Part shown: piece after piece, positions 1 through 64,000 of the stretch
Position numbering within the stretch: the first letter of the stretch is position 1
Layout: every line of letters begins with the position of its first letter
DNA from: Gammaproteobacteria bacterium
Lineage (GTDB): Bacteria > Pseudomonadota > Gammaproteobacteria > Natronospirales > DASSBR01
Assembly (NCBI GenBank): GCA_035690945.1
Contig: DASSJY010000002.1
Coordinates: forward strand, 19,182 to 83,181
Direction: 5' to 3'
Length of the DNA stretch: 64,000 nt
Position numbers and translations under genes: made by a program
Notes under the pieces: model-generated
The model's database searches: none
What the model saw: only the letters and a program-made list of their open reading frames with translations
What the model was told of the DNA's origin: nothing

Positions 1-1
1 G

Positions 2-1384
<1,383 letters not shown>

Positions 1385-1413
1385 ACGCCTTTCATTCAAC
1401 CTTCGTCCTGGCT

Positions 1414-2574
1414 ATGTACCTCGGAGATCTGACCCCCCGGCAATTCCTCGAAAAGCACTGGCAAAAAAAGCTCCTGCTAATCCGCCAGGCATTCGAGAAC
1501 TTCACACCCCCGCTCGACCCGGACGAGCTGGCGGGCCTCGCCTGCGAGGAAGAAGTAGAGTCGCGACTGGTAATCCAGCACCCCGGCGGCACACCGGAAT
1601 GGACAGTACGCAACGGCCCTTTCACAGCCAAAGACTTCGCCGCCCTGCCGCCAACTCACTGGACGCTGCTGGTTCAGGACGTCGATAAGCACATCCCGGA
1701 ATGCGCCGACTTGCTCGACCATTTCAACTTCCTCCCCGACTGGCGTATCGACGACCTGATGATCAGCTACGCGGCTCCGTCCGGTTCAGTCGGCCCCCAT
1801 ATCGATGCGTACGATGTCTTCCTGCTTCAGGGCCTCGGCGAACGCCATTGGCAACTTGATCCAAGTCCAGAATCAACTGCAGAAGTTCCTGGTATCGATT
1901 TGAAATTATTGGATAATTTTATCTCGAAAGAAGATTACGTGCTGTCCGCAGGCGACATGCTCTACCTTCCACCAGGCGTAGCCCACCACGGCGTCGCGCA
2001 AAACGATTGCATGACGTTATCGGTCGGTTTTCGTGCACCCTCCTACGCAGAGATGCTGGCTGATTTCGCCGGCTGGCTCGCCGCAAAGGCCGATCCTGAA
2101 GCACGCTACGAGGATCCGGGCCTGACCATTGATGAAGCCGAAGGCGGCCGGATATCCAATCGCGCCCGCGAATCGATACGGACCGAGTTACGCAGCCACT
2201 TGCAGATCGACGACGCGGAAATGGACCGCTGGTTCGGCTGCTTCATTACCGAGCCGAAACCGTGGCTGGTAACGCCACCTGCCGAACAATTCCTTGAGCC
2301 GCGCGAACTGGTCGAGGCATTGCGCAACGGCCGCGCGCTTCACCGCTCGTCCTATTCTCGAATACATTTCATTTCGAGGCCGGACGGAGCGCTGTTGTTT
2401 TGCGACGGCGAGGCGTTTGATCTGAGTAATGATGCGGCCCCGGTCGCACCGGTACTGGCGCGACAGCGGCGGCTGACGGCGGTCGGATTCGGCGACGCGC
2501 TCGACAATAGGGCGTTCGCGTCGCTGCTCACTGATTTTTACAACCGCGGCAAGTATTATTTCGACGATGAATGA
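1414..2574 (+). CDS. roxA: cupin/JmjC ribosomal protein oxygenase (50S L16 arginine hydroxylase, YcfD/RoxA family)
   Basis: Strong collinear resemblance to E. coli YcfD: FLEKHWQKK, DELAGLA, LPDWRIDDLMISYA, GPHIDAYDVFLLQG (HxD iron site), GDMLYLPPGVAHHG, SVGFRAP. I trimmed the ORF-track start (1363, which overlaps purB) to the ATG at 1414 (MYLGDL...). Confidence 0.85.
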   Translation: MYLGDLTPRQFLEKHWQKKLLLIRQAFENFTPPLDPDELAGLACEEEVESRLVIQHPGGTPEWTVRNGPFTAKDFAALPPTHWTLLVQDVDKHIPECADLLDHFNFLPDWRIDDLMISYAAPSGSVGPHIDAYDVFLLQGLGERHWQLDPSPESTAEVPGIDLKLLDNFISKEDYVLSAGDMLYLPPGVAHHGVAQNDCMTLSVGFRAPSYAEMLADFAGWLAAKADPEARYEDPGLTIDEAEGGRISNRARESIRTELRSHLQIDDAEMDRWFGCFITEPKPWLVTPPAEQFLEPRELVEALRNGRALHRSSYSRIHFISRPDGALLFCDGEAFDLSNDAAPVAPVLARQRRLTAVGFGDALDNRAFASLLTDFYNRGKYYFDDE

Positions 2575-2998
2575 TGCAACTTTCACTGTTCGCGAAGCCA
2601 CCTGGGCCGATGATTCGAAGGCGTTACGCGCCATTCGCCAACTGGTCTTCGTCGAGGAGCAAAACGTTCCGCCCGAACTGGAATGGGACGAGACCGATGC
2701 ACAGTGCCTGCACGCGCTGGCTATCGACTCCGCCGGCAATGCGATCGGCTGCGGCCGGCTGCTGGACGGCGGCAAGATCGGCCGGATGGCCGTATTGCCT
2801 GCATGGCGCGATCGCGGCGTCGGTAGCGCCCTGCTCCGCTTCCTGATGGGGGTCGCGCAGAGCCGCGGCTGCACCGAGTGCCGCCTCGACGCCCAGATCC
2901 GAGCAATGGATTTTTACCATCGCCACGGCTTCACAGCCGAAGGCGAAGAATTCCTCGACGCCGACATCCCGCACAGGCACATGCGCCTGCAGTTATGA
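2567..2998 (+). CDS. GNAT family N-acetyltransferase
   Basis: 143 aa with the acetyl-CoA motif [10 protein letters not shown]. Its ATG overlaps the roxA stop, and its own stop overlaps the mnmA start in an ATGA. Confidence 0.8.
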
Positions 2999-4101
2999 AC
3001 GCATCAACCCGCGTCATCGTCGGCCTGTCTGGCGGCGTCGATTCGGCCGTCGCCGCGCTGCTGCTGGTGGAACAGGGCTACCGCGTCGAAGGCCTGTTCA
3101 TGGACAACTGGGAGGACGACGACGGCTACTGCACCGCCGCCGAAGATTTCCAGGACGCCCGCCAGGCAGCCGAGCAGCTCGACATCCCGCTGCACAAGGC
3201 CGATTTCGCCGCCGAATACGGGGAACGCGTGTTCTCGCATTTCCTCGACGCCTACCGCGCCGGCCTGACCCCGAACCCGGACGTACTCTGCAACAGCGAA
3301 ATCAAGTTCAAGGCGTTTCTCGACTACGCCGAGCGCCTGGGCGCAGACCGCATCGCAACCGGCCACTACGCACGCGTGCGCCACACAGCCAATGGCGTCG
3401 AATTACTGCGCGGCCTGGACGCCGGCAAGGACCAAAGCTATTTCCTGCACGCGGTCGATCCGGCCGCGCTGACCAAGGCGCTGTTTCCGGTCGGCGAACT
3501 GCAAAAGAGCGAAGTACGCGCCAAAGCACGCGCGGCCGGCTTCGACAACTTCGACAAGAAGGACAGCACCGGCATCTGCTTCATCGGCGAACGTCGCTTC
3601 CGCGAGTTCCTGCAGCGCTTCCTGCCAACCGAGCTGGGCGAGATGGTAACGCCCGAGGGGCAGACCATCGGCCGCCACACCGGTCTCGCGTTCTACACCC
3701 TGGGCCAGCGCCAGGGACTCGGTATCGGCGGCGTTCAAGGCGCTCCAGACGCGCCTTGGTACGTGGTGAAGAAGGATTTTGAGCGTAACAGACTCGTGGT
3801 CGCGCAAGGACATGATCATCCGCTGTTGTTTTCAGATGGACTCACGGCGCGCCGGTTGCGCTGGCTGGCGCGCAAGCCGGCGGCGCGCTTCACGTGCACA
3901 GCAAAAATTCGCTATCGACAGCAGGATCAGGCTTGCGTGGTGGAACTGGAAAATGACGCAGCCCGAGTATCGTTCAAGCAGTCGCAGCGGGCGGTGACGC
4001 CCGGCCAGTACTGCGTCTTCTATGACGGTGAAATTTGTCTTGGCGGCGGTGTTATTGACGCACAACGAAGCCGATATACGGAACGGCACGAGATGCATTA
4101 G
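2995..4101 (+). CDS. mnmA: tRNA 2-thiouridine(34) synthase
   Basis: PP-loop motif [11 protein letters not shown], conserved NPDVLCN and GHYAR motifs, about 368 aa. The start was moved from the ORF-track 2878 to the ATG at 2995 ([14 protein letters not shown]). Confidence 0.92.
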
Positions 4102-4315
4102 CCCGCATCCATCACTTGCCTGGCCGGGACCATCAGCTCAACAACGACCTAAGCGAGGTCGCCGCGGCGATCAAGGCGCTCAACGTCGCTGGCTGAGGGC
4201 AAGGTATCAAGGCTGTTGCTGCTGGGCGCGCTGTGAGAAAGACGACAGTTAGAGCCCGCGCCGCGGGTGCTTTATAATAGTCGGCTTTCCCACATTCTCG
4301 ACCGGACAGGAATCC

Positions 4316-7048
<2,733 letters not shown>

Positions 7049-7060
7049 GAAAGTTCAAAA

Positions 7061-7082
7061 CAGGCCGGCGCAAGCCGGCCTG
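7061..7082. terminator. bidirectional rho-independent terminator between convergent acnA and the permease operon
   Basis: CAGGCCGGC-GCAA-GCCGGCCTG forms a 9-bp GC-rich stem with a GNRA-like tetraloop. It is followed by TTTTG on the - strand and CTTCTTC on the + strand. Confidence 0.7.
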
Positions 7083-7087
7083 CTTCT

Positions 7088-9520
7088 TCATGGCTCAGTA
7101 ATCGCTTCCGCAGGATCAAGGTTCGCCGCGCGCCGCGCCGGCAGATAAGACGCCAAGAGCGTAATCGCGGATAACACCACGGCAGTGCCAAACAGCGTCA
7201 ACGGGTCGAACGGCATTACGTGGAACAGTCGCGACGACAGGACTTGACCGAACACAACCGCCAGTAGCAGACCGCAGATCAGCCCGATCGCCAGCAGCTT
7301 AAGCCCGTCGCGAACTATCAGCCACAGCAAATCTTCGGGCAGTGCGCCCAACGCCAGCCGCACACCGCATTCGGTCACGCGCTGCCCCACCGCGTAGCTC
7401 AGCACGCCGTACACGCCAACCACCGCGAGTGCCAGCGCAATGCAGCCGAAAGCGAGCAGCAAGTCCATGGTTCGCTGCTTGTCGCGCAGCGAGTCGGCCA
7501 GACGCTGGTGCATGGTTTCGACGCCGAACATCGCCACTGACGGATCCACGGCGGCGACGGCCTCTCGCACCGGCTTGACCAGTAAATCCGGCGCAATCGA
7601 GGTGTAAATCACCAGGCGCATCGCCGGTGTTGGCGCTTGCGCCGCGCTGGTATAAATCGCGCCCTTGCCCGGCGTGGTCAAGCGACGCAGTCTCACACCG
7701 GCTACCACGCCGATGATCGTAACCCACTTTTTCTCCCACTTGATCTGTTGGCCTATCGGGTCGGCGCCCTTGAAGTACTTCTTTGCCAGATTGCTGTCGA
7801 TGATTGCAACGGGTCGGCCGCCGGTTGTATCGCGCACATCGAAGTTGCGTCCCCGCAGGATAGGCATGCCAAGTGCTTTGAAGTAATCGGGCCCTACCGC
7901 ATCGAGCCAAGCTTTCGGCTTAACGCTCGAGCCCGAAAGTTCTCGGCCGCGTATGCGAAACCCAGCGTTCATTGAAACATTGCCAATCGGCGCCCACCGG
8001 GCGATACCGGCAGATTTCACACCCGGCAGCGCACGCACGCGTCCCAACACATCACCATAAAAACTATTCAGCGACTGCTTGCTCGCCTGCCCATTGCCGG
8101 TTGCCAACAGGCCAGCGATCAGGACGTGATCCTTGCGGAACCCGGGGTTCACCGATTGCATATTCACGAAACTGTGCAACAGCAGCCCCGAGCCCGCCAG
8201 CAGAACGGTTGCCAGAGTCAGTTCGACGGCGACCAACGTGTTGCGTACGCGCCGCGCGCCGACTCCGCCGCTCATGCCACGGCCGCCCGCCTGCAACAGG
8301 CTCTGCAGATCGGTTTTCGCCAGGTGCCGGATCGGCAACACGCTCACGAGCGCCGTTGTGATACCCACCATCGCGAGCGCAGCCAGGCCCACGCGCCAAT
8401 CGACCGCCTTGTTGAATATGCCGCCGATGCCGCCCCACGCAAACGCTGCGTAGTAATGCAGGCCCAGCCAGCCGAGTCCGACTCCGATGAGACCGCCCGG
8501 CACGGCCAGCGACAGGCTTTCGATCAGCAGTTGCCGCGCCAGCACGGATCGACTCGCACCGAGGGCGCTGCGCATCGCAATTTCATGACTACGCCCGAGA
8601 ACCCGGGACAGCAGCAGGTTGGCGACGTTCACGCAGGTCATCAACAGCACCAGCAGCACCGCACCCTGCAACAGCAGGAGCGTGGACGTTTGCCCATTCA
8701 GCATCGCATCGCGATAGGCCATGGCATGGACGTAGAATCCGGCGTTCGTCACGTCCTGCCAGTCGTCTGCAGATACAACTTGCTCAACCTTCGCGCGCAC
8801 CGCGTCGAGCTGGGTCTGGAGCGCGTTCAGGCTGACGCCCGGCTTCAGGCGGCCGATAAACGTCGGGCTCAGCATGAACATCTTGCCGGGAGCGAGATCG
8901 CCCGGCGTGATCGTCATCGGCATCCAGATGTCAATGGCACGATTGGGAAACATAAAGCCTTTCGGCATCACGCCGATAATGCGTACCGGATTGCCATTCA
9001 GTCGGATCGTCCGGCCGATTACATCGGGATCCGCGCCAAATTTGTTATGCCAGAGGCCGTTGCTGATGACGGCGACCCCGCCCTTCCCCGGCTCGCTCGC
9101 ACCGGAACCGAAAGTGCGGCCAAGCGCCGGGTTGACCTTCAGGACATCGAACAAAGAGCCCGTTGCCACCACGCCGGATATCATTTGCGACGGCGCGCTG
9201 CCGATCTTCACGTTAAAGCCGCGGTAATTAAACATTGCCGTGCTGGAAAAATCGTCGACATTCTTGCGGATCAGCTTATACAGCGACTTCGACATGCTGA
9301 AGAACCCGCCGCCGGTCTTTTTGAAATCGACGCCCACGCCCACAAGCTGGTCGCCATGCGGATACGGCAGCGGTTTCAGCAGATAGCCGTTCAGCACGCT
9401 GAAGACCGCCGTGTTCGCGCCGATGCCGAGCGCGAGTGTGAGAATCGCCGCGGTAGCGAAACCGGGTTTGGCAGCTAATTGCCGCAGGCCGAAACGAAGG
9501 TCATTCAGAAAGCCATTCAT
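7088..9520 (-). CDS. duplicated-FtsX ABC permease, ADOP/MacB-type (paralog 9, last gene of operon)
   Basis: 810 aa. N-terminus is MNGFLNDLRFGLRQLAAKPGF..LTLALGIGANTAVFSV. There are two FtsX-like halves (CVNVANLLLSRVLGRSHEIAMRSALGA and QRVTECGVRLALGALPEDLLW), each preceded by a long non-membrane, MacB-periplasmic-domain-like segment. Confidence 0.85.
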   Translation of the reverse strand: MNGFLNDLRFGLRQLAAKPGFATAAILTLALGIGANTAVFSVLNGYLLKPLPYPHGDQLVGVGVDFKKTGGGFFSMSKSLYKLIRKNVDDFSSTAMFNYRGFNVKIGSAPSQMISGVVATGSLFDVLKVNPALGRTFGSGASEPGKGGVAVISNGLWHNKFGADPDVIGRTIRLNGNPVRIIGVMPKGFMFPNRAIDIWMPMTITPGDLAPGKMFMLSPTFIGRLKPGVSLNALQTQLDAVRAKVEQVVSADDWQDVTNAGFYVHAMAYRDAMLNGQTSTLLLLQGAVLLVLLMTCVNVANLLLSRVLGRSHEIAMRSALGASRSVLARQLLIESLSLAVPGGLIGVGLGWLGLHYYAAFAWGGIGGIFNKAVDWRVGLAALAMVGITTALVSVLPIRHLAKTDLQSLLQAGGRGMSGGVGARRVRNTLVAVELTLATVLLAGSGLLLHSFVNMQSVNPGFRKDHVLIAGLLATGNGQASKQSLNSFYGDVLGRVRALPGVKSAGIARWAPIGNVSMNAGFRIRGRELSGSSVKPKAWLDAVGPDYFKALGMPILRGRNFDVRDTTGGRPVAIIDSNLAKKYFKGADPIGQQIKWEKKWVTIIGVVAGVRLRRLTTPGKGAIYTSAAQAPTPAMRLVIYTSIAPDLLVKPVREAVAAVDPSVAMFGVETMHQRLADSLRDKQRTMDLLLAFGCIALALAVVGVYGVLSYAVGQRVTECGVRLALGALPEDLLWLIVRDGLKLLAIGLICGLLLAVVFGQVLSSRLFHVMPFDPLTLFGTAVVLSAITLLASYLPARRAANLDPAEAITEP

Positions 9521-9541
9521 GCCGTCACTCCCATCTACAGA

Positions 9542-11962
9542 TCACTGCTCCATCATCGCCGTTGCCGGATCAATTCGTGCCGCGCGACGTGCCGGCAGAT
9601 AACAGGCAATCAATGTAATAGCGGACAGCACGACAGCGACGCCGATCAAGGTCAACGGATCGTACGGCGCCACATCGAACAAGCGCGAGGACAGCGCAAA
9701 CCCGAAGCCGACCGCGAGGATGAGTCCGGCGGCGCCTCCTGTCACAAGGAGCTTGAGGCCGTCTTTGATCACCAGCCATAACAAGTCTTCCGGTAACGCC
9801 CCCAGCGCGAGACGCACGCCGCATTCCGTCGTCCGTTGCCGGACTGCGTAGCTCAACACGCCGTAGACGCCGACGAACGCTAGGGCAAGGGCGATGCCGC
9901 CGAACACCAGCACCAGGTTCATCGTCGCCTGCCGCGCGCCGAGCGTTGCCTGCATACGTGCATGAAGCGGTTTGATGCCGTACACCAACACCGCCGGATC
10001 AAGGCTATGAACCGCTTGGCGCACTGCATTCGACAGGGATGCCGGTGGTACGGATGTCTCGATTGTGATACCCATGCCGTTCAGCCAGCCAAATTGCGTC
10101 AGCGGCACATAGGCTGTGCCGCGCTGCTCCGGCTCCGACAGGGAATAAATTTTGATCGTTGGCACCACACCGATAACCGTGCGCCACGCGCCGGCTACCC
10201 GGATCTGCTGACCCATCGGGCTCTTGTGCGGAAACGCAACCCGCGCCAGCTTGGAATTGATGACGACCACCGGCTGGCTATTCGCCGTATCGCGCGCATC
10301 GAAACCACGGCCCCGCAATAGTGAGACGTTTAATGAGCTGAAAAACCGGTCCCCGATCGGCTGAATATAGGTGCTTGTATTAGTCATCTTCCGGCCATGC
10401 ACGCCGAAGTTCGAAACATCGGATTCGGCGCCGAACGGCAGCACGCGGGTCAGACCAGCCTCCCGTACGCCCGGAATTGACTGTATCCGCTTCTGAACAT
10501 CCGCATAAAAACGCCGCCGGGCGCTGTCGCCCTGATATTCGTTTGATGGCACCGCCAAGCTGGTCAGCAGCACATGATCGGTGCGGTAGCCGGGATTGAC
10601 AGCCTGCACTTTAATCAGGCTGTGCAGCAATAATCCGGAGCCGGCCAATAGCGCTGTCGCGAAGCACAATTCGACCACGACCAGCATCTGGCGCACGAGC
10701 CGCGCACGCCGTCCGCCGGCCATGCGACTGCCTTCCTGCAACAGGCCCTGCAAATCGGTGCGGCCGAGATGCCACAGCGGCAGCAGGCTGACCAGGATGC
10801 CCGTAAGCCCCACGATAGCCACCGCAAAACCGGCAACGCGCCAGTCCGGCTGGATGTTCAGGATGGCGTTTCCCGGCCCGATCGCCGAACTTGCAAAAAA
10901 ATGCAGGCTCCACCAGCCGAGCGCGACGCCGACAATGCCGCCCGGCAATGCGAGACACAGACTCTCGACCAGCAGTTGCCGCGCCAGCCGTGCCCGGCTG
11001 GCGCCAAGCGCCGCACGCAGCGCAATTTCGTGCGTGCGGCCCAGTATCCGGGACAACAGCAAATTGGCGACGTTGACGCACGTAATCAGGAGCAGAAACA
11101 GCACCGCAGCTTGAAGCAGCAATGCCGTTTCCGCCTTGTCGCCGACGACTTGCTTGTGCCAAGACGTGAGCGTGAAAGTCATGCCGCCCGAGTCGATCCA
11201 CTGCCGGTCGTCGGCGCTGCTTTGGCCGGCGACAACGGCGAGGACTTGCCGAAGCTGCTGCCTCGCTACTGCAACATCCACGCCGGCCCGATAGCGAACT
11301 AGCATGTCCGGCGAGAAGCTGAACATGTTTTTGTTCGCCCGGTCCTGCGCACTGATCGTCAGCGGAGCCCACATTTCCCGGGACCGATCCGGGAACGCGA
11401 AGCCTTTCGGCATGACTCCAACAACATGGTACGCGGTACCGGCGATTTGAACCGATTGGCCGATGATGCCGGTATCGCCGCCGAAGCGATGCCGCCACAA
11501 TGCATAGCTCAGCACCACTTCGTGGCCGCGCCCCGGCTCGATCGCGTCAGGAGCGAACGTGCGGCCCAGGAACGGCTTGACCCCCAGCACCGCGAAGATC
11601 GAAGGCGTGACGCGCGCACCTACCACCCGCGTCGCCTGCCCGTGCGATTCAACGTTAAACGAGGCGTACTTGTACAGCCCGAATTCCGCAAACGCTGACA
11701 CATGCTCACGAATGTCGAAATACATCGGGATCGACATATTGCCGAAGGTCACCCCGGCCTTCGGCTCGGTTTCGTCAACGCGCGCCAGTTGAGACACATT
11801 CGGGTACGGCAACGGCTTCAACAGGTAACCGTTCAACACGCTGAATACCGCCGTATTCGCGCCGATGCCGAGCGCCAGTGTCAGGATCGCTGCCGCGGCG
11901 AAAGCCGGCCGGTATGCCAGTAACTTGAGTCCGAAACGAATATCGATCAGTAGTCCGTTCAC
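9542..11962 (-). CDS. duplicated-FtsX ABC permease, ADOP/MacB-type (paralog 8)
   Basis: Same architecture as the other paralogs. I prefer the GTG at 11962 (giving MNGLLIDIRFG, which aligns with the paralog N-termini) because a GAGG lies 8 nt upstream. The ORF-track GTG at 11971 has no spacing to that GAGG. Confidence 0.83.
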   Translation of the reverse strand: MNGLLIDIRFGLKLLAYRPAFAAAAILTLALGIGANTAVFSVLNGYLLKPLPYPNVSQLARVDETEPKAGVTFGNMSIPMYFDIREHVSAFAEFGLYKYASFNVESHGQATRVVGARVTPSIFAVLGVKPFLGRTFAPDAIEPGRGHEVVLSYALWRHRFGGDTGIIGQSVQIAGTAYHVVGVMPKGFAFPDRSREMWAPLTISAQDRANKNMFSFSPDMLVRYRAGVDVAVARQQLRQVLAVVAGQSSADDRQWIDSGGMTFTLTSWHKQVVGDKAETALLLQAAVLFLLLITCVNVANLLLSRILGRTHEIALRAALGASRARLARQLLVESLCLALPGGIVGVALGWWSLHFFASSAIGPGNAILNIQPDWRVAGFAVAIVGLTGILVSLLPLWHLGRTDLQGLLQEGSRMAGGRRARLVRQMLVVVELCFATALLAGSGLLLHSLIKVQAVNPGYRTDHVLLTSLAVPSNEYQGDSARRRFYADVQKRIQSIPGVREAGLTRVLPFGAESDVSNFGVHGRKMTNTSTYIQPIGDRFFSSLNVSLLRGRGFDARDTANSQPVVVINSKLARVAFPHKSPMGQQIRVAGAWRTVIGVVPTIKIYSLSEPEQRGTAYVPLTQFGWLNGMGITIETSVPPASLSNAVRQAVHSLDPAVLVYGIKPLHARMQATLGARQATMNLVLVFGGIALALAFVGVYGVLSYAVRQRTTECGVRLALGALPEDLLWLVIKDGLKLLVTGGAAGLILAVGFGFALSSRLFDVAPYDPLTLIGVAVVLSAITLIACYLPARRAARIDPATAMMEQ

Positions 11963-11978
11963 CGCAAGCACCTCGCTT

Positions 11979-13412
11979 TTACTCCAGTCCCTCCTCCCCG
12001 GAAGGCGCGTTTGGCTTCTGTTGATTGCCCTGCGCCGGCGATTGCGTAAAATAATCGCTCATGGCCTTCACATCCTCCGGCCCCAGAGCGCCGGCATCCT
12101 GCTTAAGCTTCAGCAGCGACAGCAGGTATGAATACCGCGCGCGCGCATAGGCAGTCTGGGCATTTAGCAGCGTTTCGCGGGCGCGTAGAACATCGAGCGT
12201 AGTGGCCGAACTGGCCTTTTTGAACGCCTCTTCGGTCGCCGCCAGAGATGCCTTGCTCGACTTCACCGATTCCCGTAGCGCCTTGACACTGGCGATACCC
12301 GAAACAACATCGCGGAAATCGGTGACCGTGTTGCTGCGTACCACCAGCGCTTGCTGATCACGGGCCGCTTCGGCGGAGACGTGCTGATACTTCGCCTGGC
12401 TGCTGCGCGCAGCGATCGCGCCGCCGGAGAATATTGGCAGCGAAACCTGAATCCCGACAAAGTTGCCGGTCAGGTTTTGGTTCTGCAGCAGGTTATTACT
12501 GCTGACATCGTTGATATTGTGGCTTGCAAACAGGCTGATATCCGGGTAGCGCGCCGCCTGTTGCCGGTCGACTTCGTGCGCCGCAACCCGAGCCGCCAGC
12601 TTGCTCGCGGTCAACGTCGCGTTTTGCTTCAGAGCCTTGTCAACCCACTTCTCCACATCGTTCGGTTCCGGCAAATCGAGCGGAAGCGTACTCCCCGGTT
12701 CCTTCAGATTCGGAACCGGCGTTTTTGTCAATGCCTGAAGTGTCTGCTGAGTCGCGATCAACGACTGGCGCTTCTGGATGACAGAAGCGCGTGCCTGATC
12801 GTGCGCCGCACGTGCCTGTTGCACGTTGACGATGCCGGACAGGCCAACCTGGTACCGGCGTTCCGCCTGGTGAAGCTGCTTTGCGAGCGCCTGCTCATCT
12901 GCCTTGGTGACACCCAGAATATCTTGTGCTTCGAGCACGTTGAAGTAGGCTTGAGCGGTCTGAATAATGACGCTTTGACGCGCAGCATCGTAGGACGCAG
13001 CCGCCTGCGCCGCTTGCGCATCGGCCTTTGCCAGCGCTACCCAGTCCTGCCAGTCGAATATCGTTTGCGTGACCCTTAACTGAGCGTACGTGCTGAAATT
13101 CGTCAACGTCAGCTGTTGCTGGACAACCTGGTTATCCGTAACGCCAGCCGTCGTACCGCTGTACTTGTCGCGTTCCCGGCTCGCATTGATGTCCAGTTGG
13201 GGCAACAAACCCGACCGCGCGATCGGTTTGTTTTCGACCGCGGCCTTATAGTCGGCCTCGGCCTGACGCAGCAGCGGCGTGTTTTGCTTTACAAGCTGGT
13301 AGACGTCCCACAGGTCGGCGGCATGCGCGGCCGAATAGCCGCTCAGCACAACGCTCGAACAGATCAGACAAATCGTAATCGGACAACGCATATTTTTCCC
13401 ATTGGTTTTCAT
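11979..13412 (-). CDS. TolC-family outer membrane efflux protein
   Basis: Signal peptide MKTNGKNMRCPITICLICSSVVLSGYSAAHA, then a TolC-like N-terminus LWDVYQLVKQNTPLLRQAEADYKAA and two repeated alpha/beta halves. The start was trimmed from 13526 (which overlaps paralog 7) to the ATG at 13412. Confidence 0.85.
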   Translation of the reverse strand: MKTNGKNMRCPITICLICSSVVLSGYSAAHAADLWDVYQLVKQNTPLLRQAEADYKAAVENKPIARSGLLPQLDINASRERDKYSGTTAGVTDNQVVQQQLTLTNFSTYAQLRVTQTIFDWQDWVALAKADAQAAQAAASYDAARQSVIIQTAQAYFNVLEAQDILGVTKADEQALAKQLHQAERRYQVGLSGIVNVQQARAAHDQARASVIQKRQSLIATQQTLQALTKTPVPNLKEPGSTLPLDLPEPNDVEKWVDKALKQNATLTASKLAARVAAHEVDRQQAARYPDISLFASHNINDVSSNNLLQNQNLTGNFVGIQVSLPIFSGGAIAARSSQAKYQHVSAEAARDQQALVVRSNTVTDFRDVVSGIASVKALRESVKSSKASLAATEEAFKKASSATTLDVLRARETLLNAQTAYARARYSYLLSLLKLKQDAGALGPEDVKAMSDYFTQSPAQGNQQKPNAPSGEEGLE

Positions 13413-13419
13413 AAGATAT

Positions 13420-15885
13420 TTACTGCTCCAGAATCGCCACGGCTGGATCGAGCTTCGCCGCCCGCCGCGCCGGCAGGTAGCATGCAGCAACGGTAATGAT
13501 CGACAGGGCCACAACCACGCCGGCAAGCGTCACCGGATCGAACGGTGCGACGTTAAAGAGCTGCGATGAAATGGAATACCCGAGGACCACCGCGAGAAGC
13601 AGACCGCCGCCCAAGCCGATCGCCAGCATCTTCAGGCCATCTCGGATGATCAGCCACAACAGGTCAGCCGGCAGCGCGCCCAGTGCGAGCCGTACACCGC
13701 ACTCCGTCACACGCTGACCGACGACGTAGCTCAACACGCCATATACGCCAACCGCGGCCAGCACCAGCCCCAGGCACGCGAATACCAACACCAGCGCCAT
13801 CACCGCTTCGCGCTCCGCCAGCGACTGGGCAACGGCTTCATGCATGGTGGTGAAATTGCTGATGGATACCAGCGGGTTGATGTTGTTGACGTCCTGCTTG
13901 ACCGATTTGATCAATGTTTCCGGCGGTACGCTACTCTTGACGACAAGGCTGATTCCCGCCGAAAAGATGGCGGGATACTGCATGCTGTCGAGATAGAACG
14001 TGCCACGTTGCGGCGACTCGGCGAGCGATTCGGAATGAATGGTGGCGACTTCAGCGACGATGGTGAACTGCACGCGCTTGTGATCCTTGACAACGCCCCC
14101 GACGGTAATCAAGTGGCCGATCGGGCTTTCGCCGGGGAACCACTTGTCCGCCATCTTCTTGTCGATGATCGCGACCGGCCGGCTGTCCGGCGTATCCTGC
14201 GCGCCAAACAGCCTGCCACGCAGCAGTCGAATATTCAGCGCCCTGAAAAAGCCGCCGCTAACGGCCTCGGCATTACCCACCGGCGCCTTGGCATCAGTAA
14301 TCGATACGCGGCCGGGAACGGTGTAGCCATTGCTGTGCGGCGGATTCTTGATGGGGACGTTCGATACAAGGCCCGCATGCTTCACGCCGGGAATCGCGCG
14401 TATATTACTCAGCAGTTGATCGTAATAGCGGGCCTGCGCGGCGGAGCCCGAACCCCCGCTGTCCGGCGGCAGCAGAATGTCAGCAGTCAGCACATTGCCG
14501 CTATCGAAGCCGGGATCCACCGCCTGCAGCCGCGCCAGGCTGTGTACCAGCAGCCCGGCGCCGCCAAGAAGTGCCGCCGCGAGCGCAATTTCGGCAACCA
14601 CGAGGGCGCTGCGCGTCTGCGTTGCGCCACGGCCACCGCCCACGGCGCGACCGCCCGATTGCAGCAGCGCCTGCGGATCGTTGCGCGACAACTGGCGAAT
14701 CGGCAACACGCTGGTCACGACGGCCACGAGGAGAACCATGCCCAGCGCGAACAAGCCGACACGCCAATCCGGGGTCAGCGTAAACACGCCGAGCCGCGCG
14801 CCGAGGCCGACGTTCCGAATGAATGTCAGACTGAACCAGCCGAGCGCCACGCCCGCCAGCGCACCCGGCACGGCAAGACACAGGCCTTCAACCAGCATTT
14901 GCCGTATCAGCACCCAGCGGCTGGCGCCGAGTGCCGTCCGCATGGCGATCTCATGCGTTCGCCCGAGAATGCGCGCGAGCAGCAGGTTGGCGACATTGAC
15001 GCACGCCATCAACAGCACCAGCAGCACAAAGCCTTGCAGGATCAGCAGTAGCGGCGTTCGATCGCCGAGTAAGACGGCTCGATAGGACCGGACCTTGAAG
15101 CCCCACTCCTTTTGCTTGTACCAGTTCGCAATCAGCGAGGGCACCTTTTTGATGATGTGTGACTGAACCTGGGTCAGTTGCGCGCGGGCCTGCGCAATAC
15201 CGGCGCCTGGCTTGAGGCGCGCGATAACCCCCTGATTGCCCCAGCACGTCCGGCAGTGTGTCAGCATCCCCGGCGGGAAATAGAACGGCGTCCACAGGCT
15301 GACGCGGTTATCAGGAAAAGCGAATCCTTTGGGCATCACGCCCACCACGCGATACGGCTGGCCGTCGAGCCTGATCGACCGACCGACGACATCCGGATCG
15401 CCACCGAAAGCAAGTTGCCAGAACGTATAGCTCAGCACCACGACGTTATCCTGTCCCTTTTCGTCATTGGTCGCGCTAAAGGTACGACCGATCAAAGGTT
15501 GCACGCGTAATATGCTGAACAGGCTGCTGCGTGTACTGACGGTCGTAATCCGTCGGGTGTGGCCGTTGAGCGTGAAGTTGTGATCTTCCGGTGTGTAAAG
15601 CGCTGCTTCGGAGAAGACGTTGGTACCGTGCACCACGTCGTTGAAGTTGGCAATCGATACGCCCGCGTATGGCACCCCGACTACCGGAACGCTCTCATTA
15701 ATAGCAACCAGTTGCTGCGGCTGCGAATACGGCAAGGGCTTCAGCAGATAGCCGTTCAGCACGCTGAACACCGCGGTGTTGGCGCCGATGCCAAGCGCGA
15801 GCGTAACAATAGCTGCGACTGCAAAGCCGGGCTTGGCAGCCAGTTGCCGCAGACCAAAACGTAGATCGTTCAGAAAACCGTTCAT
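13420..15885 (-). CDS. duplicated-FtsX ABC permease, ADOP/MacB-type (paralog 7)
   Basis: 821 aa. The first 22 residues are identical to paralog 9. Two FtsX halves are present (CVNVANLLLARILGRTHEIAMRTALGA and QRVTECGVRLALGALPADLLW). Confidence 0.85.
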   Translation of the reverse strand: MNGFLNDLRFGLRQLAAKPGFAVAAIVTLALGIGANTAVFSVLNGYLLKPLPYSQPQQLVAINESVPVVGVPYAGVSIANFNDVVHGTNVFSEAALYTPEDHNFTLNGHTRRITTVSTRSSLFSILRVQPLIGRTFSATNDEKGQDNVVVLSYTFWQLAFGGDPDVVGRSIRLDGQPYRVVGVMPKGFAFPDNRVSLWTPFYFPPGMLTHCRTCWGNQGVIARLKPGAGIAQARAQLTQVQSHIIKKVPSLIANWYKQKEWGFKVRSYRAVLLGDRTPLLLILQGFVLLVLLMACVNVANLLLARILGRTHEIAMRTALGASRWVLIRQMLVEGLCLAVPGALAGVALGWFSLTFIRNVGLGARLGVFTLTPDWRVGLFALGMVLLVAVVTSVLPIRQLSRNDPQALLQSGGRAVGGGRGATQTRSALVVAEIALAAALLGGAGLLVHSLARLQAVDPGFDSGNVLTADILLPPDSGGSGSAAQARYYDQLLSNIRAIPGVKHAGLVSNVPIKNPPHSNGYTVPGRVSITDAKAPVGNAEAVSGGFFRALNIRLLRGRLFGAQDTPDSRPVAIIDKKMADKWFPGESPIGHLITVGGVVKDHKRVQFTIVAEVATIHSESLAESPQRGTFYLDSMQYPAIFSAGISLVVKSSVPPETLIKSVKQDVNNINPLVSISNFTTMHEAVAQSLAEREAVMALVLVFACLGLVLAAVGVYGVLSYVVGQRVTECGVRLALGALPADLLWLIIRDGLKMLAIGLGGGLLLAVVLGYSISSQLFNVAPFDPVTLAGVVVALSIITVAACYLPARRAAKLDPAVAILEQ

Positions 15886-15903
15886 CGAATGCCTCGGGAT
15901 CAG

Positions 15904-18351
15904 TTATTGTTCCGAAATCGCGATAGCCGGATCGAGCTTCGCCGCGCGTCGCGCCGGCAGATAACATGCAGCCAAAGTGATAAGGCACAGCACGATGGCG
16001 CTGCCGATCAGCGTCACCGGATCGAATGGCATGACGCCGAACAACTGTGCCGATATGAGGTAGCCGCACAGGACGGCGAGACCGAGACCGATTACCAGCC
16101 CCACCACGAGCAGGCGCAGGCCGTCCTTCAGCACCAGCCATTGCAGGTCCTCTGGCAGCGCACCGAGCGCAAGGCGGACACCGCACTCGGCACGGCGTTG
16201 GCCGACGGCATAGCTCATCACCGCGTAAACCCCGACAATCGCCAGCGCAAGGGCGATGGCGCCGAATGCCAACAGCAGCGTCATCGTCGTTTGCTTGTCG
16301 TTCAGCGACTTCAACAGTTGCTCGTGCATGGTGTGGATGTCGTCAACGGCGACGTTTGGCGCCATGGTCGACAGAAGGTTTTGCACCGGCTTGACGAGCG
16401 CCCGCGGCGGCAGCCTGGTGTGAATCACCAGGTACATATCGCTCGAGGCCCGCTTGCCCACATTGAGATAAATGGCCGCCGACGGCTCAGGTTGCGACAG
16501 TTTCGTGTACTTGATCGACGGCACGACGCCGACAACGGTAAATACACTATCCGGGCCGAACGAGATTTTCTGTCCGATTGGATTGACGCTCGCGAAGTAC
16601 TTCCTGGCTACGGCGGCGTCGACGATCGCGTGCATCTTGCCGGCGTCGCGCTCGTCGAACCGTCGGCCGCGTAAAATCGGAATGCCGAGTGTCTTGAAAT
16701 AGCCGGTTGAAACCAGGTCGCTGATCGCTGCGGGCGGCTTGCCGGTCGGCGGCTCCCGCCCGGGAATAAAAAAGGCTCTAAAGTTGCTCGCGCCGCCCAA
16801 TGGAACAAAATCGGTAATGCCTGCGTCCCAGACCCCCGGCAGTGCATCCACGCGCCTTACCACCTCGTTATAAAAATTGCCCATGGCCCCGTCACCGGAA
16901 TAGTCCTTCGGCGACAGCACAAGCTGCGCGATCAGCAAATGATCCTTGCGAAAACCCGGATCGACGGCTTGAATATTGATGAAGCTGTGCAGGACCAGCC
17001 CGGCCATCGCAAGCAGGCCGGTCGCGAGCGTCAGTTCGGCAATCACCAGCGCGCCGCGCATACGCTTCGCGCTCCGCCCGGCGCCGGCGGTGCGGCTGCC
17101 CTCCTGCAACACCAATTGCAGATCGGTCTTCGAGAGATGGCGGATCGGCAGCACGCTGACCAGCATGGCAGTGAGCAAGACCGCGCCGAGTGCGAACAGC
17201 CCGACCCGCCAGTCAAGGCCGATATTGAAAATGCTGTCGCCGACGCCGAGCGCCGAGTCCCCGAGGAAATGCAGCCCCAGCCAGGCAAGCGCGACGCCCA
17301 CCAGGCCGCCGGGCACGGTCAGACAGAGTGCTTCACCAAGCAATTGCCGCGCCAGTACGGCGCGGCTCGCGCCGAGTGTACTGCGGATGGCGATTTCGTG
17401 GCTGCGACCAAGAATACGCGACAGCAGGAGGTTGGCGACGTTGACACAAGTGATCAGCAGGATCAGCAACACTGCGCCTTGCAGCAGCCACAACGTCGAT
17501 GGCCGATCGCCAAGCAACTCCTGTCGGTAGGATCGAGCCTGCAACGTGAACCCGATGCTGTTAAGCAGTTTCTGGTCAAACGTGAATTTGCCCGCATGGA
17601 TGGGCAGCGTGTGGTCGGTCCATGTGCGAACTGCCTGCTGCACCTGCCGCCCGGCGGTCTCTACGCTGACGCCGGGCTTGAGCCAGCCGATAAACGAGAA
17701 GTTCAGCGCAAGGAAGCGCTGCGGGTCGAAGCTCTTCGGGCCGATCGTCGTCGGCATCCATATCGAAATGTCGCGATCGGGGAACGCGAAGCCCGCGGGC
17801 ATGACGCCGATGATGCGATAGACGTTGCTCTCGATCTTGACGCTCTTGCCGACGACGTTCGGGTCCGCGCCGAATGTGCCGCGCCAGAGCGCATAACTGA
17901 TAAGCACTACCTGGTCGTTGCCGTCCTGCATGTTGGCTGTGGTGAAAACGTGCCCGAGCATGGGCTTCACACCCAGCACACCGAACAGTGAGGCCGTAGA
18001 AAAGACGCCGCCGACTCGCTGGGCGCGGCCACCGGCGTTCAGGTTGAAATCGTCGTTGCCGAAGACGGCCGTTGCGGCAAACGCGCTCGTATTCTTCTCG
18101 ATGACCTGGTAGATCGGCATTGACACTTGGAAATCGCCGGCTTTCATCTTCGGTATCTCGACGTTGATCTGCGCCAGCCGGCCGGCGTGTGGGTATGGCA
18201 GCGGCTTAAGGAGATAGCCGCTGAGTACGCTGAATACGGCGGTGTTGGCACCGATACCGAGCGCGAGGGTGATAATCGCCGCGGCGGCAAAGCCGGGTCT
18301 GGCCACAATCTGTCGGAATCCGAAGCGCAAGTCTTTCAGGAAGCCATGCAT
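15904..18351 (-). CDS. duplicated-FtsX ABC permease, ADOP/MacB-type (paralog 6)
   Basis: Same architecture. The ATG at 18351 (MHGFLKDLRFG) aligns with the paralog N-termini and has GAGGTGG upstream. The ORF-track GTG at 18360 is an alternative. Confidence 0.83.
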   Translation of the reverse strand: MHGFLKDLRFGFRQIVARPGFAAAAIITLALGIGANTAVFSVLSGYLLKPLPYPHAGRLAQINVEIPKMKAGDFQVSMPIYQVIEKNTSAFAATAVFGNDDFNLNAGGRAQRVGGVFSTASLFGVLGVKPMLGHVFTTANMQDGNDQVVLISYALWRGTFGADPNVVGKSVKIESNVYRIIGVMPAGFAFPDRDISIWMPTTIGPKSFDPQRFLALNFSFIGWLKPGVSVETAGRQVQQAVRTWTDHTLPIHAGKFTFDQKLLNSIGFTLQARSYRQELLGDRPSTLWLLQGAVLLILLITCVNVANLLLSRILGRSHEIAIRSTLGASRAVLARQLLGEALCLTVPGGLVGVALAWLGLHFLGDSALGVGDSIFNIGLDWRVGLFALGAVLLTAMLVSVLPIRHLSKTDLQLVLQEGSRTAGAGRSAKRMRGALVIAELTLATGLLAMAGLVLHSFINIQAVDPGFRKDHLLIAQLVLSPKDYSGDGAMGNFYNEVVRRVDALPGVWDAGITDFVPLGGASNFRAFFIPGREPPTGKPPAAISDLVSTGYFKTLGIPILRGRRFDERDAGKMHAIVDAAVARKYFASVNPIGQKISFGPDSVFTVVGVVPSIKYTKLSQPEPSAAIYLNVGKRASSDMYLVIHTRLPPRALVKPVQNLLSTMAPNVAVDDIHTMHEQLLKSLNDKQTTMTLLLAFGAIALALAIVGVYAVMSYAVGQRRAECGVRLALGALPEDLQWLVLKDGLRLLVVGLVIGLGLAVLCGYLISAQLFGVMPFDPVTLIGSAIVLCLITLAACYLPARRAAKLDPAIAISEQ

Positions 18352-18361
18352 AGTCACCACC

Positions 18362-20815
18362 TCAGTGATCGGTCATAGCAATAGCGGGATCGAGTTTCGC
18401 CGCGCGCCGCGCCGGCAACCAACAAGCAACCAGCGTGATAACAAACAACACGACCGCGCTACCAATCAGCGTTACCGGATCAAACGGCGCGACACCGAAC
18501 AACTGGGCCGACATCAGGTAGCCGAACAATACGGCCAGGCCGAGCCCCATTGCGAGGCCGACCGCGAGTAATCGCAGCCCGTCCTTCAAGATCAGCCACG
18601 ACACGTCTTCAGGCAGCGCGCCGAGCGCCAGACGTACCCCGCATTCGGTTCGTCGCTGCCCTACCGCGTAGCTCATGACGCCGTAAACGCCGATGATTGC
18701 GAGCGCCAGCGCGATGGCGCCGAAGGCGACCACGAGAATCATCGTCGCGCGCTGGTTGCGGAGCGTGTCCGCCAACCTGCTTTGCATCGTCTGGACATTA
18801 AAGACCGCCACTGCGGAGTCGGTTTTCCTGAGCAGGTTGCGTAGCGGATTGATCAGCAGGTTCGGCGGCACCGCCGTCTTTATCACCAGGTACATGGTCC
18901 GTTCGGGGTCCTGGGCAGCGCTGACGTAAGCCACCCGCTTGGGAACGGCCTCGTCAATGCTCTGAATCTTGACCGACGGTACAACGCCGATAATCTTGTA
19001 CCACTTGCCCGGATCGCTGATGTAAATCTGGCGTCCGAGCGGATTCTTGCCGCCGAAATATTGTTTGGCCAACGCCTGGTTGATGACGGCTACAAACTGA
19101 CTGTGGGTGGTATCGCGCGCATCGAATGCGCGGCCGCGCAGGAGCGGAATGCCCAACGACCGGAAATAGGTGCCGTCGATAACAATTTTGCCCGCGGTCG
19201 GATACGCCGCGCCGGCGGGTGCCTTGTAGCCGCGCATCCGCACGTATTCCCCTGGTACCGAGCGGCAAAGCGGCGCGCAACTGGCGACGCTTGCCGAAGT
19301 CACGCCCGGTACCGCCTCCACTTGCGTCAACAGGTTTGCATAAAAGCGGCTCAAGGCGGCATCGCCCGCATGATCTTCGCGCGGCACGAGCAAGCCGGCG
19401 ACGAGCACATTGTCCTTGTTGAACCCGGTATCGGTGGTCTGGAGGTTGATGAAGCTGTGCAACAGCAGCCCGGCGCCCGAAAGCAAGCCCGTCGCCAGCA
19501 CCAGTTCGACCACGACCAGTGTATTGCGAAGCCGGCGCGCGCGTCGGCCGCCGGACGCACGCTGGCCGCCACCCTCCTGCAACAGCGTCTGCAAATCCGT
19601 CCGACCCAAACGCTGGATCGGCGCAAGGCTGACCAGCAAGGCTGTGGCGCAAACGACGCCCAGTGCAAACAGCCCCACCCGCCAGTCTGGCGTTACATTG
19701 AAGACGTCGCCTGCTGTCACCAGCCCGGAATGGTCGATCAGCGCGAGCGCCCACCAGCCAAGACCAATGCCGACCACGCCGCCCGGCACCGCCAGGCATA
19801 ACGCTTCGACAAGCAACTGGCGCGTGAGCGCGCCGCGGCTCGCGCCCAGCGCCGCACGCATGCTCAACTCATGGCTGCGCCCGAGCACGCGCGACAGCAA
19901 GAGATTCGCGACATTGACGCAGGCGATCAGCAGCACCAGCAGCACCGCGAACTGGAGCAGCAACAACGTCGTCTTCTGGTTGCCGAGCAGCGCTTCCCTG
20001 TATTGACCGGCAGTCATGTCGAAGCCGAGGCTTTTTACCTGTTGCCAGTCCTCTGCCGCCAGCGAGTGCTGTACAAACGCCATGACCGGCTGCAACTGTC
20101 GAGACACATTCGCGACACTCGTACCCGGCCGCAGCCGCCCTATCATGTCGTAATTGAGCGGCCCGAAGCGGCTGGTGTCATGGTTCTGTGGCGTGATTAC
20201 CAGCGGTCGCCAGAACTCCGTGCTGCGATCCGGAAATGCAAACCCGCGCGGCATGACGGCGACGACGCGATACACACGGCTGTCGAGCTTGAACGTCTTG
20301 CCGATCGCGTCGGGATTGCCACCGAACAAGCTTTGCCACAGGCCATAGCTGAGCACCACAACCTGCTCACGGCCGGACTGACTGTTCGCCGGCCCGAATA
20401 CCCTGCCCAATAATGGCTTGACGCCCAGCACGCTGAACAGCGAAGCCGTCGCCGTCGTGCCGGTCGCCCGCCGTGCCTGGCCACCGGCCTGTAAGTTAAA
20501 GGCGTGGGTGCTGTATATCGCCGAATCGGACAGGGCACGAACGTGATCCTGCACCTCGAAATAGAGCGGCATCGCCATGCCCGGGAGATGTTTCGACGCA
20601 GGCAAGCTGCGGAACTCCGCGTCGATTTGCACGAGTTGTCCACCCTGCGGATACGGCAGCGGTTTCAGCAGGTAGCCGTTCAATATGCTGAACACAGCCG
20701 TGTTCGCGCCGATCCCGAGTGCGAGAGTCAGAATTGCCGCAACGGCGAAGCCGGGCCTGGCAGAAAGCTGGCGCGCGCCAAAGCGCAGGTCGTTCAAGAC
20801 TCCAAGCATGCTCAT
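18362..20815 (-). CDS. duplicated-FtsX ABC permease, ADOP/MacB-type (paralog 5)
   Basis: 817 aa with the same architecture. Its ATG overlaps the stop of the upstream hydrolase gene in an ATGA. Confidence 0.85.
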   Translation of the reverse strand: MSMLGVLNDLRFGARQLSARPGFAVAAILTLALGIGANTAVFSILNGYLLKPLPYPQGGQLVQIDAEFRSLPASKHLPGMAMPLYFEVQDHVRALSDSAIYSTHAFNLQAGGQARRATGTTATASLFSVLGVKPLLGRVFGPANSQSGREQVVVLSYGLWQSLFGGNPDAIGKTFKLDSRVYRVVAVMPRGFAFPDRSTEFWRPLVITPQNHDTSRFGPLNYDMIGRLRPGTSVANVSRQLQPVMAFVQHSLAAEDWQQVKSLGFDMTAGQYREALLGNQKTTLLLLQFAVLLVLLIACVNVANLLLSRVLGRSHELSMRAALGASRGALTRQLLVEALCLAVPGGVVGIGLGWWALALIDHSGLVTAGDVFNVTPDWRVGLFALGVVCATALLVSLAPIQRLGRTDLQTLLQEGGGQRASGGRRARRLRNTLVVVELVLATGLLSGAGLLLHSFINLQTTDTGFNKDNVLVAGLLVPREDHAGDAALSRFYANLLTQVEAVPGVTSASVASCAPLCRSVPGEYVRMRGYKAPAGAAYPTAGKIVIDGTYFRSLGIPLLRGRAFDARDTTHSQFVAVINQALAKQYFGGKNPLGRQIYISDPGKWYKIIGVVPSVKIQSIDEAVPKRVAYVSAAQDPERTMYLVIKTAVPPNLLINPLRNLLRKTDSAVAVFNVQTMQSRLADTLRNQRATMILVVAFGAIALALAIIGVYGVMSYAVGQRRTECGVRLALGALPEDVSWLILKDGLRLLAVGLAMGLGLAVLFGYLMSAQLFGVAPFDPVTLIGSAVVLFVITLVACWLPARRAAKLDPAIAMTDH

Positions 20816-22272
20816 TTCTTCCGATTCGCTGAAGGGTTTTCGCGCCTGCCGGTCTGGGTATTCCCGTTGGCGTGCATTACGATCGAGGATAGCGTTCCGT
20901 TCGCACCCGATATGAATTCGATTTGCGCATTAAGCTTTGGCCAATAGAAGTGCGGATGGCCGTCCTTCATTCCTTCATATAAAAGCGGCAGCAACGGCGG
21001 CCCATTCGCTTGTACTCCCAGTCGATCTCCATTGGGTACGAACGTGAGCGTAAAATCCGGCGACAGCGCGTAGGCCCCTTCAAACTTCGAAAGATCCTGC
21101 CCCACAAGCGGGACTGGCTTCCGTTCGCTCGCCAACACAACCTGCTTGCCGAGCATCACGTCCAATAGCTGGTTTCCCATAACGGTGGGCGCCGTGCCAT
21201 TCACGTTGCCGAGCACCACAACTGCTATTTTTCTCGCCGGTACATAGGCAAGATAAGTATTGAAGCCTTCGATGCCCCCACTGTGAGAAACAATCTTCAC
21301 CCCGGCACGTTGCGTGACTTCGACGCCCAGCCCGTAATGGCCTTTGCCGGGAGTCGTCATTGCCTTCAGCGAGGCAGCCGACACCAATTTTCCACCGAAC
21401 AGTGCATGCTCCCATCGCAGCAGGTCGGGTGTTGTGGAATACATCGAGCCGGCAGCCCACGGCACCGTCATGGATTCCGATCGGGCCCGCACAAGCTCGC
21501 TGCCCCTGTAGCGATATCCCTGCGCCCGCTTCGGTAATATCAGGCCATCGGCATCCAGTCCCGTGCCGGCCATATGCAATGGCTTCAAAATGCGGTCCTG
21601 CAGCAATTTGCCATAGGATGTGCCGCTGACTTTCTCGATTACTGCGCCGAGCACTTCATAATTCGAATTGCTGTACTCGAACTTGCTGCCCGGCTTGAAT
21701 TCGAGCGGCTTGTCGCGAAAGTACACCAGTTCCTCCGCATGCGTATGCGGCGTCATTCTCCACTTCATAAACGTCTTGAAAGAGGTGAAATTGGGAATGC
21801 CGGAGGTATGGTGCAGCAATTCAGACAGGGTGATCTTGTCCCACTGCTTCGGTGCATCGGGCAGATATTTGCTGACGGGATCCTCGATCCGAAGCTTGCC
21901 GTCCTCTTGTAACAGGAGCACAAGCGCCGCAGTAAATTGCTTGGTAAGCGAACCCAGCCGGAACTTGGCATCAAGGGCGTTGGGAATGTCCCACGCTACA
22001 TTCGCCATGCCGTATCCTTTATCGAGCAGTATCTCGTCGCCCTTTGCTACCAGCACCGTGCCCATGAAGGCGTTTCCCATCGCGGTGTTGCCGGTAGTGT
22101 GCGACCGGGCAACCTGTTCCAGTCGCGCCTTCAGGGGTACTTTGCCCGTTTGAGCCGTCGTGGCCGCGTAGCTCGGCTGCGGCATTATTGTAAACGCAAG
22201 GCAGCACGCTGATACGAACGCCACCGCCACCGGTAACTGCATAAACCCGGCTTGTTGCTCTTCCGACTTCAT
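20812..22272 (-). CDS. secreted beta-lactamase-fold serine hydrolase (class C / PBP4*-like family)
   Basis: 486 aa. N-terminal signal-like segment LPVAVAFVSACCLAFTIMPQPSYA. SxxK motif in LGSLTKQF, YxN motif in YSNSNY, and a C-terminal extension after the hydrolase domain. Confidence 0.8.
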   Translation of the reverse strand: MKSEEQQAGFMQLPVAVAFVSACCLAFTIMPQPSYAATTAQTGKVPLKARLEQVARSHTTGNTAMGNAFMGTVLVAKGDEILLDKGYGMANVAWDIPNALDAKFRLGSLTKQFTAALVLLLQEDGKLRIEDPVSKYLPDAPKQWDKITLSELLHHTSGIPNFTSFKTFMKWRMTPHTHAEELVYFRDKPLEFKPGSKFEYSNSNYEVLGAVIEKVSGTSYGKLLQDRILKPLHMAGTGLDADGLILPKRAQGYRYRGSELVRARSESMTVPWAAGSMYSTTPDLLRWEHALFGGKLVSAASLKAMTTPGKGHYGLGVEVTQRAGVKIVSHSGGIEGFNTYLAYVPARKIAVVVLGNVNGTAPTVMGNQLLDVMLGKQVVLASERKPVPLVGQDLSKFEGAYALSPDFTLTFVPNGDRLGVQANGPPLLPLLYEGMKDGHPHFYWPKLNAQIEFISGANGTLSSIVMHANGNTQTGRRENPSANRKK

Positions 22273-22282
22273 ATCAATCCCG

Positions 22283-24727
22283 TTATTGGTCCATTATTGC
22301 GACAGCAGGATCCAGCTTCGCGGCGCGCCGCGCCGGCAGGTAGCAAGCAGCCAAGGTGATGAGGCACAGCACGATCGCGCTTGCGATCAACGTCAACGGA
22401 TCGAACGGCGCGACATCAAACAACTGCGTGGAAATCAGGTAGCCGCACAACACGGCGAGGCCCAGCCCGATAACCAGGCCGACCGCAAGCAGCCGCAACC
22501 CGTCCTTCATGACGAGCCACTGCAAGTCGCGCGGCAACGCGCCGACCGAGAGGCGGACGCCGCATTCGGCGCGGCGTTGGCCCACCGCATAGCTCATGAC
22601 GGCGTAAACGCCGACAATCGCGAGTACCAGCGCGATGGCGCCGAATGCCAGCAACAGCGCCATCGTCGTTTGCCTGCGGCGCAGCAAATCCGACATCTGC
22701 TCGTGCATTGTGTGCATCTGGCTCACGGCAAATTTCGGTGCCACGGCAGCTATCAACTCTTTGACCGAGTGCGTGAGAGAACCCGGCGGCAACTGCGTGT
22801 GGATCAGCAGGTACATGTCGCTGGATGGTGTCGTGTCGATATTGAAATACGTCGCGGGCGTCGGCTTGGACTGGGACAAATGCGAGTACTTGATCGGCGG
22901 CACAACGCCCACGATCGTCCACTTGTGGCCGTAGTACCAGAGCTGCTGGCCGATCGGATCGTCGCCATCGAAATACTTCTCGACCACCGATGTATCGACT
23001 ATCGCCCGCCTTTTTCCCGCGTCACGCTCATCGAAATGCCGACCGCGCAGAATCGGAATGCCGAGCGTCTCGAAGAAACCCGGCGTAATGCGATCCATCA
23101 TCGCGACGGGCAGCTTTCCTGAAGGCGACTTGCGCCCGACGATGGCTATCGAGCCAGCGAGATCCACCCCCATCAACGGCATGAAGTCGGAAACACCTGC
23201 GCTAACTACGCCGGGCAGCGCATCGACCTGCCGTACCACCTCTTTGTACTTGTCGCTCATTGCCTGACGGCTCGGAAAATCGTCCCACGACACTGTCAGA
23301 TGCGCGATCAACATATGATTCGTGCGATACCCCGGATTGACGCTTTGGATATTCATAAAGCTGTGCAGCAGCAGCCCCGCCATGGCGAGCAAACCGGTAG
23401 CCAATGCCAGCTCCGCAACGACGAGGGCATTGCGTGTACGTTTCGCGCCGCGCCCGCCGCCGCTGGTGCGGCTGCCTTCCTGCAGGATCATTTGCAAGTC
23501 CGTTTTAGCGAGGTGGCGAATCGGCAGTACGCTCACCAGCGCACCGGTGACCAAGACGGCGCCGAGCGCGAACAGTCCGACGCGCCAATCCAGCCCGATG
23601 TTGAAAACGCTGGCGCCGGCGCCGAGCGCGGAGCCGGCGAGGAAATCGAGGCCGAGCCACGCGAGACCGATCCCGATGAGTCCGCCGGGTACCGTCAGGC
23701 ACAAGGCTTCTCCCAACAATTGCCGCGCGAGCGTGGCACGCGTCGCGCCCAGGGCACTGCGCATGGCCATTTCATGGCTGCGACCGAGGGTGCGCGACAG
23801 CAAAAGGTTGGCGACGTTGACGCAGGTAATCAAAAGGATCAGCAGCACCGCCCCTTGCAGCAGCCACAGGGTTGCCGGTCGATTACCGAGCAGCTCTTGC
23901 CGGTACGACCGCGTGTGTATAGCGAAGCCGGAGCTTTGCAAAAATGCTTTGTCGATTTGGCGACCGTCTTCCTTGAAAGGCACATGGCCGTCTAGCCAGT
24001 TATGAACGGCACGTTGAATCTGCTGTTCGGCACCATCCACGCTCATGCCGGGTCTGAGCCAGCCGATGAAATTAAAGTTGAGATCGAGGAATCGAGTCGG
24101 CTTAAAAGCATCTGGGCCAACTGCGACAGGAGTCCACATCTCGGCTTCGTGATCGGGGAACGCGAAGCCTTTTGGCATCACGCCGATGATCGTGTACGGC
24201 AAGCTCAGGAACGTGACAGTCGTGCCAATGACTCCCGGATCGCCGCCGAAGGTGTCGCGCCACATGGCATAGCTGATCACCGCCACCTGGTTGCGTCCCT
24301 TCTGCTCGTCGGCGGCGGTGAATGTGCGACCCAGCACCGGTTGCACACCCAGCACCCGAAATAGCGAGCCGGCTACCAGATAGTCGTAGACATCCATCGC
24401 CCGGCCGCCGATCTTCACGTTGATATCGTCGCCGTAGTAAAGCCCGGTCGCGGCGAACGCGTTCGTCTTTGTCCGGATGATCCGGTTCATCAACAGTGAA
24501 ACGGGCACATCGCCGGCCCCAAATTTCGGCACTCCGACATGCACCTCCGCCAGCCGCCCGGCGTGCGGATACGGCAGTGGCTTGAACAAGTAGCCGCTCA
24601 GGATGCTGAACACGGCGGTGTTTGCGCCAATGCCGAGCGCAAGGGTCAGGATCGCCGCGCTGGCGAAGCCGGGTTTGGCAGCAAGCTGCCGGAACCCGAA
24701 GCGCAGATCTCTCGGAAAGCCCCTCAT
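22283..24727 (-). CDS. duplicated-FtsX ABC permease, ADOP/MacB-type (paralog 4)
   Basis: 814 aa. N-terminus MRGFPRDLRFGFRQLAAKPGF. Two FtsX halves, with QRRAECGVRL in the second. Confidence 0.85.
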   Translation of the reverse strand: MRGFPRDLRFGFRQLAAKPGFASAAILTLALGIGANTAVFSILSGYLFKPLPYPHAGRLAEVHVGVPKFGAGDVPVSLLMNRIIRTKTNAFAATGLYYGDDINVKIGGRAMDVYDYLVAGSLFRVLGVQPVLGRTFTAADEQKGRNQVAVISYAMWRDTFGGDPGVIGTTVTFLSLPYTIIGVMPKGFAFPDHEAEMWTPVAVGPDAFKPTRFLDLNFNFIGWLRPGMSVDGAEQQIQRAVHNWLDGHVPFKEDGRQIDKAFLQSSGFAIHTRSYRQELLGNRPATLWLLQGAVLLILLITCVNVANLLLSRTLGRSHEMAMRSALGATRATLARQLLGEALCLTVPGGLIGIGLAWLGLDFLAGSALGAGASVFNIGLDWRVGLFALGAVLVTGALVSVLPIRHLAKTDLQMILQEGSRTSGGGRGAKRTRNALVVAELALATGLLAMAGLLLHSFMNIQSVNPGYRTNHMLIAHLTVSWDDFPSRQAMSDKYKEVVRQVDALPGVVSAGVSDFMPLMGVDLAGSIAIVGRKSPSGKLPVAMMDRITPGFFETLGIPILRGRHFDERDAGKRRAIVDTSVVEKYFDGDDPIGQQLWYYGHKWTIVGVVPPIKYSHLSQSKPTPATYFNIDTTPSSDMYLLIHTQLPPGSLTHSVKELIAAVAPKFAVSQMHTMHEQMSDLLRRRQTTMALLLAFGAIALVLAIVGVYAVMSYAVGQRRAECGVRLSVGALPRDLQWLVMKDGLRLLAVGLVIGLGLAVLCGYLISTQLFDVAPFDPLTLIASAIVLCLITLAACYLPARRAAKLDPAVAIMDQ

Positions 24728-24734
24728 ATTGCTT

Positions 24735-27200
24735 TCATTGCTCCATAATCGCGACGGCCGGATCCAGCTTCGCCGCCCGGCGCGCAGGCAGGTAGCAAGC
24801 AGCCAGAGTGATGAGGCACAGCACGATTGCGCTAGCGATCAACGTCAATGGATCAAATGGCGCGACACCGAACAACTGTGCGCTTATCAAGTAGCCGCAC
24901 AGCACGGCCAGGCTCAACCCGATCACCAGGCCGACCACGAGCAACCTGAGCCCGTCCTTCAATACGAGCCGCTGCAAGTCCCCCGGCAGTGCCCCCAACG
25001 CCAGACGGACGCCGCACTCGGCGCGGCGCTGGCTGACAGCGTAGCTCATCACTGCATAGACGCCGACGATGGCAAGCGCAAGTGCAATGCCGCCGAAGGC
25101 GAGCAGTAATGTCATCGTCGTTTGTTTTTTGCTCAGCGAATCCGCAAATTGCTCGTGCATGGTGTGAATGTCGTACACCGCGATATTGGAATCCATGGCG
25201 GCGACGAGATCCTTAAGCGGTTTGACCAGCGCGTCGGGCGCCATCGCCGTGTGAATCACCCATGTCGTCACCCGGGGTGGACCTTGGTCGCCGGTGGAGT
25301 ACGCAGCGTTGAGGTAAATGGTGGTTGACGCCAGTGATGTCGACAGCTTCGAGTACTTGACTGATGGCACAACTCCGATAATGGTGAATTTCCGGTCATC
25401 CTTGTCACCTCCGAAATCGATCTGTTGGCCAATCGCATGGCCGTCGGCGAAATACTTTCGCGCGAGCCCCGCGTCAATGATCGCCGTCGGTTGCTTCGCA
25501 TCGCGCGCATCGAACTGTCGCCCGCGCAAAATGGGGATTCCGAGCGCCTTGAAATAGCCCTGACCGACGCGGTTGACCATCGCTCCGGGTGGTTTCGGCG
25601 GCGGCTTTCTACCGGGAATAGTAAATGCCGATATAGGCAACGACCCGCCCATCCGCCCGCCCATTAACGGTAGAATTTGAGCCATGGCGACCTCCCGCAC
25701 CCCCGGAAGCGCGTCCACACGCTGCGTCAGATCGTCATAAAATCCGGATAATGCCTTGCCGGGATGATCCTTCTCCGGCACCAGCAGGCTCGCCATCAGC
25801 ACATGATCCTTGCGAAAGCCGGGATTGACTGCCTCAAGGTTCATGAAGCTATGCAGCACCAGGCCGGCCATGGCCAGCAAGCCGGTCGCGAGCGCCAGTT
25901 CGCTGATCACAAGCGCGCTACGGATGCGCCTCGCGCGTCGGCCGACGCCACTCGTGCGACTGCCTTCCTGCAAGGTCATCTGCAGATCGGTTTTGGCCAA
26001 GTGGCGAATCGGCAGCACGCTGACCAAAGCGGCGGTGAGTAACACCATTCCCACAGCGAACAGGCCGACGCGCCAGTCGAGGGAGGCGCTGAACATGGCG
26101 CTACCGCTATCGAACGACGATCCCGCCACAAAGACCAAAGCCAACCAGCACAACGCTACGCCCGCGATGCCCCCCGGCACTGTCAGGCACAACGCTTCGC
26201 CCAACAGTTGCCGCGCCAGCACCGCTCGACTTGCTCCCAGCGTGCTGCGTATCGCGATTTCATGGCTGCGCCCAAGGATGCGAGATAACAGCAGGTTGGC
26301 GACATTAACGCAGGTCATCAGCAGAATTAGCAGCACCGCCCCTTGCAGCAACCACAAGGTTGCCGCGCGATCGCCCAGTAGAACATCGCGCCAGGGCCGG
26401 ACACCCATCGTAAATCCGGCGCCTTGGGCCAGTTTCCGGAGTTGAGCGGGCGCTTTATCCTGAATAAATGCGCCGATCGCGTGTTGAACCTGTACTTCTG
26501 CGGCTTCCCGGCCGACATCGGGCTTGAGTCTGTCTATGGATGCCACGTTGATCGCCATAGCGCGCATCGGGGCGAAGCTTTGCGGCGTAAGCCTGTACGG
26601 CAACCATAGCGACGTAGCGCGATCGGGAAAAGCAAAGTCTTGAGGCATAACACCGATAATCCGGTAAATGCCGTCGTCGAGTTGTACCGTTTTGCCGATG
26701 ACGCCGGGATCGGCGCCGAAACTGTCGTGCCACAGCTTATAGCTGATCACCGCCGCAAGATTACTGCCGGCATGCATATTGTCAGGCGTGAAGGTTTGAC
26801 CAAGCAGCGGCGACACGCCCAGGACGGAGAAAAGCGATGATGAGGCGTACACGCTGGATACTCGCGTGGCTCTGCCATTCACCTTGACGCTGGAGGTGCC
26901 TTGAACATAAAAGGCCATTTCCGCAAAGGCGTCAGTATTCTGTTCTATAGCCTGATAGAGCGGCAGAGATGTGCCGGGAAGCGGTTCGGCCCTGACCTTG
27001 GGAATGCTGCTGTACAGTTGTACCAACTGGCCGCCGTGCGGATACGGTAACGGTTTTAACAAGTAACCGCTCAAAAAGCTGAAGACTGCGGTATTGGCGC
27101 CGATGCCCAGCGCGAGCGTCAGAATCGCAGCGGCCGCGAAGCCGGGTTTGGCCGCGAGTTGGCGCAAACCGATGCGTAAGTCGTTGACAAAACCGTTCAT
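24735..27200 (-). CDS. duplicated-FtsX ABC permease, ADOP/MacB-type (paralog 3)
   Basis: 821 aa. N-terminus MNGFVNDLRIGLRQLAAKPGF. The first FtsX half is nearly identical to that of paralog 6 (LWLLQGAVLLILL.TCVNVANLLLSRILGRSHEIAIRSTLGASRAVLARQLLGEALCLTVPGG). Confidence 0.85.
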   Translation of the reverse strand: MNGFVNDLRIGLRQLAAKPGFAAAAILTLALGIGANTAVFSFLSGYLLKPLPYPHGGQLVQLYSSIPKVRAEPLPGTSLPLYQAIEQNTDAFAEMAFYVQGTSSVKVNGRATRVSSVYASSSLFSVLGVSPLLGQTFTPDNMHAGSNLAAVISYKLWHDSFGADPGVIGKTVQLDDGIYRIIGVMPQDFAFPDRATSLWLPYRLTPQSFAPMRAMAINVASIDRLKPDVGREAAEVQVQHAIGAFIQDKAPAQLRKLAQGAGFTMGVRPWRDVLLGDRAATLWLLQGAVLLILLMTCVNVANLLLSRILGRSHEIAIRSTLGASRAVLARQLLGEALCLTVPGGIAGVALCWLALVFVAGSSFDSGSAMFSASLDWRVGLFAVGMVLLTAALVSVLPIRHLAKTDLQMTLQEGSRTSGVGRRARRIRSALVISELALATGLLAMAGLVLHSFMNLEAVNPGFRKDHVLMASLLVPEKDHPGKALSGFYDDLTQRVDALPGVREVAMAQILPLMGGRMGGSLPISAFTIPGRKPPPKPPGAMVNRVGQGYFKALGIPILRGRQFDARDAKQPTAIIDAGLARKYFADGHAIGQQIDFGGDKDDRKFTIIGVVPSVKYSKLSTSLASTTIYLNAAYSTGDQGPPRVTTWVIHTAMAPDALVKPLKDLVAAMDSNIAVYDIHTMHEQFADSLSKKQTTMTLLLAFGGIALALAIVGVYAVMSYAVSQRRAECGVRLALGALPGDLQRLVLKDGLRLLVVGLVIGLSLAVLCGYLISAQLFGVAPFDPLTLIASAIVLCLITLAACYLPARRAAKLDPAVAIMEQ

Positions 27201-27212
27201 GTCTCTCTCTTT

Positions 27213-29666
27213 TTATTGGTCCATCATCGCGACGGCCGGATCGAGCTTCGCGGCACGGCGTGCCGGCAGCCAGCAGGCCATCAGCGTAATCGCACACAAC
27301 ATCAATGCGCTGCCAATCAGCGTCAGCGGATCAAACGGTACAACGCCGAACAACTGCGACGAAATCAGGAAGCCGCATAACACGGCGAGGCCAAGGCCGA
27401 GAACAAGGCCGACCGCAAGCAGCTTCAAACCATCCTTCAATATCAACCATTGCAAATCGCCCGGCAGCGCGCCAAACGCCAAACGAACGCCGCATTCCGC
27501 GCGACGCTGTCCCACGGCGTAACTCATCACGGCATACACGCCGACAATCGCAAGCGCCAACGCAATCCCACCAAACGCGAGCAGCAAAGTCATCGTTGTC
27601 TGGTTATCGTTCAGCGAATCCAGCAATTGCGCGCGCATGGTGTGGATGTCGGCAACGGCGACATTCGGCGCTATCGTGGCCAGCAGGTTTTGTACCGGCT
27701 TGATGAGCGCAGCTGGTGGCAGCTTGGTGTGGATGACAAGATACATATCGGGCGTCACACTGTATTTGCCGATGTCGATGTAAACGGCGGCCGACAGTTT
27801 GGGCTGCGACAATCTCGTGTATTTGACCGGCGGCACAACGCCGACAATGGTGTATATCTGTTTGGCGCCATAGTCGATCTTTTGCCCGATCGGGTTCACA
27901 CCGCGGAAATACTTTTTGGCCACGCGGGCATCGACGATCGCATGCATCTTGCCCGCATCGCGTTCATCGAAGCGTCGCCCGCGTAAAATCGGAATGCCGA
28001 GCGTTTTGAAATACCCTGGACTGATAAAATCCTGGATAGCCCCCGGCGACTCGCCCGAAGGCTGCGGTGGCCGGCCGGGAATGGTGAAGCCGTTGAAAAT
28101 TGCCATATTGCTCATCGGCACGGAAGCGGTAATCCCGGATTGCCAAACTCCAGGCAGTCCATCCACGCGCTTCACCACGTTGTTGTAAAACTGGCTCATC
28201 GCTTTGTCGTGCAAATAATCCTTGGGCGACAACAGAAGCTGCGCGATCAATACATGGTCCTTGCGAAAACCGGGATCGACGGCTTCAAGATTCATAAAGC
28301 TGTGCAGCACCAGGCCAGCCATTGCAAGCAAGCCGGTCGCGAGCGACAGTTCGGCAATAACGAGCGTATTGCGGACGCGCTTTGCGCCGCGCCCCCCGGT
28401 GCTGCGGCTACCCTCCTGCAAAGCAGTTTGCAGATCAGTTTTGGCGAGTTGACGGATCGGTAAAACGCTAATCAAGGCCGCGGTGACCAGCGCCGCGCCA
28501 AGTGCAAACAACCCGACGCGCCAGTCAAGCGCGATGTCGAATATGCTGCTACCAACGCCGAGAGCCGAGCCCGCCAGAAAGTGCATGCCGAACCAGGCGA
28601 GACCGAAGCCGATCAAGCCACCGGGCACTGTCAGGCACAACGCCTCGCCAAGCAATTGTCGCGCCAGCGCGCCCCGGGTCGCGCCAAGCGTGCTGCGGAT
28701 CGCGATTTCATGGCCGCGACCGAGAATGCGCGACAGCAACAGGTTGGCAACATTGACGCAGGTGATCAGCAAAATCAGTAACACCGCGCCTTCCAGCAGC
28801 CATAACGTCGCGGGGCGGTTGCCGAGCAATCCCTGCCGGTACGATTGGGCGCGCATTGAAAACCCCATGCTCTTTAGCAGTTTCCGGTTGTACATGAGGT
28901 TGCCCACTTTGATGGGGAAATTATTGTCGGTCCATGTCTGAACTGCTTGCCGTACTTGCCGTTGCGCCGTCGCGATGCTGACGCCGGGTTTGAGCCAGCC
29001 AATAAATCGAGTATCGAGTGCCGATAGAAACCGCGTCGGATCGAAAGTTTTGGGAACGATCGGTTGCGGTAACCATATCGAGATGTCGTGGTCCGGGAAC
29101 GCGAAGCCGCGCGGCATCACGCCGACGATTCGATAATCCTCGCTTTCAATATTGACAGCCTTGCCGATGATGTTGGGGTCTGCGCCGAACGTAGTGCGCC
29201 AGAGCGAATAACTGATGACTACAACCTGGTCGCTGCCAGGCTTCATGTCGGCTTTGGTGAAGGTATGCCCGAGCATGGGCTGCACGCCGAGAACGCGAAA
29301 CAGCGACGCCGTAGTGATCAGCCCGCCGACGCGCTGCGCGCGTCTGGCGGCGTTCAGATTGAAATACTCGCGATGGTAAACGGCACCAGCGGCAAAGGCC
29401 TTGGTGTGCCTTTGAACGATTTGATACATCGGCATCGAGATACCGGAATCACCGCTGCTAAATTTTGGAAGCTCCGTGTTAAGTTGCGCCAGCCGGCCGG
29501 CGTGCGGGTACGGTAGCGGCTTGAACAGATAGCCGCTCAGAACGCTGAACACCGCCGTATTGGCGCCGATGCCAAGCGCCAGCGTGAGGATGGCCGCGGC
29601 GACAAATCCAGGCTTGGCTGTAAGTTGATGAATGCCAAAACGCAGGTCTGTGAGAAAGCCGTTCAT
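27213..29666 (-). CDS. duplicated-FtsX ABC permease, ADOP/MacB-type (paralog 2)
   Basis: 817 aa. N-terminus MNGFLTDLRFG. Collinear with paralogs 4 and 6 over the full length. Confidence 0.85.
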   Translation of the reverse strand: MNGFLTDLRFGIHQLTAKPGFVAAAILTLALGIGANTAVFSVLSGYLFKPLPYPHAGRLAQLNTELPKFSSGDSGISMPMYQIVQRHTKAFAAGAVYHREYFNLNAARRAQRVGGLITTASLFRVLGVQPMLGHTFTKADMKPGSDQVVVISYSLWRTTFGADPNIIGKAVNIESEDYRIVGVMPRGFAFPDHDISIWLPQPIVPKTFDPTRFLSALDTRFIGWLKPGVSIATAQRQVRQAVQTWTDNNFPIKVGNLMYNRKLLKSMGFSMRAQSYRQGLLGNRPATLWLLEGAVLLILLITCVNVANLLLSRILGRGHEIAIRSTLGATRGALARQLLGEALCLTVPGGLIGFGLAWFGMHFLAGSALGVGSSIFDIALDWRVGLFALGAALVTAALISVLPIRQLAKTDLQTALQEGSRSTGGRGAKRVRNTLVIAELSLATGLLAMAGLVLHSFMNLEAVDPGFRKDHVLIAQLLLSPKDYLHDKAMSQFYNNVVKRVDGLPGVWQSGITASVPMSNMAIFNGFTIPGRPPQPSGESPGAIQDFISPGYFKTLGIPILRGRRFDERDAGKMHAIVDARVAKKYFRGVNPIGQKIDYGAKQIYTIVGVVPPVKYTRLSQPKLSAAVYIDIGKYSVTPDMYLVIHTKLPPAALIKPVQNLLATIAPNVAVADIHTMRAQLLDSLNDNQTTMTLLLAFGGIALALAIVGVYAVMSYAVGQRRAECGVRLAFGALPGDLQWLILKDGLKLLAVGLVLGLGLAVLCGFLISSQLFGVVPFDPLTLIGSALMLCAITLMACWLPARRAAKLDPAVAMMDQ

Positions 29667-29713
29667 GTTGTATCTCTAGTCCCCTTAACGTCCGGGAGCG
29701 GGAAATGGAAAAG

Positions 29714-32155
29714 TCACTGCTCCACGATCGCTACGGCCGGGTCGAGCTTCGCAGCACGACGTGCCGGTAGATAACACGCGAGCAGCGTGATGACAGCCAT
29801 GACGATGGCGGTACCGGCCAACGTCAGCGGGTCGAACGGCGCGACACCGAACAGGCGCGCCGAGAGCAGGTACCCCATCACGACAGCGAGGGCCAGGCCC
29901 ACCACCAAGCCGACCGCGAGCAGCTTGAGCCCGTCCTTCAGCACCAGCCACAGCAGGTCCTCCGGCAGCGCGCCCAGGGCCAGGCGCACTCCGCACTCGG
30001 TGGTACGCTGACCGACGGCGTAGCTCATGACGCCGTAAACACCGATGATGGCGAGTGCCAGCGCGATTGCGCCAAATGCGAGGATCAGAATCATCAGCGA
30101 CTGGCGGCCTTGCAAGTTGTGCGCGATCAGGTCCTGCACCGATTCAAAGTCATTGGCGGTGGCGCCGGGAGCAACTTGCGCTACTGTGGCCTTGATCGCC
30201 TTGACCTGCGAATAAGGCGGCAGCGTGGTCTGGACCACGAGCGCAAGCGCCCCTCCCCGCTGCGCAAGCATCGCCAACCATTGGGCCGACTGGCTCACCG
30301 GGAAATAGGCGGTGCCCATGTTGTTCGCGCGGCTCAGTTGCTCGGCACGCATCGACGAAACAACACCGATGATCGTGGTTTTCGTATCGCCCATTTTCAG
30401 GGTGCGCCCGACAGGGTTTTTGCCGGGATACGCCTGTTGTGCCATGACGTCATCGATCACCATGACAGGCTGGCTGTGCGCGGTATCCTGCGCGTTGAAC
30501 AGCCGCCCGCGCAGCAGCCGCAGGCCAAGGGTTTTGAAATACCCGGTATCGGTGATATTCCACCAGGCGAATGGCGCATACTTCGGCCGCCCCGGGACTT
30601 CATAGCTGCCGTTGACCCCGTAGCTGAGCGGCAACTGCAACGCCACGCCCGCGCTTTCCACCCCCGGCACGGCATGGATTTGATCGAGCAATTGATGGTA
30701 AAAACTCGCCGCGGCCTCGCCCGACACCTGCGGCGGCGGCGCAACTTTGGCCGTCAAGACGTGGCTTGTGCGAAAACCGGGATTGATGCCGCTTAACTCA
30801 ATGAAACTGTGCATCAGCAGCCCGGCGCCGGCGAGAAGCGCGGCCGCCATAGCCATTTCAGCCACAGCCAGAACATTGCGAACGTGCCTGGCGCCGCGCC
30901 CACCGCCGATGCTGCGGCCGCCTTCCTGCAGAATGCCTTGCAGGTTGCCCCGACTGAAATGTCTGATGGGCAAGAGGCTGATTACAACCGCCACCAGGAG
31001 TACGACCCCAAACGTAAATACACCGACGCGCCAATCGGGGTTTATGGTGAAAATCTGCGATCCTCCGAGGCCCAGATTTTGTACGAAGCCGAGCGCCCAC
31101 CAGCCGAGTGCCATACCGGCGATGCCGCCGGGCACCGCCAGGCAAAGGCCTTCGATCAACAGTTGGCGTGCAAGGACTCCGCGAGTCGCGCCCAGCACGC
31201 TGCGCATGGCGAGTTCATGCGTGCGGCCGAGAATGCGTGCGAGCAAGAGGTTGGCGACATTGACGCAGGCGATCAAAAGAACCATCAGTACGGCCGCCTG
31301 CAGCAAGAACAGGGTCGAGTCTTCGTCGCCGACGAGCTTGTCGCGATACGGACGTGCGTTCCAGTCAAGGCCGACCTGGGCCTGCGACTGTTTCATTTCC
31401 GCGCTGGTATCGATTACCTGATCAAGAACCGCCGCTAGTCGTGCATTCGCCTGCTGCAGGCTCACGCCCGGCTTCAGTCGCGCAATCACCGGCGAATTCT
31501 GGTTGCGCCGAAACGCTTCCGATTTCATCTTCGCGGTCATCACGTACGGCGTCCACAGCCGCGCCAAACCGAAACCGATGTCGACATTCATGGTTCGTGG
31601 CATCACACCGATGATCGTGTACGGCTCCCCATTCAACTTGATGGACTGGCCGATCACGCTCCGGTCGGCGCCGAAGGTCTGTTGCCAGAAACTGTAGCTC
31701 AACACGACAACATGACCGCGCCCGGGCTGCTGCGCGGTACTGTCAAAGGTGCGCCCAAGCAGCGGTTTGACTCCGAGCACATCGAATAACGACGCCGTCG
31801 CCATCGACGCATGTACCCGCTGCGTCTGACCGCCCGCCTGCACGGCGTAACTTCGCCACGTCCACGCGCCGATCGACGAAAACACGTCATGGGTGTTTTG
31901 CTTGATACTCAGATAGTTCGGCAGCGATAACGGAGCGTGCTGAATCCCCGGCTTGATTTGATGCTCGCTGACGTCTACCAGTTGCTCGCTGTGCGGGTAC
32001 GGCAGCGGCTTCAGCAGGTAGCCATTGAGCACGCTGAACACGGCTGTGTTGGCGCCGATGCCGAGCGCAAGCGTCAGGATCGCCGCAGCCGCGAAGCCGG
32101 GCTTCGATGCCAGCTGGCGCAGGCTGAACCGCAGGTCCGTTAACAGGCCGTTCAT
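29714..32155 (-). CDS. duplicated-FtsX ABC permease, ADOP/MacB-type (paralog 1)
   Basis: 813 aa. N-terminus MNGLLTDLRFSLRQLASKPGF. Two FtsX halves. Starts 18 nt after the ATPase stop. Confidence 0.85.
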   Translation of the reverse strand: MNGLLTDLRFSLRQLASKPGFAAAAILTLALGIGANTAVFSVLNGYLLKPLPYPHSEQLVDVSEHQIKPGIQHAPLSLPNYLSIKQNTHDVFSSIGAWTWRSYAVQAGGQTQRVHASMATASLFDVLGVKPLLGRTFDSTAQQPGRGHVVVLSYSFWQQTFGADRSVIGQSIKLNGEPYTIIGVMPRTMNVDIGFGLARLWTPYVMTAKMKSEAFRRNQNSPVIARLKPGVSLQQANARLAAVLDQVIDTSAEMKQSQAQVGLDWNARPYRDKLVGDEDSTLFLLQAAVLMVLLIACVNVANLLLARILGRTHELAMRSVLGATRGVLARQLLIEGLCLAVPGGIAGMALGWWALGFVQNLGLGGSQIFTINPDWRVGVFTFGVVLLVAVVISLLPIRHFSRGNLQGILQEGGRSIGGGRGARHVRNVLAVAEMAMAAALLAGAGLLMHSFIELSGINPGFRTSHVLTAKVAPPPQVSGEAAASFYHQLLDQIHAVPGVESAGVALQLPLSYGVNGSYEVPGRPKYAPFAWWNITDTGYFKTLGLRLLRGRLFNAQDTAHSQPVMVIDDVMAQQAYPGKNPVGRTLKMGDTKTTIIGVVSSMRAEQLSRANNMGTAYFPVSQSAQWLAMLAQRGGALALVVQTTLPPYSQVKAIKATVAQVAPGATANDFESVQDLIAHNLQGRQSLMILILAFGAIALALAIIGVYGVMSYAVGQRTTECGVRLALGALPEDLLWLVLKDGLKLLAVGLVVGLALAVVMGYLLSARLFGVAPFDPLTLAGTAIVMAVITLLACYLPARRAAKLDPAVAIVEQ

Positions 32156-32173
32156 GTTGTGGAGTCCCTGTGC

Positions 32174-32911
32174 TTATTCGGCAACTGGCGAGGCCGCCGA
32201 AGCCGGATTCGAAATAGTGATGTCCTCATCCACGATCTGGCCGTCGAAGAGCTGGATCGTGCGCGCAGCACGGGTCGCGTAGCGCGGGTCATGCGTAACC
32301 ATGCAGATGGTCGCGCCTGCATGATGCAGCTCGTCCATCAGTTCCATCACCGCCTCGCCGCTGGCCGAATCCAGGTTACCGGTCGGCTCGTCAGCGAGCA
32401 GGATCGACGGTTCGCCGACCAGTGCGCGAGCCACGGCAACGCGCTGCTGCTGACCACCGGACAGCTGCGACGGGTAATGGTTGACGCGGTGCGCCATGCC
32501 GACCCTTTCCAGCACCGTATTCACCTTTTCGCGCCGCTCTTCCTTGCTCGTGCCGCCGCGATACACCAGCGGCAACTCGACGTTCTCGTACACGCTTAAA
32601 TCGCCGATCAGGTTGAACGTCTGGAAAATGAAGCCGATCTCGCGGTTGCGGATGTGTGCGCGGTCGGCGTTGTCGAGTTCCTCGATCGCCGTGCCGTTCA
32701 ACTGATACGTGCCGCTGGTCGGTGTCGACAGCAGGCCGAGAATCGACATCAGCGAGGTCTTGCCGCAGCCCGAAGGCCCAAGGATGGCGACGTATTCGCC
32801 ACGGTCGATGTCGAAGCTGATGCCGTTCAGCGCATAGGTCTCGACTTCGTCGGTGGCGTAGATCTTTTTCAGGTTATCGATTCTGATCAGCTGCATTTCA
32901 TCGTCTTTCAT
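32174..32911 (-). CDS. ABC transporter ATP-binding protein, MacB/LolD family (the only ATPase in the cluster)
   Basis: Walker A GPSGCGKTS, ABC signature LSGGQQQRVAVARAL, Walker B ILLADEPTGNLD, H-loop MVTHD. I prefer the ATG at 32911 (MKDDEMQLIRI) because GGAG lies 7 nt upstream. The alternative ATG at 32938 overlaps the adaptor stop by 8 nt. Confidence 0.88.
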   Translation of the reverse strand: MKDDEMQLIRIDNLKKIYATDEVETYALNGISFDIDRGEYVAILGPSGCGKTSLMSILGLLSTPTSGTYQLNGTAIEELDNADRAHIRNREIGFIFQTFNLIGDLSVYENVELPLVYRGGTSKEERREKVNTVLERVGMAHRVNHYPSQLSGGQQQRVAVARALVGEPSILLADEPTGNLDSASGEAVMELMDELHHAGATICMVTHDPRYATRAARTIQLFDGQIVDEDITISNPASAASPVAE

Positions 32912-32930
32912 CGTTTGCTCCGGTTTGCGA

Positions 32931-34202
32931 TTACCCATGACTCAACTCGATTCGGTCGTACTGGCTCCATTGGGAGGTATCCGACACAATGACCTTGTCG
33001 CCTGGCTTGAGCCCGGCGACGACCTGTACGGCATTGGCCGACGTGCGGCCCAGTTCCACCTTGGTGCGCGTGGCGAGATCACTGCCCGGCACCAGCCGGA
33101 ACACGCTCAGCGTATCGCCCGCCTGCACGCCCGCCGGCCGATCCATGTAGAGCACGTTGTCGAGCTTCGCGAGCACGATTTCGCCCTGCACGTCCAACCC
33201 GCTGCGCAAGTCCTTGGGCGGGTCTCCGACCGGCGCGACATCGATTTCGACGGTGCCGTTCTCCACCGTCGGATTGACGCGAATGACCTTGCCGGTGAAC
33301 GTGCTGTTGGCGCCGCCGAACGCGGTCAGCATCACGTGTTGACCGATCGCGATCGCCCCCGCTTGCGATTCGGCGACCTGCAACTTGGCCATCAGGTTGT
33401 TCTGCTGCGCGATGCGCGCTATGTCCGCGCCAACCGCCAGGTGCTGACCGTCCTGTATTGCGACCTGCGTGACGATGCCGGTCATGCCGGCCTTGACGTG
33501 CAGATTTTCGAGGTCGTACTGGCGCGCGACGAGATCGGCCTCAAGCTGCGCAACTTCCGCCTGCTTCGCGTTCACCTGCGCCTCAAGGCTTGCCTTGAAT
33601 TGCTGAATGCGCTGTTTGTCGGAAGCGACCTTCTGCTTGAGCTGCTCCGCCTTCGCAATCGTCTGCCGGTAATCCAGCTCGGAAATGATGTGTTCCTTGA
33701 CGACCTGCGCCTGCGCTTTCTTCTGAAACTGCGCGACCTGGTAATTGCTTTCGTCCTGCGCCAGCGTATTCTCGAGGTCGAGCAACTGGCTTTGAAGTTG
33801 CGCCTTCAGCGATGCGAGGTCCGCCTTGCCGGTTGCCACTTTCGTTTTCGCCTGCGCGACCGCCTGCACCACTTCAGGGTTGTGCATGACGGCCAGCACC
33901 GTGTCCGGTTCCGCGTGGTCGCCCGGCCGCACCAGGCGCTTCTCGACCACGCCGACGGCAGGCGCGGTGACCCATTGGATAACGCGCGGCGTCAAAACGC
34001 CCGACGCCTGCACGGTGATTGTGAGCGGGCCCTGCTTGACAGTACTGACCAGCACCGACGAGCGTGGCACGCTCGGCGCTGCAGGCTTGAGAAACGCCAC
34101 CAGCACGATGGCGGCTATGACGACGGCGGCGACGGAACCGATCAGCGCAAAGCGCTTGCGCTGGCGTTTGCGGCGATGTTCGGCGGAACGGGGCTTGTCC
34201 AT
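32931..34202 (-). CDS. HlyD/MacA-type periplasmic adaptor (membrane fusion protein)
   Basis: N-terminal basic segment plus TM helix (RKRFALIGSVAAVVIAAIVLVAFL), a long coiled-coil region (KADLASLKAQLQSQLLDLENTLAQDESNY...) and a C-terminal beta-barrel-like part. I chose the ATG at 34202 (AGAGGA upstream). The ORF-track TTG at 34238 directly abuts the sigma54 promoter and cannot be the start. Confidence 0.85.
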   Translation of the reverse strand: MDKPRSAEHRRKRQRKRFALIGSVAAVVIAAIVLVAFLKPAAPSVPRSSVLVSTVKQGPLTITVQASGVLTPRVIQWVTAPAVGVVEKRLVRPGDHAEPDTVLAVMHNPEVVQAVAQAKTKVATGKADLASLKAQLQSQLLDLENTLAQDESNYQVAQFQKKAQAQVVKEHIISELDYRQTIAKAEQLKQKVASDKQRIQQFKASLEAQVNAKQAEVAQLEADLVARQYDLENLHVKAGMTGIVTQVAIQDGQHLAVGADIARIAQQNNLMAKLQVAESQAGAIAIGQHVMLTAFGGANSTFTGKVIRVNPTVENGTVEIDVAPVGDPPKDLRSGLDVQGEIVLAKLDNVLYMDRPAGVQAGDTLSVFRLVPGSDLATRTKVELGRTSANAVQVVAGLKPGDKVIVSDTSQWSQYDRIELSHG

Positions 34203-34238
34203 GAAATCCTCTGGTTGCGGGTTATACCGTATACGCAA

Positions 34239-34253
34239 GCAAAATCCGTGCCA
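34239..34253 (-). promoter_or_regulatory. sigma54 (-24/-12) promoter P1 of the adaptor-ATPase-permease operon
   Basis: The - strand reads TGGCAC-GGATT-TTGC, a full match to the TGGCAC-N5-TTGC consensus. The predicted transcription start lies about 25 nt upstream of the adaptor ATG. Confidence 0.75.
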
Positions 34254-34272
34254 GACAGAACTTGTCTATAAA

Positions 34273-34285
34273 TATCAATCTGTTG
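34273..34285. promoter_or_regulatory. candidate IHF site between UAS1 and P1
   Basis: TATCAATCTGTTG matches WATCAANNNNTTR. It lies inside an AT-rich stretch between the palindrome and the -24 element. Confidence 0.4.
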
Positions 34286-34320
34286 CACTTACTTATTAAG
34301 GTAAACGTTGATCTACGGCT

Positions 34321-34355
34321 GTTCGATTATGGGACGCCACGTCCCATAATCGAAC
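34321..34355. promoter_or_regulatory. UAS1: perfect 16-bp-arm palindrome, candidate enhancer-binding-protein site
   Basis: GTTCGATTATGGGACG-cca-CGTCCCATAATCGAAC, with perfect arms. Its centre is about 86 bp upstream of the P1 -24 GG. Confidence 0.6.
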
Positions 34356-34391
34356 GATTGAAGCACCGGACCGGACGGCAAAGTAACGTAT

Positions 34392-34622
34392 CTACCATGA
34401 ATGGATTCGCCCGTATGACAGAAGCGAACCCGGCTCGCCGCAGTGGCGGGCCATTCTTTTCCGGCCTTCAGCACACGGAAGATTTTCGCGCCGATCCGCT
34501 GCCGATACGCCTATGTCAGGTAGCTCAAAGCGGCGGGGCGCGCCGTCGTTGCCGCAGGCGATGAGTTGTTTCCTACGCGAGCCTGCAATTCCGGGCGTAG
34601 GCACACGCAATAGTCCGTTCAT
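34392..34622 (-). CDS. candidate small ORF (76 aa) downstream of sigma54 promoter P2; it could instead be a non-coding leader or sRNA
   Basis: The ATG is preceded by GGAGA 7 nt upstream and lies about 55 nt from the predicted P2 transcription start. No recognisable family, signal peptide or TM segment. Three Cys. Codon usage is poorer than neighbouring genes, with several rare codons (CTA, ATA, AGA, AGG). Confidence 0.3.
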   Translation of the reverse strand: MNGLLRVPTPGIAGSRRKQLIACGNDGAPRRFELPDIGVSAADRRENLPCAEGRKRMARHCGEPGSLLSYGRIHSW

Positions 34623-34688
34623 GTCACTGTCTCCGAATTACGTTTAACATCGATCCACTTCAAAAGCGGACCTCCTGCATTTAATCAA

Positions 34689-34703
34689 GCAAATTACGTG
34701 CCA
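34689..34703 (-). promoter_or_regulatory. sigma54 (-24/-12) promoter P2
   Basis: The - strand reads TGGCAC-GTAAT-TTGC, a second full consensus match, 450 bp upstream of P1. Confidence 0.65.
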
Positions 34704-34767
34704 GTACTGGTGTTGGATGTATTTCAAGCACTTAGCGTTTAGTTGCCCTGCATAAGGCGGTAACATT

Positions 34768-34802
34768 TATCGATTCCGGGACGACGCGTTCCATAATCGA
34801 AG
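34768..34802. promoter_or_regulatory. UAS2: imperfect copy of the UAS1 palindrome
   Basis: TATCGATTCCGGGACG-acg-CGTTCCATAATCGAAG matches UAS1 at 12/16 and 14/16 arm positions with the same 3-bp spacer. Its centre is about 84 bp upstream of the P2 -24 GG. It lies just upstream of the divergent regulator gene. Confidence 0.5.
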
Positions 34803-34844
34803 ATCGTGTACCATGCGGCAGCATCGAAAGCGCATCATTTCCCC

Positions 34845-36212
34845 ATGACCCAGCCCAACATTCTTATCGCCGACGACAAGCAGCACATCCTCGATAGCCT
34901 GCGGCTGCTGCTGAAAAACGAGAACCTGCGCCCGCTTTGCGTACAGTCGCCGGCCGCGGCGCTCGAAGCGTTGGGTGCGCAGGTGTTCGACGCTGCCCTG
35001 ATCGACCTCAACTACACCCGGGACACCACCTCCGGCGCCGAGGGGTTGGAACTGCTACAGGCTCTGCATCGTCTCGACGACTGTCTTCCGGTCATCGTCA
35101 TGACCGCCTGGGGCAGCGTCGAACTGGCCGTCGAGGCCATGCGCCAGGGCGCAGCGGATTTCATTGAGAAGCCGTGGGACGATGCGCGCCTGCTCAGCGT
35201 GCTGCGTAACCAGATTGCGCTGGCGCGCGCGCTCAAACAGGGCCGCCGGTTGAACGCGGAAAACGCCGCACTGCGCGAACGCCGTCCGATTGACTTCATC
35301 GCCGAGTCGCCGGCCATGCGGGAAGTCATGCGGCTCGCCGACCAAGTGGCATCCGCTGATGCGGGCGTGCTGATCACCGGCGAGAACGGCACGGGCAAAG
35401 GTGTGCTGGCGCGGCACATTCACGATCTGTCCGCGCGCGCCGGGCAGCCGTTCATTCGCGTCAATCTCGGCGGGCTGGCGGAGTCGCTGTTCGAAAGCGA
35501 GTTGTTCGGCCACGTCAAGGGTGCGTTCACCGATGCCAAGTCCGATCGCATCGGCCGCTTCGAACTGGCCGACGGCGGCACGTTGTTTCTGGATGAAATC
35601 GGCAACCTGACGATGGAGCAGCAGGCGCGGTTGCTGCACGTGCTGGAGGAAGGCGAATTCGAACGCGTTGGCGCTTCGCGGCCGATCCGGGTCGATGTGC
35701 GTATCGTGTCCGCAACGAACGTCGATCTGCAAAGAGCCATAGGCTCCGGGCACTTCCGCAAGGATTTGTATTACCGGCTCAACACGGTACGCATCGAATT
35801 GCCGCCGCTGCGTGACCGCCCGCAGGACATCGAACCGCTGACCATGCAGTTCCTGGCACACAACGCACAACGCTACGGCAAGAGCATTTTCGGTCTTGCC
35901 CCCGAGGCCGCCGCCGCGCTCGCCCGCTACCCATGGCCGGGCAACGTGCGCGAACTGCAGCACGTGATGGAACGCGCGGTGCTGCTCGCCCAGGACAATG
36001 TTTTGACGGCGCAGGATCTACGGCTGGAAACCGCCGACGCGATCGGCGACGCCGCCGGATTGGAATACATGACGCTCGCCGACGCCGAGCAGCATTTGAT
36101 TCGCACCGCACTGGATCGCTGCGGCGGCAGCACCAATGAAGCGGCTGCGATGCTCGGCGTGAGTCGCAGCGCTCTGTATCGACGGTTGCAGCGGTATGGC
36201 ATCGGCGATTAG
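34845..36212 (+). CDS. sigma54-dependent response regulator (NtrC family enhancer-binding protein)
   Basis: The REC domain has ILIADD and the phosphoacceptor context AALIDLNY. The AAA+ domain has Walker A GENGTGKG, the sigma54-contact loop as GAFTDA, and RVGASRPIRVDVRIVSATN. A C-terminal Fis-type HTH is present (AAAMLGVSRSALYRRLQRYGI). I prefer the ATG at 34845; the GTG at 34806 is the ORF-track alternative. Confidence 0.9.
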   Translation: MTQPNILIADDKQHILDSLRLLLKNENLRPLCVQSPAAALEALGAQVFDAALIDLNYTRDTTSGAEGLELLQALHRLDDCLPVIVMTAWGSVELAVEAMRQGAADFIEKPWDDARLLSVLRNQIALARALKQGRRLNAENAALRERRPIDFIAESPAMREVMRLADQVASADAGVLITGENGTGKGVLARHIHDLSARAGQPFIRVNLGGLAESLFESELFGHVKGAFTDAKSDRIGRFELADGGTLFLDEIGNLTMEQQARLLHVLEEGEFERVGASRPIRVDVRIVSATNVDLQRAIGSGHFRKDLYYRLNTVRIELPPLRDRPQDIEPLTMQFLAHNAQRYGKSIFGLAPEAAAALARYPWPGNVRELQHVMERAVLLAQDNVLTAQDLRLETADAIGDAAGLEYMTLADAEQHLIRTALDRCGGSTNEAAAMLGVSRSALYRRLQRYGIGD

Positions 36213-37563
36213 TCACCATGCCGGAGCGCGAAAACGCGGGACTCGAGCGCGGCGGCCGCGTTCGTTCGAGACGCGTCTCGCGCTGTGGATACTGGTCGCC
36301 GCCCTGCCCGCCCTGCTCGGCTTCGCCATTCTGTTATGGCGCGTCGATGCCCCGCCACCGGCCTGGATCGCCTTCGCGCTGACGTTCTGCTGGCCGCTGG
36401 CGGTCGCACTTCGTGGGCGCCATCGCTTCACTTATGCGCTGCGCACGCTCACCAACCTGATGGAATCGCTCAAGGAAGGCAGCTACACGCTGCGCGGCAC
36501 GCATGCGCACAAGCCGGGCGTGCTGGGCGAGGTGACGGACCATCTCAACGCGCTCGCGGCCAGCCTGCAAGGCGAGCGTGTCGCATCGCAGGAAGCCGGG
36601 GCGCTGTTGAGCAAGGTGGTGGATGAAGTCGATATCGCGGTGCTCACGTTCGACGATCTGGAACGGCTGACGTTCATCAATCCGGCCGGCGAGCATCTGC
36701 TCGGGGAAGACCGCAAAGCGCTGATGCACCGCCCTGCGGCGGCGCTGCAACTAAGCTCGCTGCTGCGCGGGCCGCAGGCAGCGACGGTGCAGCGCGCCTT
36801 TCCCGGGGGCGCCGGGCCGTGGGATATTCGCCGACGGATATTCCGGCAGGAAGGTCACCGCCGTCACCTGCTCGTCATGACGGACGTCAGCCGCGCATTG
36901 CGCGAGGAAGAACGGCACGCGTGGCATCAGCTGATTCGCGTGCTGGGCCACGAGATCAACAACTCCCTGGCGCCGATTCGCAGCACCGCCTCGACACTCG
37001 CACGTCTCGCACAAAAGGAACCGCTGCCGGAAGACTGGCGTGATGACATGGCAGAGGGCCTGGATCTGGTGGGCAAACGGGCCGAGTCGCTACGTCGCTT
37101 CATGCGCGCCTACACAATGCTGGCGCGGCTGCCACCGCCAAAGAAGCGGCGCCTGCGGCTCGCACCCCTGATTGCGCGCGTGGCAGCGTTCGATCCGCGG
37201 CGGCGCGCAACGGTGTCGGCGGGACGTCCGCTGACGATAGAGGCGGATGCCGACCAGATCGAACAGGCGCTGATCAACCTTATCAAGAATGCGATCGATG
37301 CGACCGAGGAAGGCGGCGGCGCGGTGACGATTCAGTGGCGCGCAAAAGAGGGCGAGGCCGTAATCGAGGTGATCGACGACGGCCCCGGTCTCGCCGGCAG
37401 CCAGAATCTGTTCGTGCCGTTCTTCACAACCAAGCCGGGCGGCAGCGGGATCGGCCTGGCGCTGGGTCGGCAGATCGCCGAAGCGCACGGCGGCACCTTG
37501 ACCCTGGAAAACCGCCGGGATGCGTACGGCTGCGTAGCGCGGTTGTCGCTGCCTATTCAGTAG
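36196..37563 (+). CDS. sensor histidine kinase (NtrB/AtoS-like H-box) with minimal periplasmic loop
   Basis: Two N-terminal TM helices are separated by only RVDAPPP. H-box is LGHEINNSLAPI, N-box LINLIKNAIDA, G-boxes DDGPGL and GGSGIGLAL. Overlaps the regulator stop by 17 nt. Confidence 0.88.
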   Translation: MASAISHHAGARKRGTRARRPRSFETRLALWILVAALPALLGFAILLWRVDAPPPAWIAFALTFCWPLAVALRGRHRFTYALRTLTNLMESLKEGSYTLRGTHAHKPGVLGEVTDHLNALAASLQGERVASQEAGALLSKVVDEVDIAVLTFDDLERLTFINPAGEHLLGEDRKALMHRPAAALQLSSLLRGPQAATVQRAFPGGAGPWDIRRRIFRQEGHRRHLLVMTDVSRALREEERHAWHQLIRVLGHEINNSLAPIRSTASTLARLAQKEPLPEDWRDDMAEGLDLVGKRAESLRRFMRAYTMLARLPPPKKRRLRLAPLIARVAAFDPRRRATVSAGRPLTIEADADQIEQALINLIKNAIDATEEGGGAVTIQWRAKEGEAVIEVIDDGPGLAGSQNLFVPFFTTKPGGSGIGLALGRQIAEAHGGTLTLENRRDAYGCVARLSLPIQ

Positions 37564-37877
37564 GCCGGATAGGTTGGCGGCTGCGACAGGATCTGCACGC
37601 GGTCACCCACCTGGAACGCCGGCTGCGCGGGCAGCGCGATCGTCTGCACCGAACCGTTGTCGAGACGGATCGTTACCTGATAATCCGTCGCCGACAGCGA
37701 CTGGATCGAGCTGATCACGCCGCAATTGGTGCAGGCGCCGCTCGCCGGGGCTGCAGCCAGCCGCGGCTGCGGCAGGGACGAAGGTTGAGTGGGTTCCGGC
37801 GCACAGCCGGCCAGCAGGATCATGACGCCGAAGGCGACTCCGCCGAGAAGTCGGACGGAACTCTTTCCAATATCCAT
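37557..37877 (-). CDS. hypothetical lipoprotein
   Basis: 106 aa with lipobox LLAGC after a hydrophobic signal segment. No family recognised. The 3' end overlaps the kinase stop by 7 nt in convergent orientation. Confidence 0.55.
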   Translation of the reverse strand: MDIGKSSVRLLGGVAFGVMILLAGCAPEPTQPSSLPQPRLAAAPASGACTNCGVISSIQSLSATDYQVTIRLDNGSVQTIALPAQPAFQVGDRVQILSQPPTYPAY

Positions 37878-37933
37878 TTTTTTATCTGCTCCAATTCCTT
37901 AGGAACTACGAAAAAGTATAGCACGCGATTCGA

Positions 37934-38782
37934 TCAGCGCCCGCTTCCGGTTTCAACAGCGCGACCAGGATCACGAATCCATTCGCTGAACGAGCCGGCG
38001 TACAGTCGTGACCCGTGCAGGCCCGCGACTTCCATCGCGAGCATGTTGTGGCAGGCGGTAACGCCCGAGCCGCAGGAATGGACGACTTCCGCCGGGTCCG
38101 CGTCGCCGAGCGCGGCGCGGAACCGCCCGGCCAGTTCGGCCGGCGGCCGGAACCGGCCTTCCGCATCGAGATTGTCCTTGAACGGCAGATTGATCGCGCC
38201 GGGGATATGGCCGGCGACCGGATCCACGGGCTCGTTTTTACCGGCATAACGATCGGCGTCACGCGCGTCGACCAGCCAGCCGGTGCGCTCACGCGTCATC
38301 TCTTCCACCTCATCCGTGCGCAGCCACAGATCGTGATCGACCTGGGGCTTGAACGTGCGCGCCGCCGGGTGGGATGTGTGCTGGTCGAGCGGTCGGCCTT
38401 CCGCGCGCCAGCGGTTCAGGCCGCCGTCGAGCACCGCCACCTGGCTGTGGCCAAGCCAGCGCGCGAGCCACCACAGGCGCGCGGCAAACGCGCCGCCGCG
38501 ATCGTCACAGGCAACGATTTGCGACTGCGAGCCGACACCCCACCCCGCCAGCTTGCCGGCAAGCAGATCGGGATCGGGCAGTGGATGGCGGCCGGTACGA
38601 GGTCCGGTCGGCCCCGACAGGTCGCGCTCCAGGTCGGCGAAGCGCGCGCCGGGAATATGACCTTCCCGCCACGCGCGCTCGCCGGCCTGTGGATCGGCAA
38701 GGTCGAATCGGCAGTCGAAGACGACCCATTGCGGGTCGTCGAGATGGCCGGCCAACTGTTCCGTTGTGACCAGCGTCTCCAT
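37934..38782 (-). CDS. sseA: 3-mercaptopyruvate/thiosulfate sulfurtransferase (tandem rhodanese)
   Basis: 282 aa with two rhodanese domains and the active-site loop CGSGVTACH, typical of the SseA/MST family. Confidence 0.85.
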   Translation of the reverse strand: METLVTTEQLAGHLDDPQWVVFDCRFDLADPQAGERAWREGHIPGARFADLERDLSGPTGPRTGRHPLPDPDLLAGKLAGWGVGSQSQIVACDDRGGAFAARLWWLARWLGHSQVAVLDGGLNRWRAEGRPLDQHTSHPAARTFKPQVDHDLWLRTDEVEEMTRERTGWLVDARDADRYAGKNEPVDPVAGHIPGAINLPFKDNLDAEGRFRPPAELAGRFRAALGDADPAEVVHSCGSGVTACHNMLAMEVAGLHGSRLYAGSFSEWIRDPGRAVETGSGR

Positions 38783-38800
38783 TATTCGTTGCGGCCGACT

Positions 38801-39241
38801 TCAGCCCTGACTGGTCTGTTTCCAGACCACCGCCGTCCACGCCCCGTTGCCATGTGGCTTTGCGGCGATGAAATAGACCTTGCCGGGAACGACGGTAAGC
38901 TTGATCGTATCCTTGGTCTGACGCCACAGCGGCGTGCCTGGCGCAGCGATGTTGGCGCTCGGCACATGACCGCGATTGGCGATGCCTTCGGCCCGGAATT
39001 GCAATGTATAAGTTCCGGGCTTCAGGTAAATCAGCGGCTCGCCCTCCTTGAACACGCGCTGGCCGTTGATCTTCCACAGGTAGAGCTGGTGCATCCGCTG
39101 CGCTTTAAAGCCGCCGTTAAGGCGCAGCACAGCGTGCGGCTGGTTGTCGCTGGCAAACATGTTCACGTTGTCGCCCGCCAATGCGGGCATTGCCGACGCC
39201 GCAAACAGCAGCGCCAGCGCGAAGGGTAACAGTCGTTTCAT
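38801..39241 (-). CDS. hypothetical secreted protein
   Basis: 146 aa with a clear signal peptide MKRLLPFALALLFAASAMPALA. No family recognised. Confidence 0.55.
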   Translation of the reverse strand: MKRLLPFALALLFAASAMPALAGDNVNMFASDNQPHAVLRLNGGFKAQRMHQLYLWKINGQRVFKEGEPLIYLKPGTYTLQFRAEGIANRGHVPSANIAAPGTPLWRQTKDTIKLTVVPGKVYFIAAKPHGNGAWTAVVWKQTSQG

Positions 39242-39299
39242 GGCTGATCCTCCATTAAGCCACTACACTATCAGTATACGCTGACCCGGGAAAATCAAG

Positions 39300-40121
39300 A
39301 TGGCCGACCTTCGCGACAAGACGCTCTTCATCAGCGGCGGCAGCCGTGGTATCGGCGAAGCCATTGCGCTGCGCGCCGCGGCCGACGGCGCCAACGTCGT
39401 CATCGCGGCGAAGACAGCGCGCCCGCACCCGAAACTGCCGGGCACCATCTACACCGCCGCCGAAGCCATTGAAAAAGCCGGCGGGCGCGCGCTGCCGCTC
39501 CAGGTAGACATCCGGGATGCCGACGCGGTCCGTGCCGCCGCCGAACACGCGGCCGAGCATTTCGGCGGCATCGACATACTGGTCAACAATGCCAGCGCCA
39601 TCAACCTCACCCGTCTGGCGGACACGCCGGTCAAGCGCCTCGACCTGATGCTTGAGGTGAACCTGCGCGGCACCTATATTTGTGCGCAGACGTGTCTGCC
39701 GTACCTGAAGCAGGCGGCGAACCCACACATCCTGACCCTGTCGCCACCGCTGAACCTCGCCCCGAAATGGTTCGAGAACCACGCGGCGTACACCATCTCG
39801 AAATACGGCATGAGCCTGTGCGTCCTGGGCCTGTCCGCCGAATTGCGCGAGGCCGGCATCGGCGTGAATGCTTTATGGCCACGCACGGTCATCGCGACCG
39901 CCGCCATCAACATGCTCGGCGACCGGGTCAAGCCCGCCAACTGCCGCAAACCGGAGATCATGGCCGACGCGGCACACGCAATTCTGGTCCGGCCGGCGCG
40001 GGAAACGACGGGCCGGTTCTTCATCGACGAGGAAGTGCTGCGTGAGACGGGTTTGAAATCGATGGATCGATACGCGGTTGAACCGGGAGCCCCGTTGGTG
40101 CCGGATTTATTTCTGGATTGA
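39300..40121 (+). CDS. SDR family NAD(P)-dependent oxidoreductase
   Basis: Cofactor motif ISGGSRGIGEA, NNAS motif, and catalytic YxxxK in YTISKYG. Confidence 0.85.
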   Translation: MADLRDKTLFISGGSRGIGEAIALRAAADGANVVIAAKTARPHPKLPGTIYTAAEAIEKAGGRALPLQVDIRDADAVRAAAEHAAEHFGGIDILVNNASAINLTRLADTPVKRLDLMLEVNLRGTYICAQTCLPYLKQAANPHILTLSPPLNLAPKWFENHAAYTISKYGMSLCVLGLSAELREAGIGVNALWPRTVIATAAINMLGDRVKPANCRKPEIMADAAHAILVRPARETTGRFFIDEEVLRETGLKSMDRYAVEPGAPLVPDLFLD

Positions 40122-40153
40122 GTCTTGAATTTTCCCGCTGCAACATTACAATA

Positions 40154-40182
40154 GTTAGCATGCTAACTTTTCGCATGCTAAC
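40154..40182. promoter_or_regulatory. candidate MarR-type operator
   Basis: Perfect 14-bp palindrome GTTAGCATGCTAAC (40154..40167) plus a repeated half-site GCATGCTAAC (40173..40182). It ends 2 nt before the marR-like ATG. TACAAT at 40147..40152 is a possible -10. Confidence 0.5.
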
Positions 40183-40184
40183 AG

Positions 40185-40619
40185 ATGGCTGAGACCGAGC
40201 GCGAGCACTTCGGCGTGATCGTCGGCGAGCTGTCGCGGCTGTGGCGGCGCAAGCTGAATCAGCGCCTCAAACCGCTGGGTTTGAGCCAGGCAAAGTGGAT
40301 GGTCATCCTGCATCTCAGCCGTGTGCACGGCGGGATGGTTCAGCATGAACTTGCCGAGCGGCTGGCGATCGAGGCGCCGAGCCTCGCGCGCCTGCTCGAC
40401 CGCATGGCGACCGGCGGATGGATCGAGCGGCGCGAATCGCCGGAAGACCGGCGTTGCAAGACCGTCCACCTGACCCGCAAGGCACACTCCACCGCGCGCC
40501 GCATCGACGCCACTATCCGCGAGTTGCGGGAAGAACTGCTGGCCGATCTGACGCCTGACGACCTGGCCCATTGCCAGCGGGTGTTTCGGCTGATCGCCCA
40601 ACGGGCGGAAACGATCTAG
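40185..40619 (+). CDS. MarR family transcriptional regulator (EmrR-like position)
   Basis: 144 aa. Winged-HTH region LSQAKWMVILHLSR....VQHELAERLAIEAPSLARLLDRM, followed by RRESPEDRRCKTVHLT. It sits upstream of emrAB-like genes. Confidence 0.85.
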   Translation: MAETEREHFGVIVGELSRLWRRKLNQRLKPLGLSQAKWMVILHLSRVHGGMVQHELAERLAIEAPSLARLLDRMATGGWIERRESPEDRRCKTVHLTRKAHSTARRIDATIRELREELLADLTPDDLAHCQRVFRLIAQRAETI

Positions 40620-40667
40620 ATATGAGCAGGAGCGATCGCTCCTGCAATTGATTCTCAGGAGATATAC

Positions 40668-41684
40668 GTGCGCATTATCAAGTGGGCTGTTGCCATCGTC
40701 GTTGTCATTGCCATTGTCATCGGCGGCTATTTTTATTGGGAGCACTCGCAGCGTTATCCGAGCACGGACGACGCCTATATCGGCGCCCATGTTATCCATC
40801 CAGCGCCCGAGGTCTCCGGCGAGGTTGAAGCCGTCAATGTTCGCAACACCGAGCATGTCAACCAGGGCGACCTGCTGTTCAAGCTCGACCTGACGCCGTT
40901 CGAGCTGGCGGTCAAGCAGGCCAAGGCGCAACTCGAGCAGGCACGCGAAATGAACGCCGGCCTGAAGGCGGCAGTTGCCGCGGCACGCGCGGAAGTCGCC
41001 AATCGCGAAGCGCAGCTTGATAAAGCGAAGCTGGACGCCAAACGCACGCACAAGCTGGTCAAGAAAGGCTACCGCACAAAGGCCCAGGGGACCGACGTGC
41101 AGGCGGAGTTGAAGAGCGCCAAGGCCGCGCTCGCGCTCGCCAAGGCCAAGCTGAACCAGGCGGTGCAGCAACTGGGCCAGAAGGGTGAAGGCAACTATCG
41201 CGTCGTGCAGGCAAAGGCACAACTCGGCCTGCGCAAGTGGCAGCTCGCGCATGCGGTGGTTTATGCACCCTGCAGCGGTGAGGTCACCCAGGTGCAACTG
41301 CGCCCCGGCGATACCATCCAGCAGGGCCGCTCGCCGTTCGTGCTGGTGTGCGACAACAAGGTCTGGGTCGACGCCAATTACAAGGAAACCGATATTGCCG
41401 CCATTCATCCCGGCGACCAGGCAACCATCAGCGTCGATATGTACCCGAACAAGACGTTCCATGGCCGCGTGATCGGCATCAATCCGGCCGCGGGCACGGC
41501 GTTCTCGCTGCTGCCGCCGGAAAATGCCACGGGCAACTGGGTCAAGGTGACGCAGCGTGTACCGGTGCGCGTGCTGATTACGGATTCCGATCCGGCGCAC
41601 CCGCTGCGCGTCGGCACCAGTGCCGAAGTTACGATCGACACTCAGTCCGGGCCCGGCGAGCACAAGGTTGCCGACAACCGCTAA
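40668..41684 (+). CDS. emrA: HlyD family secretion protein, EmrA-like adaptor
   Basis: GTG start with AGGAG 7 nt upstream. N-terminal TM helix, the YPSTDDAYIGAHVI motif typical of EmrA, and a coiled coil. Confidence 0.8.
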   Translation: MRIIKWAVAIVVVIAIVIGGYFYWEHSQRYPSTDDAYIGAHVIHPAPEVSGEVEAVNVRNTEHVNQGDLLFKLDLTPFELAVKQAKAQLEQAREMNAGLKAAVAAARAEVANREAQLDKAKLDAKRTHKLVKKGYRTKAQGTDVQAELKSAKAALALAKAKLNQAVQQLGQKGEGNYRVVQAKAQLGLRKWQLAHAVVYAPCSGEVTQVQLRPGDTIQQGRSPFVLVCDNKVWVDANYKETDIAAIHPGDQATISVDMYPNKTFHGRVIGINPAAGTAFSLLPPENATGNWVKVTQRVPVRVLITDSDPAHPLRVGTSAEVTIDTQSGPGEHKVADNR

Positions 41685-41703
41685 GCGCCGGTAGCTGTAA
41701 ACA

Positions 41704-43236
41704 ATGCCAGCGCAAAAGCTCGGCTCGCGCTTCCTGATTACCGTCGCGGTGATGTCCGCGACGGTAATGCAGGTGCTCGACACCACGATCGTCAATGTTG
41801 CCCTGCCCCACATGCAGGGCGAACTGGGTGCGAACCCGGACCAGATCACCTGGGTCCTGACCAGCTACCTGGTCGCGTCCGGCATTTTCATGCCGCTGAC
41901 GGGTTACTTCACCGACCGGCTCGGCCAGAAGCGCTACCTGACGATCAGCATCACCGGCTTCGTCATCGCCTCGATGCTGTGCGGAATTTCGCAGACGCTG
42001 CCCGAAATCGTGCTCGCGCGCCTGCTGCAGGGCATGTTCGGCGCCGGCCTGTCGCCGATCTCGCAGTCGATCCTGATCAACACGTATCCACGCGAAAGCC
42101 GCGGCCGTGCGATGGCAATCTGGGGCCTCGGCATCATGGTCGGGCCGATTCTCGGTCCGACGCTCGGCGGCTGGTTGACCGAGATGTTCAACTGGCGCTG
42201 GACCTTTTATATCAATGTGCCGGTCAGCATCCTGTCGCTCGCGCTGACCTGGCTGGCGGTACCGGAAACCGAGCGCAAGAAGCGCACCACCGACTGGACC
42301 GGCCTCGCCCTGATCGCAATGGGCATCGGTTGCCTGCAATACGTGCTCGACCGCGGCAACCAGAAAAACTGGTTCGACTCAGGCTTGATCACCATTCTGG
42401 CGATTCTGTCGACCATCGGTTTCGTCGGCTTTATCTACCATAGCCTTCGCAACAAGCGACAGGCGCTGTTCGACCTGCGCATTTTCAAGGACCGCAATTT
42501 CGCCACCGCATCTCTGCTGATCACGGCCCTGGGACTGGCGATGTACGGCACCCTCGTTCTGCAGCCGCTGCTGCTTGAAGGCCTGCTCGGCTACCCCGTC
42601 CTGACGACTGGCATCGTGATGGCCCCGCGCGGTATCGCCAGCGCCATCAGCATGTTCATGGTGGGCAAGCTCATTACCCGCTTTGAGCCGCGCATCATGG
42701 TCGGCTTCGGTATCGTGCTGTCCACGCTTGGCACCTGGTTCATGACGCAGTACAACCTGCAGATCAATCTCTTCTGGGTGATCTTCCCGATCGTGATCCA
42801 GGGCTTCGGTATGGGGCTGATCTTCGTACCGCTCGCGACCGTCGCCTACTCGACCTTGCCCAATGAAAGTTCCGCCGAGGCCGCCGGCATGTTCAGCCTG
42901 GTACGCACAATCGGCTCGTCGGTCGGCATCGCGATCGTGGTGACGCTCCTGTCACGCCATACGCAGATCGCCTGGAACCAGCTCGGCGGCCACATCACCT
43001 CCAGCAACCCCGCGGTGTGGCATTTCCTCAGCCGGCTCGGCCTGTCGCCGGACTCGCCGGCGGCGGCCGGGGTCTTCGCAAAGCTGGTGGGCAGCCAGGC
43101 GCGTATGACCGGTTTTCTGGACGCATTCCTGGTCGTCTTTGTAAGCTTTATTTGCATGATTCCGCTGGTCGCGATCATGCGCCGTGTGAACCGGCCGCCG
43201 GGCGGCGGGCATGCCGCCGCGAGCGCGATGGAATAG
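41704..43236 (+). CDS. emrB: DHA2-family MFS efflux transporter, EmrB/QacA-like (14 TM)
   Basis: 510 aa. The motif VLDTTIVNVALPHMQGELGA and the overall DHA2 pattern are present. Confidence 0.85.
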   Translation: MPAQKLGSRFLITVAVMSATVMQVLDTTIVNVALPHMQGELGANPDQITWVLTSYLVASGIFMPLTGYFTDRLGQKRYLTISITGFVIASMLCGISQTLPEIVLARLLQGMFGAGLSPISQSILINTYPRESRGRAMAIWGLGIMVGPILGPTLGGWLTEMFNWRWTFYINVPVSILSLALTWLAVPETERKKRTTDWTGLALIAMGIGCLQYVLDRGNQKNWFDSGLITILAILSTIGFVGFIYHSLRNKRQALFDLRIFKDRNFATASLLITALGLAMYGTLVLQPLLLEGLLGYPVLTTGIVMAPRGIASAISMFMVGKLITRFEPRIMVGFGIVLSTLGTWFMTQYNLQINLFWVIFPIVIQGFGMGLIFVPLATVAYSTLPNESSAEAAGMFSLVRTIGSSVGIAIVVTLLSRHTQIAWNQLGGHITSSNPAVWHFLSRLGLSPDSPAAAGVFAKLVGSQARMTGFLDAFLVVFVSFICMIPLVAIMRRVNRPPGGGHAAASAME

Positions 43237-43245
43237 GGAGTTTTT

Positions 43246-43704
43246 ATGTATTACAAAATCGTGTTGGCTTATGACGGTTCGCTCGGCGGACGCCGTGCAT
43301 TGCGCGAAGGCGCCAACATCGCCATCAAGTTTCACGCGGTCACGCATCTGCTCGCGGTGATGAAGCCGGCGTTCGGCACGCAGATCGGTCATGGCTTTGA
43401 CATCGGACACATCGCGGACACGGAACTAAATCACTTCCAGACGACTCTAGATGAGGGCGTGGCAATGTTGGAAGAATGGGGTCTTGACGCGACGGGGCAT
43501 CTCGTTCGCGGCGACCCGGTCAACGAGATTGCGAGGCTCGCCACGGAAGTCGAGGCGGACCTGGTTGTCGTCGGCCACGGGGGGCATGCCGCCCTCTCCC
43601 GCTGGTGGCGCACGCCGCTCAGCGCATCGCTGCTCGACCGGCTGGATTGCAGCCTGCTGATCGCGATGCACGGCGAGGCGGCGGATGAAGTGGTCGATAC
43701 ATAA
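43246..43704 (+). CDS. universal stress protein family
   Basis: 152 aa. MYYKIVLAYDGS N-terminus and ADLVVVGHGG C-terminal ATP-binding-like motif. Confidence 0.8.
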   Translation: MYYKIVLAYDGSLGGRRALREGANIAIKFHAVTHLLAVMKPAFGTQIGHGFDIGHIADTELNHFQTTLDEGVAMLEEWGLDATGHLVRGDPVNEIARLATEVEADLVVVGHGGHAALSRWWRTPLSASLLDRLDCSLLIAMHGEAADEVVDT

Positions 43705-43726
43705 ATCGACTTTCCGGAAGGTGAAA

Positions 43727-44890
43727 GTGAAACCGAGATACCTGCTCAGCGCCGCCGGCATTGTGGCCGCCGGCGCTATAGCCTGGCGCATCTATGCAGT
43801 GGGGGCGCCGACCGCGCCGGCTGCGCGGGGCGCCCATCACGCATTTGAAATGACGGTCGACACGATCCGCGTCGGCGCTCAGCCCGTGCCGCTGGTGTTC
43901 CAGGCCAACGGCCGCGCGCAGACCCGCCACAGCGTCACCGTGCGTGCGCGTGTCGGCGGCGTGCTCAGGAAAGTCCTGTTCCAGGAAGGCGACCGCGTCA
44001 AGGCGGGACAGCTGTTGTTCGTCATCGATCCGGAACCGTACAAGATCAAGGTCGAGCAGGCCGACGGTAAAATTCAGCAGGACGAGGCCAAGCTCGCCGC
44101 CGATAAGGCCAATGCCGAGCGCATGAGCAAGTTGATCGGCCACAGCTACGTCAGCCAGCAGGATTACGAAAACGCCAAGGCGCAGGTCAAGCAGGACGCG
44201 GCGACGCTTGCGACCGACCAGGCGCAGCTTGAAGAAGCGAAGATGGAACTCGGCTACACGCAGATTCGCGCGCCGATTAACGGCAAGACCGGCGAAATCA
44301 CCTATAAGGCCGGCAACCTGATTGACGCGAACGGCTCGACCGCCCTTGTCACGATTAACCAGATCTCGCCGATTTCGGTGCAGTTCGACCTGCCGCAGGG
44401 GCAACTGCCGGCGCTGCTGCGCTATCGCAAGGACGGCGATATGGCGGTCGCAGTGGCGGATGCATCCGGCAACACGATCGCGACCGACGGCAAGCTGGTC
44501 TTTATTAATAACGTTGTCGACCAGAACACCGGCACGCTGAGCGTGAAAGCGCTGTTCCCCAACAACAGCCGCGCGATCTGGCCAGGAGAGTTGGTGACGG
44601 TCAGCCTGACGCTGACGGTGCAGAAGGACAAGCTGGTCGTACCGATGGTCGCGGTGCAGCCGGGCCAGCAAGGCAGCTATGTCTATACCGTCGATCACGG
44701 CAAGATCGCGGTGCGCAACGTCGACGTACTGCGCAACTACCACGGCCTTGCGGTGATCGGCAGCGGACTCAAGCCCGGCGATACGGTCGTCGTCCGCGTG
44801 CCGCGCGAACTGCACGAGGGGCTGCCGGTGAAGACGCATACCATCACGCTGGCACAAGCAGTGCCGGAACTGGAGCGCACTGAATCGTGA
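43727..44890 (+). CDS. RND efflux periplasmic adaptor subunit (MdtA/AcrA family)
   Basis: Typical motifs RARVGGVLRKVLFQEGDRVKAGQLLFVIDP and YTQIRAPINGKTG. I prefer the GTG at 43727 (GGAAGG upstream, no overlap with the usp gene). The ATG at 43685 is the ORF-track alternative. Confidence 0.85.
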   Translation: MKPRYLLSAAGIVAAGAIAWRIYAVGAPTAPAARGAHHAFEMTVDTIRVGAQPVPLVFQANGRAQTRHSVTVRARVGGVLRKVLFQEGDRVKAGQLLFVIDPEPYKIKVEQADGKIQQDEAKLAADKANAERMSKLIGHSYVSQQDYENAKAQVKQDAATLATDQAQLEEAKMELGYTQIRAPINGKTGEITYKAGNLIDANGSTALVTINQISPISVQFDLPQGQLPALLRYRKDGDMAVAVADASGNTIATDGKLVFINNVVDQNTGTLSVKALFPNNSRAIWPGELVTVSLTLTVQKDKLVVPMVAVQPGQQGSYVYTVDHGKIAVRNVDVLRNYHGLAVIGSGLKPGDTVVVRVPRELHEGLPVKTHTITLAQAVPELERTES

Positions 44891-47800
44891 ACCTGTCGGC
44901 GCCTTTCATTAAACGGCCGGTCATGACGACCGTGCTGATGGCGGCGATGGTGTTGTTCGGGTTCTTCGCCTACACCAGCCTGCCCGTCAGCGAACTGCCG
45001 AAGGTCGATTTCCCGACCATCGTCGTTTACGCAAACCTACCCGGCGCCAACCCGCAGACGATGTCGAGCACCGTTGCGACGCCGCTCGAGCGCTCGTTCA
45101 GCGGTATCGCCGGCGTCACGTCGATTACGTCTGTCAGCCAGACCGGCCGCACGCGGATCAGCCTGCAATTCGACCTGTCCCGCGATATCGATGCCGCGGC
45201 GCAGGATGTGCAGACTGCCATCCAGGATGCATCGCGCGATCTGCCCGAATCGATGCCCTCGCTGCCGACCCTGCGCAAGGTCAACCCGAACGACCACTCG
45301 ATCATTTACATCGCATTCACGGCCAAGCACCTGGCACTGACCAAGCTCGATGAATTCGCCGAGACGCGCGTCGCCCAGCGACTATCCACGCTGCCGGGGG
45401 TCGCCGAAGTCAACGTCTGGGGCTCGAAGAAATACGCGGTACGCATCTATATCAATCCATATGCGCTGAACGCGCGCGGCCTGTCACTCGCGCAGGTGCG
45501 CCAGGCGATTTCCACCGGCAACAGCAACCTGCCCGCCGGCACGATCAGCGGCGGACTGCGCGACTACACGGTGCGCGCCGAAGGCCAGTTGACCAGTGCG
45601 CAGCAGTACAACGATCTGGTGCTCGCCTACAACAATGGCGCCCCGGTGCGGCTGGACGATGTCGGCCACGCAATCGACAGCGTCGAGCAGAACAAGCAGG
45701 AAACGACTTACAACGGCGGCACGTCGATCGTGCTGTCGGTGCAACGCCAGCCCGGCGCGAACACGGTCAAGGTTGCGCAGGAAGTGCGTGACGTACTGCC
45801 GGCGCTGGAAAAGCAGGCGCCGGGCGGCGCCAAGCTGAATGTCATTTACGACCGCTCGCAGTTCATCAACGCGTCGATCCACGACGTGAGCTTCACGCTG
45901 CTGCTGGCGATTGCGCTGGTGGTCGTCGTGATCTTCCTGTTCCTGCGCAACGGCCGCGCGACGCTGGTCAGTGCGCTGGCGCTGCCGACCTCGCTGGTGG
46001 GCACGTTTGCCCTGATGTACCTGTTCGGTTTCGGCCTCAACAACCTGACGCTGATGGCGCTGACGCTCGCGGTCGGCTTCGTCGTCGACGATGCGATCGT
46101 GGTGCAGGAGAATATCGTCCGTTACATGGAGATGGGCCACCCGCCGCTCAAGGCGGCCATGCTCGGCAGCAGGGAAATCAGCTTTACCGTCCTGTCGATG
46201 ACCCTGTCGCTGGTCGCGGTGTTCATCCCGATCCTGTTCATGGGCGGCGTCGTCGGCCGGCTCTTCAGCGAATTCGCGATCACTATCGCGATCGCGATTC
46301 TGCTCTCCGGTGTCGTGTCGTTGACATTGACGCCCATGCTCTCGGGGCGCGTGTTGCGCCCGGTCATCCGGCACGGTCGCCTCTACCAGATGTGCGAGCA
46401 GTGGTTCGACCGGCTGCGCGATGCCTACGTCGGTACGCTGAGCTATTGCGTGCACCATTGGCGCGCGACGCTGGGGGTCGCGGCGATCCTGTTCGGCGCG
46501 ACGGCGTTCCTGTTCGTGATGGTGCCCAAGGGCTTCATTCCGACCGAAGACTCGGGCGTCATTTACGGCTTCGTGCGCGGGCCGGAAGGCATGACCTTCC
46601 CCGACATGCAGATGCACCAGCGCCAGTTGACCTCGCTGATCCAGCAGACCCCGGGCGTCGCAGGCGTGATGTCGAGCGTCGGCCAGGGCCGCGGCGGCAC
46701 GTCCGGCGAAAGCACCGGCTTCATGATGATCGGGCTCAAGCCGCACAATCAGCGCCCGGATGCTGAAACCATCATCCGCAGGCTGCGGCGCGAGGCCATG
46801 AAGGTCAACAGGATCGAGGCGTTCTTCAGCATCCCGACCGCGATCAACGTCGGTACCGGCCACGGCAACAGTCCGTACGACTACGTCCTGCAGGGTTCCG
46901 ACCTCGCGACCCTGCAGAACGTCGCGCAGGAGCTGCAAAAGAAGGCGGCGCAAATTCCCGGCATTACGGACCTCGACACCGACCTGCAGTTGCGCCAGCC
47001 GCAGATCGACGTGCACATCGAACGCAGCAAGGCGGCGGCACTCGGCGTAAACCCGGCGGACATCCAGAACACGCTCTACAGCGCATTCGGCGGCCAGCGC
47101 GTCAGCCAGATTTACGGCGAGACAGATGAATACGAAGTTCTGATGGAACTCGCGCCGCAGTTCCAGCGCAGCATCAACGCGCTGGATGCACTCTACGTGC
47201 CGTCGCGCAGCGGTACGCTGGTACCGCTTTCCAGCGTCGCGCAGATTACCCCCGGCATCGGGCCGCTGGAAATCAGCCACTACGACGAACTGCCATCGAT
47301 CACGCTATCGTTCAACACCAAGCCCGGCGTGTCGCTGGGCGAAGTCACCGCCCCACTCACCGACATCGCGTCCACCATTCTCCCCAGCGGCGTGACCGGC
47401 ACCTTCGCAGGCAACGCGCAAGTCTTCCAGGAATCGATGCATACCTTGCCGATCCTGCTGTTGATCACGGTGCTGGTGATCTACATGGTGCTCGCGATTC
47501 TGTACGAGCACTTCATCCACCCGATTACGATTCTGACGGCGCTGCCGCTGGCAATCTTCGGCGCACTAATCGCGCTGCTGATCACCAACCAGGTACTCAA
47601 CCTGTTCAGTTTCGTCGGCCTGATTCTGCTCGTCGGTCTGGTGAAGAAGAACGGCATCATCATGATCGACTTCGCGTTGCACGCACGCCGTGATCAGGGT
47701 CTCGACGCCGAAGAAGCGATCATCGAGGCGTGCCGCATCCGCTTCCGACCGATCCTGATGACGTCGGTCGCCGCCATTCTCGGCACGCTGCCGATCGCCA

Positions 47801-48006
47801 TCGGTTTCGGCGTCGGCGCCGAGGCGCGCCGCCCGTTGGGCATCGCCGCGGTCGGCGGGCTGATGTTTGCGCAGTTCCTGACGCTCTACATCACCCCGGC
47901 GTTCTATGTCGCAATGGAAAAGCTGAGCCAGAAATGGCGCGGGGAAAAACGGGAAGAAGTTGATACGGGTGCGCCCCGTGAGATTGAGTCAAGCAGAACT
48001 GCTTAA
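44887..48006 (+). CDS. RND efflux permease (MdtB/MdtC/AcrB family)
   Basis: 1039 aa. N-terminus FIKRPVMTTVLMAAMVLFG, 12-TM RND organisation. The GTG start overlaps the adaptor stop. Confidence 0.9.
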   Translation: MNLSAPFIKRPVMTTVLMAAMVLFGFFAYTSLPVSELPKVDFPTIVVYANLPGANPQTMSSTVATPLERSFSGIAGVTSITSVSQTGRTRISLQFDLSRDIDAAAQDVQTAIQDASRDLPESMPSLPTLRKVNPNDHSIIYIAFTAKHLALTKLDEFAETRVAQRLSTLPGVAEVNVWGSKKYAVRIYINPYALNARGLSLAQVRQAISTGNSNLPAGTISGGLRDYTVRAEGQLTSAQQYNDLVLAYNNGAPVRLDDVGHAIDSVEQNKQETTYNGGTSIVLSVQRQPGANTVKVAQEVRDVLPALEKQAPGGAKLNVIYDRSQFINASIHDVSFTLLLAIALVVVVIFLFLRNGRATLVSALALPTSLVGTFALMYLFGFGLNNLTLMALTLAVGFVVDDAIVVQENIVRYMEMGHPPLKAAMLGSREISFTVLSMTLSLVAVFIPILFMGGVVGRLFSEFAITIAIAILLSGVVSLTLTPMLSGRVLRPVIRHGRLYQMCEQWFDRLRDAYVGTLSYCVHHWRATLGVAAILFGATAFLFVMVPKGFIPTEDSGVIYGFVRGPEGMTFPDMQMHQRQLTSLIQQTPGVAGVMSSVGQGRGGTSGESTGFMMIGLKPHNQRPDAETIIRRLRREAMKVNRIEAFFSIPTAINVGTGHGNSPYDYVLQGSDLATLQNVAQELQKKAAQIPGITDLDTDLQLRQPQIDVHIERSKAAALGVNPADIQNTLYSAFGGQRVSQIYGETDEYEVLMELAPQFQRSINALDALYVPSRSGTLVPLSSVAQITPGIGPLEISHYDELPSITLSFNTKPGVSLGEVTAPLTDIASTILPSGVTGTFAGNAQVFQESMHTLPILLLITVLVIYMVLAILYEHFIHPITILTALPLAIFGALIALLITNQVLNLFSFVGLILLVGLVKKNGIIMIDFALHARRDQGLDAEEAIIEACRIRFRPILMTSVAAILGTLPIAIGFGVGAEARRPLGIAAVGGLMFAQFLTLYITPAFYVAMEKLSQKWRGEKREEVDTGAPREIESSRTA

Positions 48007-48105
48007 GCAGGAGTGGCAGATTTTGGGGCTCCCTGAGGGAGAAGGAGCAAGAACGGAGCTGCCGGACGTTACGACAACGTTTCGAGGCTTCGCCCCGCCG
48101 CGCTC

Positions 48106-49872
48106 TCACCCTCGCTGCGAACCGAGCCAGCGCTTCAAATCAGCTTCCGGCATCGGTTTGGCATACAGGTATCCCTGCCCCACCGCCACGTCGAGCGACG
48201 CTATGTAACGCGCCTCGTCGTCGGTCTCGATGCCCTCCGCGACCGTGTCCAGTCCGAAGTTCCGCGCCAGCAGAATGATCGTGCGAATAATCGCGGCATT
48301 CGTCTCGTTCGAATTCACGTCTTTGACAAATGCCTTGTCGATCTTGAGCGAAGTAACCGGAAGCTGATGCAGGTAACTGAGTGACGAATAACCGGTGCCG
48401 AAATCGTCCACGGCGATGTCGATGCCGCGCTGTCGCAGCCGGTTCAGCTTGTCGAGCGACTTGCCGCTGATTTCGAACAGGGCCGTCTCCGTCAGCTCGA
48501 GTTCCAGTGCAGCCGGAGGAATGCCGAACTGGTCGAGGGCCGCCTCAACCGCGTCGGCGAAATCGTCGGCGCGAACATCCTCGGCGGAAACGTTCACCGC
48601 CACGCGTTCCACACCAATGCCCTGCTCGCGCCAGCGATGGACCGCCTCACAGGCCTCTTGCAGAACCCAGCGATCGATGTCGCAGATCAGACCGGTCGCT
48701 TCCGCCACTTCCATGAAATCGAGCGGCGCAACCAGTTGACCACCCGGCAAGCGCCAGCGCACCAGCGCCTCGACGGCAATCACCTTTCGATCCGCCAGCC
48801 GTACCTGAGGCTGGTACCACAGTTCGAACTGGTTATGCTCCAGCGCCTCGTGCAGGCGCGACTCGGTCCGAATGAACCGAAGCGCCTTGTCCTGGTCGCG
48901 CTTCGAATAGAACGTCGGGCCGGCATCGACGGCAGCGGCCAATGCGCTGATCGCGCAGTCGAGCACGCCCGCCGCGTCCGAGGCATCCTGCGGATACCCG
49001 CCGATGCCGACGCGCGGCGATACGCGGATGCTTTCGCCGTCCACCTTGATCGGTTCCTCGGCGAGGCGCCGGATCCGCCCGCAGACTTCGATAACGCCGT
49101 CCATCGGCAGTCCCACCGGATGAATCAGGCCCCATTTTTCCGAACCGAGTTGCGCGAGTGGCACGTCCGGCCCCAGCAACTCGCGCATGCGTTTCGCGCA
49201 AAATGCCGCCGCGCGATCAAATCCCTGGTGGCCGAGCGACGTCAGCACGTGCGCCAGCGGCACATGCACGACCGTCACGTACAGCGACTTGTTGAGCACC
49301 GTCGCGTCGAGGACCGCGCTGGTGAGGCGGTCCATGAACAAATTCAGGTTGGGCAGGCCGGACAGGCGGTCGTGATTGACGACGAAGGCCAGCCGCGACC
49401 GTTGCGTCAGCGCCAGGTGGCCGGCGCGAAACAGCATTGCCACGCGCTCCATGAATTCGCCACGATCAATCGGCGTCAGGACAAACTCGTCGATGGTGTC
49501 CCAGAATATCCGCAGCCGCCGGCGCAGGTCGCGCCGCGACGCGATCAGAACCACCGGCAGGAACGTCGGTTCCTCGCGCAGTTTGGCGTCGATCAACTGG
49601 CGATGCCAGCGCCGGAAGCCCGCCGCATCGACGATGGCCAGATCAAACGGTTCGCTCGGAAAATGGCCGTCGTGCGGCAACAACACCTGGTGCAGTTCGC
49701 GCAGGTGCCCGGCCAGTTGATCGCGATTACCGCCCGGTTCTACGAGAAGGAGAATGCGGGCTCCGGCCGGATCCGGGGTGTGTTCATCGGTCTCGTCAGC
49801 CCGACCTTCGGCTTCATAGGCGGAACCGCGCCAGGCGATCTGGGCAATTTGTTTCAGCTTTTCTGCGTACAT
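48106..49872 (-). CDS. c-di-GMP phosphodiesterase: degenerate receiver - degenerate GGDEF - EAL
   Basis: EAL domain motifs are intact (AVEALVRW, DDFGTGYSSL, LKIDKAFV, AEGIETDDE, QGYLYAKP). The GGDEF position reads GSEKW. The N-terminal receiver-like fold lacks the acidic pair (LLLVEPGGNR) and has FVLTP where the conserved KP normally sits. Confidence 0.85.
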   Translation of the reverse strand: MYAEKLKQIAQIAWRGSAYEAEGRADETDEHTPDPAGARILLLVEPGGNRDQLAGHLRELHQVLLPHDGHFPSEPFDLAIVDAAGFRRWHRQLIDAKLREEPTFLPVVLIASRRDLRRRLRIFWDTIDEFVLTPIDRGEFMERVAMLFRAGHLALTQRSRLAFVVNHDRLSGLPNLNLFMDRLTSAVLDATVLNKSLYVTVVHVPLAHVLTSLGHQGFDRAAAFCAKRMRELLGPDVPLAQLGSEKWGLIHPVGLPMDGVIEVCGRIRRLAEEPIKVDGESIRVSPRVGIGGYPQDASDAAGVLDCAISALAAAVDAGPTFYSKRDQDKALRFIRTESRLHEALEHNQFELWYQPQVRLADRKVIAVEALVRWRLPGGQLVAPLDFMEVAEATGLICDIDRWVLQEACEAVHRWREQGIGVERVAVNVSAEDVRADDFADAVEAALDQFGIPPAALELELTETALFEISGKSLDKLNRLRQRGIDIAVDDFGTGYSSLSYLHQLPVTSLKIDKAFVKDVNSNETNAAIIRTIILLARNFGLDTVAEGIETDDEARYIASLDVAVGQGYLYAKPMPEADLKRWLGSQRG

Positions 49873-50261
49873 CGCCGTTCCTCCCCGGCATCGGTCGAGG
49901 CTCGCTGCATCAGGTCGTACATCAACTGCTGCAGCAAGCCTTTGCCCACCGGCTTCTCGAGATAATGGGCTGCACCGAAAAAACCTCCGGTTACGCCGGC
50001 AGCCGCTCCGCGCGCCGCCGCCAGTACGATAAACGGCAGCTTGCGGCTACGCAGGATGTCGCACAGCGAACCGGCCCGCGGCCCGAAATCCGAGACATCC
50101 ACGACGGCCACGCCGGGGCCGCCGTCAAGCGCGCACTCGAGCGCAGTTTCATCGCCCACGGCCACGCACGCGGCGCCCAATGGCGCCAATACTCCCTCTG
50201 TCGCGCGCACGTTGCCGGGACGTTTCATGACCAGAATGATCCTGGCCAGTCGCGCGGTCAT
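49854..50261 (-). CDS. stand-alone receiver-like (possibly pseudo-receiver) domain protein
   Basis: About 135 aa. IILVMKRPGN replaces the DD pair, VAVVDVSDF is the Asp context, and YLEKPV retains the conserved K-P. Its ATG overlaps the KaiC-like stop (TAATG). The ORF-track start at 50381 would lie inside the upstream gene. Confidence 0.6.
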   Translation of the reverse strand: MTARLARIILVMKRPGNVRATEGVLAPLGAACVAVGDETALECALDGGPGVAVVDVSDFGPRAGSLCDILRSRKLPFIVLAAARGAAAGVTGGFFGAAHYLEKPVGKGLLQQLMYDLMQRASTDAGEERRCTQKS

Positions 50262-51754
50262 TACGCAGTATCTCCGGCGCCTTCCTCCACCGTCGGCGTG
50301 CCGATGAGCACCCCGCGCAGGCCACTCACCGGCTCCCCTATGACCAGTGCCTGCGGTCCGATCCTGAAGGTGTACAAACAACTGTCGAAGCTGCTGAGGC
50401 GCTTTTTGAGGACGCCCATCACCTTCTGCAGTTCCCCGCCGATTTCCATGTAACGGAGAAAAACAACGTTGTCCGAAAGGTAGCTGATGCCGCGCTCGGA
50501 GACGCGGAAGTTCCCCATCATCATTTCCGTCTCGTTGATCAGCACCACCGAAACGCCGACACGCGCCAGGCTCTTGGCGAAGGCATGCAAGCGTTCCTTG
50601 ATTTCCTCATCGCCGTCGAGGGCCAGTTCGAGGCCGGCGACGCTGTCGAGAATTACCAGTTCAACCTGATCGTCCTCGACATGCCGTCGCACGCGATTCG
50701 CGAATTCGTCGGCGAGGTAGCGCATCGGCTCGACCTGCTCGATCAGCACACGACCCTCCTCGTACGCCCCGGCCAGGTCGATTTGCAGCGACTTCGATCG
50801 CCGCATGAAGGTCGCCACCTCCTCCTCGAACAAAAAAATTGCCGCACGCCGCCCCTGCCGCGCCGCTTCCGCGGCGAACAACGACGCCATGGTCGATTTA
50901 CCGGCGCCGGACGGCCCGGTGATCAGCGAGACGGTGCCGGCTTCAATGCCGCCGCCCAGGATAGCGTCCAGCCGCTCGACACCGCTGCGCCAGCGCCAGC
51001 GCTCCTCTTCCGTCAGCTTTGATTTCGGCAGTAGCTGCGTTACAAAAACGTTGAGGCCATCGCTCCCGACCCGCATCTGATGGCTACCGCGGCGAAACGC
51101 ACTGCCTCGGAACTTGGTCACGCGTACCGAGGCGCTCTTCGTGCCGGCTTCAAAGCTGATGACGCCATCCGCCATGAACTGCAGATCGTCATCGGGAAAT
51201 TCCGTGGTGCTTTCGGAGGAAAAAAGGACGGTTGCGCCCCGCCCCGTCAGGTAACGCAACAGGGACAGCACCTGCTTGCGATATTGGAAGATGTCGGCGG
51301 ACAGAAAGCGCAGCTGGCTCAGGGAATCGATAAAGACGCGCTTCGGCGAATACTGCTCGACTGCCTCGATGACGGCGCGAGCCAGCGGCTCCTGCTCGAC
51401 ATCGGCGGCGGCAAAAACATCGTAACCCTGCTGGTCGGTAAAGAAATGCTCGTCGGGCGCGAGGCTAAGGAAGGTAATGGCCCCGACATCGATGCCCACC
51501 GTCTGCGCATTGTTCCGAAGCTGTGCCTCGGATTCCTGAAAGCCGATAAACAGGGCCGGCGACGCGCTGTCCGGTACCGACAGAAAATGCAGCCCGAGCG
51601 TCGTTTTGCCCCTGCCGGGGCCACCGCGAACGAGATAGGCACGCCGGCAAATCAGCCCGCCGTCGAGAATTTCATCGAGCCCCGCGACTCCCACGGAAAC
51701 CCGTTCCAAGCCTTGAGTCCCCAATGCACTCTCCCAAAAGGTTCTTTGACGCAT
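50261..51754 (-). CDS. KaiC-like double RecA-fold ATPase
   Basis: Two P-loop domains: GGPGRGKTTLGL with Walker B VFIDSLS, and GPSGAGKSTMAS with ELVILDSV. About 497 aa. The start is uncertain: ATG at 51754 or in-frame GTG at 51793. Confidence 0.85.
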   Translation of the reverse strand: MRQRTFWESALGTQGLERVSVGVAGLDEILDGGLICRRAYLVRGGPGRGKTTLGLHFLSVPDSASPALFIGFQESEAQLRNNAQTVGIDVGAITFLSLAPDEHFFTDQQGYDVFAAADVEQEPLARAVIEAVEQYSPKRVFIDSLSQLRFLSADIFQYRKQVLSLLRYLTGRGATVLFSSESTTEFPDDDLQFMADGVISFEAGTKSASVRVTKFRGSAFRRGSHQMRVGSDGLNVFVTQLLPKSKLTEEERWRWRSGVERLDAILGGGIEAGTVSLITGPSGAGKSTMASLFAAEAARQGRRAAIFLFEEEVATFMRRSKSLQIDLAGAYEEGRVLIEQVEPMRYLADEFANRVRRHVEDDQVELVILDSVAGLELALDGDEEIKERLHAFAKSLARVGVSVVLINETEMMMGNFRVSERGISYLSDNVVFLRYMEIGGELQKVMGVLKKRLSSFDSCLYTFRIGPQALVIGEPVSGLRGVLIGTPTVEEGAGDTA

Positions 51755-51810
51755 TCTAGCACCACAAGCCCCCTCACGTTGTCGCCTCCCCACACCCGTG
51801 ACAGCGTGTC

Positions 51811-51935
51811 GAGGCGGTGGGTAGCTCCTTCCGAGAGTCTCTGAGGACAGGGATGTCCGTGGGAAGCCTGCAGGGTTGCGTTCACGGCGGCTCTCGCGAG
51901 GTGCTACCCCACCGCCCCCACCGCAAGCTAAGGAA
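51811..51935. repeat. intergenic repeat copy A (related to 63821..63995 in inverted orientation)
   Basis: Ordered blocks shared with the reverse complement of copy B: GGTGGGTAGCTCCTT, TGAGGA, TTCACGGCG, CTCGCGA, CCCCACC...AAGCTAA. The copies are diverged and differ by indels. Confidence 0.5.
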
Positions 51936-52647
51936 CCTCAACCCACCCCGGCACGTCCTTCCAGGCCCCGCTCATTCGCTTCTCAAGCTCCCGATACTCG
52001 GGCATGCACAGCTCCACCACCCCCCAGAACCGCACCGAATGATCCATATGCCGCGTGTGCGCGAGTTCGTGGATAAACAGATAGTCGACCAGATCCGGCG
52101 CAAGAAACAGCAGCTTGTAATTAATGCTGATCTGCTTGCGGGACGAACAGCTGCCCCAGCGCGTGCGCTGCCCCCGCACGCTCACCTTGCCGTACCGAAA
52201 CCCATGGCGCCGGGCCAGGAATCCCAGGCGCGGCACCAGTGCCTCGCGTGTCTTTGCCGCAAGCCAGCGGCGCAATTGCCGCCGTGCCGCCGCCGGGTCG
52301 CGGCGGCCGGCGGCGAGATAAAGTGCGTGCCCTTGCTCAGTCACCGCGGCGCGACCGCCGGCAACGCCGTAAAATATCCGGTAATGCGTCCCGATCGACG
52401 CCAGCGCAAGCGTTTCCGGCAGGCTGTTCGCCGGCAGCGGCCGCGGCAGGTCCCGCGATACGCTTTCAATCCATTCCCGCTGCGCCGACACGAACCGCTC
52501 GATCTGGCGCAGCGCGCAGCGCCGCGGCGCGACGATCTCGACCCCGATCCACGGCCGCACGCGGATCTGCAGGCGCTTCGCCCGCGCGCTGTAACGCAGG
52601 GTGTAGCCCATTACGGAATGGCCGGAATTGAGGCGGCGATTACTCAT
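51928..52647 (-). CDS. YgjP-like (DUF45) M48-family zinc metallopeptidase
   Basis: 239 aa with HELAHTRHMDH (HExxH) near the C-terminus, plus the RLQIRV and RWGSCS motifs typical of the family. Only the C-terminal part of the 507-aa ORF-track entry is credible. Confidence 0.8.
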   Translation of the reverse strand: MSNRRLNSGHSVMGYTLRYSARAKRLQIRVRPWIGVEIVAPRRCALRQIERFVSAQREWIESVSRDLPRPLPANSLPETLALASIGTHYRIFYGVAGGRAAVTEQGHALYLAAGRRDPAAARRQLRRWLAAKTREALVPRLGFLARRHGFRYGKVSVRGQRTRWGSCSSRKQISINYKLLFLAPDLVDYLFIHELAHTRHMDHSVRFWGVVELCMPEYRELEKRMSGAWKDVPGWVEVP

Positions 52648-52761
52648 TTGAGGTAGTAGCATAACCGGGATTGAGGCGGGTTTGGTGGTTTGCCCTACCT
52701 CCCGAATCTCCCTATACTCGATCGACGCACGGACGCCCCCGGCAAGCACGACGAAGGCGCA

Positions 52762-55647
<2,886 letters not shown>

Positions 55648-55804
55648 CCGCAGCTCGGGTGAACGCAAAAGCGTTATCGCGTTCTGGAAAATGGATGCCG
55701 TGGCGGACACCACTCAATATCCTGCCATTCAATGACATAGCGAGCAGAACGAAGTTTGCCGTAATCACATAACGCTCCTATACTGAAAAATCCTCGACGC
55801 AGCC

Positions 55805-58800
55805 ATGGACGGCGTTATGACAACGGCGAACCCCGCGCCCGGCTCAGGTAACGACTGGCCTGCCCGCTTCCCCGGCGACAGCGAAATGCACGCACGCGTC
55901 CGTGAATACGACTGGACGCGAACCTCCCTCGGCGCCGTTGAACAATGGCCGCAGCCGCTGAAGACGGCAGTAATCACCTGCCTCGATGCGGGCTTCGCAC
56001 ATTTCATCTGGTGGGGTCCGGACCTCATCCAGTTGTACAACGATGCCGCTGTGGCCATCCTGCGCGACAGACATCCGGCGGCCCTCGGGCAGCCGGCCCG
56101 TGAATGCTGGCAGGAAATATGGAGCGATCTTGCTGCACCGGTGGAGCGGGTGCTCGCCACCGCTGCGACACAACGATGCGGGAACGCCGCGCTCTTTTTT
56201 GATCGCGGCGGCGTGCGCCAACCTGCCTACTTCGATCTCTCCCTCAGCGCGCTACGCGACGAATCCGGCAGCGTCGCCGGCGTGATCATTGCCGCAGTCG
56301 ACACGACCGACCGCGTCTTTGCGGAGAGGGCGTTGCGCGAGAGCCAGGTTCGGCTGACGGCAGACCTCGCCGGCATGCGCCGCCTGTACGAATTGCATGC
56401 GAGGCTGGCCGAGCAAACCGATCTGCACACTGCGCTGGAGGAGATTGTCTCCGCGTCGAATGAATTTATGGAGACAGACCGGGGCTGCATTCAGCTCGTC
56501 AGCGCGGACGGCGAGCGCCTCGAGATGTTCGCGTATCGCGGGTATGCGGATGACGATCCATTCATACGACGCTTTCTGCATGACGGATCGAAAGGCGCGT
56601 GCGACGCCGTGCGCCGCGAGCGCCGGCGCCTGATCATCGAAGACATTGCTGCCTTTCCCGGCTTCGATAACGCTCCCGCCGATCGCGAAGCAGCCCTTGC
56701 CGAAAATATCCGCGCGACGCAGTCGACGCCGCTGTTCAGTCGCCAGGGTGAGGTGCTGGGCGTCCTAAGCAACCAGTTCCGAAGCCCGCACCGGCCGACT
56801 GAAAACCAGATCAAGCTGATCGACATGCTGGCCTGGACAGCGTCTGAGTTTATTGCTCGCCATTACGCCGATGCGGCGTTGCGGGCCGGCGAGGCGCGAT
56901 TGAGCGCCGCCACGAATGCCGCGCAAATCGGAGTATGGGAGTTCGACCTGCGCAACAGGAAGCTGCTCTACGCATCGCGGCGGTATGCCCAGATTATGGG
57001 TTACGACGAAATTCCGGACGGGTGGACGCTGGAACGCGCACTTGAGCATTTCCTGCCGGCGGACCGAAGTCGCCTGCTGAACTACCTGCGCGACCGGGGC
57101 GGCCAAGGCATGCTGGAAAGCCGCATCACCCGCGTCGATGGCAAGGAACGCTGGATCTCGCTGGGCAGCGAGGTCTATCGGGACAGCGACGGTACGCCGG
57201 TACGTGTCGTCGGCACGATGCTCGACATTACCGAGCGCAAGCTGCGCGAAGAACGCGAGCAGTTCCTGCTCAAGCTCAGCGACGAGTTGCGGCCGCTCGG
57301 CGATCCGGAGGTCATACAGGAGGTTGCAGCGCGGGCGACGGCCGAGCACCTTCATGTCAGCCGCGCGCTGTACGCGGAAGTGGAGCACGGGGATGAGGGC
57401 GATTATTTCGCGATCAAGCGCGACTACCATACGTCTGACACCGGCGATATCCCCGAGCGGCTCCGGCCTACGGATTTCGGCAGGGCGCTGTTTGAAGTCT
57501 GCCGCGGCGGCAAGCCGATCTTCGTCGCCAATGTGGAGGCGGAGCCGCAACTCACAGACGCCGAGCGCGATGCCTGTCTCGGCATCAAAATGCGCGCCCG
57601 CGCCGTCGTGCCGCTGGTCAAGAACGGCCGCTTCATCGCCGCCTTCGGCGTTCACCACAATGCACCTCGCATCTGGACGGAAGATGAAATCACGCTGATC
57701 CGGGAAGCCGCGGAACGGATGTGGGGCGCGGTCAAGCGTGCGACGGCCGAAGCTGCGTTGCGCGAAAGCGAAGCGCAATTGCAGCAGGCGAGCCGTGCCA
57801 AGGATGAATTCCTGGCGATGCTCGGCCACGAGCTCCGCAACCCGCTGCAGCCGATCAGAACGACGCTGCGGCTGATGCAGATGCGTGAACCCAACGCGCT
57901 GGCCGACGAGCGCGCGATCATCGACTCGCAGGTGCAACACATGATCGGCATGGTTGACGACCTGCTCGACGTATCGCGCATCGCGCGCGGCAAGATCGAA
58001 CTGAAAACGACGGCACTCGATATCGGCGACGTCATTCTGCGCGCGATCGAAACCGCCCGGCCGATGCTCGAGGAAAGCGGCCAGACGGTGGATACGGCGA
58101 TCGGCGACGGCCTGATCGTGGAAGGCGAGCGGCGCCGGCTGGTGCAGATCATGACCAACCTGTTGACCAATGCGGCCAAATATTCGCCGCGTGGCAGGCG
58201 GATTCGCGTCAGCGCCGGCGCCGAGCGCGGCCGCGTCGTCATTCGCGTGCGCGATCAGGGCATCGGGATTGCGCCCGAGCTGCTACCGCATATCTTCGAT
58301 TCGTTTACGCAGGATTCACAGTCGATCGAGCGCTCGCAGGGCGGCCTGGGGCTCGGGTTGGCAATCGTTCACAGCCTGGTCACGCTGCATGGCGGTACGG
58401 TCGAAGCGACCAGCGCCGGCCGCGACCAGGGCAGCGAGTTCATCGTGCGGCTACCACTGGTGGAGCGCCGCGCGGTCGAACGCGAACCCGTGCATACGGA
58501 ACTCATGGCCGTGCCGCCGGCGTACACCGATGGCGAACATCTCAAGGTGTTGATCGTCGACGACTACGCCAGCGCGGCCGAAAGCCTCGCCGAGTTGCTG
58601 AACTTTGAGGGATTTGAGACGCGAATCGCCAGCGATGGCGTCGAGGCCGTTGAAGCTGCCACCGAATTCAGGCCCGCAGTCGCGCTGATCGATATCGGCC
58701 TGCCGGTCATGGACGGCTACGAAGTCGCGCGCCGCCTGCACGAAAACCCGGCGCTGCAAGACACGCGGCTGATCGCCGTCACCGGCTACGGGCAGGACAG

Positions 58801-58948
58801 CGACCGGCAGCGTACCAAGGAAGCCGGTTTCGATCGTCACGTCGTCAAGCCGATCGACCCCAATGGCATCGGGGCGCTGATCAGGCAGGCCGCTTCGCCC
58901 GCAACTCCGCCACCACCCGCTGCAGATTTGCCTGCGTTTCCGCACTGA
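55805..58948 (+). CDS. hybrid sensor histidine kinase, paralog of 52762..55647
   Basis: Same N-terminal sensory module (DW.RT.LG....WPQPLK....WWGPDLIQLYNDA), GAF and PAS domains, H-box LAMLGHELRNPLQPI, HATPase, and a C-terminal receiver (KVLIVDDYASAAESL...VALIDIGLPVMDG...VVKP). Confidence 0.88.
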   Translation: MDGVMTTANPAPGSGNDWPARFPGDSEMHARVREYDWTRTSLGAVEQWPQPLKTAVITCLDAGFAHFIWWGPDLIQLYNDAAVAILRDRHPAALGQPARECWQEIWSDLAAPVERVLATAATQRCGNAALFFDRGGVRQPAYFDLSLSALRDESGSVAGVIIAAVDTTDRVFAERALRESQVRLTADLAGMRRLYELHARLAEQTDLHTALEEIVSASNEFMETDRGCIQLVSADGERLEMFAYRGYADDDPFIRRFLHDGSKGACDAVRRERRRLIIEDIAAFPGFDNAPADREAALAENIRATQSTPLFSRQGEVLGVLSNQFRSPHRPTENQIKLIDMLAWTASEFIARHYADAALRAGEARLSAATNAAQIGVWEFDLRNRKLLYASRRYAQIMGYDEIPDGWTLERALEHFLPADRSRLLNYLRDRGGQGMLESRITRVDGKERWISLGSEVYRDSDGTPVRVVGTMLDITERKLREEREQFLLKLSDELRPLGDPEVIQEVAARATAEHLHVSRALYAEVEHGDEGDYFAIKRDYHTSDTGDIPERLRPTDFGRALFEVCRGGKPIFVANVEAEPQLTDAERDACLGIKMRARAVVPLVKNGRFIAAFGVHHNAPRIWTEDEITLIREAAERMWGAVKRATAEAALRESEAQLQQASRAKDEFLAMLGHELRNPLQPIRTTLRLMQMREPNALADERAIIDSQVQHMIGMVDDLLDVSRIARGKIELKTTALDIGDVILRAIETARPMLEESGQTVDTAIGDGLIVEGERRRLVQIMTNLLTNAAKYSPRGRRIRVSAGAERGRVVIRVRDQGIGIAPELLPHIFDSFTQDSQSIERSQGGLGLGLAIVHSLVTLHGGTVEATSAGRDQGSEFIVRLPLVERRAVEREPVHTELMAVPPAYTDGEHLKVLIVDDYASAAESLAELLNFEGFETRIASDGVEAVEAATEFRPAVALIDIGLPVMDGYEVARRLHENPALQDTRLIAVTGYGQDSDRQRTKEAGFDRHVVKPIDPNGIGALIRQAASPATPPPPAADLPAFPH

Positions 58949-59637
58949 ACCATGAATCGGCTATCGCGTCGATGGCCGGTCCGGTAGTGGCGTCGGCGAG
59001 CGCGGAACGCAACGTGGCCCGGGCACGTCGGCGCGTCGCGGCGTAGGCGTTCGCCGGCAGTGCGAGAACGCCTTCGAGCCATGCTCGCGCTTTGGGCACG
59101 ACGTCGTCGAGCGGCGCCAGTTCATCGACGAATCCAGCTGCCAGCGCCTGCTCCGGATCGAGCAGCCGCCCTTCTCCGCCCAGCAGTGCCGCCTGGCGCG
59201 GACCGACGACGGCGGTCAGCGTTTCATACAACACCACCGGTAACGGCAAGCCGACGCGCACTTCGTTGAGGCCGATCTTGTAGTGGCCTTCGGCCATGAC
59301 GCGATAGTCGCAGCACAGCGCCAGCACAGCCCCGCCGGCCGGGCTGTGACCGGTAATGGCGGCGACGACCGGAATCGGTGCATCCGCCAGCGCGCACATC
59401 AATCCGACAAAATCGCGCCAGAAGGCGGTAATCGTTCGCCGGTCGAGCGACAACAATTGCGGCAGATCGAGACCGGCCGAAAACATCCCGGGCGCGCCGG
59501 ACAGCAGCATCCCTTTCGCTCCGGCCGTGGGTGCACCGGCGACAGCCGCGGCCAGCGCCTGGACCAGTTCCGGATTGAGCGCGTTGGCGGGCGGCCGAGC
59601 CAGATAGATCTCTCTTATTCCATTATATTCTTTAATT

Positions 59638-59645
<8 letters not shown>
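58881..59645 (-). CDS. enoyl-CoA hydratase/isomerase family protein
   Basis: 254 aa crotonase fold with PANALN, FSAGLDL and ITGHSPAGG motifs. The 3' end overlaps the convergent kinase gene by 68 nt. Confidence 0.82.
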
Positions 59646-63786
<4,141 letters not shown>

Positions 63787-63820
63787 CTAACAGATTGCGG
63801 GCTTCGGGACAATGAGGAAA

Positions 63821-63995
63821 TTAGCTTTAGGTGGTTTGGTGGGTGGGGAGTTTGTGGGTCTCAGGCTGTCGCGAGGGGCGGCTATGCGGTGCCTCCTCTC
63901 AGGGACGCCGTGAATCCGTCCCTGGAAGGCTCTGGGTTCGGCTCCTTCCTCACACGGCCCCGAGAAAGGAGCTACCCCATCGCCCCACCACAACC
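63821..63995. repeat. intergenic repeat copy B (inverted relative to copy A)
   Basis: Its reverse complement shares the ordered blocks listed for 51811..51935. It contains an internal 8-bp inverted repeat CAGGGACG-N9-CGTCCCTG. It runs close to the window edge, so its extent is uncertain. Confidence 0.45.
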
Positions 63996-64000
63996 TAATC

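Follow-up and report, generated by a model that had tools for sequence, protein, structure and literature searches.

A 13-gene gammaproteobacterial operon encoding nine ADOP permeases with a single ABC ATPase, adaptor and TolC-family protein under predicted sigma-54 control

The window, by which is meant the whole 64-kb stretch of DNA that was analysed, carries an operon in which nine duplicated permeases of the ADOP type are encoded together with a MacA-like adaptor (a membrane fusion protein, MFP), a TolC-family outer-membrane factor (OMF) and the only ABC ATPase found across the 64 kb. This operon is real and is kept by selection. With modest confidence, the locus is probably a chromosomal tripartite efflux or extraction system of the MacAB-TolC type (type VII ABC), placed under sigma-54 and two-component control and using the nine ADOPs as its membrane component. 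Co-transcription of the genes, the substrates and the sharing of ATPase, adaptor and TolC are what we infer, and a common set of these three proteins serving all nine permeases is the best reading of the locus. Both the host and its nearest relatives are Gammaproteobacteria known as metagenome-assembled genomes (MAGs).

The 13 genes are co-oriented on the minus strand and span 7088-34202, in the order adaptor, ATPase, P1-P4, S12 hydrolase, P5-P7, TolC, P8-P9:

32931-34202, minus strand: MacA-like adaptor (MFP), start at ATG 34202 (a TTG at 34238 falls within the promoter)
32174-32938, minus strand: ABC ATPase of the MacB/LolD/DarD subfamily
29714-32155, minus strand: ADOP permease P1, 813 aa
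27213-29666, minus strand: ADOP permease P2, 817 aa
24735-27200, minus strand: ADOP permease P3, 821 aa
22283-24727, minus strand: ADOP permease P4, 814 aa
20812-22272, minus strand: secreted S12-family serine hydrolase
18362-20815, minus strand: ADOP permease P5, 817 aa, start overlapping the hydrolase stop by 4 nt
15904-18351/18360, minus strand: ADOP permease P6, 815-818 aa (start-codon alternatives)
13420-15885, minus strand: ADOP permease P7, 821 aa
11979-13412, minus strand: TolC-family OMF, embedded in the array
9542-11962/11971, minus strand: ADOP permease P8, 806-809 aa (start-codon alternatives)
7088-9520, minus strand: ADOP permease P9, 810 aa, closing the operon

The operon and its gene order, proposed in a previous sequence-only reading of this DNA, are borne out by the ORF coordinates and family assignments. 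The same reading gave the intergenic gaps as -4 to 47 nt; the measured range is -8/-4 to 47 nt. The neighbouring genes are housekeeping genes and other efflux genes.

All nine permease ORFs are intact, and their products match the ADOP profile TIGR03434 end to end (778-824 bits over positions ~1-800 of 803), well above its curated cutoff of 622 (622.3) bits, so that the claim of nine intact, full-length permeases is upheld. Each contains two MacB_PCD and two FtsX Pfam stretches. In an AF2 model of P2 (pLDDT 84.5, pTM 0.79) eight transmembrane (TM) helices and two periplasmic domains are seen, in agreement with the two-FtsX, two-periplasmic-domain architecture that had been proposed and that the TIGR03434, MacB_PCD and FtsX profiles recover in 9/9. 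Foldseek matched this model best to YbbP (2e-17), which is also its best full-length match, and to MacB (1e-14), followed by BceB, LolC/E and HrtB, and a profile search against the PDB returned MacB (5gko/5lil, E ~1e-30). [quoted passage not shown]

Pairwise identity among the nine paralogs is 46-74%, P2 and P6 being 74% identical. It is unevenly distributed: TM1 is 91% identical across the nine and the two cytoplasmic coupling helices 76% and 81%, whilst the two periplasmic domains vary, at 39% and 37%. Judged from the sequences, this pattern fits a model in which all nine dock to a common ATPase and the periplasmic domains determine specificity, although conservation of the coupling helices could instead reflect general constraints of the fold rather than a common partner.

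The remaining components of a tripartite pump are also encoded, the MacAB-TolC type being satisfied at gene level by the presence of both adaptor and OMF with the permeases. The ATPase matches ABC_tran (Pfam) and retains intact Walker A, Walker B, Q-loop, LSGGQ and H-loop motifs; its best NCBIfam matches are DarD (249 bits), the MacB nucleotide-binding domain (NBD), LolD, FtsE and DevA, none of which reaches its equivalog cutoff. The adaptor matches HlyD_D23 and HlyD_3 (Pfam) and TIGR01730 (RND_mfp; 107.5 bits, cutoff 94.9), with weaker NCBIfam matches to DarC (82 bits) and MacA, and is anchored by an N-terminal TM segment at residues 20-38. The OMF contains two OEP stretches (Pfam) and scores 259 bits against TIGR01844 (TolC), for which the cutoff is 225. 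These Pfam and NCBIfam assignments confirm the proposed complement of one ATPase, one adaptor and one TolC; the ATPase count of one against nine ADOP genes covers the 64-kb window, and some of the permeases could be powered by MacB/LolD-type ATPases encoded elsewhere in the genome.

Next to the adaptor lies a regulatory region, which together with the end of the operon contains the following features:

36196-37563, plus strand: sensor histidine kinase, with PAS and HATPase_c (Pfam) and AtoS/ZraS-like NCBIfam matches
34845-36212, plus strand: NtrC-type sigma-54 enhancer-binding response regulator, with Response_reg, Sigma54_activat and HTH_8
34778-34801, minus strand: palindromic enhancer-like site 1 (TTCGATTATGGAACG...CGTCCCGGAATCGA), ~93 bp upstream of promoter 1
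34688-34703, minus strand: predicted sigma-54 promoter 1 (TGGCACGTAATTTGCT), an exact -24/-12 consensus match
34392-34622, minus strand: leader region between the two promoters, with a 76-aa Arg-rich ORF (MNGLLRVPT...)
34322-34354, minus strand: palindromic enhancer-like site 2 (TTCGATTATGGGACGTGGCGTCCCATAATCGAA), ~92-93 bp upstream of promoter 2
34238-34253, minus strand: predicted sigma-54 promoter 2 (TGGCACGGATTTTGCT), 36 nt upstream of the adaptor ATG
7057-7086, minus strand: intrinsic terminator directly after P9, with a 13-bp stem, 8 GC pairs and a T tail

By its predicted promoters, its adjacent enhancer-binding protein and its upstream sites, the locus is a sigma-54-type operon. The exact promoter pattern (TGGCAYG-N4-TTGCW, after the consensus TGGCAC-N5-TTGC) is found only at 34238-34253 and 34688-34703, both in the intergenic region between regulator and operon. 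The palindrome pattern is likewise confined to this region, with 0 matches expected by chance. Both promoters and both palindromes are conserved in the relatives L001 and L002, in intergenic DNA that has otherwise diverged. The sequence-only reading was therefore right to place a sigma-54 promoter in front of the operon but counted one where two tandem exact matches are found; its placing of a strong terminator only after the last gene holds, since no comparably strong site was found inside the operon. This terminator is bidirectional and also serves a convergent aconitase gene. The regulator, which is divergent from the operon and has AtoC/NtrC/ZraR-like NCBIfam matches, probably starts at ATG 34845 in an ORF that opens at 34806. 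Hydropathy and sequence give the kinase two TM helices at its N-terminus, with just ~8 residues of periplasmic loop between them. Within the leader, the RBS and start codon of the small ORF are conserved in relatives and its protein sequence poorly so; no Rfam family matched this region.

In three relatives the core genes follow one another as in the window, from the two-component system through MFP, ATPase and ADOP array to TolC and more ADOPs, and beyond the regulator the relatives also have the same flanking genes (rhodanese, SDR, MarR-MFS efflux). The adaptor gene heads the array there too, TolC orthologs (72-89% identical) occupy the same array position, and P7 immediately precedes the TolC gene both in the window and in every relative that was inspected. 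Permease sets differ between the window and its relatives. In L001 the kinase is 95%, the regulator (455 aa) 94% and P1 92% identical, and the P4 ortholog of L064 is 86% identical; ortholog identities are 88% for P5, 84% for P6, 86% for P8 and 86% for P9, the last being N-terminally truncated in the relative. For P2, the closest relatives have no ortholog above 76% identity. Every gene tested against the closest relative gave a dN/dS of 0.035-0.16, and the seven permeases with orthologs gave 0.08-0.16, indicative of purifying selection; together with their intact ORFs, these values show that the permeases are not decaying. In the same comparison, dN is higher in the periplasmic domains than in the TM regions, as in P7 (0.27 versus 0.03).

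Arrays of MFP, ATPase and multiple ADOPs recur in other Gammaproteobacteria, in Acidobacteria and in soil metagenomes, often with a sigma-54 two-component system. Synteny of adaptor, ATPase, multiple ADOPs, hydrolase and TolC in other genomes, which the sequence-only reading had put up for search, is recovered except for the hydrolase, which the relatives lack. Multi-ADOP units in distant taxa and metagenomes carry one or two ATPases, the ADOP genes outnumbering them, and at soil metagenome loci ATPases accompany arrays in which the number of ADOPs ranges from 4 to at least 8. Smaller related modules have two ATPases per three ADOP permeases, so the 1:9 ratio is not a general rule. On genomic island 43 of Psychroflexus torquis, about ten ADOP paralogs and ATP-binding transporter genes were described in 2014 as a cluster of 42 kb; it is highly translated and its function unknown (PMC3914696). 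The earlier view that this organisation had no characterised counterpart holds within the literature searched, which yielded no functional characterisation of any multi-ADOP array. The implied uniqueness was overstated: similar multi-permease arrays are common in environmental bacteria, one of them published (PMC3914696). The usual description of ADOPs as acidobacterial 'orphans' does not suit the locus, where an ATPase stands at the head of the operon and the host is a gammaproteobacterium. Both labels stem from the name and description of TIGR03434, not from the HMM itself.

A working model can be outlined as follows. A membrane or envelope signal would lead the kinase to phosphorylate the NtrC-type activator, which would bind the two palindromes and fire both tandem sigma-54 promoters, so that a single long transcript would run to the sole strong terminator. 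Each permease would then use its highly conserved cytoplasmic coupling helices to bind the one MacB/LolD-type ATPase in two copies, whilst the same MacA-like adaptor and TolC would dock above each permease, and the substrate range would differ from pump to pump through the divergent periplasmic domains. The likeliest substrates would be antimicrobials of amphipathic or peptidic nature, along with other toxic compounds, a class guessed by analogy with MacB, BceAB and YknYZ. The S12 hydrolase would be a recent addition to the operon of this lineage. A bolder version of this model, 'one engine, many heads', is offered tentatively and is doubtful as a whole: NBD dimer, adaptor and TolC would be interchangeable among at least nine fused permeases, the repertoire would turn over between close strains as cassettes between P1 and P4 are gained, lost and duplicated, and the result would be a broad, evolvable envelope detoxification system against antimicrobials, in which the kinase, lacking a loop, might sense the activity of the transporters much as in Bce systems and so drive the sigma-54 promoters.

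The hydrolase bears on two rival explanations. It matches PF00144, resembles AmpH, alkaline D-peptidases and DD-peptidases, contains the motifs S108xxK, Y200SN and H330SG, and begins with a signal peptide but lacks a TM segment at its C-terminus; the 4-nt overlap with P5 represents translational coupling. It may degrade a periplasmic D-amino-acid peptide or a beta-lactam-like compound. An array of mixed function, in which only some ADOPs work in tripartite pumps and the hydrolase could partner one of the others, is on balance unlikely. Its model is YbbAP-TesA, where the partner of a fused type VII permease is a periplasmic hydrolase and neither adaptor nor TolC is needed (PMC12646458), and it draws on the leading place of YbbP among full-length Foldseek matches, on the coupling to P5 of a hydrolase with intact signal peptide and catalytic motifs, and on the strong divergence of periplasmic domains between paralogs. 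However, the orthologous arrays of three relatives lack the hydrolase, which for this reason is taken to be a lineage-specific insertion, and ADOP, ATPase or MFP genes are almost never neighbours of its homologs at 56 genomic loci, so a conserved partnership like the one by which TesA was identified is missing; on both grounds the hydrolase was rejected as a core part of the system. In addition, the ADOP model has 8 TM helices against 10 in YbbP (PMC5985334), and adaptor and TolC are conserved members of the array. It is very improbable that the locus is a dedicated exporter of a self-made product (a peptide or RiPP, as in DarBCD-darobactin, or a glycolipid), with the paralogs handling product variants. 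DarD and DarC are the best NCBIfam matches of ATPase and adaptor, and S12 peptidases include the ClbP-type prodrug-activating peptidases, but the scores of 249 and 82 bits lie far under the equivalog cutoffs of 375 and 450. The hydrolase lacks the C-terminal TM helices of ClbP besides not being conserved, no biosynthetic genes occur within the 64 kb, where the neighbours are housekeeping and other efflux genes, and the flanking genes on the regulator side are shared with relatives.

The in-operon ATPase might alternatively serve one or a few permeases, the rest being orphans powered by distant ATPases or inactive, decaying duplicates. This we consider improbable, despite the naming of TIGR03434 after orphan permeases, the smaller modules with two ATPases per three ADOPs and the finding that metagenome loci with one or two ADOP copies have a nearby ATPase in only 2/14 cases. 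Against it, an ATPase is within view in 6/9 metagenome arrays of at least four ADOPs, the coupling helices are nearly identical among the nine paralogs, and purifying selection in 7/7 permeases with orthologs and intact ORFs in 9/9 speak against decay.

If the sharing of one ATPase, adaptor and TolC set by many permeases is true, it would add a principle of modular specificity to tripartite efflux pumps and would explain why so many ADOP genes look orphan. To our knowledge, such specificity around a shared ATPase has so far been known only from importers (ECF transporters and multitask ATPases). Few membrane-protein families of soil bacteria are as expanded as the ADOP-type duplicated permeases, for which genomes holding dozens of copies, and arrays of eight to ten, have been reported. 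The locus offers a clean, compact test case, with one ATPase, nine intact permeases, relatives that differ in permease set and a defined sigma-54/two-component switch with recognisable predicted binding sites. Its value is limited by an uncultured host and by the existence of equivalent arrays in the culturable Wenzhouxiangella sediminis and Psychroflexus torquis.

Amongst known systems, group II ECF transporters and the MsiK/MsmK sugar-importer ATPases resemble the proposed arrangement in that many alternative membrane components, each conferring its own specificity, draw on one ATPase module; both are importers whose folds are unrelated, and we know of no tripartite exporter shown to work by a shared energiser. 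LolCDE is also a type VII ABC system, its permease fold matches the P2 model (Foldseek), and its LolD homodimer serves the non-identical LolC and LolE, an arrangement that every asymmetric ADOP would likewise require. In contrast to the window operon, it has a fixed C/E pair, neither adaptor nor TolC and no paralog array, and hands lipoproteins to LolA. Like YbbAP, it is an example of a type VII system that dispenses with adaptor and TolC (PMC12646458). YbbAP-TesA shares with the window a fused two-half permease, two periplasmic domains and a separate ATPase (PMC12646458), but TesA is a thioesterase/esterase rather than an S12 peptidase. A complex of the YbbAP-TesA type was rejected, since the modelled permease has 8 rather than 10 TM helices and the hydrolase is missing from the relatives' arrays, its homologs elsewhere not being linked to ADOP genes.

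In common with BceAB-BceS, a type of module for sensing and resisting antimicrobial peptides, the locus combines type VII permeases with a two-TM kinase essentially without an extracellular sensor loop. BceR is an OmpR-type, sigma-70-dependent regulator. A module of the BceAB-BceS type was rejected in spite of the minimal kinase loop, as the regulator is NtrC-type and BceB, with 10 TM helices and one extracellular domain, differs from the 8-TM, two-domain permeases. Compared with published ADOP arrays, the array of the window differs in its gammaproteobacterial host, its single ATPase, its tandem sigma-54 promoters, the inserted S12 hydrolase and the TolC gene embedded at a fixed position. With MacAB-TolC it shares the permease fold (4 TM helices with the MacB periplasmic core domain between TM1 and TM2), a MacA-like membrane-anchored adaptor, a TolC-family OMF and an NBD of the MacB/LolD subfamily. 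Unlike MacAB-TolC of E. coli, A. baumannii and A. actinomycetemcomitans, the operon encodes its NBD as a separate protein, fuses the permease halves into one 8-TM polypeptide, provides nine permeases per NBD, adaptor and TolC, and is regulated by sigma-54 and an NtrC-type two-component system.

The permease locus is real, intact and conserved. It comprises 13 co-oriented minus-strand genes (positions 7088-34202, delimited by an ORF map and start-codon inspection), with intergenic distances that range from overlaps of -8 and -4 nt up to gaps of 47 nt. The genes run in the order adaptor, ATPase, permeases P1-P4, hydrolase, P5-P7, the TolC-family component (OMF), P8 and P9. This content, order and common orientation, first described in a sequence-only reading, were confirmed by the ORF map together with Pfam and NCBIfam assignments.

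Features of the operon and its leader region
32931-34202, minus strand: adaptor, with HlyD_D23 and RND_mfp matches
32174-32938, minus strand: ATPase (ABC_tran), best NCBIfam matches DarD, MacB NBD, LolD and FtsE, all catalytic motifs present
20812-22272, minus strand: S12-family hydrolase
11979-13412, minus strand: TolC-family OMF, exceeding the TIGR01844 cutoff
7088-9520, minus strand: P9, the final permease gene, an ADOP
34392-34622, minus strand: predicted leader ORF of 76 aa, Arg-rich (MNGLLRVPT...), downstream of the first sigma-54 promoter

All nine permeases match the ADOP family of double-length fused MacB-type permeases (TIGR03434) over their full length, scoring 778-824 bits where the cutoff is 622. 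Searches with the TIGR03434, MacB_PCD and FtsX profiles bear out the two-unit architecture proposed for them, with two MacB_PCD and two FtsX stretches found in each. By tblastn, the 64 kb contains one ABC ATPase of the operon's kind and nine ADOP genes, no more, and the count of a single ATPase gene to nine permease genes is upheld across this stretch. Pairwise identity among the paralogs is 46-74%; it reaches 91% in TM1 and 76% and 81% in the coupling helices (the cytoplasmic loops after TM2 and TM6), and is 39% and 37% in the two periplasmic domains. A profile of the nine paralogs matches MacB structures at E ~1e-30. An AF2 model derived from these nine sequences alone was of unusable quality (pLDDT 58, pTM 0.40) and was superseded by one derived from a 68-sequence alignment (pLDDT 84.5, pTM 0.79), which predicts eight TM helices together with a pair of periplasmic domains of mixed alpha/beta fold. 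The top full-length match of this model in a Foldseek comparison with the PDB is E. coli YbbP (E 2e-17), followed by MacB, Spr0695, BceB, LolC/E and HrtB, every one of them a type VII ABC protein.

The ATPase, TolC and P2 find their best matches in Gammaproteobacteria MAG assemblies (98-100% identity among homologs), and all source-named ADOP relatives, down to ~45% identity, are labelled Gammaproteobacteria, so the array was not recently imported from Acidobacteria. In the closest relative with accessible DNA, GCA_035688265.1 (array loci L001 and L064), genes for a histidine kinase (HK) and a response regulator (RR) diverge from an array ordered MacA-like adaptor (MFP), ATPase, P1, three permeases, P4, P5, P6, P7, TolC, P8, a toxin-antitoxin (TA) pair and P9, ending in a very divergent ADOP (32%) and then cupins. 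Identity to the window is 95% for HK, 94% for RR, 96% for the MFP, 98% for the ATPase and 89% for TolC, and among the permeases 92% for P1, 86% for P4, 88% for P5, 84% for P6, 76% for P7, and 86% for both P8 and P9. The three permeases that follow P1 have best window identities of 64%, 51% and 78%, none being well matched, and the array lacks both the hydrolase and close counterparts of P2 and P3. The segment between P1 and P4 is wholly different in the window (22283-29666, P2 and P3) and in L001 (13243-20610, three other ADOPs), and on these alignments is a hot spot of cassette turnover. A more distant relative (JGI-contig loci L003 and L061, ATPase 91%) carries MFP, ATPase, four ADOPs, TolC and at least four further ADOPs, again without the hydrolase. 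The arrays of both relatives thus indicate that the MFP/ATPase/TolC core is conserved whilst the P1-P4 segment and the array tail turn over, and the synteny of adaptor, ATPase, multiple ADOPs and TolC recurs, the hydrolase excepted.

Nei-Gojobori comparison of the window genes with the closest relative gives dN/dS values from 0.035 for the ATPase, the lowest, to 0.16 for P9, the highest, with the seven comparable permeases all under purifying selection (0.08-0.16). The periplasmic domains of the permeases show a higher dN than the TM and cytoplasmic portions, with the sharpest contrast in P7 (0.27 versus 0.03). Judged by these substitutions, the copies are functional, and it is in their periplasmic parts that evolution is fastest. 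Decaying or plain dosage copies were rejected on the dN/dS range and on the 46-74% identity, with its mainly periplasmic divergence.

The hydrolase belongs to the S12 family, is predicted from its signal peptide to be secreted, and carries the motifs S108xxK, Y200SN and H330SG; its gene is well integrated into the operon, overlapping that of P5 by 4 nt. Among solved structures it is closest to alkaline D-peptidase, DD-carboxypeptidases, AmpH-like PBPs and the catalytic domain of ClbP; a ClbP-like membrane-anchored form was rejected, as C-terminal TM helices are absent. Across 185,579 species genomes, 56 homologous loci were recovered, all at <=68% identity, mainly in Acidobacteriaceae, with some in Steroidobacteraceae, Verrucomicrobiota and Brevundimonas. 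None of the 56 neighbourhoods contains an adaptor or an ATPase, and only a few contain a single distant ADOP; a conserved system component was therefore rejected. Absence from the orthologous arrays, coupled with these unlinked homologs, marks the hydrolase as a lineage-specific insertion rather than a defining component, so that its presence in the operon stands and its proposed membership of the system does not. The nearest homologs (58-68%) belong to Acidobacteriaceae and Verrucomicrobiota MAGs rather than to Gammaproteobacteria, which, together with a slightly lower local GC (0.58 against ~0.61), suggests horizontal acquisition. In the two relatives, a PIN/RHH (VapBC-like) TA pair lies on the opposite strand (L064 16364-16989, L061 13994-14619), in each case behind the first permease that follows TolC. 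The P9 ortholog adjoining it in L064 aligns from residue 132 onward and may be N-terminally truncated. The arrays seem able to accommodate inserted foreign genes, the hydrolase in the window and the TA pair in its relatives.

Divergent to the operon lie genes for an NtrC-type sigma-54 activator (Response_reg, Sigma54_activat and HTH_8) and a histidine kinase. The promoter proposed in front of the operon was recovered, in two copies instead of one: exact TGGCAYG-N4-TTGCW sites lie in intergenic DNA at 34238-34253 and 34688-34703 and are the sole exact matches in the window. A palindrome (TTCGATTATGG.ACG...CGTCCC..AATCGA), absent elsewhere in the window and not expected by chance, is found ~93 bp upstream of each site; the palindrome-promoter unit is thus present twice within 34238-34801 (minus strand), the units being ~450 bp apart. 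Both promoters and both palindromes are kept in the relatives despite otherwise diverged intergenic DNA. Two one-mismatch sigma-54-like sites in the coding sequences of P2 and P6, paralogs that are 74% identical, were rejected as promoters, their frequency being within chance expectation. The sole strong intrinsic terminator (7057-7086) directly follows P9 and is common to a convergent aconitase gene; internal terminator-like matches are weak and at chance frequency, as the description of a strong terminator after the last gene only had implied. The 76-aa leader ORF has a conserved RBS and start codon, with just the first few codons conserved in the relative with the 91%-identical ATPase, and its first residues resemble an ADOP N-terminus (MNGLL/MNGFL). 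The leader between the two promoters has no Rfam match and an unremarkable fold z-score (-2.8); a known RNA or conserved small protein was rejected, given the lack of an Rfam match and the poor protein conservation. The 76-aa ORF may represent a leader, the remnant of an ADOP start or a small regulatory peptide.

Elsewhere in the window, an EmrA-like adaptor and MFS transporter (40668-43236, plus strand), preceded in relatives by a MarR regulator, and an RND adaptor and AcrB-family pump (43685-48006, plus strand) make this, by annotation, a region rich in efflux genes. An EAL/GGDEF protein is encoded at 48106-49872. A KaiC-family ATPase (50261-51793, minus strand) adjoins two large hybrid PAS/GAF histidine kinases with receiver domains (52690-55647 and 55805-58948, both plus strand), and may belong to a KaiC-linked signalling cluster separate from the permease operon.

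Contrary to what had been implied, the organisation is not unique: ADOP arrays with ATPase, MFP or sigma-54 RR-HK genes occur in other taxa and in metagenomes. Small modules of MFP, ATPase, three ADOPs, a second ATPase, sigma-54 RR and HK are present in Wenzhouxiangella sediminis and on two JGI contigs. This second ATPase (L004 18191-18889, L067 18470-19129), 43% identical to the first and immediately before the sigma-54 regulator, might form a heterodimeric NBD pair. A Bryobacterales MAG has the order MFP-ATPase-x-ADOP. Searching metagenomes with the ADOP alignment yielded 80 loci at ~32-37% identity, among which the arrangements MFP-ATPase-ADOPn and ADOPn-ATPase-RR-HK are repeated. Twenty-three of these loci offer 15 kb of sequence or more; within ~22 kb they contain one (nine loci), two (five), four (four), six (two), seven (one) or eight ADOPs filling the view (two), and an ATPase is in view in 6/9 loci with at least four ADOPs versus 2/14 with one or two. 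Psychroflexus torquis has a highly translated 42-kb cluster of ~10 ADOP paralogs with ATP-binding transporter genes (Feng et al. 2014, PMC3914696), and Dyadobacter genomes are reported to have 28-33 ADOP copies (PMC11573002). The locus thus falls in a widespread class of ADOP arrays known from description. The earlier statement that such an array had not been functionally characterised stands: the literature search found descriptive mentions alone (PMC3914696, PMC11573002) and no functional study of any ADOP or ADOP array.

The best-supported interpretation is that nine alternative fused permeases would share one ATPase, adaptor and TolC in a pump of the MacAB-TolC type. This is favoured by the single ATPase of the operon, by coupling helices that are 76-81% identical alongside divergent periplasmic domains, by purifying selection on the comparable permease copies, by the conserved positions of adaptor, ATPase and TolC in relatives, and by the general tendency of other arrays to hold more ADOPs than ATPases. 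LolD2 serves LolC/LolE, and by analogy two ATPase copies would engage each permease, which would work with the same adaptor and the same TolC; the periplasmic domains would set the substrate range, and the sigma-54 two-component system would turn on the entire operon. A less probable reading is one of mixed function, in which some of the fused permeases would instead act as membrane extractors supplying the periplasmic hydrolase: YbbAP-TesA provides a precedent for a fused type VII permease that can extract from the membrane and feed a periplasmic hydrolase (PMC12646458), although the non-conserved hydrolase speaks against a TesA-like obligatory partnership. The shared ATPase, adaptor and TolC, as first put forward, constitute a reasonable but unproven mechanism.

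By its gene content, the locus is classed as a multi-permease form of the type VII ABC tripartite pump. Its kinase (36196-37563, plus strand) has two N-terminal TM helices with ~8 residues between them, as in the intramembrane-sensing type, and probably does not itself bind a ligand in the periplasm. BceS senses via its type VII transporter, and the window kinase resembles it in this near-absent periplasmic loop. The permeases, in turn, differ from two of their structural matches: YbbP and BceB are 10-TM fusions (PMC5985334), whereas ADOP, with eight TM helices in the AF2 model, is predicted to be a direct 4+4 TM fusion.

Follow-up and report, generated by a model that had tools for sequence, protein, structure and literature searches.

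Enhancer, IHF site and sigma-54 promoter are combined in the classical NtrC-type layouts, of which glnAp2 and the nifH-type promoters are examples, and the E. coli zraP-zraSR genes show a divergent arrangement of the same kind. In Firmicutes, Bce modules such as BceRS-BceAB serve the detoxification of peptide antibiotics and use an OmpR-type regulator. Soil bacteria are rich in ADOP permeases, which are called "orphan" because an adjacent ATPase is usually absent; we know of no function, partner or signal for them. In several classes, gamma-Proteobacteria among them, a computational study connects sigma-54 with this ABC permease family; it finds predicted sigma-54 promoters enriched ahead of the genes for COG0577 FtsX-like permeases (PLoS One 2025, PMC12316311). 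In the portions of that paper available to us the enrichment is given by COG only, and we found no mention of an activator, an enhancer motif, a spacing rule, a tandem module or a small ORF.

Here we describe a locus in a 64-kb window of gammaproteobacterial DNA (the window being the whole stretch analysed, 64,000 nucleotides), in which a two-component activator/kinase gene pair is separated from a 27-kb efflux operon by a 643-bp intergenic region. This region, bounded by the gene for an enhancer-binding protein (EBP) and that for a membrane-fusion protein (MFP), holds two modules in tandem on the minus strand. We suggest, with a probability of roughly 0.8, that these are two enhancer-dependent sigma-54 modules served by the adjacent EBP, P1 driving the operon and P2 driving a small ORF with read-through into the operon. 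The elements of the two modules are as follows.

34253..34239, minus strand: P1, sigma-54 -24/-12 element TGGCACGGATTTTGC, an exact TGGCAC-N5-TTGC match
34273..34285, plus strand: P1 IHF-like site TATCAATCTGTTG, an exact WATCAANNNNTTR match, centre ~27 bp upstream of the -24 GG
34321..34355, no strand: UAS1, perfect 16-N3-16 palindrome GTTCGATTATGGGACG-CCA-CGTCCCATAATCGAAC, presumed EBP enhancer for P1
34703..34689, minus strand: P2, sigma-54 -24/-12 element TGGCACGTAATTTGC, an exact TGGCAC-N5-TTGC match
34722..34734, plus strand: P2 IHF-like site TTTCAAGCACTTA, one mismatch to WATCAANNNNTTR, centre ~26 bp upstream of the -24 GG
34768..34802, no strand: UAS2, degenerate 16-N3-16 palindrome, presumed EBP enhancer for P2

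The first-pass annotation of this DNA had placed P1 and P2 at these coordinates as exact consensus matches, and both are as it described. They match all 10 specified bases, with GG and GC 10 bp apart, and are the only exact matches to TGGCAC-N5-TTGC in the 64-kb window, where 0.18 would be expected by chance; two exact matches occurred in 2 of 100 shuffled windows. Their -24 GG and -12 GC are invariant among related loci, and each lies upstream of an ATG preceded by a Shine-Dalgarno sequence, P1 by ~37 nt and P2 by ~67 nt. Transcription would be expected to start near 34227 for P1, ~25 nt before the MFP start codon, and near 34677 for P2. The exact IHF-consensus match reported for P1 is likewise present. 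The P2 site, which was absent from the annotation, has the same relative position, and putative IHF-like sites with no more than one mismatch occur in 10 of the 14 promoter modules scored in relatives.

The two palindromes are the window's only matches to the palindrome model. On a weight matrix built from 18 sites UAS1 scores 52.5 bits and UAS2 42.8 bits, and the rest of the 64 kb stays below 14 bits; chance expectation in the window is zero and no shuffled window contained a match. Their positions and 3-bp spacer had been given correctly. Between palindrome centre and -24 GG, where about 86 and 84 bp had been stated, we measure a distance of 86 bp (P1) and 83 bp (P2). Across clades this distance is 83-86, 92-94 or 106 bp. 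As these values differ by steps of about one helical turn, they fit a dependence on the face of the helix, for which they are comparative evidence.

The notion of a duplicated module needs refining. There are two modules, and UAS2 is a degenerate copy of UAS1 with 3 mismatches over a 31-nt core, but alignment similarity is confined to the functional motifs and does not extend to the spacers. We therefore regard them as two conserved modules and reject a recent DNA duplication. In the comparison set of nine syntenic loci from soil gammaproteobacteria, whose EBPs are 76-95% identical to that of the window, both promoters, the palindromes, the IHF-like sites and the Shine-Dalgarno sequence and ATG behind P2 are kept, and the intervening sequence has diverged.

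Downstream of P1 lies the efflux operon, which this promoter, whose target the first-pass annotation had not named, is predicted to drive:

32931..34202, minus strand: membrane-fusion (periplasmic adaptor) protein, 423 aa (TIGR01730 107.5 bits, cut-off 94.9; HlyD_D23, HlyD_3)
32174..32938, minus strand: MacB/LolD/DarD-type ABC ATPase, 245 aa by the start called in orthologues
22283..32155, minus strand: four tandem ADOP permeases with duplicated FtsX/MacB_PCD, 813, 817, 821 and 814 aa (TIGR03434 778-813 bits)
20812..22272, minus strand: AmpH-like/class C beta-lactamase-family serine hydrolase, 486 aa (PF00144 2.6e-66)
13420..20815, minus strand: three ADOP permeases, 817, 818 and 821 aa (TIGR03434)
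11979..13526, minus strand: TolC-family outer-membrane channel (PF02321; TIGR01844 259 bits, cut-off 225), its true start lying downstream of the ORF limit
7088..11971, minus strand: last two ADOP permeases, 809 and 810 aa (TIGR03434)

The MFP gene is the first after P1, and its orthologues are also called at 423 aa. All nine ADOP genes score 778-824 bits against TIGR03434 (cut-off 622.3), and each protein has two MacB_PCD and two FtsX stretches by Pfam. The hydrolase gene is embedded in the permease array and scores below the cut-offs of the AmpH and bla_class_C models; scores in the operon against the DarC/DarD and MacA/MacB equivalogs are all far below theirs. The intergenic gaps of 7-47 bp point to transcription as a single unit, which ends convergently with an aconitase gene.

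Behind P2 lies one unannotated, fast-evolving candidate gene, which we predict to be the immediate target of that promoter:

34392..34622, minus strand: small ORF, 76 aa (MNGLLRVPT...), Shine-Dalgarno GGAGA at 34630..34634

What is conserved of it across lineages is its start, some nine N-terminal residues. The GGAGA and the sequence M-N-[GE]-[FLI]-[FL] are found at 9/9 loci, followed by x-x-P-[ST] at all of them except L043. Among close relatives the ORF has no indels and a dN/dS of 0.4-0.67; one homologue, at an EBP identity of 80%, is 48% identical with 26 invariant residues. In independent lineages 66-179 open codons follow the conserved ATG, for which the joint chance is ~2e-4 to 3e-5. 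No match was found in Pfam or NCBIfam, nor any relative in a word-indexed search of 5.8 billion proteins, and an exhaustive HMMER search of 1.84 billion representatives returned two relatives only, both from within the clade. The longest version, the 179-aa ORF of L044, is an orphan.

The product may be of no importance, and we have considered that UAS2, P2 and the ORF are together the decaying relic of an enhancer and promoter that once stood before an ADOP gene, with the ORF a functionless leftover of its 5' end. The first five codons of the ORF do match ADOP N-termini (MNGLL/MNGFL), and ADOP genes directly follow a palindrome and promoter in Terriglobia and Gemmatimonadaceae. The composition of the ORF in the window is non-coding-like (-0.30 bits per codon, where real genes have +0.24 to +0.55) with a flat GC3 of 0.58, and AlphaFold gave an uninformative model without a fold (pLDDT 42). 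A relic should nevertheless decay evenly, and what we see is that the -24/-12 element, the IHF-like site, UAS2, the Shine-Dalgarno sequence and the ATG are invariant in nine loci and that the frame stays open in independent lineages. Past its five initial residues the ORF has no similarity to ADOP in any frame, a result that, along with the lack of DNA similarity elsewhere in the window, also led us to reject a frameshifted ADOP pseudogene. We thus consider the relic unlikely and retain P2 as the probable promoter of a small ORF that would be translated.

The activator that our reading calls for would be encoded next to UAS2, in the opposite direction:

34845..36212, plus strand: NtrC-family response-regulator EBP, 455 aa, with REC, sigma-54 AAA+ and HTH_8 domains
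36196..37563, plus strand: cognate histidine kinase, 455 aa, with two transmembrane helices and a loop of ~8 residues

The EBP matches PF00072, PF00158, PF25601 and PF02954, and the kinase gene, which encodes HATPase_c, is directly downstream. As the two helices of the kinase are joined by only ~8 residues, it has no periplasmic sensor domain, and this topology is conserved across phyla. No RpoN box was found among the proteins encoded in the 64-kb window. Against NCBIfam equivalogs the EBP scores highest with AtoC (378 bits, cut-off 714) and is below cut-off for NtrC, ZraR, PrsR and GlrR as well; by these scores it appears to belong to an EBP family that carries no name. Every family member examined has GAFTDA in place of GAFTGA in the sigma-54 contact loop, a natural variant listed for Desulfovibrio EBPs among those expected to retain activity (PMC4641369).

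The first-pass annotation had seen in this geometry the layout of UAS, IHF bend and -24/-12 element served by the NtrC-family EBP next door, and the conserved blocks, the spacing and the co-occurrence of site and regulator all argue for it. The palindrome, TGTTCGATTnnGGGAC-N5-GTCCCnnAATCGAACA, was sought with a degenerate pattern and found in 17 stretches in a collection of 185,579 species genomes and in 17 of a metagenome collection, the window's own genome lying outside both. In the gammaproteobacterial genomes searched it occurs at this locus only. By tblastn, homologues of the EBP, the kinase, the MFP, the ATPase or ADOP were detected in 10 genomic and 12 metagenomic stretches, together 22 of the 34; these 22 come from Gemmatimonadota, Acidobacteriota and Proteobacteria. 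A further 3 stretches have adaptor- or TolC-like genes as judged by eye. Homologues of the EBP are also found without the palindrome. Those of Frateuria (L025) and Chiayiivirga (L006), ~60% identical, stand beside ADOP arrays, and no palindrome was found in the flanks fetched; both are cultured or near-cultured Xanthomonadales-like organisms. At L005, again ~60% identical, the sigma-54 promoter has a different dyad, GTCCC-N6-GGGAC, and at the Acidobacteriota locus L007 the neighbours are unrelated. Reading the DNA specificity from the HTH recognition helix, SRSALYRRLQ, was attempted and abandoned: the helix is kept at palindrome-free loci too and so does not discriminate.

PadR-type repressors are often found next to ADOP genes, and such a protein, or some other regulator, could instead bind the palindromes while the sigma-54 promoters are activated from elsewhere. 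At a locus in Gemmatimonadaceae (L014) a PadR-like gene is the immediate neighbour of the palindrome, and for several palindrome stretches the short DNA retrieved contains no EBP gene. Where the flank is long enough, however, the palindrome either separates an EBP-kinase pair from the MFP gene or stands divergent from the EBP; the gammaproteobacterial loci have no PadR gene, and a fixed, helically phased distance of 83, 93 or 106 bp to a -24/-12 element is enhancer geometry rather than that of an operator. We regard another binder as very unlikely. The comparative support for the adjacent EBP as activator through the palindromes is strong, yet circumstantial; the literature searched yielded no experimental study of this regulator or its motif.

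Other bacteria have small RNAs whose transcription depends on sigma-54, and a further alternative is that P2 yields a regulatory RNA, either an sRNA or a structured leader, to which the ORF is incidental. The body of the P2 transcript is indeed poorly conserved as protein between subclades. A structured RNA was sought and rejected, as there was no Rfam match at E<=1 and the transcript had folding z-scores of about 0 relative to shuffled sequence (-0.10 and -0.24); furthermore, no terminator follows the ORF, and the conserved part is exactly the ribosome-binding site and start codon. We give this alternative slightly less credence still, and return to P2 as the probable promoter of an ORF that would be translated. 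On the minus strand no intrinsic terminator was found between P2 and the MFP gene, the only hairpins being weak ones on the plus strand (34432-34452 and 34544-34564), so that transcription from P2 probably reads on into the operon. Lastly, chance matches or a dispersed REP-like repeat, the latter named by the first-pass annotation as an outcome that would overturn its proposal, are effectively refuted: one-mismatch promoter matches occur in the window at chance frequency (6 against 6.8 expected), but the two exact ones share one intergenic region, and the palindrome, at zero expectation, tracks the EBP/kinase and efflux gene homologues through three phyla and occupies one locus per genome in three related genomes of the collection.

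As for what the small ORF does, it does not look like a RiPP or bacteriocin precursor, for which one expects a conserved leader bearing a cleavage motif and, in the cluster, a modifying enzyme or a peptidase-domain transporter: only ~9 N-terminal residues are kept here, and the operon contains no gene for a radical-SAM protein, a peptidase or a cyclase. A bolder reading, which we hold to be rather doubtful, is that P2 serves a lineage-specific, fast-turnover small protein of 66-179 aa that retains no more than an N-terminal M-N-G-F/L-F/L tag, in common with the ADOP permeases, and is co-induced with the pump through one and the same enhancer, and that the whole unit, sensor-less kinase included, is a Gram-negative sigma-54 counterpart of the Bce type. 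The protein could then be a feedback connector acting on the sensor-less kinase or on the EBP. Alternatively, the ORF could be a translated leader, its translation protecting the read-through transcript from P2.

Taken together, we suggest that the kinase, which would do so without a periplasmic sensor domain, phosphorylates the divergently encoded regulator, that this binds the palindromes and oligomerises, and that, by way of a DNA loop assisted by IHF, it contacts the closed sigma-54 holoenzyme and opens both promoters. From P1 this would give a transcript of ~27 kb, judged a single unit from the gaps, for a MacAB-TolC-like tripartite ABC efflux machine. From P2 the small ORF would be transcribed and translated, with transcription probably crossing UAS1 and P1 to enter the efflux operon as well.

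More speculatively, a regulator bound at UAS2 might in addition lower the expression of its own operon. Only 42 bp separate the end of UAS2 from the EBP start codon, which means that the promoter of the regulator must overlap or abut this palindrome, and autoregulation, proposed earlier, is in this sense only plausible. The CATAAT noted within UAS2 is present (right arm, 34792..34797) but is not a conserved -10, relatives having CGTAAT, CATAAC or CGCAAC. A promoter scan found no sigma-70-like promoter for the EBP operon, which leaves the autoregulatory step without an identified target, and no plus-strand GG-N10-GC was seen upstream of it when the region was read by eye.

These predictions place nine ADOP permeases, together with an ATPase, an adaptor, a TolC-family protein and an AmpH-like hydrolase, under a dedicated sigma-54 two-component circuit, with a putative DNA site that we define here and that is kept in three phyla. 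The motif and its spacing rule can be used to find the regulon in any genome. The promoter pair could serve as reporters in screens for inducers, for which cell-envelope antibiotics are the obvious candidates, and is a defined pair for asking why two enhancer modules stay in tandem. If the Bce-like counterpart were true, it would give the "orphan" ADOP permeases of Acidobacteriota, Gemmatimonadota and Proteobacteria their first function and inducing circuit.

Compared with the classical NtrC type and with zraP-zraSR, the locus shares a dyad site and a GG-N10-GC promoter ~80-110 bp apart, an IHF-like site lying in the interval; it further shares a divergent two-component REC-AAA+-HTH_8 regulator next door and one enhancer lying against the regulator's upstream region. 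It differs from them in its enhancer, which is a single long composite palindrome of ~35 bp with outer TTCGATT and inner GGGAC half-elements instead of two separate 17-bp dimer sites, in its two full modules in tandem on the same strand, in its target, an ABC efflux operon, and in the GAFTDA loop. With MacAB-TolC (type VII ABC/FtsX-MacB) and the darobactin exporter DarBCD it has in common an adaptor, a MacB/LolD-type ATPase, a permease of MacB core and FtsX, and TolC, but here the ATPase is encoded as a protein of its own, the permeases belong to the internally duplicated ADOP type of ~810 aa, and nine paralogous permeases are found per one ATPase and one adaptor. As in the Bce modules, an FtsX-family ABC transporter is paired genetically with a two-component system, and only a minimal extracellular loop joins the two transmembrane helices of its kinase. 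Its regulator is nonetheless a sigma-54 EBP and not of the OmpR type, and it belongs to a Gram-negative organism with an adaptor and TolC; with only the sensor-less kinase topology in common with flux-sensing Bce systems, the likeness is one of analogy and not of membership. The regulatory logic is textbook, and the regulator, its cross-phylum DNA site and the P2 small gene are the parts that had not previously been described: what the locus adds to these known systems is a new regulon and a small ORF, and not a new mechanism.

We find that the 64 kb contain two sigma-54 -24/-12 elements (P1 and P2), each with a palindrome (UAS1 and UAS2) upstream, beside a divergent gene pair encoding an NtrC-family enhancer-binding response regulator (EBP) and a histidine kinase. 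The first-pass annotation had proposed these elements, and reading the sequence bore out all of their coordinates, as well as the IHF-type match of P1.

Promoter modules and regulator genes
34253..34239, minus strand: P1, TGGCACGGATTTTGC, exact TGGCAC-N5-TTGC
34273..34285: IHF consensus match of P1, exact
34321..34355: UAS1, perfect 16-N3-16 palindrome
34703..34689, minus strand: P2, TGGCACGTAATTTGC, exact TGGCAC-N5-TTGC
34722..34734: IHF-like site of P2, TTTCAAGCACTTA, one mismatch
34768..34802: UAS2, degenerate copy of the UAS1 palindrome
34845..36212, plus strand: EBP, 455 aa, with receiver, sigma-54-interaction AAA+, AAA-lid and HTH_8 domains (domain searches)
36196..37563, plus strand: histidine kinase, directly after the EBP gene

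TGGCAC-N5-TTGC has no exact match in the window other than P1 and P2; 0.18 would be expected by chance, and two are reached in 2 of 100 shuffles. Tolerating one mismatch yields a chance-level count, so it is the exactness and placement of P1 and P2 that carry weight. The palindrome core matches UAS1 and UAS2 alone in the window and nothing in the shuffles, and a 37-nt weight matrix made from 18 sites gives them 52.5 and 42.8 bits, with at most 14 bits elsewhere. From palindrome centre to the GG of the -24 element we measured 86 bp for P1, as previously proposed, and 83 bp for P2, for which about 84 had been given; both IHF-like sites, of which that of P2 had gone unnoticed, have their centres 26-27 bp upstream of the respective GG. 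The region had been described as a duplicated module. Two modules are indeed present, but their identity is confined to the palindrome, the -24/-12 element and a GCTTG just after it; the spacers share none, which rules out a recent duplication and leaves two maintained modules.

The domain architecture confirms the annotated NtrC-family EBP. No named EBP equivalog was reached at the curated cut-off, and thus it belongs to an unnamed EBP family. Its sigma-54 contact loop is GAFTDA, not GAFTGA (near HVKGAFTDAK, window ~35520, plus strand), as in all EBP homologues examined across phyla except that of Frateuria (L025), which has GAYTDA. GAFTDA is a natural variant that the literature lists, for Desulfovibrio EBPs, among those expected to stay functional (PMC4641369). 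In the kinase, ~8 residues (~6-10 across the window and the loci L002, L004, L006, L025, L027 and L031 of other genomes) connect two transmembrane helices, and a conserved HAMP-like segment comes next, R..TLxNLxExLxEGxYxLR; the protein is without a periplasmic sensor domain, a topology that recurs in homologues of other clades.

EBP homologues 76-95% identical to that of the window were found in soil MAGs labelled Gammaproteobacteria and in unlabelled Logan read-archive assemblies, all from uncultured organisms, and nine distinct loci were used for footprinting (a six-way alignment, with L043, L044 and L047 compared afterwards). All nine have, in operon-strand order, an array of ADOP (duplicated FtsX/MacB permease) genes, ATPase, membrane-fusion protein (MFP), P1/IHF/UAS1, a small ORF and P2/IHF/UAS2, with the EBP and kinase genes divergent from the efflux operon. 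In the six-way alignment the invariant columns belong to the two palindromes, the IHF-like sites, the GG and GC dinucleotides of P1 and P2, and a block A..A..CCGTTCATG in which the Shine-Dalgarno-proximal region is joined by the small ORF's ATG AAC GG; between these blocks the loci have diverged or are unalignable. The same elements are present in the three loci compared afterwards. Such invariant blocks amid diverged spacers are the pattern expected of functional cis-elements, as we suggest them to be. In L004 (5870..5910), L012 and L047 the central spacer of UAS2 is one base longer (GGGAC-GCGGCT-GTCCC), which the weight matrix misses; both half-sites are intact.

The pattern TCGATTNNGGGAYNNNNNRTYCCNNNANCGRA was scanned over 185,579 species, one genome each and the window's own genome not included, giving 17 stretches. 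In three related gammaproteobacterial genomes the matches are confined to the EBP/efflux locus, so that the palindrome is not the dispersed repeat that the first-pass annotation had allowed for. The remaining matches are mostly from Gemmatimonadaceae/Gemmatimonadales (six) and Acidobacteriota (three), where the palindromes adjoin ADOP, MFP and ATPase genes; in two of the fetched loci, L018 and L019, the palindrome directly follows an EBP-kinase pair 57-59% identical to that of the window. The same scan of a metagenome collection added 17 stretches, 12 of them with tblastn-detectable homologues of the locus genes, most commonly in the order EBP, kinase, palindrome, MFP, ATPase, ADOP. Each palindrome (consensus TGTTCGATTccGGGAC-N5-GTCCCggAATCGAACA) is followed, in the direction of the efflux gene, by a GG-N10-GC element; in other phyla these lead to genes for MDI(x)RP... 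adaptors, ADOP permeases or a signal-peptide protein, putatively an outer-membrane protein. The face-of-helix constraint on DNA looping predicts steps of ~10.5 bp, and centre and GG are 83-86 bp apart in the gammaproteobacterial clade, 92-94 bp apart at most sites of Gemmatimonadota and Acidobacteriota (with a few that are weaker or out of register) and 106 bp apart in L011 and L038. This stepping is the strongest single argument for what we consider a well-supported reading, namely that the palindrome would act as the enhancer of these sigma-54 promoters and is not a repeat.

No palindrome was found in the DNA fetched from Frateuria and Chiayiivirga, whose homologues are ~60% identical and lie beside ADOP arrays; the pairing of motif and EBP may hold in only some members of the family, or these two genera may have more distant promoters. 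At another locus, L005 (4950..5075), a distant EBP homologue (P0010) is encoded behind an ABC ATPase gene that is driven by a predicted TGGCACAGTGGTTGC, has a different dyad, GTCCC-N6-GGGAC, ~100 bp upstream, and runs divergently to a Yip1-MFP-ATPase-FtsX operon. We see here a possible sister system in which the half-site orientation is swapped. In the Gemmatimonadaceae MAG locus L014 (~3100..3420, minus strand) the palindrome is flanked by an ADOP gene and, running divergently, a gene that we judge by eye, from its N-terminal sequence, to be PadR-like; two regulator types may meet there at the same ADOP promoters.

P1 lies ~37 nt upstream of the MFP start codon, which is preceded by a Shine-Dalgarno sequence.

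Genes behind P1, all on the minus strand, in order
ATG at 34202: MFP, 423 aa, TIGR01730 above cut-off
second: MacB/LolD/DarD-type ABC ATPase
next: four ADOP permeases (duplicated FtsX)
20812..22272: AmpH-like serine hydrolase, beta-lactamase family, embedded in the permease array
next: three ADOP permeases
next: TolC-family channel
last, ending at 7088: two ADOP permeases, convergent with an aconitase gene

Because neighbouring genes overlap or lie 7-47 bp apart, the arrangement indicates one predicted operon of ~27 kb (7088..34202). All nine permeases (809-821 aa) score 778-824 bits against TIGR03434 (cut-off 622), and they share one ATPase, one MFP and one TolC. ADOP proteins are named 'orphan' for their lack of a partner ATPase, which makes nine of them beside a single ATPase an unusual stoichiometry. 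In L004 (192..835) a nucleotidyltransferase/HepT-like toxin-antitoxin pair on the opposite strand has been inserted into the orthologous array, between two ADOP genes. A few kb from the sigma-54 locus the window holds a second efflux system, a MarR, EmrA-like adaptor and MFS transporter cluster (40185..43236, plus strand; 144, 338 and 510 aa), identified from synteny and matching lengths with annotated genes of L001.

Behind P2 lies the small ORF.

Small ORF
34622 (ATG) to 34392, minus strand: 76 codons, GGAGA at 34634..34630, ~55 nt after P2

It ends 37 bp from UAS1. Matches were found neither in Pfam or NCBIfam nor in a word search of 5.8 billion proteins; gene callers skipped it in three MAGs, and AlphaFold gave a pLDDT of 42. 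Codon usage gives it -0.30 bits per codon versus +0.24 to +0.55 in real genes, and its GC by codon position is flat (0.65/0.57/0.58 versus ~0.68/0.43/0.78). All this argues against a conventional gene. Arguing for translation, the Shine-Dalgarno sequence, ATG and M-N-[GE]-[FLI]-[FL] are kept in 9/9 loci, followed by x-x-P-[ST] in all but L043. Near relatives differ within this ORF by 17-27% of nucleotides with no indel and an identical stop position (dN/dS 0.4-0.67, mild excess of third-position changes). L043, with an 80% identical EBP, has a homologous 77-aa ORF (48% identical, GC3 0.76, called as a gene) whose 26 invariant residues include two Cys, RRE and SLL..GR motifs; it and the L016 version are all that an exhaustive HMMER search recovered. 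Other subclades have the same start and unrelated bodies: a common, different 77-aa version in L004, L012 and L047, 66 aa in L002, and 179 aa in L044 (2146..2685, minus strand; EBP 76% identical), which starts MNEFFCTPSL, has a hydrophobic, signal-peptide-like segment ending ANA-AAAP, and has no homologue outside its own cluster. Given the fixed ATG and each body's composition, the chance that independent bodies stay open for 66-179 codons is ~2e-4 when three lineages are counted and 3e-5 with four. We therefore lean slightly toward translation, with P2 driving a weakly constrained product that is perhaps a recently arisen accessory protein, or else a leader that matters through being translated. 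The first five codons equal ADOP N-termini (MNGLL/MNGFL), with no resemblance to ADOP further on in any frame. The transcript has no Rfam match or unusual RNA fold, and no minus-strand terminator was found behind P2; whether its transcription would continue into the efflux operon we judge to be evenly balanced. On the plus strand a GC-rich hairpin followed by ATTCTTTTCC (34432..34452), antisense to the region encoding RHCGE and conserved by eye in L001, L016 and L043, could be a weak terminator or a consequence of conserved codons.

Since 42 bp separate the end of UAS2 from the EBP start codon, a promoter of the EBP operon would have to overlap or adjoin UAS2. The CATAAT of UAS2, previously pointed to in connection with autoregulation, is not conserved in relatives. 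Directly downstream of UAS2, ATCGTGTACCAT (34803..34814, plus strand) belongs to a block shared by five of six relatives, ATCGTGTAC(C/T)AT with variants TACCAT and TACTAT, which could be the -10 of the EBP-kinase operon, placing its -35 inside UAS2. A scan of the region gave no sigma-70-type promoter, and reading the intergenic sequence by eye no plus-strand GG-N10-GC near the EBP. Gemmatimonadota loci have their EBP-kinase pair upstream of the palindrome, in the same orientation, and thus autoregulation is no general property of the system; here, through UAS2, we regard it as a tentative idea, rather doubtful on balance.

The locus has the textbook NtrC/IHF/sigma-54 layout, and its divergent arrangement recalls zraP-zraSR, where regulator and target are likewise divergent. 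The kinase topology resembles that of intramembrane-sensing kinases coupled to BceAB-type transporters, and the Bce modules of Firmicutes, as here, combine a sensor-less kinase with an FtsX-family transporter, although the response regulator type differs, and we draw this likeness as an analogy only. Three things are out of the ordinary: the tandem of two complete enhancer-promoter modules, the small ORF, hypervariable and ADOP-like at its N-terminus, and the one ATPase and one adaptor that, by gene content, would serve nine ADOP paralogues. Searches of the available literature found no experimental work on the regulator/efflux system. A 2025 computational survey reports an enrichment of predicted sigma-54 promoters before genes for COG0577 FtsX-type permeases in gamma-Proteobacteria, Opitutia and Bacteroidia, and presents it as the first evidence linking the two; its sections on these permeases do not describe the activator, enhancer, spacing or such an operon type (PMC12316311). 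All our conclusions on the locus come from sequence comparison, by which it appears, with good support, to represent an undescribed EBP regulon with a defined enhancer common to several phyla.
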